Of a stretch of DNA of 64,000 bases, positions 1 through 64,000 are shown piece after piece. How positions within the stretch are numbered: position 1 is the stretch's first letter; each line of letters begins with the position of its first letter. The stretch comes from Azolla caroliniana. Lineage: Eukaryota > Plantae > Polypodiophyta. Below the pieces are notes generated by a model that worked only from the letters and a program-made list of their open reading frames with translations, was not told where the DNA came from and made no database searches. A program made the translations under genes and the position numbers. The DNA is taken from positions 5,456,001-5,520,000 of the forward strand of contig JBHGNT010000010.1 of assembly GCA_043228905.1 (NCBI GenBank). Reading direction: 5' to 3'.

Positions 1-6
1 GCGGAT

Positions 7-690
7 ATGATGAAGATTCCATATGCCTCTGCCATCGGGAGCTTGATGTACACAATGGTGTGTACCCGACCGGATATAGGATACGCAGTCGGAGTGGTGA
101 GCCGGTTTATGAGCAATCCCGGCAAGGAGCACTGGAACGCGGTCAAATGGATACTCCGGTATTTGAAGGGCACTTCAAATATGTTTCTCCGATTCGGCTC
201 TAGAAAACCTCAACTTGACGGTTTCACCGATTCGGACATGTCAGCTGATGTGGACACCAGCCGGTCTACATCCGGGTATGTAATGACATATGCAGGGGGT
301 GCTGTTTCGTGGCAGTCGAGGCTGTAGAAGACGGTTGCATTGTCAACCACGAAGGCGGAGTACATAGCAGCTATGGAAGCCGGCAAGGAAATCTTATGGA
401 TGAAGGACTTCATCGGAGAGCTTGGTATCCGGCAAGATGAATACCGGCTCTATTGCGATAGTCAAAGTGCCATCCATCTTGCTAAGAATGCGGCCTACCA
501 TTCCCGGACGAAGCATATCCAGCGAAGATATCAATGGATCCGGGAAAGAGTAGATGACCCTGAGTTCGCGCTGACGAAGATCCACATGGCCGAGAACGGA
601 TCAGATATGCTGACCAAAGTGCTGATACCCGACAAGCTGGATGCATGTCGTAAGAGGATCGGACTAGTAAGACACCCCATGCCGGAGTGA
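7..690 (+). pseudogene. Ty1/Copia pol C-terminus (end of RT plus RNase H), interrupted by an in-frame stop at 325-327
   Basis: Copia motifs YASAIGSLMYTMVCTRPDI, DSDMSADVDTSRSTSGY, STTKAEYIA, KHIQRRY and SDMLTK. Followed by PPT AGGGGGAGTT (~691-700). Confidence 0.93.
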
Positions 691-700
691 AGGGGGAGTT

Positions 701-1381
701 TGTTGGGAGACAGGTCCCTCCGGATGGGAAGGGAGAAGAATAGTGCCTATGAACAAACTCGGCCGAGGCCGATAGGCCGAGGCTGGAACCGTATGAGGAG
801 TACCCGGCTACGGAGAGCTGGATGGTGCAGACCCGGTGAGAACCGGATGAGGAGTACCCGGCTACGGAGAGCCGGATGGTGCATACCCGGTGAGAACCGG
901 ATGAGGAGTACCTAGCTACGGAGAGCCGGATGGTGCAGACCCAGTGAGAACCGTATGAGGAGTACCCGGCTACGGAGAGCCGGATGGTGCAGACCCGGTG
1001 AGAACCGTATGAGGAGTACCCGGCTACGTAGAGCCGGATGGTGTAGACCCGGTGAGAACCGGATGAGGAGTAGCCGGCTACGGAGAGCCGGATGGTGCAG
1101 ACCCGGTGAGAACCGGATGAGGAGTACCCGGCTACGGAAAGCCGGATGGTGCAGAGCCGGTGAGAACCGGATGAGGAGTACCCTACTACGGAGAGCTGGA
1201 TGGTGTAGACCCGGTGAGAACCGAATGAAGAGACATATTCGTAAATATGTTTCTGAGAGTCCATCATGGCTATATTTGTAAATAGCCGAAATGTCATATT
1301 AGTATAAATATGACTTAGGGCAAACTTTTAGTAGTGTTGTCATTCTTGTTGGTGCAAGGAGAGAGAGAGCGCGTAACTGTG

Positions 1382-1432
<51 letters not shown>

Positions 1433-1700
1433 GTTGTTGCCTATGTTGTAACCGCCGCCTGTGGCGAGGATTGTGACCACGAGGTCGTTGCCTCCATGAA
1501 CTCATTGTTGTACATTCTAACATAATGATAGTTTCCAGCCTGTGGGCTGCCGTGGTTTTTTCCCTTAGTTTGGGTTTTCCACGTAAACATCCTGCGTACT
1601 CGTCTCTTCTTCGTGTCGTTCATTATTTCCCGTTTTCTATGTATGATCTAAGCTTGGTTGTGGCCGAGCGTCGTGTATAGGGAGCGTGCAGTTCTCGTCA
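701..1700 (+). mobile_element. 3' LTR of the Copia element (5' part lies outside the window)
   Basis: Starts TGTTGGG directly after the PPT. Has TATAAATA near 1303 and (GA)n at ~1386-1427. Ends ...TCGTCA at 1700, where tRNA-array sequence begins. Confidence 0.85.
787..1228 (+). repeat. 54-bp minisatellite (8 full units plus a partial) in the LTR U3
   Basis: Unit AACCGGATGAGGAGTACCCGGCTACGGAGAGCCGGATGGTGCAGACCCGGTGAG starts at 787, 841, 895 and so on to 1165. Confidence 0.95.
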
Positions 1701-2407
1701 ATACGTTGCATCGCCGATTGGTTCACATGTTGTTGAACTTGGATTGAAGACTTCGGCATTAAAGAGTATGCAAGATAGGGGTTGTAGCTCAAATGGTAGA
1801 GCGCTCGTTTCGCATTTGAGAGGTACCGGATCCCATACCCCCTTTTCCAATTGTGTTATCTTGATACGTTGCATATTTGATTGTTTCACGTGTTGTTAAA
1901 TCGTGGATTAAAGACCTCAAAATTAAAGAGCATACAAGACACAACATGTAGCTCAAATGGTAGAGCATTTCCTTCGCATGCAAGAGGTATGGGGATCGAT
2001 ACACCACTTCTCCGATTATGTTACCCCACTTCACATTGGAGCTTAATAATCATGGATTCCAACATATGGAATCCATCTAATATGCATGTTGGAGCATACT
2101 GGCCTTGGACATATCGGATCCTCCTTTCAATTTCGTGAATAAAACAAGTTCTCCAATTGTGTTCTCTTGATACGTTGCATCTTTGATTGTGTCATGTGTT
2201 GTTCAACCTAAGTTGAAGACATCGAAAACTATGCAAGATAGGGGATGTACAACTCAAATGGTAGAGCGCTCGCTTCGCATGCGATAGGTATGGGGATGGA
2301 TACCCCACTTCTCCAATTGTATTATTAGAATACACTGCATTTTTTATTGCTTCACATGTTGTTGAACCATGGATTGAAGAAAACAACATTAAACAGCATG
2401 CAAGACA

Positions 2408-2480
2408 GGGGATGTAGCTCAAATGGTAGAGTGCTTGCTTCGCATGCAAGAGGTACGGGAATCGATACCCCGCTTCTCCA
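2408..2480 (+). tRNA. tRNA-Ala(CGC)-like array copy, probably a pseudogene
   Basis: 73 nt with G3:U70 and anticodon stem CTTGC/GCAAG. Has a U6:U67 mismatch and G53 changed to A. Confidence 0.6.
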
Positions 2481-3020
2481 ATTGTGTTACCCCACTTCGC
2501 ATTGGAGCATTTTGATCATGGACATATAAGATTCATCTTATATGTATATTGGAGCATAATGATCTTCGACATATTGTATCCTCCTTTCATTTTCATAAAT
2601 ATAACTGCTTCTTCAATTGTGCGTGGATCGATACCCTGCTTCTCCAATTGTGTTACCCCACTTCACATTGGAGCATAATGATCATTGACATATTTGATCC
2701 ATCTTATATGCATATTGGAGCATAATGAGCATGGACATATTGGATAGTCCTTTCCGTTTACATGAATATAACCACTTCATCAATTGTGTTATCTTGATAT
2801 GTTGCATCACCGATTGCTTCACGTATTGTTGAACTTGGATTGAAGAATTCGGCATTATAGAGTATGAAAGATAGGGGATGTAGCTGAAATGGTAAAGCGC
2901 TTGCTTCGTGAGAGGTATGGGGACCGATACCCCCTATTCCATTTGTGTTATCTTGATACATTGCGTCTTCGATTACTTCACGTGTTGTTGAACTATGGAT
3001 TGAAGGCCTCAACACTAATA

Positions 3021-3093
3021 GGAGATGTAGCTCAAATGGTAGAACGCTTGCTTCGCATGCAAGAGGTACAGGGATCGATACCCTGCTTCTCCA
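3021..3093 (+). tRNA. tRNA-Ala(CGC)-like array copy
   Basis: Cloverleaf with T-stem CAGGG/CCCTG. G3 is changed to A, which removes the G3:U70 alanine identity pair. Confidence 0.55.
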
Positions 3094-3817
3094 ATTGTGT
3101 TACCCCACATCGCATTCGAGCATAATGATCATGGAGTTCGACATATTGCATCCATCTTATATGCATATTGGAGCATAATCAACATGGACATATCGGATCC
3201 ACCATGGAGTCCGACATATTGCATCCATCTTATATGCATATTGGAGCATAATCAACATGGACATATCGGATCCACCTTTCCATTTCATGAATATAACTGT
3301 TTCTCCAATTGTGTTACCTTGATATGTTGCCTCTACGATTGCTTCACGTGTTGTTGAACCTGAATTGGAGACATCGGCATTAAAGAGTATGCAAGATAGG
3401 GGATGTAGTTGAAATGGTAGAGCGCTCTCTTCGCATGTGAGAGGTACGGGGACCGATTACACCCTATGTTATCTTGATATGTTGCATCTCTAATTGAAGA
3501 CCTCAACATTAAAGAGCATACAAGATAGGGAATGTCGCTCAAGTGGTAGAATGCTTGCTTTGCATGCAAGAGGTACGGGATCGATACACCGCTTCTCAAA
3601 CTGTGTTACCCCACTTCGCATTGGAGCATAATGATCATGGAGTCCGACACATCAAATCCATCTTATATGCATTGCCAGCATGGACTTATCAGATCCTCCT
3701 TTAAATTTCATGATTATAACCGCTTCTCCAATTGTGTTATCTTGGTAGGTTGCATCTATGATTGTTTCACGTGTTGTTAAACCTCAGTTGGTGACATTGG
3801 CACAACTATGCAAGATA

Positions 3818-3890
3818 GGGGATGTAGCTCAAATGGTAGAGTGCTTGCTTCGCATGCAAGAGGTATGGGGATCGATACCCCACTTCTCCA
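3818..3890 (+). tRNA. tRNA-Ala(CGC)-like array copy, near intact
   Basis: All stems pair except U6:U67. T-stem is TGGGG/CCCCA. TTTT at 3897-3900 could act as a Pol III terminator. Confidence 0.65.
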
Positions 3891-5721
3891 ATTGTATTTT
3901 CTTGATACATTGTGTTTTCAATTGCTTCACATGTTGTTGAACCATGGATTGAAGACCTCAACATTTAAGAACATGCAAGACAGGGAATGTAGCTCAAATC
4001 GTAGAGCGCTTGCTTCATATGCGGGAGGTACGGGGATGGATACCCCGCTTCTCCAATTGTGTTACCAAACTTCGCATGCATTGGAGCATAATGATCATGG
4101 ACATATTGGATCCATTTTATATGCATATTGGAGCATAATGACCTTGGAGAATTGGATCCTCCTTTCATTTTCATGAATATAACCGCTTCTTCAATTGTGC
4201 GAGATCGATACCCCTCTTCTCCAATTGTGTTACGCCACTTCGCATTGGAGCATTTTGATCATGGACATATTGGATCCATTTTATATGCATATTGGAGGAT
4301 AATGACCTTGGACATATTGGATCCTCCTTTCATTTTCATGAAGATAACGCTTCTTCAATTGTGCAGGATCGATACCCCGCTTCTCCAATTGTGTTACCCC
4401 ACTTCGCATTGGAGCATAATGATCATCGACATATCCGATCCATCTTATATGCATACTGGATCATAATGACCATGGACATATTGGATCCTCCTTTCATTTT
4501 CATGAATATAACCACTTCTTCCATCGTGTTATCTTGATGCGTTGCATCGCCGATTGCTTCACGTGTTGTTGAACTTGGATTGAAGACTTCGACATTAAAG
4601 AGTATGCAAGATAGGGGTTGTAGATCAAATGGTAGAGCGCTCGTTTCGTATTTGAGAGGTACCGGGACCCATACCCCCCTTTCCCAATCGTGTTATCTCT
4701 AACTGTTTCACGTGGATTGAAGATCTTAACATTAAATAGTATACAAGATAGGGGTTGTAGCTAAATGGTAGAGTGCTTGCTTTGCATGTGATAGGTTTGG
4801 GGATCCATACCCCCCTTCTCCAATTGTGTTACCCCACTTCACATTGGAGCATAATGATCATGGAGTCAAACATATTGAATCCATCTTATATGCCTATTGG
4901 AACATAGTGACCATGGACATATCAGATCCTCCTTTCAATTTCATGAATATAACCACTTCGAGAATTGTGTTATCTTGATACGTTGCGTTCCTGATTGCTT
5001 AACGTGTTGTTGAACCTAAGTTGAAGATATCGCCAATAAAAACTATTCAAAACAAGGGATGTAGCTCAAATGGTAGAGTGCTCGCTTCACATGTGATCAG
5101 CGTTGTTTACGTACGCGTATTTAACGTATCAATACGTATAATACCTCATACTTTGTATAGTACGTACTATATGTCAATGTTGTTCAGTCAAATATCATGT
5201 AAATTTTTCTAATACGGTATTTAACGTACTTTTAAAACAATAGGTATAATACGTATTTATAAAAAAAATGTATGCAAAACCCTAAAATAAAGAAAAGAAA
5301 AAAACGATTTTAGTGAAGAAGGAAGAAAGAAGAAGAAGAAAACGAAGGAAGACGAACAAGAAGAGGAAGAAGAGGAAGAACAAGAACAAGAAGACCAAGA
5401 AGAGGAAGAAGAAGAAGAAGAAAGAGGACGAGGAATCAATCGAAACCTTGGTTTGAAGACAATCAATTGTCTTCATACAAAGGCAACAAACAAAGATCTA
5501 CACTATATAGAAGACAAATTTTTATTGGGCCCAATTCTTGTGAGTGTGAGGTATGTTTAACCTTAATATGCATATGCTTGGATAGTAGTTTTCTAACTTT
5601 AATATGCAATGAAGTCACATTTTCTTTTTGGTTTTCATTCACTAGCATAGAGAAAGATGGACCTACTAGCCTAAAAACAATAGTGTAGTCTTGCTTATTG
5701 ATTTCATGTTTGATTAGAATG

Positions 5722-6331
5722 CTTGGTTAGTTTATTAGTAATTGATTACCCAAAGAGCAGCCATTGAAAGGGGAGGCTAATTCAATTAAGCTTCAATTAG
5801 TTTCAGTTAGAGTATTTCACATGGCATTAATAGTTTGTGCAACTCAATCATGTATTTCGCTAAATTGGTTTTAAATTATGTTTTTCACTTGCCATGAACA
5901 TGAAGGTTAATATGAAAGTGCAGCCCAAGGATATGAGTAGCTATGGTAGGCAAGAATACACACAGAAAAATGTATCTACAAACATCTATTCTTTTGAAAA
6001 TGTTGTAGTCTTCTCTTTTCAGTTCTAGTCTTAGTATGAATTTAAGTTCTAGTCTTGGTTAGTTTATTAGTAATTGAGTACCTAAAGAGCAGCCATTGGA
6101 AGGGGAGGCTAATTCAATTAAGCTTCAATTAGTTTCAGTTAGAGTATTTCACATGGCATTCATAGCTTGTGCAGCTCAATCATGTATTTCGTTTAATTGG
6201 TTTTAAATTATGTTTTCACTAGCCATGAACATGAAGGTTAATATGAAAGTGCAACCCAAGGATATGAGTAGCTATGGTAGGCAAGAATACACACAGAAAA
6301 ATGTATCTACAAACATCTATTCTTTTGAAAA
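5722..6331 (+). repeat. ~280-bp direct repeat pair inside the hAT element (~5722-6000 and ~6054-6331)
   Basis: CTTGGTTAGTTTATTAGTAATTGA...AAACATCTATTCTTTTGAAAA occurs twice. Confidence 0.85.
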
Positions 6332-6439
6332 TCTATTGAAAACTATATAAGATGTAGTATGTATCACGTATTAATAGACCCACTAATTTATGTGGAAAAA
6401 TTGTACTTGACACTTGAATGTTATATCTTATTTTGTGAA

Positions 6440-7388
6440 TTGCATGAATATCTGAATGGTACAGGGACATTTAGCTATGAATTAGCACATGAGGAGAGAT
6501 CTATGATGATGCCAGTCACTTGGTGGGAAAATTTTGGTGGAAGAACTCCAAAGCTCCAAGCATTAGCTATTCGCATATTATCCCAAGTAAGTGTCAAGTG
6601 TTGAAAAAATGATCAATTTTATAAGTTTTGAAATAGCTCACTTTTGTGTACTACATTTTATTTCATATTTTACTTTTTATTAGGATTTCTCTTCTGGGGC
6701 AGCAGAAAGTAATTGGAATGTACATGCTCTCACACATATGATAAATAGAAACAAACTAAAGGTAGCCCAACTTGAACGATTGGTATATGTGCGAGAGAAC
6801 TTACGGCTAGTTCGCAAGTTTGAGACTGTGAATGCATCTCCAATGCAGGTATTTTTTTATTCATTCTTTTTATAATTTATATTCCTCAATATTCTTAAGT
6901 ACTAATAACTAGTTTCTGCCATCGACACACTAGTTTGTGATACTTAGAAGTTAAAGCTTTTATAAACTTGTTTGCAGGTGAATCCAAATGAGATAGATGT
7001 CTCTAAGACTCCTGATATTCCATCTATTAGCCATGAAAATGATATGGATAGAGAATTCTATGAAACTTATTTTCAAGAAACAATGAGCTTGAGAAGAAGG
7101 ACAAGGAGCATGACAAGATCACATATGACAACATCAAGTGATGGAGTCCCTACTAATCGAATATGAAGGCAAAGGCCAAGAAGAGATGATGAGCAGTCTT
7201 CTTGTAATAGGAGAATAACACGATCAAGTACATTTGCTTCTTTACCACTAGATCATCAAGATAATGTCAATGCAATAGAAGAAGCAGTTCATACTAATTA
7301 CGATGATCTTACGAACGAAGAACTAGTGTTGATGTCATCAACTAACACAGAATCCGATGATGAAGATGGTGATGAGGACCAGATCTAA
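6440..7388 (+). pseudogene. hAT transposase C-terminal (dimerization domain) remnant with two GT-AG introns
   Basis: PVTWWENFGGRTPKLQALAIRILSQ, then intron 6587-6683, then DFSSGAAESNWNVHALTHMINRNKLKVAQLERLVYVRENLRL, then intron 6849-6977, then an acidic tail with a premature stop at 7164-7166. Confidence 0.85.
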
Positions 7389-7619
7389 AGACAAATACTT
7401 CTAATTTCTATACGTTATTATTAAGCTCAATAACCTTATGTTACTTGTCTTTGATCTAAGCTCCATTTTGATACATTGGACATAGTTAGAGTTGTATCAA
7501 TATCGTATTTTATTAGAGTAAAATTTTCATCATGTGGTTCTTTTTTACCTTCATTTACTTTCATGAACCTTGAAATATTTGATGTTATGTCTTGTTAAGG
7601 TTTTTGCTCTAAATTTTGT

Positions 7620-8250
7620 TGTTAGAATGCATTCTATTTCTTTGACCAAATGCAATGTGAGGGTATCTCAATGAATGGAATCACATTGGTGGCTCTATTG
7701 AAAGCTTGTTCCAATGTAGGATCTCTAGCCAAGTGTAAAGAAATTCATGTCGAGGTTGCAAAGAAAGGGTTAGAAATAGAAGCTCTTGTGGTGCATTAAA
7801 TGAAGCACAAGAAGTGTTTGAGAGAAATTTGGTTCGAGATATAGTTTCATGGAGATCACTCATGGTGGGAATCGGGATATTCTAAACATGGACATAATAA
7901 GGACTCAAGTGGCATTGGATTGTTTTGAAAAGATGAGGAAACATTGTTGCCTCTTGCCACATGCATTTTCATTGTCTTGTGGGTTGAAAGCTTGTGGAAG
8001 CTTGAGAGATAGACAAAAAGACCGAGAAATACATGCCGACATCGTCAAAATAGGCTTTGAAAAAGATGTCCTTGTTGAAAACACAATAGTCAACATGTAT
8101 GTGAATTGTGGGTTATTGTCGACTGCCCACTACTTGTTTAACACTCTAGTGGTGTGAGATGTGGTTTCACTAAACTCATTGATGGTAAGAAATGCCAAAC
8201 AAGGGCATAACAAGGAGCCTATTTTTTGTTTAGAGGAGATGGTTTCAAAA
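7620..8250 (+). pseudogene. Captured, decayed PLS-class pentatricopeptide repeat (PPR) gene fragment
   Basis: ALDCFEKMRK...FSLSCGLKACGSLRDRQKDREIHADIVKIGFEKDVLVENTIVNMYVNCG matches P-L-S motif consensus. Upstream frames give GITLVALLKACS and EAQEVFERNLVRDIVSW. Contains stops and frameshifts. Confidence 0.85.
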
Positions 8251-8511
8251 GGGGGGTGTACATATCCAACGACTACAGATAGTGTGTGCTTTTTACAATA
8301 TTACAAATATTTTCTTGAAATGTAAATAATTTTCAAATTCTAGAAGTATTTTACGTAATATACGTAAAATACGTATTTTGCGTATTTTATAAGTACTTAA
8401 CATATTACAAAACGTATTTAACGTATTTTTTAATTGGGAGGTATTATACGCGTATTAATACGTTATATATGTATGGTATCCGTACCGTACCTAACGTACC
8501 TAACAACCATG

Positions 8512-10211
8512 CATGCGATAGGTATGGGGATGGATACCCAACTTCTCCAATTGTATTCTCTTCATACATTGCATCTCCGATTGCTTCTCGTGTTGTTGAA
8601 ACATGGATTGAGAACATCAACATTAAAGAGCATGCAAGACAAGGGATGTAGCCAAAATGGTAGAGTGGTTCCTTCGCATGCGAAATGTATAAGGATCGTG
8701 AACCTGCTTCTCCAATTGTGTTACCCCACTTCACATTGGAGCATAATGATCATGGACATTTCAGATCCATCTTATATGCATATTGGAGCATAATCACCAT
8801 GGACAGATGGGATCCTCCTTCCATTTTCATGAATAAATCTGCTTCTTCATTTGGGCGGGGATCGATACCCCGCTTCTCCAATTGTGTTACCCCACATCAC
8901 ATTGGAGCATAATGATTGTCGACATATCAGATCCATCTTATATGCATATTGGAGCATAGTAACCACGGACATATGAGATCCTCCTTTCAAATTCATGAAT
9001 ATAACCACTTCTCCAATGGTGTTATCTTGATACATTGCGTCTATGATTTCTTCACGTATTATTGAACCTGGATTAAAGACCTTAGCATTAACGAGCATGC
9101 ACGATGGGGGATGTATCTCAAATGGTACACCTCTCGCTTCACATGTGAGAGGACCTCAACATTAATGAGTATGCAAGACAGGGGATGTAGCTCAAATGGT
9201 CGAGTGCTTGCTTCGCATGCGAGAGGTACGGGGATCGATACCCCGCTTCTCCAATTGTGTTACCCAACTTCGCATTGGAGCATTATGATCATGCACATAT
9301 CGGATCCATCTCATATGCTTAATGATATTGGACATATCGGATCCTCGTTTCATTTTCATGAATACAACCGCTTCTTCAATTTTGCGGGGATCGGTACCCC
9401 GCTTCTCCAATTGTGTTACCCCACTTCGCATTGGAGCATAAGGATCATCGGCATATCAGATCCATCTTATATTATGCATATTGGAGCATAATAACTATGG
9501 ACATATTGGATCTTCCTTTCATTTTCATGAATATAACCGCTTCGTCAATTGTGTTATCTTGATATGTTGCATCATCGATTGCAGACTTCAGCATTAAAGT
9601 GTATGCAAGATATGAGATGTAGCTCAAATGGTAGAGCGCTTGCTTCGCATGTGAGAGGTACGGGGCCCGATACCCCCCTTTTCCAATTGTGTTATCTTGA
9701 TACGTTGCGTTTCTGATTGCTTCACGTGTTGTTTAACCGTGGATTCAAGACCTCAACATGAAAGAGCATACAAGACAGGGGATATAGTTCAAATGGTAGC
9801 ATGCTTGCTTCGCATGCGAGAGGCACGGGGATCAATATCCCGCTTCTCCAATTATGTTATCCTATTTCACATTGGAGCATAATGATCATGGAGTCCGACA
9901 TATCGAATCTATCTTATATACATATTAGTGCATATTGACTATGGATATGGACATATCGGATCCTCTTGTCAATTTCATGAATATAACGGTTTCTCCAAGT
10001 GTGTTATGTCGATACGTTGCGTCTCCGAGATTGCGTCACGTGCTGTTGAACCTGAATTGAAGAAATCGGTTAATAATTAAAAAATTATGCAAGACAAGGG
10101 ATGTAGCTCAAATGGTAGAGCGCTCGCTTCTCATGCGAGAGGTATAGGGATAGATACCCCACTTCTCCAATTGTATTTTCTGGGTACGTTGCATATCCAT
10201 TTGCTTCACGT
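8512..10211 (+). repeat. tRNA-Ala-derived tandem array, block 2
   Basis: 3' half of the split unit, then units at ~8642, 9107 (partial), 9181, 9613, 9778 and 10097. Stubs lie near 8856 and 9385. Confidence 0.95.
9181..9253 (+). tRNA. tRNA-Ala(CGC)-like array copy, near intact
   Basis: Full cloverleaf with a perfect T-stem CGGGG/CCCCG and T-loop ATCGATA as in plant tRNA-Ala. Has U6:U67 and A21 changed to C. Confidence 0.65.
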
Positions 10212-13200
10212 TGTCGCGGTAATCCGAGCGTACGTATCGGATTTGGGTGGGACCACCGGGGTCTTGGACCGGGGAGAGATGGGTTTCCGAAAGGTCGAGT
10301 TCTCCACAACCGGATATGCCGTCAAGACTCCAGCCTGAATGGTTCCGGATGCGACCCGGAGACAACCGATCTAGGCGCGTCCCGAAATACGATCGGGACA
10401 CGTACAGGACGAGCACACGCGTACACGGTACGCACACCCGTTGGCCCTTCGCGAGTCGTATGTACATAAGGCCCTATAGATATTTGTGTATATATATTTA
10501 TACGCATAATAATAAATACACGGACTACAGTCCGGTTCACTGTGCTCGCATGCACGCATGCACGCACGCACACAAACACACATATACTTGGGAAGAGCAA
10601 AACCCCGTCACTCAAACCGAACGCAGACAAAGAGGGGCCCGGGATAGCTCTAAGAGACTCGATACTCAAAAACACCCGACACACACATCCGTGGAGATGA
10701 ACAGAACACCAACGCTTTGCACAAGAAACGCACACAGAAGTTTAAATATATATATATTCGTACAAGACAACGAAATACAACTCTGACCTCGAGCCGGACT
10801 AAGGTCTAAACGGACACGAAGACTCAACCCACACAACGACAAAGAAAAAGAAGAAGAAGACTTAGACGAAACCCTAAAGAAGTAAGAAGTAAAGAGAAAG
10901 TTACCATACCTTGGACCTAAGTGGTATACCCTCCTAACTCAAAATGGACAACCCTTTTACGAGAGACCCCTCCCTCCTTTTATAGTCTAAGGAGGGAAGG
11001 AAGTTACAATGTGGGATAAATTTCCCCTTTTATTTCATACACATTTTCGAATGTACATGTGCACACGGTGCACATTGCCGACCCTTTTTATCTCACCCGG
11101 TTTACTCATTGTGGTCGGTAATCTTCATGACATCCGCCCCCACCAAACCGCACATTCACCGGTATGTACCACAACAAAGTGAAGTGTGAGGGATTCTGGC
11201 CGCTGTGAACAACCGATCTTCCGTAATCCGCACCCTGGTTGCCGTGTCGACCTCCGCCGATCCCAAAACGTCCGCTTCGGTTCCTTCCTTGCGCTTGCCT
11301 CTCCGTAGGCTCGTTCCGACCTCTAGGTGGGTAGTTTGCCACGACCCCTTTCGTACACGTGCTTGCACCTTTGGTCCTTTGATCGACCATATGTACGCCC
11401 TTCGTTTTGTTGTTTTCCTTCTCCGCTCCGAGCTCATCCGGCCTCTCCACCCGGTTAGCCGGTCCCGGTTTCCGGATTCACCCCTTCTCCGGTCCGGTAG
11501 ATATCCCGGATGTCGGTCACGACCCGTCCTTCGTTTTGCGTGGTGTGGATTTCATTCCTCTCGACTGATTGTCGAAGGTTGGACCTTGCCTGCGCCCGTT
11601 TTGATCAACCTTGTCGCACGCCAAACCTCCTGTGCATGCTACTCGTCCCTTGCCCGACCAGATCACGCATCTTCACTTCAACAGTATATCCAGTGTCCTC
11701 CGTGCCCGAGGAACACCCCGTAATGGCCCGCTCGGCCCGCTTGGCCCCCTCGCCCCATCTGCTTGTCACCTCGGGCTTACGCTTGCCACACTAGTCGTTG
11801 CCACTTTGACCAAGACGCCGATGTCTTCAATACATGTGCGGAGGATCCCTCTTTGGCCTCTGATGTCCTTCAGGGCCACCGACCCTTGCAGTCTGTTCCA
11901 CGCTTGACTGTGTGCCATCCTGCCTTTGACTTGCCTTGTGAGAGCCTCTGTCCTCCTTCGCTCGGCACCGCCTGTGCCGAACTCCGGTCTTTCCCCGTGC
12001 TCATACCTCGGCCCTCGATGGCCACACGCACGTCCTTCGTTTCACTTCCAGGTGTGCCCTTTCCGGCTCGGCACACCGCTCTTCACTTGGGTTTCCTTGG
12101 TAGCCTTAGGCATTGCTACCCGTACGGGGATAAACCTTGTCCGTTTTGGCCTACCTGGCCTCCGTTGTCCCCGCGATGCCTTGGTTGCTCGGTGCCTCCG
12201 ATGATACCGCCTTCGTCCCCTCGCCTCCACCTTCCATCTCCTCGGTCTTATGTTGCCACGGCGGCCGAACTGTCGAGGTCTCCGGAACCAGTGTGGAGGA
12301 TCCCTCTCGGGCCTTCTGTCCTTTGAGGCCTACGACCCGCACACCTTGCATGTCCTTCATTTGTTCTTCCGACCCTGCCGATCGGGTCTGTTTCTGGTTT
12401 GTGGCCGCATCGCCGTCCTTATACCTCTTTCCGCTCTTCGGTTCTTGCTTTCTCAGATCTCGTTCACCTGCCGCCACCGTCCATCTCTCTAGGTCTCACG
12501 TTGGCTCTCGAGCCGACTGCCAGAGTCTCCGGATCGGTGTGAGGATCGCCCTATCCACACTTCACCAAATCTTGGTATCCCGTTTACTTGCCGCCACCGT
12601 CCATCTCTCTAGGTCTCACGCCGGCTCTCGGGCCAACTGCCAGAGTCTCCGGATTGGCGCGAGGATCGCCATAGGATCGCCCTTCTAACCCACGCTCCGT
12701 CCTCCGCTTTCATCACTTTGTATTGGCCGTGACCTCTGCGTCCTCGCCGCCACTTTTCCGTCTCTTAGGTCTTCCGTTGGTTGTTGGATGCAACCGCCTA
12801 AGTCTCAGGAACGAGTGTGGAGGACCCATACTTCGGTCAACCGCCTTTACCGTTTCTCCCCATCGTCGTTGATCCCCTCCGTGCTCGCTACTCGTCCCTT
12901 ACAGAACCATATTGCACGCTTCTCGTTCCGCTTTTCATTGTGCACTTCTTCGGTTCAGCACACATTTTCCCCGACTCCCGAGTCAGTCCTCTCTGGTTTG
13001 GTGTCCTCCGCATCCTTCAATAACGTTGTTCCGCTATGAGGAACACCTTCTTCACCCAATTGGCCCACGTGGCCTCTGTTGTTCTCCGCATTTCGGCCCG
13101 GTTTCGGACGAACGATCCATGCTCGGATCGTGCTCCATCTGAATCAAAATGCCGACCGGATCGACTCCTGGTTAGGCCGACATCCAACTACGCTCCTTTC

Positions 13201-13699
13201 GGTGCCGCCTCTCGTTTCTATATTTCGCTCCGCCGCGGCTCTGTCCTTGGCCTTCCTGTTGGCCATCTCCAATCCATCTTTGTTGGCATCATGCAAGGAC
13301 TCCTCGCTGCCACCTTCCAACTCTCCGGTCTCATGTCGACACCCGGGCTCGACTGCCGAAGTCTCCGAAATCAGTGTGGAGGGATCTTCTTTGCATTCAT
13401 CTTTGATCGCGCAAGCCCCGCCTGGGCTGGCTTCTCCAATGTCCGGAATTTCGGGAAACGGTGCCCGAAACCACTAGTCTCTTTCCAAGCCCGCGATCGT
13501 TATCTCCCCGAATCTAATCTTATCCTTGGTCGGTCTTTCTCCGCAAGTCGAGAAGGTGTCACGCTCTGCACCCTCTCCCGTCGTACCGTCCTTCAGCCTC
13601 GACATGGGCCACGTCTACCTCGTCCGGAAGGCCGACTAGCTCTGGATCCCTGGAATCCGACCACAGGCCGGTTATCTCCTCTTCCTCGATCATAGCCTT

Positions 13700-14402
13700 C
13701 AGAGCCTGTACGCTTCCCAGACTAGGGCCTCGACATTTCCTGTTGTTAAGACGCGTTGTCGCGCGTTATCTTACCTTTACCTTTCGCAAAGCACTCCTCA
13801 TCCAACCGTCAGCATACTTGTTCAACTTCCGACCAGTCCTCGGTAAGGCCATTCGCTCCGTCGTCATCTTCAAGCTCGATTCCAATGGCCTCCCTTTCTG
13901 CTCTATCAATCGACCTAACGAACAACAGGACTTTGTCCACCCCCACCAGTCTTTGTTCCTGCTCTGGGAGCCGACTAAAGCGCCACTCGAACTCTTGGAA
14001 CGCCTTCATTGTGCCCCGTTGGGTCTTCACCGATACAATCCACTAGTCGAAGTCGCATCATCCTCGGCTCTTTGACCGTCCTCCGTATGCCTACAGGAGC
14101 ACCTCTTCGAATGTCTCCCATAAACTATGAGCTTCTCGGAGCTCCTTTACTTCCGCATGCATATGGATGACGACGACCCAACAGAAGAACTCCAACCTCA
14201 ACACCTTGTCTATGTCTCGCACCTCCATTTCCGTGTTGTAGGCTTCCAAGTAGAATGGGACTTTGTCCCAGTTGAAACAACCGACTCTTTCGACCACTTG
14301 CTCAATAGCTTGTTGTGCCGCTTCTCGTCTCATCGTCACTCGTTCGAACTCCATCAACACATCGGCCACCATCTCCGCGAATTCTTCGTCTTCCAACTCC
14401 AT
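13700..14402 (-). pseudogene. gag-like N-terminal region, frameshifted
   Basis: ORFs 14091-14402 and 13809-14030 (FYLEAYNTEMEVRDI; FQEFEWRFSRL...DKVLLFV) resemble the gag of the 16529-40695 element (YMEAYRPEMMMRDI; LQEFEKL; RKVLMFEK). Confidence 0.7.
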
Positions 14403-14417
14403 CCTACCTTCCGCCCT

Positions 14418-14435
14418 TTCACGTCGGGTTCACCA
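14418..14435 (-). promoter_or_regulatory. Primer-binding site complementary to the 3' end of tRNA-Trp
   Basis: The plus strand reads TTCACGTCGGGTTCACCA, matching the 3' 18 nt of plant cytosolic tRNA-Trp including CCA (recalled sequence). It lies 4 nt from the LTR. Confidence 0.85.
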
Positions 14436-14778
14436 AATATGATGCGGTAATCCGCGTGTACGTGTCAGATCCGGGTGGGACCACCGGGGTCTTGGACTGG
14501 GGAGAGATGGGTTTCTTGAAGTTCGAGTTCTCCAGAGCCAGATATGTTGTCGAGACTCCAGCCGGAATGGTTCCGGATGTGACCCGGAGACAACCGATCC
14601 GGGCGCATCCCGAAATACGACCATGACGCGTAGAGGACGAGCACGCGCGTACACGGTATGGACATCCGCTGGCCCTTCGCGAGCCGTATGTACAGAAGGC
14701 CCGATAGATATTTGCGTATATATATTTATATGCATAATATTAAATACATGGACTACGACCCGGTTCACTGTGCTCGCA

Positions 14779-14809
<31 letters not shown>

Positions 14810-14970
14810 GGACATGGGATCAGCAAAACCCCGACACTCAAACCGAACGCAGACAAAGAGGGGCCTGGGATAGCGCTCTGAGACCCGACACTCAAAAACA
14901 CCCGGCACACGCACCCGTGGAGATTCATGAATAGAACATCAACGTTTTGCACAGAAAACGCACACAGAAG

Positions 14971-15007
<37 letters not shown>

Positions 15008-15392
15008 GTACAAGACAACGAAATACAACTCTAACCTCGAGCCGGACTAAGGTCTAAATGGACACGAAGACTCAACCTACACAACAACGAAGAAGAAGAA
15101 GAAGATGAAGAAGAAGACCTAGACGAAACCCTAAAGAAGTGAGAAGTAAGTAAAGAGAAAGCTACCATACCTTGGACCTAAGTGGTATACCCTCCTAACT
15201 CAAAATGGGCAACCCTTTTACAAGAGACCCTTCCTCCTTTTATAGTCCAAGGAGGGAAGGATGTTACAATGTGGGATAAATTTCCCCTTTTATTTCATAC
15301 ACATTTTCGAATGTACATGTGCACACGGTGCACATTGCCGACCCTTTCTATCTCACCCGGTTTTCTCACTGTGGCCGGGAATCTTCACGACA

Positions 15393-16528
15393 ACATGTTT
15401 TTGAACCATGGATTTAACTAAGATGGTAGAGCATTTGCTTCACATGCGAGAGGGGGATCGATACCCCGCTTCTCCAATTGTGTTACCCCACTCGCATGGG
15501 AGCATAATGATCATGGAGTTTGACCTATCGAATCCATCTTATATGAAAATTGGAGCATAGTGACCAAGGACATCTTATATGCAAATTGGAGCATAGTGAC
15601 CAAGGACATCTTATATGCAAATTGGAGCATAGTGACCAAGGACATATCAGATCCTCCTTTCAATTTCAAGAATATAACTGCTTCTGCAATTGTGTTATCT
15701 TGATACGTTGCGTCTCCGATTACTTCATTTGTTGTTGAACCTGAATTGAAGATATTTGCATTAACATTAAAAGCTATGCAAGACAGGGGATGTAGCTCAA
15801 ATTGTAGAGCGCTCGCTTCGCATGCGAGAGGTACGATGATTGATACCCCGTTTCTCCAATTGGATTATCTTGATATGTTGCGTCAAGTTTGATTGCTTCA
15901 CGTGTTGTTGAATCGTGGATTGAAGGCCTCAGCATTAAAAACATGCATGGCAAGGGATGCAGCTCAAATGGTGGAGTGCTCGCTTCGCATGCGAGAGGTA
16001 CATGGATCGATACCTTGCTTCTCCAATTGTGTCACCCCATTTCCCATTGCAACATAATGATCATGGATATATTGGATCCATCTTATATGCATGTTGGAGC
16101 ATAATCACCTTGGACATATCGTATCCTCCTTTTATTTTCATGAATAGAATCACTTCTTCAATTTTGCAGGGATTGATACCACGCTTCTCCAATTGTGTTA
16201 CCCCACTTCGCATTGGAGCATTATGATCATCGACATATTGGATCCATCTTATATTCATATGGGAGCATAGTGACCATGGACATATCGGATCCTCCGTTCA
16301 ATTTCATGAATATAACCGCTTATCCAATTCTGTTATCTTGATACATTGCGTCTCAGATTGCTTCAAGTATTATTGAACCTAGGTTACCTCGGCATTAACG
16401 AGCATTCAAGATAGGGGATGTATCTCAAATTTTAGACCTTTCGCTTTGCATGTGAGAGGTACGGGGATCGATACCCCACTTCTCCAATTGTATTATCTTG
16501 ATACGTTGTGTCTTTGATTGCTTCATGT
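15393..16528 (+). repeat. tRNA-Ala-derived tandem array, block 3
   Basis: Units at ~15415 (5'-deleted), 15786, 15953 and 16414. A stub lies near 16167 and a 36-bp triplication at 15550-15645. Confidence 0.93.
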
Positions 16529-17306
16529 TGTCGTCGAAATCCACGTGTGCGTGTCGGATAAGGCAGGACCACGGGGGACTTGGAGTAGGGAGTAAAGGGG
16601 GAAGATCAATGTGTGAATATTGACAAGAGAAAGAGAAAGACCGAGACAAGATTCATCTAGCTAATTCCATTATAGGGCATGAAAGCCACATTACAATTTA
16701 CAATCGTGGCCGTATCAGCCGGCCTCAAGCTCAACTAGAAGAAAACCAAACCGAATAGGAAGAAAAATAAGAAGAAATAAACCCTAATCAATAGAAGAAA
16801 ATGATAGAGAGCGGAAACTAGAACCAAACCCTTAAAACGAAAATAGGGATAAGAGAAAGAAGAACTAAAACCATAAGGGTCTACCTCCAACGACAAAATG
16901 GTGATGCATACGCAACACAGAGAAAGCAATCGGATACAATGAATCGAAATAGATTATGCAAAGAAGAGTACAACCGAACCTGCCCGGTATCAGAGAGAGT
17001 TGGGAACTCAAACCGACAGCACTTTGTCCTCTCAAATCGTGGATCCCTCAAACACTATCAAACCTCCCCTTTTATGTAGCAAGGGGAGGCCCTTACATCA
17101 CCATAAATCCATCCGCTTTCGGGCAGAGATTTCCCTCGATTTCCTCCATCGGATATTATTCTTATTTGCTATGCGTGTGGCCTTAAAGTACCTATCGAAT
17201 CACTCCTACCTAGTATTCCTCAATACTTAAACAAACACTAACTTATTTACACATGATTGTACAAAGACATTTCGAGTGCATCAATGCACACCCTGTTCAC
17301 ACGCTC

Positions 17307-18296
17307 TCAATACACCTTTTCCCCTAGTAGTCGAAGTTCCTCATGACATCCACCCCCACTAAACCGCACATCCATCGGCATGTGCCACGTACTAAAGTGA
17401 TGGTGATTCCGGCTTACTCTTAACTCCTCCTTCCCTAATCTGTCATTGGTCCGGTCTTCATCCAACTCGTCACCCTCGTCTTCAATCTCCGGATCTGGAT
17501 CCGCTTCATGCTGTTTCTTGAAGGCCTTAGTCCATTTCCCCGCAACTGGCGTTGAAATTCTCGTTCCGTCTAGCTCCGCAAGGTGATATGTGGCATTGTC
17601 GTTGGCACTTCTTACCACATAGGGCCCGAACCACCATCGTGTGAATTTCCAGGTTGACCGGTGCTGATTGTCGAGGTTGTTGTAGTATACTAGCACCCAG
17701 TCACCTTCCTCAATCTTCCTTGGCTGAAGCTGGTGGGTTCGGTCAAATTGGCGATTGTTTTTCTTCCACGCCTCCTTTGTTCTCGTTGTCGCTCGTTCGA
17801 CGTCCTCCGATCTTCGCTCGAGATGTCGAATCCATGCCCCCAACAGGTCCTCTCTGCTCATATCCTCCGCTCCACGGGCATGATCGGTTTTTTGCCCGAA
17901 CATATGTTCCACCAACATGTACCCGATTACCAAACTGTGCGTAGTCCGGTCGGCCCACGATGCGTAAGGTAGTAGCCTCGGCCACTTTCCAACTTGACCA
18001 TTGCATGCTCCTACTATAACCTTGAAGATCATCCCATGCCCTCGCTCGACCTTCCCGTTCGCCTCCAGATTGTACGCAGTCGTGAGGGATAGCTTGACCC
18101 CTAGCCGGTCATATAGCTTCTCAGCTTCTTGCGTGTCCAACTCCACTTGATCGGCTACCATCTTTCCCACGTATCCATACCAGCAAATCACATCCTCAAT
18201 CAGGAAATGGCAAACCGTGGCAGTCGTCTTATTCGTTAAAGCCCGGCCCTCCACCTGGTTCGTCAGATCTTCCCTTGCAAACACTAGGTACCGCAT
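17307..18296 (-). pseudogene. Gypsy integrase core and GPY/F C-terminus, no chromodomain
   Basis: TTAYNLEANGKVERGH and GDWVLVY...WFGPYVV...YHLAELDG. Confidence 0.85.
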
Positions 18297-19133
18297 CTAT
18301 CCTACCCCCATCGTTACTAAATCGACCATCCACTTGAAGTAAATAGTTGGCGGGTAGGTTAGGTGGAACTCGTTGCAGTGCCAGATTCCGGAATGCATCT
18401 GACAGCTTTCACATGTTGTCACGAAGTGATGCGCATCACGATACGTCCCTGGCCACCAATACTTCTCCTTCAGCTTCTTGAATGTGGCCCACGTTCTCTG
18501 GTGTCCGTACCAGGGGCTTTCGTGACATATCTTACCGTTCTATAGGAAGAACCAGTAAGCCTTCTTCCGGATCCGGTTTGTTTTGTCTTTCGTCCATGCC
18601 TCATCTGGCCCCAACATGCTTAGAAACTTACCAATCTGGAGCCATTCCCCATCATAGTCATTCTTGTCGAACTCGCTTATGGCCAGAGTGCTCTGCTTGT
18701 TCGTCGACATTCCAGCCGACTCGAAGAAATGCACGCCGAACTCTTTGTCTTCCAACACCATGCCATCCTCGTTCTCAAACATTGCTCTTGAAAGCATATC
18801 GGCCATGGTGTTGTCCTTTCCAGAGATGTTTTATATCTCTAGATTTAGGGACTTGATGTATGGGATCCACTTGTGCATCACCAGGTCCGGAGTCGCGCAT
18901 CTGGAAACCATACTGAGAATCGATAGGCAATCCATCTCGATTATCACTTCTGTCCCGATTAAGTAGTCTATATCGGCCTTGACCGCCGAAATGATACCCT
19001 ATACTTTGCGTTTAACCTGGGCGTATCCTCATTGCCACTTGCTCAGCACCTTTGCACCGAACCGGGTGGGGAACCGTGCACCGTCCTCGTCTTCATAATT
19101 AACCACCCATCTTATTCCCGTCTGACTCGTATC

Positions 19134-19241
19134 TGTCAGGAATAGTACTAAAACAGAGAGAGAATTAGTACTAGAGAAGGGAAGTATTATTAGTACTAAG
19201 AGGAAAGACTGCGTAAGACTCACGAGAGAGAGATAGCGAAG

Positions 19242-19290
<49 letters not shown>

Positions 19291-22200
19291 ATGATAACAA
19301 ATGATATATATATTATGTGAAGAGTAAGTATAATATGAGGCTTAAGACTAGCGTTGAAACCAATTTGGTTCGAAATAATGCCTTGTGCCTCTTTTTATAG
19401 TGTTCTCAGGAATAGTCCTAAAGCTTCTAGAATGTTCTAGAGAAATCTGGAATGTACAATAATTTTCTATAGTAAAACTTAATTGAAAATAATATACTAC
19501 ATATTACAATAGATAATGTAATGGTCATGAGCTCGACCCATATAGCATAAGGTTATGGGTTCGAGTCTTGCCATCTCATGACACTATCGCCCCCCTTAAC
19601 ATGACGAATGTCACGAGTCGGTGTTGATTGTGGACCGGGTTTGTATGGAAAACCGGATGTATCTGAAGATGCGGAGGAAAATCAAGGCGGAACGTGACAT
19701 CATTAATCTTTCCGGTAATTAGGAAAGGACCGAGTCGACGATAATCCAATTTGTCACACGGTCAAGTTGTCTTGATGTGACGATGTAAGAACCATACTCG
19801 ATCTCTGATGGCAAAAGCGGAGGGAAGCCGATGACGATATGCATAAGTCTTCTGAGTGTGTTGAGCATGACGAAGATGAGTAGATAGATCCGTCTGAATC
19901 TTGCGTAGCCTCTCCAAATGATCCCCGGCACGAGGATTGGTAGGTAGCTCCGGAATGTCGATCATAGACCAGCGAGAATGGGAACCGACATAAGCGTAAA
20001 ATGGCGAGACCCGAGTCGAGGAGTGAATAGCATTGTTATACGCAAACTCTGCAAAGTGGAGAATATAAGCCCAATCGTCTTGTTGATAACTCAGAAAACA
20101 CCGAAGATATTGTTCCAGCGTTTGATTCGTTCATTCCGCTTGCCCATCGGTTTGGGGATGGTAGCCGGAGGAGAGGTTGCAAGAGACCTTGAGCATCTTG
20201 AAGAGATGCTTCCAAATTTTGGAGAAAAATTGAGGTCCTCGGTCCTGATGATACTGTCTGGGAGGCCATGATGCCGAAATACCTCACGCATGACAAGGGT
20301 TATGGTTTCCTCACTAGTGATGGCCTTAGTACAAGGCACAAAATGTGCCATCTTAGTATATCGATTGACGACGGTTAAGATAGCATCAAAACGGTTAAGA
20401 TAGCATCGAAACCCTTCGAGACTGGAAGATCTGTGATAAAATCAAGAAAAGAGGATTGCCACGGGTTACTTGGAATTGGTAAGGATTCCAACAAGTCATA
20501 TGGACGATGTCGTGGCATCTTTGCTTGGCAACAAGCATCACAAGTCTGAACGTAGTCGTCGACAAAATGTCACATATGGGGCCACCAAAAGGATCGTCAA
20601 ACTAGATCCAACGTCTTAGTACTACCGAAATGTCGAGTTGTATGGGTGTTGTGACAATTTTGGACGATTTGAAGGCGACAAGAGCAATCGGGAACATACA
20701 CGAGCTTTTTAAAGAATAATAAACCATCATGATATTCAAATTGTCGGTAGTCCATACCTGGTTGTTGAGACTGGGAATAGGATGCCTGAGAGGCATCAAT
20801 TTGCGCTAGAATGGCTTGAGCAAAACTATCCGTCTTGAAGTTGGCACGTATGGCATCGATAATCCAGGAATCCAATGGAGTGTGAAAATTCCGCGTTGTG
20901 TGCAAATGTGTTGGTCCCAAGGTTACCTGCTTTTGATATCAAATGTTGGATCACCCAGACGAGGTGCAAGATATGAATGTCGTGATAGTGCATTTGCTTT
21001 TCCTTGCTGCTTCCCCGGCCGATATGTGATTTTGAAGTCAAACAGCGTGAGGAATTGGGCCCACCGAGCTTGCTGTCGATTTAGTACACAAGCGTTCTGG
21101 AAGTAAGCAAGATTTTTGTGATCATTGAAGACGATGACCTGATGAGGAGAGCCCTCTAAGAAGTGCCACCATTGCACAAACGAATCCACGATGGCTAATA
21201 ACTCCTTGTCATGTATCTCGTAGTTAATTTCCCCGGCATCAAATTTGCGTGAGTGGAAAGCCACAGGATGTAACTTTTCTTTATCTCCTTGTTGTGAAAG
21301 GATGCTATCGAGGGCGAAATCCGATGCGTCGGCCTCCATGATGAATGGTTTGTTTGTATCCACATGAGCTAGAATAGGAGCTAATGTAAACGCTTTCTTA
21401 AGATGCATAAAAGCCATGTCCGCTTCATTGGACCAAAGAAATGATTGTCCCTTCTTGGTGAGTTGTGTGAGAGGTAAAATAATCTTTGAGTAATCTTGTA
21501 TAAACTTGCGGTAGAAGTTAGCAAAGCCTAGGAAACATTGCACATCTCGTAACGAACATGGAGTTTGCCACTCTAGCACAGTTTGGACTTTAGCTAGATC
21601 CATGGAGATGCCTTTTGAGGAGATGACGTAGCCCAGAAATTCCACTTGCTTGCAGTCAAAGCTACATTTTTCTAGTTTGGCATAAAGACCATGCTCTCGG
21701 AGTCATTTTAGTACTAATAAATAGTACATGAGAATCATGCTCTTCCTGGATCTTCGAATAAATCAATAGATCATCCAAATAGATGATCAAACAGATATCC
21801 AAGAGATCTCTGAATATATCATTTGCCATGTGTTGGAAGACTGCCGGCGCATTGGTTAGACCGAACGGCATAACGGTATACTCGAAGTGCCCATATTGGG
21901 TGCAAAAAGTGGTCTTCCATTCGTCTCCCGGTCGGATCCCCACGATGTTATATGCTCCTCGTAAGTCGATTGTTGTAAAAAACTTGACACCATTTACACG
22001 TTCTAATAGACTTGATATAAGGGGAAGTGCATACCTATTCCGAATGGTGACCTTATTCAAGCCGCGGTAAATAACGACGAGACGAAGGGATCCATCTTTC
22101 TTTTTGACAAAGAAAATAGGTGCACCGGCCGGAGATTTCGAATGACGAATAAACCCTCTTGCCAAATTCTCTTCTATGTAGGCTCGAAGGATTTCCAACT

Positions 22201-23923
22201 CGGTTGGTGACAAATTGTAAATCGGTCCCAGACTTCTCTTGTTCTCCAATCTATGTCTGGATTATGTACTTCAAACCAAGATAATCCAAACACACAAAGC
22301 TATCTAGGACAACATGAATGGGTTCTGACTCTTCTACGATATTCCCAGAAGCAATGGGATGACCATCAATGACTACTACAAATGCAGGGCAAGGAAGTTT
22401 TCTTAAGGATATCTAAGAAACTTGGGCAAAATTCCGATCCATGAAACAGGAATTCGCTCCGGAATCTAAAAGTGCTAAGACATGTACTAGAGGGGTACTT
22501 TTAGTACTAATCATGACTTGGGCTAAGAACACATTGCTAACTTACTTAGAGGGAATGGAACCACTAATGGGCTACACAAATCTAGGGCTGTCCAACCAAA
22601 CAACTCCTATTTTGGCTGGACTTAGACATTTAACTCTTCCTCTAATTGACTAAGGATTTCAAATTTGTTTGAGATACTATCAGACACTATTAATACTATC
22701 AGACACTCCTAAGGGAATTGACTCGGGTTTAGTACAGGCTACAATTTGATTTACTTGTCTTCTTGGCCTATGGGGACAGTTGATGGCGATATGCCCTGGT
22801 TCATCACAATAAAGACATAATCGATTGGCATGTCGTCGTTGCTTTTCTTCTTTCGATAATGGGCCACATCGACGCATGGTGTTGATCTCCATCGACATCA
22901 GAGTATTTGCCTGAGATCCATCTCATGCAACCGGTTTAGCTGCGACTGAGGCGTATGTGGGCTCTGGCCTAGTCCATGGCATTTGAAATTGACATTCCGA
23001 ACGTCATTCGAAAAGGCGGTTGTCGCATCGGACCGCTCGATTGATTGCCTTTGTAAGAGATTTTGGTTCTTCGGGAAAGGTTAAAAGTAAATCTTTGACG
23101 TCGTTTCACAAGTCATAGCGGAACTGCTCCATTAGTGCTTGATCATCCCAGGGGATGTCTGAGGCAAGTAGACGGAAATCTGTTGCGTAGGCAGAGGCTG
23201 GACGATCGCCTTGACGCAATCGTCAGATTTTGTTGATCGTCATACTGATGTTGTCAGTATCTCCAAAGCAGGCTTTAAACTCGCTAATAAAGTCTTCAAA
23301 GTTATTAAGGGAGATTGTTTTTCCAAAAGCGGAGCGAACCATGCCAAGGCTAAGCCTCTAAGCAACATGCCTATTAGGCCTACAAGGGATGCATCAATGG
23401 GGTATCGGGATGGATGCATTTGCATGACTAGGCGTGCCTGATTAAGGAATCCTTTGAATTGTGAGCGCGTTCCATCGAATTTCACAAGAAGACCAATCTT
23501 GGGCTCTTTATGAAGTCCTTGGGGACTTGATCCTTGTTGTTGTAACGCTACAATGGTTGCTTCGAGTTGTTGTACGCATAACGCTAACTCCCCATGTTGC
23601 TATTGCAACTCCCCATCTTGTTGCTGCATTTGCTGTTTTTCTAAAGCAATTTGTTGAAGATCCCCTAACAATCGTTGGTTTTCTTGTTCCAATGCAACGA
23701 ATTTTTCTTTTAGACACTGTAGCTCGGAAAAAACGGATTGATATTTCTGGGCGCTAATAGTAGCCATAGTATTGGAAAAAGGGGTAAGAGGATAAGGGAA
23801 ACCGAAAAGAAGACCAGAGGGAAATTTTGGTTCAAACTGTCAGGAATAGTACTAAAACAAAGAGAGAATTAGTACTAGAGAAGGGAAGTACTATTACTAC
23901 TAAGAGGATAGACTGCGTAAGAC

Positions 23924-23974
<51 letters not shown>

Positions 23975-24268
23975 ATGATAGCAGATGATATATTATGTGA
24001 AGAGTAAGTACAAAATAGCTATGAGGCTTAAGACTGGCGTTCAACCAATTTGGTTAGAAATAATGCCTTGGGCCTCTTTTTATAGTGTTCTCAGGAATAG
24101 TCCTGAAGCTTCTAGAATGTTCTAGAGAAATCTAGAATATACAATAATTTTCTATAGTAAAACTTAAATGAAAATAATATCCTACATATTAGAATAGATA
24201 ATGTAATGGTCAAGAGCTCGACCTATATAACATAACATTATGGGTTCGAGTCTTGGCATATCATGACA
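19134..24268 (-). mobile_element. Tcn1-like chromovirus (Gypsy) copy A, decayed, chromodomain deleted
   Basis: LTRs at 19134-19583 and 23838-24268. 5-bp [35 protein letters not shown]...YLDD (21662-22249) and RNase H DASDFA...NYEIHDKELLAIV (20923-21645). Gag zinc knuckle CLYCDEPGHIAINC. The host reading frame rejoins across the insertion. Confidence 0.92.
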
Positions 24269-24273
24269 GTATC

Positions 24274-25573
24274 CACCATTACATAAACCGGAGTATCCAA
24301 CTTGTACACAGTTTTCCGGAGAGCCAGTGGTGCCGTCAACATCTCCTTTAGTTTCTGAACCGCCTTTGTCTGCTCTGTGCCTCATTCAAATTTTCGGTTT
24401 TTCTTCAGCAAGCCATAGAGTGGTTCGGCGATATGCACGTACTGCGGAATCCAAATGTGGTAGAATGCACACGCTCTTCGGAACCGCCGGACCTCCGTGA
24501 CCGACTTGCACTCTTCCTTCATCGCTGAGATGCCTTCTACCTTTGCCGGAGACGGTTTCCGGCCATATGGTCTGCACAGGTGACTGACCACTAGGATCTC
24601 TGATTGTCCGAAAGCCGACTTCTCCCCAGAGAAGGTAAATTGAGTGCCCTCAAGCCTCTGCAACATCTTCTCACAATGAGGGATGTGGTCCGCGAAAAAC
24701 TTTCGGCATCTGTCCGTTCAGATTGATCCGTCCTTTGCATCCTCCAGAAAGCCCTTGATCAAGATGTCGTCCAAAAACGGCATGGTGATGTCCGGGATGC
24801 AATCCCTTAATACTTTGCTCATTGCGTTGACCATGTGTGCCACCAAATTGGTCTCCCCTTGCAGTAGGGTACACATTCGAACTAGGTAGAGTGGTGTTCG
24901 CATCGTCGTGATATCCCTCCTCTACAAGGCTAGTTGGAACTGGTCGTACCCGAAGTATAAGTCTCTGACCGAGTAGATCGACCTTCCGGCGAAGGCCTCC
25001 ATGAACTCATCGATGGTCGGTCCAACTCATGCATTCCAAATTGTCACTTTGTTGATGGGTTGCAGGTCCTTTAATAAAGCGCGGCGTGCCGTTCTTCTTC
25101 GGCACCATAAACCATTGATTTGAATAAGGAGCACTCGATGACTCGAGGATCCCCATCTGCATCTTCTGCTTGAGCAACTCCATCAACTTCGTGATGTGAG
25201 CTCTCAGCACTGGAATCAGCTTGAGATTTCACGGTACATGTAGTACCATGAAGATCACCATTGGCTTTACGATAGCAAGATCAACACACCTGATCTCCCC
25301 CTGTGAGAATGCGAAGGCTTTTTCGTGCCTTCCGAGCATCCTCCGAAACCGGTCCTCCTCCGCCGACAATAGGAAGCCACCCTCACCGATCTTCAGCTCC
25401 TGTAGCATCTCGTCAGTAAACCGGTGCCCTGTGCCGGCCGGATCTCGTAAACTTGGGTTCGTCGCGACCCCTTTCATCCGTTCCCAACTGTGCTCCAGCA
25501 AGGGAGCCGCGACTGGCCTCACCTTTCGGTCCACAGTCTTGTACTTGGTATCTACTCGGGCGGTCCGATCCGA
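24274..25573 (-). pseudogene. RT region of the Trp-primed Gypsy host
   Basis: SSAPYSNQWFMVPKKNG, TMPFLDDILIK and KSVTEVRRF in shifted frames. Confidence 0.8.
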
Positions 25574-25961
25574 CCCGATGTCAGGAGCAATACTAAGACA
25601 GAGAAGTACTATCAGGAACAGTACTAAAACAAAGAAGGAATTAGTACTAAACGATGAGGATTAGTACTAAGGGAGGCGTGGAATTCTCAAGAGAAGGAAA
25701 GAGAAGGAAAGAGAGAGAGGGAGAGAGAGAATGAGGATAACAAAAGAAATATATTATGTTAAGGGAATATAAAATAGTAGCTAGGAGGCTTAAGACTGGC
25801 GTTGAACCGATTTGGTTCGAAATAATGCCTTGTGCCTCCTTTTATAGTGTTCTCAGGAGAACTCCTGAAGTTTCTAGAATGTTCCAGAGAAATCTGGAAT
25901 ATACATCAATTTTCTATAAATGAAAATAATATTCTTCGTATTACAACATATAGTCTAATGG

Positions 25962-26618
25962 TCAAGAGCTCGACCCATGTAACATAAGGTCATGGGTTCG
26001 AGTCCTACCATACCATGACACTATCTCCTTTTTAAAACGACGAGTGTCATGAGTTGTTTTGGATTGACGACCCGGTTTGTCTGGATATTGACGATGGAAG
26101 TCTTCAAGAAGATCACCAGCATTGGTCACATTCTCTATTGGTTCCCAAGTACGCTCGTCGGGACTATATCCTAGCCAATTGACTAAATAATAGAGCTTGT
26201 TGCGAACAATCTTGGAATCGAGGATGACCGCAACCTCGTACTCATGTCCATCTTCAAGCTCGATTGGGGCTGGAGGTTGTTTAATACAACCTGGGATGGT
26301 GTTGTCTTGATAGGGTTCGAGGAGAGAACTATGAAACACCGGATGTATCCGAATTTGTGGAGGTAGGTCAAGACGAAAAGCGACATCATTAATTTTTCCG
26401 ATAATATGGTAAGGACCTAATCGTCGGTAATCCAACTTCTCGCATGGGTGAGTAGTCTTGATGTGTCGTCGTAGTAGCCATACCCGATCTCCAATGTCAA
26501 AGCTGGATGTAAGCCAATGACGATCCGTGTAAACCTTGTGTGTTTGTTGAGCTTGCTGTAGATGAGTAGATAAATCCGTTGGTATCTTACGTAGCCGCTC
26601 TAAACGATCTCTGCACAA
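25962..26618 (-). pseudogene. Integrase C-terminus with group I chromodomain
   Basis: LGPYHI...IHPVFHSSLLEPY followed by YEVAVILDSKIVRNKLYYLVNWLGYSPDERTWEPIENV. Confidence 0.9.
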
Positions 26619-27025
26619 GGATTTGTAGGTAACTCTAGGGTTTCAAATACACACCACCGGGGGTAACAAGCCGTGTAAGCATAAAATGGTGTCACCTTTG
26701 TCGATGAGTGGACAGAGTTATTATATGCAAATTCGGCAAAGTGAAGAATATTTGCCCAATCATTTGGATGATATCTTAAAAAGCACCAAAGATACTGCTC
26801 CAACGTTTGATTTGTTCGTTCTGCTTGGCCGTCTGTTTGCGGGTGGTAGCCGGAGGAGAGGTTACAAGTGACCTTAAGCAAGGTGCTTCTAGAACTTCGA
26901 GACGAACTAGGGTCCACGGTCGCTGATGCTACTATCGGGAAGGCCATGATGCCGACATACTTCAAGCCTGACCATTTCGGCGGTTTCTTCATTGGAGATT
27001 TCCTTAGTACATGGCATGATATGGG

Positions 27026-30000
27026 CCACTCATAAATGAGCCTACTACACTAACTCCCAAAATTATTCCTTACGAGGAATATCTTCCCAACGGCCTTGTG
27101 GTTTTCACACCAATACGGCCATGTTATGCGTACCGATTTATGCACCCAGTCTACGCATTGGGTTACACATCGTATTACGCACGAATGTTGAGCTTGTCTT
27201 TCAACACTCCCCTTCAAGCTCAACTTGAGGTTCCACCTGCTCCGCCAGATCTACGCTCCGGTTCCTTCTGGCTTTATGCCTCGCTCGTGCTCCTTGACCC
27301 GGTCGATTCCACGCGCCTTGACCCTTCCAGTCAGCTTGTCTGCTTACATGGCCCTTCTCAGCTTCCTTGTTGTTGCGGTGTTGGCGCCTCTTCTGTTACC
27401 TTCTCTTCCGCTTGGCCCTTGGTTGATTCAGCGTATCCGAATCAAACATCCGAACCGACTCGTCTCCAACTCATCTTCGGTCTTCTCACCCTTGATGGCT
27501 TTGCCTCCCCCACGCTTAGTTGGCTTCGGCTCTTTCTTTCGACTGCTCCCCTTATGTCCGCTTTCGAACTCTTCCGCGGATCCACCCTCGGCTTCTTCAG
27601 CCAATCCGAAATCGAGTTCGTCATCCGACTCGGCGTCACGATCTTTTCCGCTCCTTTCCTTCTCCCTTCCATGGTCATCATGGATGTCTCCACCCCTCAA
27701 GTTCAGCAGGTCGAGGTGACGCAACCCAAGTGCACCCAAGAATTGTCGCAACTTGTCCAGACCAAGAGGCTTGGTGAAGATGTCAGCGTTCTTCCGATCC
27801 GTCGGAACATACTGAAGTTCAACTTCACCGGAGAGGACATGCTCACGGATGAAATGGTAGTGCACCTCAATGTGCTTAGTCCAGGCGTGGAAGACGGGGT
27901 TCTTAGCTAGTTGAATGTTGTTGAGGTTGTCGAAGTAGATTGTCGTTGGATCGGATACCTCCACCTGCAGATCCTTAAGTAGCCGCTTCAACCATATGGC
28001 TTCACATGTCGCGACAGCCGCTCCTCTATACTCGGCTTCGGTGCTCGACAACGCAAGTGTCGAATGCTTATTTCTACTCCATGTGATCGCGGCACTCCCA
28101 AGAGAGAACGCGAAACTAGACGTGGATCGGTGATCGCCGGCATTTCCGGCCCAATCAGCATCGGTGTAACCGACCAACTACACGGCAGTATCGGTCCGAG
28201 ATAGTAGCCCCCGGTCCTTAGTGCCACTAACGTACCGGAGTACGCATTGTGCGCACGGAAGGTGCTCCTCGGTCGGTCGCACCATGAACTGACTAATCAC
28301 CCCGACCAAGTAGCTGAGATCTAGTCGGGTGATGGTCAAGTATGTAAGGCTTCCGACTATCTATCGGAACCTCGTCGGGTCGCATACCTTTCCGGAATCG
28401 GGGCGAAGCTGGACGGTTCTATCTAGAGGAGTCGAGATGAACTTACAGTCTGCCATCCCGAATTTGAAGAGCATACTCAGTATGTAATGTCGTTGGCTGA
28501 TCAGTATTCCTTCGGAGGTGCGGATCACTTCGATCCTGAGGAAGTAATGAAGGTCCCCCAAATCCTTCATGTCAAATGATGCCGCAAGTTGGAGCTTCAC
28601 GCGGTCAATCTCACCTAGGTCGACGCCGGTGATGACCAAGTCATCAACATAAAGTAAAATGCTAACCGGCCCGAGTCGACCTTTCCGGATGAACAGTGAG
28701 GAGTCCGATTTTGACTTCGCAAAGCCCAACCGACGCAATTGTTGCATGATCTTCGCATTACAGGCATGCAGGTCTTGCTTTAGTCCGTAAAGGGAATTCT
28801 TCAATCGGCACACCGCCGAATTGTTCATTCTGGAGTGAAATCCGGGGGGTTGTACCATGTACACCTGTTCCTCAAGCTCACCTTGCAAGAACGCATTCTT
28901 TACATCCATTTGATGTAAGTGCCACCCCTTTGCCGCAGCTACCGCGAGCAAAACACGGTGTCGCGTTGCTACGCGCGTGCGTGGAAAAGGGCGGGACCAC
29001 GGGGGTCTTGGACTAAGGAGTAGAGGAGAAGGAATCGGACACGGAATGGAAGCTTTGCTCAAGAAGAAGAAGAATAAACAAGAGACTAGATCGAACAAGA
29101 GGAAGATGGAGACAAGATGAACAACAAGATGTATTAAAACGAAATGAACGATTACAAAATGGTGGCCGCATAGGCCGTACCAAATGACTACTCGAAACCC
29201 TAACCGACAAAGATGAAGATAAAGATAAAGAATCCCTAACCCTAACCCTAACGCTCGACCTATGTGGTATACCTCGCACACTCAAAATAGGCAACCCCCA
29301 CAATGGTGCCTTCCCTCTCCTTTTATAGCACAAGGAGGGAAGACCGTTTACAAAAGTGAGACTAAAATATCCCCTTTCATTCAAAATGGATATTTGCCTT
29401 GATTTGGGGAGGGTGAGATTGATGGCCCCTTAACTCCCACCTCCTCACAAACAACTAGGTACCTATGTACCGCATAGTACCTCTCTCCCTCTCTCGCGTG
29501 GATGTGCGCACAAGACCACATCGCCTTTATACCTTAGGGATCTTATGGGGCATTTCTAGCACCATACCCTTTGCCCCTATTATTATTACAAATACATTAT
29601 GTACGTGTGCAACGTTGCACATCGCTCTTTGGCTCTCGTTGCTCGGGTTTCCGCTCATGGACGAAAATCTTCACGACAACGGACGGTTGTCATCTTTGTG
29701 ACAGGCGCAAACGTCTCATCGTAGTCGATGTCGTGTTTCTGCACGTAGCCTTTCGCTACTAACCGGGCCTTGTATCGGTTGATCAAGCCGTCAGTGTTGT
29801 ACTTGAACTTTTACACCCACCTACATCTGATCGGCTTCACACCTTTCGGTGCGTCAACCAGGTCCTCCATTGAGCGCATCTCTTCCTCCATTGCGGCACG
29901 CGAATTCGCCTCCTTTGCCGCTTCTGCGTAGCTCTCTAGCTCACGCACTTCCGCTACACACGTCATGTGCGCATAGTGATGCGCCATGTACTCATTGTAT

Positions 30001-33000
30001 CCGAACCGCACAAGAGGGTTCTTTTGGCGGGTAGATCGGTGCAATTGCTCATTAGTCGATGTTGAGGCTATCTTAGCAGACGCGGACTTCACTCTCGAAG
30101 ATCCATCATCACTTCCCTCGGAGTCGGACTCACATCGATTCGACTCGTTCTTATCCGAGCCGTAATCTGACACTTTCTTCTTCCCTTTTTCCTTGCGCGT
30201 AAGCTGTCTCCTCGGCTTGCTGCACAGGGAATGCACGGCCGAGTCTCCACTACTCGCCGGCTCTTCATTGGACTGGTCGAACAGAGTCAATCGTCCATCC
30301 GGTCCGCTTAACCGAAACGAAATCAAACTCTCTTCGTAGGTCCTGATTTTAGGCTCATCCAGAGGCATCTCGGTCACGCTGACCTCACCGTCAGAACTCG
30401 GATTGGAGGTGAGGTCCGGAGTCGGAGGCAAGTACCAGGACGTGGACTCGTCAAACACAACGTCGCGGTTCACACGCGCTTGTTTGGTGCGAGGGTTATA
30501 ACACTTATAACCCCCTTCTGCTCGTCCGAATAGCCGACCAAGATACACTTCTTAGCTTTCGCGTCCAGCTTCCTCTGCTTCTCCTTTGGCACATGCACAT
30601 ACGCAATGCTACCGAAAACTCTCAAGTGTCGTAGATTCAGCTTCCTTCCGAAATACAGTTCATGCGCCAACACTTTTTCTCCGATCCAATTCTGAATGTA
30701 CACCGCGGTTTGTACCACCTCGGCCCAATAGAACTTGGGCAAGCTCTTCTCCTCCAACATTGCTTGTGCCGTTTCTACAATTGACCGGTTCTTCCTCTCG
30801 GCCACGCCGTTTTGCTCCAACGTATATCTGCAACTGAATTCGCGTCGAATTCCCATCTATTGTAGGTACCCGTTGAATTGACCAGAAAATTACTCTTTTC
30901 CGCCATCCGACCGCAAGCACTTGATCTTTCGTCCTGTTTCCGTTTCCACGAACCCTTTGAGGTCCCAGAAACAGTCGAAGACTTCACTCTTCTCCTCGAT
31001 GAGGTAGATCCATGTGTGCCGCGTATAGTTGTCGATGAAGGAGACGAAATATCGACTCCCGCCAAGACTAACGTTCTGTGTTGGCCCCCATACATCGGAA
31101 TGTATCAAGTCGAGCTTGTTCTGGCTCCAGTTATGCTCGTTGGGGAAAGGAAGTCAGTGTTGCTTCCCTAGCTGGTAGGTTTCACAAATTCGTGCCTTCC
31201 GGCCACTAAATTTGGGCAATCCGAACACCACCTGTTTCGATTGCGGGTCCTAAAGTCGTTGATAGTTGACGTGGCCGATCCGCTTGTTCCATAAGTCGAT
31301 ATCCGACTCGACTTTTTGTCCTTTCGCGAACATTGTGGTGCCACCGTCACTAGAGTCGAGGATGAACATCCTCCCGTCTCTACGCCCTTGCGCCATAACT
31401 CTGCCTTCTTCCTCGATGAAGCACCCAAGATGCGTGAACCGGACTTGCATCCCCTGGTCAACGATCTGCCCAATAGACACCAGATTCTTCGTGATTGTCG
31501 AAACATGTAACACGTTCATGAGTTTCCCTTTCTGCCCGACATGGCTCAAGAGAATTTCACCGACATTCGTGATCGGATGCGGAGTGTCGTCTCCAATTGC
31601 GACTATTCCCGGTTGCATCGGTTTTTCTAGGTACGAGAACCACTCCTTGTGGCACGTCATGTGGTTTGACGCGCCGGAGTCGACATACCACACCTCGTCC
31701 GACTTCGGGGTGATCTTCTTCATCAAGTTTGCTTCGTGTCTCGTCACGAAGACTGACCCTTTTCTGGCTTTTCCGGATCCTTCGGCATAGTGCGATCGCT
31801 GCTGATTTCCTTTCTCGGTTTGTCATCGCCTCGACTCCCCCTATTTCCGGAGGGTCCGGAATTGTTGTCGGCATCACTTCAGTGCCTTCTTCCTTGATCT
31901 CGTCGGTCGCCTCCATTGCGCACCGACTCGCCTCGTCCGCCACGACCACGGGGCCTATCTCCCCTCGTGTACAACATCTTGTTGTCGGCATGCGTGCTCG
32001 TCGATGCACCCGTGTGGTTCTCCTCTATAAGGAGCATTGATTGTAAGTCGAAAAACAATGGCATATTCTCCCGTGTACACACAGCAGTTCAGAACGCTCC
32101 GAACTTCAACGCCAGTCCCCCAAGACAGATTTGCACCATCTCGCCTTCCTCCACATTCACATCGATAGAGGATAAGGAGTCACATATCTCTTTGATCTTC
32201 GAGGTGTAATCAGCCACCGACAAGTCGCGTTGTCGTAGGTAGCTCAGCTCTTGTCGGAGTTGAAGCTTCCTGGTTGTAGTGCTTGCGGCGAAAATCTTCT
32301 TCAGGTTTCCCCAAGCATCCTTTGGAGTTTTCGCATCCCGAATATAGCTCAGGAGTTGGTCGCCCACACAAGACACGAAGCAATACAGTACTCTGCTCGC
32401 CGACTGTTCCCACGCCGGGAAATCTCTGTGTGTCGATTTGGGTGTTGTGTCATTTGCTCCGTCGACATAGCTCCAGTAACCGTGCCCGAGCAGGTACTGG
32501 TGCATCTTGTAGGACAAGACACGTAGTTGTTTCTGTCGAGCTTCTCGATAGGAAGTGAGCTAGCCATGCCCCTATCCATTTTGTTTTTCCTGTTCTTCTT
32601 GGTTAGTTTTCTTTTAAAGCTATGTCGGTTGTAGAGGTTTTCAACCCTCGTGCTCTAATACCATGAAAAAGAATAGCGTGCAGAAGCAATAGAAAACCGA
32701 ACACAGAAAATACGCAGGTTTAATGGAGAGCTTGAATATACACAGTACGCGGGAGAGACAGAGAGAGCACACAGAAGATCAATTCAAAATAATACTTAAT
32801 CTATATATACACCGTGCTTAGTGAGCACCTTTTATAGAAGCCCTGACAATAGGGCTGACACAAGTACTGACAGTACTTAACCACTCATAAATGAGCCTAC
32901 TACACTAACTCCAAAATTATTCCTTACGAGGAATATCTTCCCAACGGCCTCATGGTTTTCACACCGATACGGCCATGTTATGCGTACCAATTTACGCAAC

Positions 33001-33060
33001 CAGTCTACACACTAGGTTACGCATCGTATTACGCACGAATGTTGAGCTTGTCTCTCAACA
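27026..33060 (-). mobile_element. Ty1/Copia retrotransposon nested in chromovirus B, 3' LTR truncated
   Basis: 5' LTR at 32664-33060. Met-i PBS TGGTATTAGAGC at 32652-32663. Gag at 32089-32579, protease WYVDSGASNHM, integrase HSDVWGP and QNGVAERKNR, RT HQMDVKNAFL and LYVDDL, RNase H YTDADWAG. The partial 3' LTR is at 27026-27206. Confidence 0.92.
28959..29678 (-). mobile_element. Solo LTR related to the Trp-primed family, inserted in the Copia RT
   Basis: Termini TGTCGCG...TCACGACA. Shares GGGACCACGGGGGTCTTGGA with the LTRs at 10212, 16529 and 39727. 4-bp TSD ACGG/ACGG. Confidence 0.88.
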
Positions 33061-36000
33061 GTTATCGAAATCCTGCTCGCCGAGACGCGGTGCTAGATAC
33101 GAACGTCGTGATAATGCATCTACCTTCCCTTGCTGCTTTCCCGGATTATATGTAATTTTGAAGTCGAAACGAGTGAGGAATTGGGCCCACCGATCTTGAT
33201 GTCGATTTAACATACGAGCATTCTGAAAGTAGGCAAGGTTTTTGTGATTACCGAATACCATGACTTGATGAGAAAACCCCTCTAGAAAATGTCTCTATTG
33301 TGTAAAAGAATCCACTATTGCTAATAGCTCCTTATCATGAATTTCATAGTTGATTTCCCCAGCGTCAAACTTGCGTAAATGGAAAGCCACGGGATGTAGC
33401 TTTTCATCATCGCCTTGTTGAGACATAATGCTACCCAAGGCGAAATCTGACACATCTACTTCAATGATGAATGGTTTTTCTGGATCAACATGAGCTAAAA
33501 TAGGAGCTGATGTAAATGCCTTCTTAAGACTCTCAAAAGCAATGTCCGCTTCTTCAGACCAAACGAACGATTTTCCCTTCTTGGTAAGTTGTGTGAGAGG
33601 CAGAACAAGCTTTGAGTAATCCTGTATGAACTTGCGGTAAAAATTGGCAAAGCCTAAAAAGCATTGCACATCTCGCAACGAACGCAGAGTCTACCACTCT
33701 ACCACCATTTTGACCTTAGCTGGATCCATGGAGATGCCTTCCGAGGAAATGACATAACCCAGAAATTCTACCTGGTTGCACCCAAAACTACATTTTTCCA
33801 ACTTTGCATAAAGTCCATGTTCTCAAAGTCATTTTAGTACTAACAGTACTCGAGAAACATGCCCTTCTTGGGTCTTCGAATAAACCAGTAGATCATCCAA
33901 ATAGATGATCAAAAAATCATCCAAGAGATCTCGGAATATATCATTTGCCATGTGTTGGAAGACTGTTGGTGCATTAGTGAGGCCGAATGGCATGACCGTA
34001 TACTCGAAGTGCCCATATCTGATGCGAAATGCAGTCCTCCATTCATCTCCTAGTCAGATCCGTACGAGGTCATACACTCCTCGTAAGTCGATCTTTGTGA
34101 AGAACCTTGCATCATTGATCCGTTCTAAAAGACTTGAGATAAGGGGAAGTGCATACATATTCCTGATGGTGACTTTATTCAACCTACGGTAATCTGCGAC
34201 GAGACAAAGTGATCCATCCTTTTTCTTGACGAAGAAAATGGGTGTGCTGGCTGGAGATTTCGAATGTCGAGTGAAACCATTTGCCAAATTCTCCTCTATA
34301 TAGGCTCGAAGGACTTCTAGCTCGGTTGGTGACAAATTGTAGTTCAGTCCTCATGGTGGCTTTTATCCCGATTGTAAATCGATGGGGCATTCCTACGGTC
34401 GATGGTGAGGAAGTGTATTAGCTCGTACTTTATCGAACACATCGGCATAATGACGATACTTCTCTGGAAGTTGAACGGTGGACTCCTCTTTATTGATACT
34501 GGAGGGGTTTACTGATATTGCGAAGAGAAACATTTCTTCCTTGCATCCTTCCTCATGCAACTGATGTAGCGAAATGGTTGCAATCTTATGAGTAGATCCT
34601 CAGGTTTGTCGACACCGTATTTCTCTTGTTCTCCAATCTATGGCTGGGTTATGTAATTCGAACCATGGTAATCCCAAAACAATGGGATGTTCTGGGATAC
34701 TAATTATATTAAATGATACTACACACGCTAAGTTATCTAGGACAATATTAACGAGTTCTGACTCTTCTATAATATTCCCAGAAGCAATGGGACGACCATC
34801 AATGACTACTACAGAGGCTGGACATGGGAGTTTCTTTAGTGATATCTAATGAGCTTGGGCAAAATTCCTATCCATGAAGCAAGAGTTGGCTTTGGAATCT
34901 AAGAGTGCTAAGACATGTACTGGAGGAGTACTTTTAGTACTAACCATTACTTGAGCTAAGAACACATTGCTAACTTGCTTAAAGGAAATGGAACCACTAA
35001 TGGGCTGCATAGATCTAGAGTTGCTCCAACCAAACGGCTCCTATTTTGGCTGGACTTAATCGTTTAACTCTTCTTCTAGTTGACTAAGGATTTCAAATTT
35101 GTTTGAAAGGCTTGGGCTATTAGGACTATCAGACACACTTAGAGGAATAAACTCAGGGTACTATTAGTACTAGCGGTTATTTGATTTACCTGCCTTTTCG
35201 GTCGATGGGGGCAATTCACTACAATATGCCCTAGTCCACCGCAATAAAGACATAATTGATTTGCCCTGCATCGCTGCTTTTCTTCTTCCAATAGTGGTCC
35301 GCGACGACGTGTGGTGTCGATTTCCATTGGAGTCAGAGTATTTGTTGGAGACATATTGAATGACTCCCTTGGGAAAGGCTTTGCTACGATTGAAGCATAG
35401 GTGGGCTCCGATCTTGTCCATGGCATTTGGAACTGACGTTCCGAATGTAGTTCGAAGAGGCGATTATCGCATCGCACCGCACAACTGATTGCTTCTATCA
35501 ATGAGTTTGGCTCCTCAAGGAAAGTTAAGCGTAAATCTTTAACATCATTACGTAGGCCAAAACAAAATTGCTCTATTAGTGCCTGGTGATCCTAGGGAAT
35601 ATCGGTGGCGAAAAGACTGAAATCCGCAGCATAAGCTAAGGCCGTCCACTCACCTTGGCACAATCTTCAGATTTTGGTGATTGTTGTTCTAACACTTTCG
35701 ATATCTCCAAAACAGGTTTTAAACTCGGTAATAAACTCTTCGAAATTATTTAACAAAGGAGAGCTTTTTTCTAATAGGGGGGCGAACCATGCCAAAGTCG
35801 TGCCACTAAGTAGAGTGCCTACTAGTCTCACTCGTGATGCATAGGTGGGATATTGAGAAGGATGCATTTGAATGACTAATCATACCTGATTAAGGATTCC
35901 TCTAAACTATGATCGCGTTCCATCAAATTTCATGGGAAGGCCGATCTTGGGTTCTTTATGAATCACTTGCGTATTGGGTCCTTGTTGTTGCATCGCTACT

Positions 36001-37923
36001 AAGGTTTCTTTGAGTTGTTGCACGCGTACCACTAGTTCCCCATGTTGTTGTTGCGTTTGTTGCTTTTCTAAGGAGATTTGTTGAAGGTCCCCCAACAACC
36101 GTTGATTTTCTTGTTCCAAAGCAAGGAACTTCTCGTTCAAGCATTGCAACTCTGAGAGAACGGATTGATATTCTTCAGTGCTAACAGTGGCCATAGTATG
36201 AGAGAAAAGAGGAATAAGAGATTAGTATGAAGGGAGGGAGAAGTAAGAAGATAAATGAAGAGAAGGAAGGAGAGGCAAATCAATTCAAATTGTCAGGAGT
36301 AGTACTAAGATAGAGAAGTATTGTCAGGAACAGTACTAAAACATAGAAGGAATTAGTACTAAAAGATGAGGATTAGTACTAAGGGAGGTGTAGAATTCTT
36401 GAGAGAAGGAAAGAGAGAGAGAGAGAGAGAGAGAATGAGGATAGCAAAAGATATATATTATGTTAAGGGAATATACAATAGTAGCTAGGAGGCTTAAGAC
36501 TGGCGTTGAACCGATTTGGTTCGAAATAATGCCTTGTGCCTCCTTTTATAGTGTTCTCAGGAGTACTCCTAAAGTTTCTAGAAAGTTCTAGAGAAATTTG
36601 TAATATACATCAATTTTCTATAGTAAAACTTAAATGAAAATAATATTCTTTGTATTACAACATATAGTCTAATGGTCAAGAGCTCGACCCACGTAACATA
36701 AGGTCATGGGTTCGAGTCCTGCCATATCATGACACCCGATCATCTTCTTGAAGTCCGTGATGACTTCGTACATCTCAATGGAATTTACCTGAACGACCCG
36801 GTCCTCGTTAAGATCCTCTTCGGCTATCTTCTCGATCTCCCCGAGGGTGTCGTCGAAGCTGCCTTTAAGCGTCCTTCGACTTGTTTCTTCTCCCGGCCAC
36901 CGATGTTGGTTATGGTACAACCTCCATTAACAGAGGGCCAAAAACTACTGCCTACTGTACAAGTGTGAGGTTTCGTCCCGTTGTCTGGACGATCGCGACC
37001 CCACACCTTGATAGTCCTCTCTAAAAATCCTCTCGGCTCTCGCCGCTGAGAGAATCTCAATTTCTTTCATGATTCAGCCTCACTATTAAGAAAGTTAGAT
37101 GGAGTGTTTACCATCCTGGCTCTTTACCCTCGCGTATGCTGAACTGTTGTCCAACACTTTAGTCCCCATCTGTGCCACCGTGATGTAAGGTTCACCGAGT
37201 ATAATCGGATGCGATGACTAGTCCTATACAAAGAAGTGTTGGTCTATTTCAACATCGTCAACTATTACCCGGACATTTGGGCATGCCCCGTGAAGCTCTT
37301 CCGTGGTGCAAGTTGCCACACGAATCTTCCAGTCTTAATCGACCACTTACCCTTCTTATAGATGTCCATGGACATTAGGTTAATCTCCCATCCATGGTTG
37401 ATTAATGTCACCACCGGCTCTTTAACATTAGATTTCCATCGTCGCTCTGGCCCAGTGTCGGTTCATATAGTGGCTATTCGGAAACTCCTCTTCCATCACC
37501 ACCTCTTGAATTTGGGCCGCCTTCACTTCGACCGGCTTCTCCGGCTCTAGCTCTGCCGAGAGCCACTTCCTTTTCATCAGGTCCACGATGGAATTGTGGG
37601 ATTCCTTCTTCGCGATTCCTAGCACCTCTCTCAACAAGAGCTCCACCTTGTTGTCGAGGATCCTTTCTTCCAGGACCTTCTGCAGATCCATCATCCTCTC
37701 AATCTTCGAGCTCAACCGGAAGCCCAGAATCTTCACCTTTCCTTTCTCTTGTCGGTTAGTGAAACTAACATCCTCCTTCCTTGACCCATTTTGGGTTTCG
37801 TACTGATTGGAGGGGCCTACTCCTCCTGACCCTCTTGTCTTCAACCAGAACCTCGTATTTTTGGCACGCGGCTTCCATGAAGCCGGTTTTCTCTTTGACC
37901 AGATCGTCCCATCCGGTGCCCTC

Positions 37924-39089
37924 TTGGACGCATGGAAAGCCCTCTTGGACCCGCCTCTCCGCGCGGTCCACCTCTTCCTTCCTTAGCCTTACCCCCGATA
38001 GGCCTTCTTGTACAAGCGGCCAAATTCCGGTTTTGCTTCCAGATACGGTGCCCTTCTCTCCGCCTACTCGAATCCCTACCGACACCAAGTAGTGAATGGC
38101 CTCGGTGTTTCGGGCCACGGATTCCTCCATTATCCTCTTCATGCCTCCTCATCTGGTGCTCACCTCGAGGGGCCTCCGCGTGTCGCACGCGTGTACCCAA
38201 ATCGGTGCACTCTCTCTGGACGTGGCCCACGGCATCACACCACATGCATCGTTGGTCATTCGGAAGCCTCCTGTCATGCGACTAGCACCTGCCATCTCTC
38301 TGGGCCTGTGCGATCTAGAGATCGCGCACCATCTTGGGTAGTTCCTCTATTGTCGCGCCACCATATGGTCCTGCAACCATGTTGGTTGGAGTCGCCCCCG
38401 ATTTGAGCCATCATCTTGTCTCCTCCGGCCGTGCCGGAATCAGTTCCTCCAGCTTCTTCCCAGCCACCAGGCCCGTTGCCAATGGACCTGCATTATTCCA
38501 ATCGCGTTGGACGCATGGAAAGCCCTCTTGGACCCGCCTCTCCGCGCGGTCCACCTCTTCCTTCCTTAGCCTTACCCCCGATAGGCCTTCTTGTACAAGC
38601 GGCCAAATTCCGGTTTTGCTTCCAGATACGGTGCCCTTCTCTCCGCCTACTCGAATCCCTACCGACACCAAGTAGTGAATGGCCTCGGTGTTTCGGGCCA
38701 CGGATTCCTCCATTATCCTCTTCATGCCTCCTCATCTGGTGCTCACCTCGAGGGGCCTCCGCGTGTCGCACGCGTGTACCCAAATCGGTGCACTCTCTCT
38801 GGACGTGGCCCACGGCATCACACCACATGCATCGTTGGTCATTCGGAAGCCTCCTGTCATGCGACTAGCACCTGCCATCTCTCTGGGCCTGTGCGATCTA
38901 GAGATCGCGCACCATCTTGGGTAGTTCCTCTATTGTCGCGCCACCATATGGTCCTGCAACCATGTTGGTTGGAGTCGCCCCCGATTTGAGCCATCATCTT
39001 GTCTCCTCCGGCCGTGCCGGAATCAGTTCCTCCAGCTTCTTCCCAGCCACCAGGCCCGTTGCCAATGGACCTGCATTATTCCAATCGCG
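37924..39089. repeat. 583-bp tandem duplication in gag
   Basis: 37924-38506 and 38507-39089 look identical, and ORF-track peptides repeat with an offset of 583. Confidence 0.95.
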
Positions 39090-40695
39090 TTGTTTTTTGA
39101 AATGGACGCAAAATCTTTTAACCATGGCCCAGTCGGTCGTGAGCCCTTCATCCTTCTCCAAGAGGAGACCCACCTTCTCGCAATTAAGCAAGTCGACCAA
39201 CTTCTCAAACATGAGAACCTTCCTCGTATCGAGCACGGTCCAGTCTAGTGTCGAGAGTTGTGCACCAACTTCTCGAATTCCTGAAGAAGCGCTGACATAT
39301 TCAGGCCTTTGACAGGGCGCTTGACCCAATCCATAAATTCTTTCTTCGTCAGCCGGAGCAAGTCGTCCGAGCCGTACCTTTCGAGGAGGCGCCCCTCGAA
39401 TTCTGCCCAGTTACGGCAATCTTCTTGCCCCTCGAGCACCTCGGCATGGATGCTAGGCATAACAACTCGAGGGAAGCAGACCAGCCATCTATCCACTGGA
39501 ATATCCCTCATCATCATTTCGGGCCGGTAAGCCTCCATGTAGCTTGTCACGTGCCATTGAACCGACTAATCGCGCCGACTATAACCTCGATGGTTCAGTC
39601 GAGGGTGTTCGTGCCCTCAAGAGCGCTCAACAAGCAGTCGACAGCCACCGCCATTGCCTCCGCAAGTTCACTTCCCCTCATTTTCTAACTCATTTTCCGC
39701 CTTGTTCACATCAGGTTCACCAATGATGTCGCGAAAATCTACGCCTGCATGTCGGATAAGGCGGGAACACGGGGGTCTTGGATTAGGCAGTAAAGGGGGA
39801 AGAACAATGTGAGAAGATTGACAAGAGAAAGAGCTAGACCAAGACAAGATTCATCAAGCTAATTCCATTATAGGGCACGAAAGCCATAGTACGATTTAAA
39901 ACTGTGGTCGTATCGGCCGGCCTCAAGCTCAACTAGAAGAAAACCTAACCGAATAGGAAGAAGAAGAAGAAGAAGAACTAAACCCAAATCAAGGGAAGAA
40001 AATGAGAGAGAGTGGAAACTAGAACCAAAACCCTAAAACGAAAATAGGGATGAGAGAAAGAAGAACTAAAATTATAAGGGTCTACCTCTAATGACAAAAT
40101 GGTGACGCGTACGCAACACACAAAGAGCAATCGGATACAATGAAACGAAATAGATTATGCAAAGAAGAGTACAACCGAACCTCCCCGGTATCAGAGCTAC
40201 GCGCTCTCAAAACACACACACACACACATAAACTCAGGACGGTGAACCTCTAGTCGGGAGCTCACGAGCTTCCTGCACAAGCAAAGACTTCACCTTCTTC
40301 CTAGACTCAGTATAGAGCACTAGACAGAGAGAGAAGAGAGAGAGTTCGGAACTCAAACCAACAGCACTTCATCCTCCCAAATCGTGGATCCCTCAAACAA
40401 TCTCAAACCTCCCCTTTTATAGAGCAAGGGGAGGTTGTTACATCACCATAAAGCCATTCGCTTTCGGGCAAAGATTTCCGGGTTGAATTTCCTCCATCGG
40501 ATATTATTCTTATTCTCTGTGCGTGTTGCCTTAAAATACCTATCGAATCACTCCTACCTAGTATTCCTCAATACTTAAACTAACACTAACTTATTTACAC
40601 ATGATTGTACAAAGACATTTCGAGTGCATCAATGCGCGCCCCGTTCATGTGTTCTCAGATACCTTTTCTACTAGTAGCCGGAATTCCTCACAGCA

Positions 40696-41675
40696 ACGTG
40701 TTGTTGAATCATGGATTGAAGATCTCAACATTAAAGATGTATAACACAGGGGATGTAGCTCAAATGGTAGAGCGCTTGCTTTGCATGCAAGAGGTACAGG
40801 GATCAATACCCCGCTTCTCCAATTGTGTCACCCCACTTCCCATTGGATCATAATGATCATGGATATATTGGATCCATCTTATGTGCATAATATTAATGGA
40901 GCATAATGACCTTCGACATATCGGATCCTCCTTTCATTTTCATAAATATAACCGCTTCTTCAATTGTGAGGGGATTGATATCCACTTCTCCAATTGTGTT
41001 ACCCCACTTCTCATTGGAGCATAATGATCATCGACATATCGGATCCATCTTACATGCATATTGAAGCATAATGACCATGGACATATTGGATCTTCCTTTC
41101 ATTTTCATGGATATAACTACTTCTTCAATTGTGTTATCTTGATACATTCAATCACCGATTGCTTCACGTTTTGTTAAACTTGGATGAAGACTTTGGCCTT
41201 AAAGAGTATGCAAGATAAGGGATGTAACTCAAATGGTACAACGCTCGCTTCACATGTGAGAGGTACGAGAACCAATACCCCCCTTTTCCAATTGTGTTAA
41301 CTTGATATGTTGCGCCTTCGATTGTTTCACGTGTTGTTGAACCGTGGATTGAAGACCCCAACATTTACGAGCACACAAGATAGGGGATGTAGCTCAAATG
41401 GTAGAGTGCTTGCTTCGCATGCGAGAGGTATGGGGATCGATACCCCGCGTCTCCAATTGTGTTATCCCACATTGGAGCGTAATGATGATGGAGTCCGACA
41501 TATCGAATCCATCTTACATACATAGTGACCATGGACATATCAGATTCCCCTTACAATTTCATGAATATAACGGTTTCTCCAAGTGTGTTATGTTGATACG
41601 TTGCGTCTCTAATTGCTTCACGAATTGTTGAACCTAAATTGAAGACATCGGCATTAAAAAACTATGCAAGACTAG
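40696..41675 (+). repeat. tRNA-Ala-derived tandem array, block 4
   Basis: Units at 40749, 41218 and 41383, a stub near 40968, and a next unit lost at the junction with the Copia. Confidence 0.93.
41383..41455 (+). tRNA. tRNA-Ala(CGC), best candidate for a functional copy
   Basis: All four stems pair when G:U is allowed: GGGGATG/CGTCTCC, GCTC/GAGT, CTTGC/GCGAG and TGGGG/CCCCG. Has G3:U70, A73 and an upstream CAA, but no adjacent T4 terminator. Confidence 0.7.
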
Positions 41676-43335
41676 GTTCACACACTAGACTAGGTTGAGC
41701 TTGATTCTCAACACGCCCCCTCAAGCTCAACTTTGGTCAGCTACTTCGGTTGATGTCCGCTTCAGCTCGTATCCGGTTTTCGCTTGTACTGCCCCTCAAG
41801 CTTGGCAAGTCCGGGACCATCAATCCAAGGTCTAGCAGGAATTGCCAAAGCTTGTCGGCTCCTAGGGCTTTGGTGAAGATGTCAGTTGTCTCAAGATTCG
41901 TAGTGATATGTTGAAGGTCGACATCGCCAGCCTGAACGCGCTCTTGAATGAAGTGATAGTGCACTTCGATATGCTTCGTGCGTGCGTGGAACACGGGGTT
42001 CCGAGCCAGATAAATATTGATCATGTTGTCGAAGTAAAGGGGAATTGGATCTTTGATGGGAAAGCCCAGATCCTTCAATATCCTCTTAAGCCATATGGCT
42101 TCAGATGCAGCCACCGCTACACCCCTGTATTTGGCCTATGTGCTCGAAAGAGTGACAGTTGGTTGCTTCTTGCTACTTCAGGATATGGCTCCACTTCCGA
42201 GGGAGAAGACGAAACCAAAGGTTGATCGTCAGTCGGCTTTGTAGCCTGGCCAGTCGGCATCTGTGTACCCCTCAAGTTGAATTGGTGTGGCCGACTTATA
42301 GAGAATGCCATAGTCCATCATTCCACTCACGTATCGTAGCACTCTCTTAGCACAATCAAAATGGATATCTCGTGGCATTTTCATGAACTGGCTACAAAGG
42401 CCAACCGGATAGCTCAAGTCTGGTCGAGTGATCATGAGGTAGATAAGACTACCGATCAGTTGTCGATACTGAGTCAACTCACACTTTGTGGTGCTAGAAT
42501 TGGCATCTAGTTTGAGGTTTCGGTCGAGAGGTGTTGCCACAAACTTGCACTCAGTCATCTCGAACTTGTATAACATGTTGAGAATGTAGTGTCGTTGGGA
42601 GATCATAATCCCAGCTGGAGTCTGAATTACCTCGATGCCAAGGAAGTACTGGAGCTCTTTCATGTCCGTCATCTTGAATTTGTTGGAAAGGAGGTATTTG
42701 ACCTTGTTGATGTCGACTAGATGCTCACCTCCAATGACCAGATCATCCACGTACAGGATGATGATGATCAGACTTTCGGAATCACTTCTTACATAGAGAG
42801 AATTATCGGATTTTGACATTCAGGAGCCAATTCGATGAAGATATTGTGTTATCTTCGAGTGCCAAGCACGTGGTGCTTGCTTAAGGACGTAGAGAGGCTT
42901 CTTGGGTCGGCAAATGGCTTTCGAATGAATGTTGGATTTGAAGCCGGGTGGTTGTATCATGTACACCTCCTCTTCTGATTCACCTTGAAGAAAGGCATTC
43001 TTGACGTCCATCTGGTGGAGGTGCCACCCTTTCGCCGTTGCAAGTGCGATCACGATCCACACAGACGTCATCTTTGCCACTAGGGCAAAGGTCTATTCAT
43101 AATCGACTCCATGTGTTTGTGTGTAGCTCTTTGCTACGAGTCGAGGTTTGTAGCGGTTGACAGAATTGTCGGCATTATACTTCACTTTGTATATCCATCT
43201 GCATCCGATTGCCTTCTTCTGGTGTGAGTGTGGGACAAGATCCCATGTCTCGTTCTTGCTGAGAGCTTGCATCTCCTCGTTTATCGCTTCGACCCATTGT
43301 GGATCTTTAGCGGCTTCGGTAATGCTCTCCTATTC

Positions 43336-44850
43336 TCAAACTGCTACCACCTTTATCATAAAGGCATAATGGTATGCCATATAATCTTTGTAGCCGAATC
43401 GGCTAATAGGATTCTTCTCACGGGTGGAGCGACGAAGGTTTTCGTATGTCGATGTAAGTGCCTTCTTAACTCTGGGTGACCTCAAAAGAGGCATATCAAA
43501 CCCATTGAACTCACTATCGAGTGAGTGAGTCGATTCGTTGCCGGTGTCTTCATATTCCAGCTTTTTGGCTTTCCCTTTGTCCATCTTTGGACTTGGCCGA
43601 CATGTGCTTTGATTTCTTGGAGGTTCTTGTGGTCCGCTCAATCTGGTTGAGATAGGACTCTCCTCGGTTATTGACCTTAGTTGATCATCGTCTGTGTTGT
43701 CGAGGTCATTCGTAGATGATTCAGGAGGAATCCGCTCGGGTTTGTACCGTGATTTTGATTCGTCAAAGATGACATCCCGACTTCCACGAACCTTCCGAGT
43801 AGAGGGGTTATAGCACTTGTACCCCTTTTGCTCCAGTGAGTATCCTACAAGGATACATTTCTCCAACTTCGGGTCGAGCTTTTGTCGCTTCTTGTTGGGG
43901 ATGTGCACGTATGCAATGGAGCCGAATATCCGAACATGTGACAGATACAGCTTCTTTCCGAAAAACTTCTTGTGCGGAGTAAGTTCTTGCACACCCGATG
44001 TCGTACACCGATTCATGAGGTATACGGCCGTGTTAGCCGCTTTTGCCCAGTACAACTTCGGCACGTGTTTTTCGTTCATCATGGCCCATGCTACTTCAAG
44101 GATGTGCCGATTCTTTCGTTCGGCCACTCCGTTTTGTTGCGGTGTGTGTCGGCAAGTGAATGCTCGTCGAATTCCTTCCTTTTGAAGATATGTTGTGAAC
44201 GCATCAAAGAAGTATTCCATTCCTCTGTCTAACCGAAGACATCGTACATGATGCCCAGTTGTCTTTTCGACTTCACTTTTGAATTTTTGGAAGTGTGTAA
44301 ACACTTCACTCTTCATCCTCATGGGAAAGATCCATGTGTATCTAGAGAAGTCGTCGATGAAGGTAACATAGTACTGACATCCTCCGAACGTAGCCGTATG
44401 TGCCAGTCCCCACACATCCGAGTGGACTACGTCCAATAGGCCTTTGCTCACGTTCCTCTCCTTCACGAACGGGTGCCGATGTTGCTTGCCTAATTGGCAA
44501 GCTTCACATACTCCTTCAATCTCTTTCTCTTTGATGGTTAGGAGACCGATGACGACTCCTTTTGATTGCATCGCCTTGAGTTTGTTGAGATTGATATGGC
44601 CGATTCTTTTATGCCATAGCTCTATGTCGGTGTCGGATTTGAGGCCCTTTGCATACATGGCCGATTTCACCTCGTTTGACTCGAGGATAAACATTCTACC
44701 TTCCCTTCGACCCCGAGCGATGAGTCGGCCTTCCTTCTCGATGAAGCAACCACCTTGGTTGAATCGAACTTGCATCCCTTGCTCCACTATTTGGCCGACC
44801 GAGACAAAATTCTTCGTTATGGTGGTACACATAATACATTTTTGATACAA
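43336..44850 (-). pseudogene. Copia GAG-pre-integrase and integrase
   Basis: LWHKRIGH...CEACQLGKQ, HSDVWG and TPQQNGVAERKNRHILE. Confidence 0.9.
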
Positions 44851-45778
44851 GTTTGTTCGCCGTCTTACCCGAATGGGACATTGCCAATATGTCGAGTAGG
44901 ATGAGTGGTGTCATCTCCGGTCTCGACATAACCGGGTCGATCCGGCTCTCATAAGTCTCGGAACCATTCTTGACGAGATGTAATATGGTTCAAAGCACCG
45001 GAGTCGACGAACCATACATCTTCCAGATTGGAGGCATTAGTCGAAGTAGAGGCCGACATAGAATTTGCTCTATGTCTCATCACAAACATTCCGCCAAGGT
45101 CTTCATAATCAGAGTTAGTGGCATAATTTGTGAGTTACCGGCTTGTGGAAGCCAACTCGCACTTCTTTTTCCGGCACTCTTCTTCATGATGGCCGATTTT
45201 TCCGCAATATCCGCATTCGATTGATTTTTGTCGACTCGAACCGGAATGGAAGCTCCCCCTTCTTCCGAAGGTTCCTCAATGGCTTCCGTCTTGTTGCCGA
45301 AATTGGGAGTTGTTCTCGTAAGTCGAACCTCCTTCGCCGCCTCGTCCTTGGCCGAAGCGGCCTCTTGCTCGGCCGCGTCCTCTTCCTCCATTCTAATGCG
45401 TGTAGAGAATGTGGCCTTCCGAGCTATTGCTCCTTGTTCGAACATTATTCTCATCAACCAATAACATAGATTGAAAATCGAAGGAGGGTGGATTCTCCAG
45501 TGCTAGTACGGCGGTCCGCATCGCGCTGAATCGTGGTGCAAGGCCGCCAAGGCATATTTGCACCATTTCGTCATCCTTCACATTGACGCTTATTGAGCCG
45601 AGTGCATCACAAAGCTCCTTGATTGTCAAGGTGTAGCTTGTGATGGACATATCCCTTTGTTGGATATTGTTCAACTCTTGGCGGGATTGAAGCTTCCTCG
45701 CGGTCGTGTTGGCGGCGAAAATCTTTCATAGATTTTCCCACGCTTCCTTCGGCATCTCGACTTCTCGAATGTAACCGA

Positions 45779-46914
45779 TGTTGTGAAGTACGAAAGCTTC
45801 ACATTAAAAGTCTACAATAAGATAAATACGTAACTAAAATAACATTTGATAATGTTTTATATATAAAGATAATATTAACAACACATATGATAATATTATA
45901 TATATGTAAAGAAAAATAATATATATATATATATAGATAAATATATTATATTACACGAACAAGAGAGGACTTGAACCAATAACCCCACCCTATGACTCTC
46001 AAATCTTACCATTTATTCTATACTAGTAATATACATAAAATAAAGCATACTTTATATATACTTTATATTACATAAAGGATTTGCTTCATGATATAAAAAT
46101 AAAGTTGTATGTTGTATTCAATAGTATTTTGAGACTCGAAACCACAACCTCATACACCAAAGTCAACACACCTACCATTAGGCTAGGCCCTTTAAGATTA
46201 TATTTTCATGTTTATTGTTATTACATATATTGTTTCATACATAAAAGCTCAAATGAGCGAGATGTTTATCATGCATCACATGTAATGCATGAACGCCAAA
46301 TGGCGATCATGCATCACATGCATTTCATGCACTACATGCATGACTTGTACCCTCCAATGCATCATATGCATGGGGGCACCTATTTAAATGGTGAAAGAGA
46401 AGATCAAAAGGGAATAGGTATGAGATATCAATCAAATTATGTATTACATAAGAGATACCATAAAAATAGAGAAAGAAGGGAAGAAGTTTAACATAAACAT
46501 GGAGCTCTAGCTTGGCGGTTGTGGTGGTCAACTTTCAACAAGAGGGAGGCGGTTCGAGCCTTATCTTCATCAAAATATTGAAGTGAAGATTGTAGTGGTC
46601 TACGATCAAGAAAGAGAAGAGCGATTACCTTGTAAGACAAAGTTCGGAGATTCAACGACGTGCACAATCATTTTGTAACTCTTTCATGAAAATGATTATA
46701 AATTTCATACACTTTCTCATATAGTAGTTTATATCTTATCTTGTCTTATCTTATATTCCTTAAAAATCCTATTTTGTCATATCTTATTGATCTCTATTCA
46801 CTCCATTTCTACTCTTTCGTCTCTTCCGTCCATAATCCCAGTGATTCCTTCCTCACTTTCACGTTATCCTTTGTGTGCGCAACGCTACGCTTCTAGGCGA
46901 GCCACGTCACGACA
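45779..46914 (+). mobile_element. Solo LTR (AT-rich family) inserted in the Copia gag
   Basis: Termini TGTTGTGA...TCACGACA. 4-bp TSD CCGA/CCGA. Excision restores the gag frame HDHMLG/YIREVE. The + orientation is inferred only from CTATTTAAAT at ~46380. Confidence 0.85.
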
Positions 46915-47371
46915 CCGAGCATGTGGTCGTGAACACATGTCGTCAAGAAATACATTACTTGACTCGCCACTTGCTCCCATGTTGCATAGTCGGCGTCTTT
47001 CGGGTCGGGCCGGTTTTCTTGTGCTCCTTTGATGTAGCTCCAATAGCCTTGACCAACAAGGTATTGATGCATCTTGTACTCCCAAGATGCGAAACTGTTT
47101 CGGTCCAACTTCTCACTAGGGAGAGCGCTCCCCATTTGAGTATTCATGGTGTTGGATGTAGATTTCTTCTTTCTTCTTCTCTCTTGAATAGGAGTTATGT
47201 AGTCGCACTACGATAGCGAAGATCAAGCTCTTCTTGAACGTCGGCGTAGAGCTCAACACACACGGATGGGCGAGATCAAGCAACCAAACCGCTCTGCTAC
47301 CATATAAAGAATCGATGGTGATTCTTGTGCAACGGAATAGACTAGAGATATGTGTTGTGAGTGTGTATGTG

Positions 47372-47408
<37 letters not shown>

Positions 47409-47706
47409 CAAGATAGATAGATTTGAACAACAATAGAATACTCAAGACGATGTATATTACAAAGGAGATTAACCAAACTAATTACAAAGTAGGTGGAGAG
47501 TGCTTTATATAGTCACTCTCTCTGTTCATTAACTACCGAAGCTCATGGGTCATGGGGAATGTGAAAACTCATTAGTTATGTGTCATAGAATATGATTCTA
47601 GGACACATAGTTAATGTGTAGATAAGAGTGGTGACTTTTGACCTTTGAGTGCACACTCTCAAGGGTGTGTTCACACACTAGACTAGGTTGAGCTTGATTC
47701 TCAACA

Positions 47707-48811
47707 TTGTTGAACCATGGATTGAAGACTCAACATTAAAGAGCATGCAAGACAGGGAATGTAGCTCAAATGGTAGAGCGCTTGATTCGCATGCGAGAGG
47801 TACGAGGACCGATACCCCACTTCTCCAATTGTGTTACCCCACCTCGCATTAGAGCACAATGATCATGGACATATCGGATCCATCTTATATGCATATTGGA
47901 GCAAAATGACCATGGACATATCGAATCCTCCTTTCATTTTCATGAATATAACCGCTTCTTCAGTTGTGTTATCTTGATACGTTTCGTCTCCGATTGCTTC
48001 ACGTATTGTTGAACTTGGATTGAATACTTCGGCATTAAAGAGTGTGCAAGGTAGGCGTTGTAGCTCAAATGGTAGAGTGTTGGCTTAGCATGCATTATCT
48101 CTATATGTTGCATCTCTGATTGCTTCACATGTTGGTGAACCGTGGATTGAAGACCTTGGCATTAAAGAGTGGGCAATACATATGATATAGCTCAAACGGG
48201 TGCGCTTGGTTCGCATGTGAGAGGTATAGGGACCGATACCCCCCCTTTTCCAATTGTGTTATCTTGATACGTTGCGTCTCTGATTGCTTCACATGTTGTT
48301 GAACCAGGTATTGAAGACCTTAACATTAAAAACTATGGAAGAGAGGGGATGTAGCTCAAATGGTAGAGCACTTTCTTTGCATGTGAGAGGTACGGTGATC
48401 GTTACCCCACTTCTCCAATTGTGTTACCCCACTTCGCATTGGAGCATAATGATCATGGAGTCTGACATATCGAATCCATCTTATATGCATAGTGACCATG
48501 GACATATCGGATCCTCCTTTCAATTTCATGAATATAACTGCTTCTCCAATTGTGTTATCTTGATACGTTGTGTCTTCGATTGCTTCATGTGTTATTGAAC
48601 CTAGATTGAAGATATCGGCATTAAAAACTATGCAAGACAGGGGGTGTAGCTCAAATGGTAGAGCGCTTGCTTCGCATGCGAGAGGTATGGGGATCGATAC
48701 CCCACTTCTCCAATTGTGTTACCCCACTTTGCATTGGAGCATAATGACCATGGACATATTAGATCCATTGTTTATGCATTGGAGTATAATGACCAATGAC
48801 CATGGACATAT
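47707..48811 (+). repeat. tRNA-Ala-derived tandem array, block 5 (array end)
   Basis: Units at 47755, ~48054 (partial), ~48182, 48345 and 48640. Array similarity stops near 48811. Confidence 0.93.
48640..48712 (+). tRNA. tRNA-Ala(CGC)-like array copy, near intact
   Basis: Cloverleaf intact except U6:U67. T-stem is TGGGG/CCCCA. Confidence 0.62.
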
Positions 48812-49553
48812 AAGGCATATTATACTAGGATAAAGCCCAAGTGATTAATTCTTACCACATGTTTGTTTCGTGCATTACCATAACAGTCTGATCATGAGAT
48901 AGGTTTTCCTCAGTTTTCCCTATTCTTATGATGAGTACTTGTGGGTTAATTTTAAAAGGAATGAGTGTATGAATTGCAATGCTAACTATTAGAGTCTTAA
49001 CCAAAATATAAGAATTTATTGAGCCCAAAAAAAGAAAGAGGGATACTAAACCACCTAACCACCCCTTAGCAATGGCGTTCAAGACGAACCCAAATATCTT
49101 CGATGTTTCGTACCATCAAATGTTGATGCAATTCATACTATGTGTTCTACAAGGGATGCATATGCTTAGCTAACAAGGGCCATAGCCACACTTTCATGAT
49201 CTTAACATAAGTCTAGCCTCATTTGAGAAGAGGTAGCTAGCCTCCTTATATAGGCAGAAACCCTAGGCCCTAATGTGTCCACAATACACATTTGACTGCT
49301 TTATTTGAAGTGGTCAAGTGATAACACACGTAATAGTTATCCCACACCATAGAATTGAATATCACAATTCATACCCTCATTCCTTTCAAAATTAACACAC
49401 ACGTACTCATCATAAGGTTAGGGAAAACAACGAAAAACCTATCTCATGACTAGTTATGGGTATGCACATAACAATGTTCTAGCAAGAAATTCCCATGGGA
49501 AGTATATTATAGCAAAGATAGAAAACAAGGAGAGCTATTTTTGACTAATCACA
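48812..49553 (-). mobile_element. Possible LTR fragment bounding the array
   Basis: Reverse-strand TATA (CCTTATATAGG at ~49244) and a CA terminus at 49553. No convincing TSD. Confidence 0.3.
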
Positions 49554-49749
49554 ATATACGCATTGAACATATCTCACAAATGAAGGTTATCATAGTAGTC
49601 TTTGGCTCTTGTCCTTATGCATGGACTACCAATGTTCTCAATGGGTATTTTAATGTACGTTTCCACGTATACCAATATAAGCATCCCCACATAATTTGGT
49701 GGATGCAACCAAATCATGTGATGGGAGCAATTCACAATAGCAGTTTTGA

Positions 49750-50271
49750 AAGGTGATGTATGGAACACTTAATGAGGCGACCCTCGAATACTTGGTTCAA
49801 TCCACATAATCTAGATCTATGTATGTTAGGTTGGATTGAAAATACATAATGGATGTTTTTTACTTTCAGTGAAAGATATTAGAAATTACAATCTATCAAG
49901 TTCACTCTCTACACTGCCTAGAAGCTATGGTTGGGGTACCTTCTACACCAGGACCATGGGTCACAGCCACAACAAAACCCTTTGACCTCCCACTTCTTTT
50001 CGAGAGGCTTGGATGGAAATGAAACTAGGCCTAGTACAAAGTCATTTCCTTTATCGAATATGTTATACCATAACACGTTTTGTACAATACTAGAACTCTT
50101 TTAGCTTAAGTTCTATTTTTATTTTTATTTGTATTTCGATGGTTGGGTAGGCACCCTATTTTATTGTACACCAATCGTCTCATGGGCCAATTTTTGGCCT
50201 TGGAAGACGTTAGTATATCTTTCTTTCTTTCTCTTGGATCATTATCCACTATTATTTGAATTTATCCAACA
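49750..50271 (+). mobile_element. Probable solo or partial Copia LTR related to the 58063-58585 LTR
   Basis: TTGGC..T..AAGACGTTA.TATATCTTTCTTTCTTTCTCT is shared between ~50195-50234 and ~58482-58524. Ends TCCAACA at 50271. The left boundary is uncertain. Confidence 0.45.
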
Positions 50272-53200
50272 ATCAATGGCTCGATTTCACGATATCTTGT
50301 GAAATCCCCTTGTATGTGTATTCTAATAGCATAAGAGAGAGTTGATGATTGAATTTATAGATCATGTCTGAGTTAAAGGATGTAATGCATGAATGTGCTT
50401 ACATTACAATATGCAAAAAGTGGCCTGAAATTAAGAGATACAACATGCTTCCATAACAAAGACAAAAATGTTTGCCATATATATATATATATATATATAT
50501 GCTAGATAGATATATTTCCTTTGTTAGATTATTTGGCATAGGATGAGGAGCTTGTAGAGATTCAAATTGTTTTTACAAACACATTGGGAGAGCTTCAAAC
50601 CTATCATTATGAACTAGCTCCATTGTATTGGTTGAAGCATGAATTAATAGATAATAATCATTAGATGCATAAATGTTGTCAAGACTTACATGAGTCACAT
50701 GTTATATACAATATGGTAAGGTTACAAGTCAATGACAAATGCATGTGGATCCACAATGAATGGCAAAGTGTGAGGAATATTTCAAACGATGATTTTCTTT
50801 ATCCACCACTTCAAAAATCTTCCAAACTAGGAAATCCATTACTATTTGTTAATATCACAGGTTTGATTTCAGTAATGTTACACAATGTGGCTAAAGATAG
50901 AGAATTGGTAAGATTGTCTTTAAGATTAGGCAGAAGCATTAGCAAATGATAATTTTATGTTTTTGGGAGCCTTAATTTGATTACATCACAAAGGCTATGC
51001 AAGTATTTGAATTGTTTATTACAGCTCATATATGAAGATTAATATGCATAAATCGGTTTTCATCTCATGTACAAAGAGAATTTGAAGGATTTTGGCTAGA
51101 CATGAGAGATAGTGCAATGTGGTATGATATGTCATCACTTAGGTTATATCTCTAATGGGGAACCTCTAGAGTGGATATCTCAACATATTGTAGATAAGTG
51201 TATATATCGGAAATCATAAGCAAGGTCAACTAGTACAATGAATTATGAGTCCTACCATCTCATATTATTTAACGTTATTGCCATGGTCATGTTTTTTGTG
51301 ATACAAGCCATCTTTATAATTTGCAAATGCGGTTTGGACCTTCTACATATAAGCAGATAGGTTTTTTTTACTTCATTGGATGTTTTGATTAGAATAAGAG
51401 CATATATTGTGTCCAAGAAGGTTATATTTTTTTTTTCCATGCCATGTGGAACAAAGATATATTTTATAAACAAATTTTTGGCATGGTGGAGTGGTTTTAC
51501 TCTACACTAAAGTATTTACGAACTCAACATTTGTAAAAAAACAGGGAGTAATTACCTACATGTATGTTTTTTATGTATCGCCTTAGGGTGTTTCTTAATA
51601 TTAACATAGTATCTTTTCTTAGGGAAAAAAGGATATTGAACATCTAGATAGTAGAACCTTAACATGGTTCACAATATGGAAGAGGAAAGGAGATTAGGCA
51701 TTTGTTAGGTGTATTTGTACTCCAAAAAGACTTATTGGGTAACATTGTTAGACCTATATGAGCATAGTCTTGAAGATTATGTTTTTTTTTCATAAATAGT
51801 AATTCTATTAGTTACAAAATGAGAACTAGAATTGATGGGGGTGCAATATTAAGTGAATCCCATCCAATTCCCCATTATATCCCTCAACAATTTATTCCTA
51901 TAGATGGACTTCTTTTTCTTTTCTTTTATTTCCAAAAAGATTTCCTTCATTAGTATTTAGATGGACTTATTCCATCATGTTATCTAATTGCCAATGCAAA
52001 TGGTAGAAATAATTTCCTACAAGCCTATAAACATCTATGCGATCTTGGTCAACCTTCAAGAAGTCTCCAACAAGGGGAATTGCTAGACAAATATGCCTTT
52101 TAAGCATCAAATGTGTTCCTAAACTCCATGTGCAACATACATTTCAATTATGCCATAATCCCCAATGTTGGAGAAACTCAAACACAAATTGAAATTGTTG
52201 ATGAGGTTGTCCAATCCCACCTTGACAAACACCCATTGGAAAGTGTGGGTTCAGCATTGCAATTAGGGAATCCCACAAAATCAATATAAATAACTAATAA
52301 ACCTATGGACATTATGTTCCTTTGCAACTATACAAAAAAGGTAAAAGCACAAAGTGACAGTACTTCATCATTAAGCAACTCCTTGGTAATCCACCACCTT
52401 TGTTTCAACAGAACACAGGAATGTCATTTTACTAATACCATCCTCTACCTCTAGATATTGAAACTCTTGATTCCCTTTTCTTTGTTAATTGGGTATGATG
52501 TGTATGTGTGCTTACTAATAAGGTGGTTTACACCATAGCTTCAAAATCATAAAATTGAGAACCCAAGTTTGATCCTTGGCATGGGCTAGGCCTTGTCCCA
52601 TAGATCACAATCAATCTCTCGTGGACATTAAAAGATATCTATAGATTTCCAATATTAATATCATCCATGTACTATAGATACGTATGACGAGTCATCAGTC
52701 ATCTCTCAAGAGTTTTTAAATGAGAAATCGGAGAGAATCTCCCTTTGGGTGTGTCCAAAGGGCAATGCCTTTTTCATTGTAAGTAGTTTTCATTTTTATA
52801 TCCATTAAATGATACAATGATTCAATTGTTTATTTGTTCCCATGTCTCTCACGAAATGATGTCTATCATTACATTAACTAGTTTGATCATTTGGTTGTTC
52901 GCCTTCTCCCAGTTAATAATTTCTCTCATATTAATTCGTCATACACCTCTTCATTGTAATGCTCTCAAGTGTTCCACTGTATTTTCTCTCTTACTAATTC
53001 CATGAAAGTTTTTGAAACATCTTACCTATTATTTTGCCCTATTGTACAAATTGTCAAAAACATTTACCTATCTAATATATGTTGAGGTTTTTCAAATTTA
53101 TATATGTATACCAAATCTATGACAATATGTCAACAAATTATCATGACACATATCAATGGAATTCCAAAAAACATTGGCTCTCATTCTTTATTTATATCTA

Positions 53201-54229
53201 ATTACCTCTTCAATATTTCAAACATACGATTCCTAAGATCATCTAGATGCAAGGTTTCATGAACCTAGGGGAACCATCATGTCAGTCCTTCGTTTTGCAA
53301 AACATATGCTAAGCTTTAAGCATGCTACAACCTTCACAATTTAAATGCAACATATCAATAAAGCCATAGAGTTCCACTTGACAAGCTTTTCCATCATGTA
53401 CTTGTTGAGAGCATGCATTGACATCAATATTTGGTTGTAAAATAGAAATAAAAAAAGTCAACCCTCTTTGTCCATTTGAATCCCTCACAACATCTTTGAG
53501 AACATAACGACGTGGACAAAATAAATTTGTTATATCAAAGAAACATAAATCTAGGAGCCTTCCTTGCATTTAATCCCACCACTATCTTTTGAACATGATA
53601 TTGACATATTTGAATACAACATTTTGGCAAACCATCGGTGTGAGGCATCATTCCTTTAGGATTGGAATCATTGTGACAAGTCTTATCCATGGAATTCACT
53701 TCACTTGTAAAGTATATCTATTTATAATCCCATATTTATCCTCTATTTCCAAATATCTAACTTGTGAGGTTGAGCAAAGGAAAAGAGAGATGAAAGTAGA
53801 GTGAAGGGACACATTGTTCAATAAGGTGGGAGAAGAACATAGACAAAGCATTTTTTACTAGATGGAGGAGAAATGCAAGAGAGTTGAGTAGAACAACAAT
53901 TGAGTTGCATGAGAGGGGATAAGAGGGAATTAGAGGGAGGAAAATTGTTTTATTGTGTTATTTCATTTTACATATCTTAATACAAATTATAACATATAAA
54001 AATTTATGTTCTAACAATCTTATAAAAAATTTGCTTATCGAGTTTTGGGTAGTTTGAATTTTGTTGCTAAAAACGAAGGAAAGAACCAAAAACTTGCTTT
54101 GTGGCCATCGAAAAACATCGCTAACGAGTTCTATCAGTATGGATTTGTTCGTTATTTCTTCTTTGCAATTTCACATGGGAGCCCAAAGGTCTCACCCTCA
54201 CAAACTACTAAATTAAATTTTAAAAAATA

Positions 54230-55023
54230 GCAAGATTCGCTCCTTAGCTTTTGCAAGTTAAAGGGAATGTCACACAGAATCTCAGGCAATGTGGATTTTG
54301 CTATGCAACGCCGGAGACTACTAAGCATGCCCTCTGGTCTTGTCCCTTGGCTCAGCAAGTATGGAATAAAATTCTTTCTTTATTCCTAACAATCAATGTT
54401 GGTTGCTTATTCTCATGGGGAGCAACAGTGTGGGGAGTATTACACTCCAGCCTTATGTTGTATGAGGCAGATGATATACAAGAGGCCATGACGGCATATA
54501 ACAGAAGATTGATATCAGTTAGTCCGTTTCAGCAACCTCGAAAGCAAAATGCGATCTGTCCAGATCTGGAAAACTGTGACTACGATAACATTATGGGTAT
54601 TATGGAAATGTAGATGCAGTCGACTTTACGATGCCGCAAAGCTTGGCATTCCAGAGGTATTGCTTGAGACATGGGAAACATTGTTGACAGTAGTTCGTGG
54701 GCAGTATGATAACATGGTTGGTTCTCCATAAAATATTCATAAAAGAAGAATGAAGCTTCTTCACTTATGGAGGAAGGTGCCTCTCTTTGTAATGACAAAC
54801 CAAAGACCCCAATGGAATTATCATCTTCCATGGACCTTTTCTTGATATAAAACCAACATGTTAATGTATTGTTTAAGGCTCAACAACCCTATATAAGCTG
54901 TTTTTGTATGTACAAGTTTAGGTGTACATACATTACGTTGTAAACCTACGGGCAGATAACTTTTACTTGTACTTTCTCGATGTTTTAATACTATTGAAGA
55001 AAATCTTTCAACGAAAAAAAAAA
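54230..55023 (+). mobile_element. 5'-truncated L1-type LINE, 3' end
   Basis: zf-RVT-like CGFC...ETTKHALWSCPLAQQVW and the downstream LWVLWKCRC motif. A-tract at ~55014-55023. Confidence 0.75.
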
Positions 55024-56387
55024 GTATGCGAAGAAAGTCTCCACCCCACTTATGGGTTATGGCCCACAAGGTTGACTCCAAAATTCAGCATCTTCTTTGA
55101 GCACCATATAAAATACATTGAGTCTAGTCATTTTGTGAGCCAACAATACTACCTTTGAGCCCGTCATATCATATATTTGCCAAAAATACAACCCAGGACA
55201 TACTTCTGGTTACACATTACCCACCCCTTCCTTTGTTGTCTTCGGTTTCAAAGATGCACAAATGAAATAATAATTAAGAATAAATTATGGCCAACCACTA
55301 CAAGCTTTTTCACAACAATATTGATGATGATTTGCCATGGATATTTACATTGTAATTTTTATAGAGCAAATATAAGTAAAATGCAGCAAGATAACCAATG
55401 GTTCTTGAATATATGTTCCTTCTATTTGGAACTCTTTAACGCTCTCCTTCACCTACCCCAACAATTGACTTATGTTCTATTGGTTGTTTGTGTCATGATG
55501 TAAATCCATTGTGTCTAATTCAAGGTTTCTAGTTTTGTTAATATATTGCATTTCGCTACAAATTGTCATGAAGTTCTATTTACCATTCCTTGGCTAGGAC
55601 TTTAAGAGAATATTGGTAACCTATACAACCAATTAGGGCTATTCATAGCATGGGCATCACTGAAGTCATTTTGTAGGATTGATATATTGCACTATAATAC
55701 CAATACACACAAACCTAGTATATATACATGGAAATGAGATGGGAATGCATTCTCCAATCAATAGGGAATATGTTCTCTAATCTATAGCACAATGCTCCAA
55801 TGAAGAAAAGTTTTCGGCAACATTCCACTTGGCAACATTCCTTTATCTATGTGCTGCATATTCTTATCAAAATATATGGACGCCAATGTCTTTTTGATGA
55901 TCAATCATAGAGATTTGAGACATATTTGACGATAAATTTCAAGAGATGTAGCCTGTAGGCAATTCAAAAACCAATAGTAGAGAAGTTGGTACAAATAATG
56001 CAACACACTTGTATGCACAACAATTTATATTTAAACCCAATGTATATATATTACAACATAGGCGTGATTTATATTTAAAGCCCAATGTGTATTACAATGT
56101 AAGCATCTGTAAAATAATTTTCTGTTGCATTGTGGGCTGACATTTGAGGTGTCCTACTAGTAATATAGATACACTAAACAAAAGGAAACGAGTAGGAGTA
56201 AAATCTGATGCATTTTTTACAGATCATAAAGCATCATTGCTTAAGTTGAACAATGTAAAATTACAACAATGATTTTACATGTGATAGGAATATATTCTTA
56301 AGATACATAAAGACTTTGAAGGAATTATGCATTAGCATTTTCCTGACAACGTTAAGCAAATTAATATCGGAAAAATAATTGTAAGAG

Positions 56388-56523
56388 TCAGTGTGTAAAA
56401 CGAGACACCAATTTCCATAGAGCACTTCGTGAACATTTCAGTTTGATTCTTTCCAAGCGGTTGATGATTTGCATAAATGTCGGTCTTTTTGCTGGATCTT
56501 CATTCCAGCATTCTTGAATCAAT
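56388..56523 (-). CDS. ILK/Raf-like protein kinase, last visible exon (subdomain XI)
   Basis: AG acceptor at 56524-56525. Reads LIQECWNEDPAKRPTFMQIINRLERIK...WK. Stop at 56388 unless spliced to a further short exon. Confidence 0.85.
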
Positions 56524-56892
56524 CTGCAAAAACAAAATGTTAAATATGTTGGAAGACAAATAATGGTTTTAATAATAAGCTGCAAGATTAATAATAAATA
56601 GTTTATGAATGTAATAAGAAAACGCGCAACAAATCTTCAGTGGATTATTGGCAAATCAGGACCCTAACTTGAATGGGCATCAGATTTGTCAATGTAATGT
56701 TTTAAGGATGTTGGCATGAACTGATTTGCTTGAGTACACGAGGATACTAAGCCTACTGAATATCATGAAGATGCCGCCTCTCAAAATGATTAAAAAAATC
56801 ACAGTAAATGGTGATATAAACCATACATGAGCCAATCATAAGAAGCAATTATCATCGACAAAAATAACTATGAGTTATCCAACATTACTTAC

Positions 56893-57017
56893 TTCTTTAG
56901 GTCTCCCGGATAGCTTAATGATGATGCTTTGAAGGGTGGCCGCATTTTTTTTTCAGCATATGCACCTGGTACTTTCTCATTGGCCATTCCATGCATGGGT
57001 GGAACCCCCTCAATCAT
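56893..57017 (-). CDS. ILK/Raf-like protein kinase exon (subdomain X)
   Basis: MIEGVPPMHGMANEKVPGAYAEKKMRPPFKASSLSYPGDLK. Bounded by CAG and GTAAGT, and in phase with neighbouring exons. Confidence 0.88.
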
Positions 57018-58062
57018 CTGTGCTTTTGCAGAAACAGAAAAGAATTTGCATTAAGTACAAGGTTAACATATATCAAAATTCAGAGGCATATCCAGACATG
57101 AATCAAAGAATTAATGAAGGGCCAAGGAATCATTCAAGTGTGTGAGTTACTGGCTGCCTACGTATGCTGACAATACTACATGTGTTCACGTGCATATGTA
57201 AGGATTGGACCTGAAATAAACCATGCATGCAACTACTCCAAGAAACATAATATAAGAAATATGATCCTTATCATCCCAAGGATAAGCCAAAAAACATCTT
57301 TCACATTCTGCAACTGACACCTTTCTAGGTAATGTAGGTCAACTACTCAACATCTTCCAGAAATCTTACAAGAGAACATCAAATATACTAACTAGTGCTT
57401 CTAAATTCTTTTGTGCACCTGAATGAAATTTCATTGACTTGTATCAATATCATGATAAACAACAATAAGATTATCCAAGAATCCTCAATGATAACTCTTT
57501 ATTTTAAGTCTCAAACTTGTCAGGAACCTCAAAGAAAACTGTTTCCATTATGGTAAATTATAAAATGCAGAAAAAGCTATTCTACCATGCACAATAAGAT
57601 CATGTTATACTATATGGAGGCATATGAAGCGAAACATGAGCATCTAATATCCTAAAGTGTAGAGTCCCTCAGACAATACTAAATCCACAGCTGGCCAATC
57701 AGACATCTAATACAAAATGGTGCACATGCTCTTGTGAATAATGAGGGTGAGAAGATGGCACTATTATGCCTTTGTTCAGACAAAAGATTCACAATCATAG
57801 GTTTATTTGAGTTTATTCTGATATGGAATGAACATATAACAAACAAGAGTCACCTCAATAAAAACTATTTAAAATATATGAAGCAGTATAGTGGTGTGAA
57901 CCACTCGACAAAAAAAATGAAGAAGAGGCTGCACAGAGAATTAGAATTAGAATTAGAATTAGAATTTTTATCATCCATAAAGAGGTCAATTTTGACCTCA
58001 ATTGTTTACTTTTTTCCCTTAACATTACATGGCCTCGCCGAGGCCACAGAGAGAGAGAAAGT

Positions 58063-61000
58063 TATTGGGGGGATAAAGACCACAAGGTCTCTCCTTATGT
58101 ACACAATGACCTTCCATTCTAGTAACTCTTTTCTGATTCTTTCTAGAGATATTTTGCTTACTTCTACATGCATTACAATTTGATCCTTTGGCCTTTGGGC
58201 CACTTGGACATTTTTAACCTGTTCACACTGTTCAATTGGCAAATTGTCTATAATAAAATGATGACCCAAAACCCCAGTTTGAGGCTAAAATTTGTATGAC
58301 TTCTCTCTAATATACCTAACTTGAGGATCTCACATGTGCCAAAAACCAGATTCCCTCATTTCTTTTCTTTTCATGTTATTTACTTTTATATTTACTGTGT
58401 AATATTTATTTTATTTTGATTTGTTCTCAAAGACGAGACAAAACTTAAGATGTAATCTCTTATTTGGTCTTATAGGCCATTTTGGCATCTTAAAAGACGT
58501 TAATATATCTTTCTTTCTTTCTCTGTCACCCTCAGCTTGCTAGCCCATATCTCTTTCTCCCACTCATGTACACCAACTCCTTTCAACTGGTATCAGAGCC
58601 TTTAGATTTCTTCATGGTACAAGGTTTAATAGGGTTTAACAATCATTTTCAGAACTGAACCTCAAATGTACCCCCAAATCAAGTGTGAGAATACGTTTAT
58701 GCATGAGAATCTGTTGGCAATTGCTAGAACTTATGACAGCAGGTTTTTTGGTGCCTTTTTTTGGCGGGCAACAATAAGTTTTTGCAGATCTGCACACACT
58801 GCAAAATTGGGCATTTCTACCCTATTTTATTTTTAGTGCACTACTTTGTAGAACAGTACAACCTGACATTTTGCAGAAAATAACCTTTTTCCACATTTCC
58901 CCCAAACTGATTTTAGAGCTCCAAGCAAAGGTCTTAGTCATTATTGTGCCGTAGCTTTGCAAGAAGTTTGCCAAATTTTCAGCATTAGAAAAATTAGTAG
59001 TTTTTTATATTCATTTACAGATTGATTTTCTGTAATTTTTGGGAGGTTTCAAACAATTTCCTCTAGCTCTACTGATATCAGAATCTCTTTGAGAAAATGA
59101 AATCCAATGATGAAAGATAAGATGGAAGGGCAACTATTTCTAAAAGATTGTGATAATGCAATCGGAGCCATAGCTGGATGGTATAACAGATGATGCAAGC
59201 ATTACACTCAACAAGAAAGAGATAACATACATTAAGTTGTCTATGTTAGATGAGATCTTCGTAGATCTCAAGGATGTTACCACTGGGCATATGTACCAAT
59301 GAGATTCATACACCTGTTAATCAAGTGCATCTCATGAGCAAGTTGGTCACTGTTGAAATAATGGGTCAAACAGTATTGCTAAACACATTAATGTATTTAC
59401 AGGTATATTATCCCAGTTTCAAATTCAGGTTTATCTACTTTCAATGACAAATTGAAAGCTATTTTTTTGCTTATGAAATTGCCCATTCTTGAGAGACATG
59501 TGGTGATATTTCTATTATTGAACAACCCCAAGTTTACATTTGGAAGTGTTAAGAGGGTCAATCCTAAATGAAGAAATCTGGTGGAAAGCAAGTGCTGAAA
59601 GCAATTCTTCAGCTCATATGGTCATAGGAAGATCAGAGAAGAAGGGAAATGTGGAGCAGAAAAACAAGGGCAAGCACAACGCTACACAATCTGATGCAAT
59701 ATGCTATCAATGTGGTAGGAAAGGTCACAAGAAGCTAGACTCTAGATACAACAAAAAGGAGCAAGAAAATTGGAAGAACGTGAATGACAAGAAGCATGAT
59801 TACAAATAGCTCTAAGGTGGATGCAAGATATGCAAATCATGCATTGCTTACTATTAATGATGCATCAAATGAAACTTACAAATCTTACTAAGGAGTCTCT
59901 TGCCACTTTCATGCAAGAAATTATGGTAAAGTCTATTTCAGCTGTTATCAAGCTTGCACTATTTATGGTATAGGCTCACTGGTGGCTGAGAACTTGCAAT
60001 GTACGTTGTCAGTAGACTTCTACTCTTAAAAGTGTCTATTCTTCGTTGGTCAGATGGATGTACATGGATATAGCACCACCTTCGAGAGTGAATTACAAAA
60101 ATTGACACTGCATAGCTTGCAAAGAAAGGCATTACGAGGCCAACTTTTGTTGTTGCAGAGATTGATTCTCACTTGGAGCTTTATGCCAGGGACATGTGAA
60201 CCAAACGATTAATGAGAAGGGTACTAAAGTTAATTTTGGTAATGATTGTCAATTTCGAAAACAAGTGAGGAATTCCTATTAATCTCATATGAATCACAAG
60301 CAAAATCATTTGGATCTTGTGCATTCTAATATTTGCAGCAAGCCTACTATATCCACGAGGGTGCTTTATATTTTATTTCTTTTGTTGAGGATTGTTCAAC
60401 AAGAATTTGGGCTGCTAAATAGCAATTACAAAGCCTTTGCTGCATTTAACTCTTTTCCTGCATTCATGATCACATGAAAAAATAGAAAATCAAAATTGCC
60501 ATGGACAGACAAGGGGGTGAGTTTTGAGTTTAGAAGATTTTCTAAGCTACATGGTGAAAGAGGGAGGTAACAGACCGATACACCCCTTATTCTAATGGCT
60601 TGGCTGAAAGAAATGTGAGAGGGTATGACATATGCTATCCAAAGCTAATCTCCAACATGGATTTTGGATAGAGGCTAATAAAAGCACAGTACATATATGC
60701 AAGGTGGCATCCTAAGGAGGTTTCGTCTGACAAACAAGCCTCATATGACCATCCATGCATCTTTATCTGTCATGTATATGTGCACATTGGCTATGGTGAG
60801 GACGGGGAAAAGGGCTATCAGCTATGGCTATCACAGCTTTAAAAGGTTGTCTTTAATGAGTCTGACCTGTTTGAATCTTATTGTGCCTCTAAGAAACATA
60901 GAAATAAGGCTAGATTTCAGAAGATGGAACCACAAAGGGCTGAAAAACAGCCAGAAGATGATGGGCAGCCATTACATGCATCTGAAGGTCATGAACAGTC

Positions 61001-62600
61001 ATAGACCAGCTTAAAAGAGCCTTTCCCGTGAAAGATTTAGGCCCAGCTGAACATATCTTGGGTATGAGGCCAAAGAGGGAAACGCAGCTGCTGCTGCTGT
61101 TTGTATCCCAAGAAAGGTACATTGCAAAGGTGGTTGAATGGTTGAACATGAATGACACAAAAGCATTAAATATACCCTTGCCGCCACATGTCAAATTTGA
61201 CCAAAAAACTGCCCAAAAGATGCTGCAACAATCAATTCAATGATAGGGTTTTAACCTATGTTTCAGCTTGTTCTTTGTTGAATGCTATGGTTGCTACAAG
61301 ACCAAACATTACATATGCAGTGGGAGTTGTTATCAGGTTCATGGATAATCCTAGCTACACACATTTGCAAAGCCATTAAGTCAATTCTGAGATAATTAAT
61401 GGGGATAAAAAACAAACATCCATGTTATGAACAGGTCCATAGGAACTACATTCATTTTGTGATTCTGTTATGACACGTTATGTGGATAGATGCAAATTTA
61501 ATAGTGGATGTGTATTTACACTTACTGTGATGCGGATGCATACAAATCCACTAGTAGATCCGCATTTACACTTACCAGTGTAGTTCACGCTATTCTAGAT
61601 TGCAGTTGATAAATCCAATAGTGGACATGCATTTAGACTTACAGGTAATGCAGGTTCACTCATGGTATTCAAGATTGCAGATGGACGCGTCCATTGGAAT
61701 TACACGGATTCTGTGACTCTAATATGGCAGGTGTCGATACATATAAATCCACTAGTAGATATGCATTTACATTTACGGGCAGTGAAGTTAATGGTATCTG
61801 CTAGCAGATTAGCATTTTCATTTACCTGGATTTGCTAAACACAAATCTACTAGCCGATATACATTTGCACTTAGTGGCAGATTGTTGCATTATCTACCAT
61901 TGAGGCCGAATAAATTTCAGCTGCTAAGGCTTCCAAATAAGTTGTTTGGTTGCCATGGCTCTGCAATGAACTTGGTCTACCTGAGAGGACACTTGTCTTT
62001 GGTTGGGAAATCTAGAATGCCATATGTCTAGCTAAGAATGCCATGTTTCATGCACACAAAACTCATTGATGTGCATTACCACTTCATCAAGGAGATACTT
62101 GAGGATGGCCTGATCTCATTGGTCAAGGTCAACACATCACAGAATCCTACAGATGCTCTCACTAAGTGCCTCCAAAAGACACAAAATCAGCATTGTATAC
62201 AGATGATGGAAGTGTAGGCCCTTTATGTGGGAGGTGGTTGGGCGTGAAGGCCGCAAGGACTCTCCTCATGCAAAATTAACTTGCCTCCTAGTGGCTCTTC
62301 TTTGGAGCTTTCTAGAGATATTTTGGTCACTTGCACAAGCATGCTACTTTGATCTTTTGAGCTTCAACCAACCTAGAATGTATACAGATAATGGAAGTGT
62401 AGGCCCTTTAAGTGGGAGGTGGTTGGGCGTGAAGGCCGCAAGGACTCTCCTCATGCAAAATTAACTTGCCTCCTAGTGGCTCTTCTTTGGAGCTTTCTAG
62501 AGATATTTTGGTCACTTGCACAAGCATGCTACTTTGATCTTTTGAGCTTCAACCAACCTAGAATGTTTAACCTGGTCACACTGACCCACTTTAGTAAAAT
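58063..62600 (+). mobile_element. Old, heavily decayed Copia element in the kinase intron, antisense to the gene
   Basis: Perfect Met-i PBS TGGTATCAGAGC at 58588-58599. Zinc knuckle CYQCGRKGHKK, LDLVHSNI, KDLGPAEHILGM and MVATRPNITYAVGVV. PPT-like AAGTGGGAGG at ~62410. LTR starts near 58063 and 62420 resemble each other. The ends are approximate. Confidence 0.8.
62194..62563. repeat. 185-bp tandem duplication covering the pol end, PPT and LTR start
   Basis: 62194-62378 and 62379-62563 are nearly identical. Confidence 0.92.
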
Positions 62601-63023
62601 GATGTCCCAAAACCCTAGTCTTGAGGTTCAAACTTCTATGCGCTCTTTCTGACTCCCTCAATTGCCTGCACAAATATATTTCTCACATACACCTGGTTTG
62701 TCTGGGCTCAACACCTCTTTTCTGAATTTACATCACCATATATAACTCTTTGCATTTATGGTTGGCAACATCTCACCTCTAAAAACTTTGTGTGTCTTGC
62801 CATCACATGAAAACGCTTTGTGCCCATAGTTTCACTTTTTGATGGTAACATTCCATAGACAAAGTATAAAAAGAAAAATTAGTAGTTACTAGTGATTTCA
62901 ACATCAGTGCATTATTTCAGGGTTCCCATTTGTGGGCTGTAGAATATTTTCGTATCATCAATCACCTTTATTTTTACTAGAATGTATTAAAACCCTGCTA
63001 AAATATCATGCTATTATGCATAC

Positions 63024-63109
63024 CTCCTGCAAAACAAGTCCAAAGGCAAAGACGTCTACTTTCCGACCATATTCTGCATGCAAATAAACCTCGGGTGCCA
63101 TGTAACGAC
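63024..63109 (-). CDS. ILK/Raf-like protein kinase exon (subdomains VIII-IX)
   Basis: (C)RYMAPEVYLHAEYGRKVDVFAFGLVLQE, bounded by TAG and GTATG. Not in the ORF track. Confidence 0.9.
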
Positions 63110-63815
63110 CTACAAAACATTATCTTAACTGGTATCAATATAGGTTCAACTGAATTCAATGAAATTTTATCAGGAAAGTGGCAAAATGACTACCAATAAG
63201 CTTTAGTCAAGTAGCATTTTGTGCAACTGCAGACATATTTCTGACATATCTATATTCAGGTAGAACACACACTGTTATGTCCTTAGCAATTGAACAGACT
63301 ACTCCTATGTTCTTTCAGAAGAACTAGAAAATTTCCACAATGTTTTCATACTGAAAATGGACCACTGGATGTGGTTTCCATCTGTTGCAGCCAACTCATT
63401 TCACATGCATTTTGGTTCTTTTATCATAAGTAAAACATTTGCATGACATTACCCATCAAAGTGTGCAATGTAAAATTCAGGGCTAATTCGGTATGTGAAG
63501 TTGATCACTATTAATTAAGGCGAGGCATTCTAATATTTAAATGTCTAAACTTGCAGCCTGGTACCATATACATGCATTGACCACACTGTATAGTTTACAC
63601 CCCCCGGTATCTTTCAAATAACAGCAGAAAGGTAAATGCAAGAGATTTCCCAAACTCTAAAACACTACAAATAAAAAATGCATTGAAACCGGTTCTCTGC
63701 AAGTATAGAAGTGGCATTTCATGTACTATAGTAGCGAATGAGAAACAGAGTTTTGGATTGAAAAAGAAATGAAAGAGATCATATCATAATAAAATGACTA
63801 ATGGTGGATACTTAC

Positions 63816-63937
63816 AAGAGCTGCCCTTCAGAGGGGGAATACCATCCTCAGAAATAGTTTGAGCTGCATACTTCAGCACTTTACTGAGTCCAAGATCTGC
63901 TACCTTTAAATGTCCTGACTCATCCAGCAAGATGTTT
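63816..63937 (-). CDS. ILK/Raf-like protein kinase exon (subdomains VIb-VII). Upstream exons lie beyond the window.
   Basis: NILLDESGHLKVADLGLSKVLK...KGSS(C), bounded by CAG and GTAAG. The split codon T|GT joins the next exon. Confidence 0.9.
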
Positions 63938-64000
63938 CTGATACAAATAATCACAAATACAGGCTTCTTGTTTCATGTTTATTTCTGATCCATCAAAGCT

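Follow-up and report, generated by a model that had tools for sequence, protein, structure and literature searches.

A probable fossil tRNA-Ala gene cluster, cut up by ordinary transposons, in the fern Azolla caroliniana

The tRNA gene clusters described in plants are mostly conserved and come from angiosperms. In Zea mays, tRNA-Ala and tRNA-Ile homoclusters consist of a single isotype repeated in tandem with common flanks that are described as highly uniform, and one such cluster holds 28 tRNA-Ile copies (PMC13437025; PMC11700998). The Arabidopsis Ser-Tyr-Tyr cluster repeats a multi-gene block of two isotypes in a heterochromatic setting; its copies group by their position in the block, are conserved and can be reactivated (PMC13437025). 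Here, we analysed a 64-kb stretch of Azolla caroliniana DNA (the window), in which a first-pass annotation had proposed a methylated, tRNA-Ala-derived satellite that serves as a transposable element landing pad and that it did not recognise as a described family. Our analyses favour, with a probability of about 80%, a fossil tandem tRNA gene cluster that was later cut by ordinary transposons.

The array comprises 31 tRNA-Ala-like units (three of them partial) and seven 3′-end stubs, all on the plus strand and distributed over five blocks (Table 1), and it measures 8,298 bp once the insertions are removed, which agrees with the earlier estimate of about 30 co-oriented units and about seven stubs in about 8.3 kb. 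No further unit, dispersed copies included, was found in the other 55 kb of the window. The right end of the array (48811, block 5) falls inside a spacer, and on the left it probably continues beyond the Ty1/copia element at 1..1700, outside the window. ARAGORN called six units, and 14 passed the Rfam tRNA cut-off. The definition of a plant tRNA homocluster asks for five or more same-isotype tRNA genes inside 5 kb; here, six units of Rfam level lie within 2241-4822, in a block of 13, and share their flanks, ARAGORN alone making only two calls in the same stretch.

Table 1. Array blocks, candidate genes and inserted elements in the window.
Feature	Position	Strand	Details
Array block 1	1701..5097	+	units 1778 A, 1942 B, 2241 C, 2408 D, 2874 A, 3021 B, 3399 A, 3528 B, 3818 C, 3983 D, 4614 A, 4751 B, 5055 C (5′ half)
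Block 1 stubs	2621, 4201, 4365	+	
Array block 2	8512..10211	+	3′ half of 5055 unit; 8642 D, 9107 E (partial), 9181 D, 9613 A, 9778 B, 10097 C
Block 2 stubs	8856, 9385	+	
Array block 3	15393..16528	+	15408 B (5′ deleted), 15786 C, 15953 D, 16414 E; stub 16167
Array block 4	40696..41671	+	40749 D, 41218 A, 41383 B, then flank of deleted C unit; stub 40969
Array block 5	47707..48811	+	47755 D, 48054 A (5′ half), 48181 A-like, 48345 B, 48640 C
Best-preserved candidate gene	3818..3890	+	anticodon CGC; G3:U70; A box and B box both intact
Fully paired unit	41383..41455	+	only unit forming all 21 stem pairs (G67)
Ty1/copia, 3′ end	1..1700	+	LTR 701-1700; right end 77 bp upstream of first unit
hAT-like DNA transposon	5098..8511		in anticodon arm of unit 5055; carries PPR gene fragment; 8-bp TSD (5090-5097 / 8512-8519), one mismatch
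LTR element G1	10212..15392	-	LTRs 10212-11132, 14440-15392; K2P 0.105; 4-bp TSD ACGT/ACAT at -53 in a unit's 5′ flank
Ty3/gypsy G2, Phygy-like	16529..40695	-	LTRs 16529-17348, 39727-40695; K2P 0.123; 4-bp TSD ATGT/ACGT at same -53 site
Ty3 nested in G2	19134..24268	-	5-bp TSD GTATC; LTR K2P 0.059
Chromodomain Ty3 (Tcn1-like) nested in G2	25579..36734	-	5-bp TSD CCCGA; LTR K2P 0.060
Ty1/copia nested in 25579..36734 Ty3	27026..33060	-	left LTR truncated; LTR K2P 0.065
Ty1/copia at junction 4	41672..47706	-	~41 bp of left LTR left; no TSD; right end 48 bp upstream of unit 47755; nested insert of ~1.15 kb (~45780-46936)

An entire tRNA-Ala(CGC) gene together with approximately 86 bp of flanking DNA on its 5′ side makes up the 165-bp repeat unit, and every second copy additionally carries a spacer of approximately 135 bp, bordered by a direct repeat of about 20 bp that consists of the tRNA 3′ end and the sequence following the tRNA. 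Both the 5′ flank, which exists as two types 92% alike, and the spacer are common to the copies. The robust period is thus a dimer of a spacerless unit followed by a unit with spacer, alternating strictly over 13 pairs from unit 1778 to unit 41383; the dimers are of types AB, CD and ED, recopied in irregular order, and duplicated spacers account for the 3′ stubs. The proposal of a higher-order repeat of about 1.1 kb with four variants survives in part. The five positions assigned to variant A (1778, 2874, 4614, 9613 and 41218) form a supported group (98/99) joined by unit 3399, the diagnostic motifs of B, C and D are present, and the variant labels are clustered as in none of 200 shuffles. However, the order is irregular, a fifth variant, E, occurs at 9107 and 16414, the C group is weak (45/80), and B and D, which differ mainly in their spacer, are not separated by flank and tRNA sequence.

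Head-to-tail monomers with position-specific variants are features of higher-order satellites that this array shares, and a second version of the array exists: among the four ENA contigs bearing it, three (L013, L015, L016) hold the window's own units at 98-100%, whereas the best matches of the fourth (L014) are mostly 80-87%, so that the array family exists at another locus or in a related species. The order in L013 is rearranged, either as a real allele or through an assembly chimera. Together with the tandem, multi-level structure and the likely leftward extension, the second version might suggest, in line with the earlier annotation, that the array is an outlier from a genuine family of tRNA-derived satellites, the large homogenised arrays of which would lie at other places in the genome. 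We nevertheless regard this as unlikely, because copies of the same class differ by a K2P of 0.16-0.21 and a regular homogenised period is missing: successive A units in the rebuilt array lie about 1096, 525, 1215, 1577, 2249 and 800 bp apart, and 10-mer spacings peak at approximately 160, 620 and 1560 bp, 1060 ranking only 18th. Moreover, the contigs mapping to the window locus are labelled at 1.3-1.5x coverage, similar to the 1.2-1.8x of contigs matching the one host kinase exon that was searched (from different samples), and a 22-nt junction motif has no exact match in JGI metagenomes. The four short, low-coverage contigs suggest a low-copy array, and for one so small and unhomogenised the satellite label, in its usual sense, is not supported. 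Exact-pattern scans of JGI metagenomes and viral contigs and a literature search for the array sequence likewise found nothing; alignment A1, a translation of non-coding repeat DNA, served only as a search proxy.

The tRNA bodies have decayed along with their surroundings. Outside CG sites, divergence is 7.6% in the bodies and 8.4% in the flanks (p = 0.33), and CG transitions reach 21.6% versus 3.1% for A/T, an approximately 7-fold difference. At least two stem pairs are broken in 24 of the 28 full units, and the CGC anticodon is kept in 17 and mutated in 11. Stem pairing (82.9%) marginally exceeds that of shuffles (81.8%; 14/500), without real covariation (three double-change pairs versus 3.3 expected). 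Four Ts within 30 nt downstream are found in only 4/28 units, so most lack a terminator, and the units show neither the body conservation above flanks nor, for the most part, the downstream oligo-T expected of a functional cluster. Decay equal to that of the flanks, the lack of covariation, the mostly missing terminators and the CG transition excess all point to a pseudogenised, CG-methylated tRNA homocluster, most likely without present function; of the methylated satellite proposed earlier, the methylation footprint is borne out and the satellite is not. The U6:U67 pair, found in 27/28 copies, was considered as proof of a dead founder and dropped, as tRNA-Ala genes of other eukaryotes appear to share it (translations).

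A few live genes could still be embedded among the dead copies of a conditionally expressed cluster like Arabidopsis Ser-Tyr-Tyr, given that silenced clusters can be reactivated (PMC13437025). In units 3818, 9181, 41383 and 48640 the two promoter boxes are preserved, as are G3:U70, the CGC anticodon and almost every stem pair, most units keep CAA at -7, and unit 3818 combines CAA at -7 with four Ts at +6, U6:U67 being its sole unpaired position. Yet unit 41383 has no four-T run within 400 nt downstream, and at a mean divergence of 10.7% across 73 nt, it is unsurprising that some copies show just two to four changes. Considering also the absence of excess body conservation and covariation, and the terminators missing from most copies, we hold such partial function to be quite unlikely; transcription could persist in no more than one to four copies.

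The insertions that separate the blocks are of ordinary kinds. As the first-pass annotation stated, three of the four internal junctions rejoin at TSDs (8, 4 and 4 bp, with a single C/T or G/A mismatch in each); at the fourth, a deletion left a truncated LTR without TSD and also took out a C unit. The G1 junction is present at 100% in contigs L015 and L016. G1 has no long pol ORF, and the idea that G1 and G2 are one duplicated insertion was rejected, as they have only short terminal matches in common. The LTRs of the 19134..24268 Ty3 are related to those of the 25579..36734 element. Named relatives of the G2 integrase come from Riccia and Ceratopteris (43-60%), and the closest named transposon proteins otherwise come from Adiantum nelumboides (35-60%); the retroelements were compared by LTR pairs and junctions only. 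Transposon content (82%) is near the Ceratopteris average, and the insertion excess in the array is not significant (p 0.11-0.21, under a rough exposure model). The insertion load thus exceeds neither that of the neighbouring transposons nor the fern average, and the landing-pad notion is not supported.

In yeast, Ty1 and Ty3 are guided to DNA upstream of tRNA genes; to our knowledge, tRNA-gene-directed LTR integration has not been reported in plants. All four LTR junctions here fall within a unit's 5′ flank, at positions -77, -53, -53 and -48, although this flank makes up about one-third of the array (chance roughly 1%, post hoc), and G1 and G2 are independent elements. The array might accordingly attract LTR elements to positions just upstream of its units through a Pol III complex or chromatin or, put more broadly, fern LTR retrotransposons of both superfamilies might be steered 50-80 bp upstream of tRNA promoters, four events having been recorded while the boxes bound Pol III factors. 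Targeting by the two Ty3 elements, G1 and G2, looked strong at first, but it is largely explained by target sequence. Phygy elements favour NCGN targets (PMC6317226), G1 and G2 have 4-bp TSDs of this form, and TSDs of the G2-integrase relatives are ACGG, ACGT and probably CCGT, with no tRNA gene within the flanks examined (contigs L004, L011 and L012 held no intact LTR pair). The shared -53 site would then reflect a lineage preferring NCGN and a flank that offers ACGT there, and given this preference the chance of a common site class is approximately 0.09-0.33. As two of the four junction positions rest on one end only and the insertion excess is not significant, both the narrower and the broader form of guidance seem very improbable.

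That a mobile element derived from a tRNA, either a SINE or a Helenus/Cassandra-type TRIM, was arrayed in tandem here is highly implausible. Helenus LTRs do hold tRNA-like sequence, and tandem arrays are known for one Helenus family (PMC10886601). The unit consensus, read on both strands, nevertheless takes in 5′ flank that is not transcribed and, rather than just promoter boxes, the full cloverleaf up to the discriminator, where it ends. It shows no tail, per-unit TSD, TG...CA or LTR termini, and neither a canonical primer site nor a purine tract stands in its place. No dispersed copy lies in the other 55 kb of the window. Both origins were rejected on anatomy.

The fossil cluster would have arisen from a tRNA gene, as already proposed, by tandem amplification at the DNA level of tRNA-Ala(CGC) together with its flank, with unequal crossing-over or slippage producing a dimer from the monomer and then a tetramer. 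Diverging dimers became AB, CD and ED and were copied again irregularly, and re-duplicated spacers left stubs. After probable silencing through CG methylation, the copies decayed with no selection acting on their tRNA sequence, and did so most quickly at CG. Homogenisation was presumably over before the Ty3 insertions, as non-CG divergence is higher between same-class units (0.11-0.15) than between LTR pairs (0.07-0.095), and the younger transposons then split the array. The locus probably shows how a plant tRNA cluster ends, from growth through silencing and neutral decay to break-up, with LTR pairs supplying an internal order of events. As a dead example from a fern, it adds a useful datum on how such clusters arise and perish, and it cautions that tRNA gene counts in fern genomes can be inflated by arrays of this kind.

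The array reveals no new mechanism and appears to be neither a new satellite nor a special transposon landing pad. Its likeness to Helenus/Cassandra TRIMs is limited to a small-RNA-gene sequence in a repeat able to form tandem arrays, and that of G1 and G2 to Phygy Ty3/gypsy elements, defined from Physcomitrella, lies in TSD form, 4 bp with a central CG (PMC6317226; PMC6911290). Contrary to the claim of an unrecognised family, the array is of a known kind, tRNA-Ala arrays having been described in maize and position-specific variants in Arabidopsis (PMC13437025), and these two systems appear to be its closest known counterparts. It resembles the Arabidopsis cluster in its repeated multi-gene blocks, in copies that group by their place in the block and in its heterochromatic setting, but it is built of a single isotype, its dimer/tetramer order is irregular and it gives no indication of selection. 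From the maize arrays, to which it is similar in copy number and in repeating one isotype with common flanks, it differs in being 16-21% diverged and neutrally decaying, in mostly lacking terminators, in carrying 3′ stubs, in being split by 39 kb of transposons and in residing in a non-seed plant.

Scanned with a profile derived from its own units, the window yields 31 tRNA-Ala-like units and seven stubs (tRNA 3′-end pieces), all on the + strand and gathered in five blocks within 1701-48811, with no further units outside these blocks anywhere in the 64 kb; in the same array, ARAGORN calls six tRNAs and Rfam passes 14. Without its four insertions the array measures 8,298 bp. The counts and coordinates of the first-pass annotation are thus borne out, as is its observation that three of the four internal junctions carry target site duplications (TSDs). 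Since a fifth insertion ends just upstream of the first unit, the array probably continues leftward, outside the window.

Insertions in the tRNA-Ala array, and host kinase exons in the same window
Feature	Position	Remarks
hAT-like element	5098-8511	8-bp TSD, sited within the anticodon arm of a unit
G1 (LTR element)	10212-15392	4-bp TSD
G2 (Phygy-like Ty3/gypsy element)	16529-40695	4-bp TSD
copia element	41672-47706	most of left LTR gone, without TSD
copia element (fifth insertion)	1-1700	right end 77 bp upstream of first unit
two host protein kinase exons (minus strand)	56420-57017	-

The 165-bp monomer comprises a ~86-bp 5′ flank and a complete 73-nt tRNA. In the consensus, the anticodon is CGC, the acceptor stem has G3:U70, both promoter boxes (A and B) are intact and U6:U67 is mismatched; CAA sits at about -7. 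Every second unit bears a ~135-bp spacer that closes with a repeat of the tRNA 3′ end plus the bases that follow; the stubs are tRNA 3′ ends carried along during re-duplication of this spacer. Spacerless and spacer-bearing units alternate strictly, with no exception from 1778 to 41383 (units are named by start position), and each kind has its own flank type, the two being 92% alike. Written in variant classes, the dimers run AB CD AB AB CD AB CD ED AB CB CD ED AB (C)D (A)AB C. With seven partial or flank-deleted units left out, the tree of the other 24 supports class A well (98/99) and class C weakly (45/80) and does not resolve B and D, while class labels are far more clustered than in shuffles (0/200); once contig units are added, A splits into a supported core plus 48181. 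Spacing peaks lie at ~160, 620 and 1560 bp, not at 1.1 kb. Of the proposed ~1.1 kb higher-order repeat of four variants, the variants stand but the regular period does not: the higher order is irregular and dimer-based. The A units 1778 (1701-1850) and 4614 (4537-4686) resemble one another (K2P about 0.07) far more than their neighbours do, which suggests a later, short gene conversion. Separately, the CGC anticodon has become AGC in the truncated unit at 48054-48093, a change confined to that one copy.

Judged by its substitutions, the array is in neutral decay, with a putative methylation footprint resembling that of the LTR pairs. Non-CG divergence from consensus is 7.6% in tRNA bodies vs 8.4% in flanks and spacers (p=0.33), and transitions reach 21.6% at CG vs 3.1% at A/T sites. 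Of the 28 full units, 17 keep the CGC anticodon, and 3818, 9181, 41383 and 48640 alone have at most one broken stem pair. Stem pairing stands at 82.9% vs 81.8% after shuffling, doubly changed pairs number 3 where 3.3 are expected, and a run of four Ts lies within 30 nt downstream of just four units. With bodies not conserved above flanks and few terminators, the array does not behave as a functional tRNA cluster. The U6:U67 mismatch is no proof of a dead founder, because tRNA-Ala genes on unrelated contigs imply the same mismatch, as inferred from the codons of translations.

K2P distances are 0.16-0.21 between units of one class, 0.123 and 0.105 between the LTRs of G2 and of G1 respectively, and 0.059-0.065 between those of the elements nested within G2, a ranking that also stands at non-CG sites. 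Amplification therefore ended first, followed by the arrival of G2 and G1, with the nested elements last. Inside G2, two copies of a 586-bp stretch lie in tandem at 37924-39092 and are 100% identical, though the G2 LTRs differ by 12%; the duplication is either very recent or an assembly artefact.

A search of public data in which the translated repeat served as proxy retrieved four array-bearing ENA contigs. Two of them match the 10097 unit and the G1 junction at 100%. A third, L013, is a patchwork of stretches from the window, mostly at 98-100%; at L013:700-1009, after a match to window 4457-4954, it carries an E-type unit (94-100% to 16300-16486) with non-array DNA directly 3′ of its tRNA end, and is a rearranged or variant allele, a second locus or an assembly chimera. 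That three of these four contigs return to the window locus argues for a low copy number. The fourth has four tandem units, mostly 80-87% like window units and without an exact match, which shows that a second version of the array exists, either elsewhere in the genome or in a different species. The window's host is probably a fern, given that Adiantum, Ceratopteris and Riccia supply the closest named transposon proteins and that the window contains a chromodomain Ty3 element.

Elsewhere in the window, the kinase exons presumably encode the C-terminus of an ankyrin/ILK-type Raf-like kinase. Five ENA contigs match their region at 88-91% DNA identity, introns included (single-exon query); public metagenomes thus contain a paralogue, a homeologue or a related species. 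The hAT-like element holds a broken PPR gene fragment (~7600-8300) and remains of a transposase-like C-terminal exon (near 6400-6800), and the LTR of the leftmost copia element (1-1700) a 54-bp repeat (786-1232; 8.3 copies, 92% match). Immediately to the right of the array, short inverted matches (~48880-49460) could mark the termini of a small non-autonomous element. A decayed reading frame at ~54250-54720 resembles the zinc-binding region that follows the reverse transcriptase in LINEs. At ~58580-62570 lies an old copia element in heavy decay, which includes a 185-bp tandem duplication (98%) at 62194-62566.

The suggestion that the array serves as a transposon landing pad found no support. 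Transposons make up 82% of 1701-48811, against a genome-wide repeat content of 85.2% in Ceratopteris (PMC9477723), and the four or five insertions in the array vs four in transposons are no significant excess (p 0.11-0.21, with rough age-weighted exposure). G1 and G2 are independent elements, yet the insertion site of both is the same ACGT, some 53 bp upstream of a unit. Phygy elements, however, prefer NCGN (PMC6317226) and leave 4-bp TSDs (PMC6317226; PMC6911290), and given this preference the chance of a shared site class is about 0.09-0.33. In one ENA sample, elements with integrases about 49% identical to that of G2 show the TSDs ACGG and ACGT, CCGT adjoins two further LTR ends among them, and their fetched flanks contain no tRNA gene. 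What is left is that four of four LTR junctions fall in a unit 5′ flank, about 1% by chance in a post hoc count in which two of the positions rest on one end only. A Ty3 lineage with 4-bp CG-centred TSDs (10208-10211, 16525-16528; ENA contigs L001-L003) and DUF4100 in gag is present both in the window's host and in a different organism (ENA sample ERZ25073694), and its integrase has relatives in Riccia and Ceratopteris; this lineage would extend Phygy-like NCGN targeting beyond Physcomitrella.

As to the identity of the array, a SINE or Helenus-type TRIM was rejected, and a literature search of limited breadth turned up no account of this family and none of a comparable fern array. Land plants have compact single-isotype tRNA clusters, among them the large tRNA-Ala arrays of maize, and the Arabidopsis Ser-Tyr-Tyr array has position-specific copies (PMC13437025; PMC13578239; PMC11700998). 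The window array falls within the definition of a plant tRNA cluster, whereas it shares with satellites only the tandem variants; the first-pass reading of a satellite with higher-order structure survives in that part and not in its regular order, given the spacing peaks and irregular dimer order. The finding is real, well resolved and modest: the locus is a fossil tRNA-Ala homocluster with an irregular, dimer-based order, broken up by transposons whose density is near the norm for ferns.
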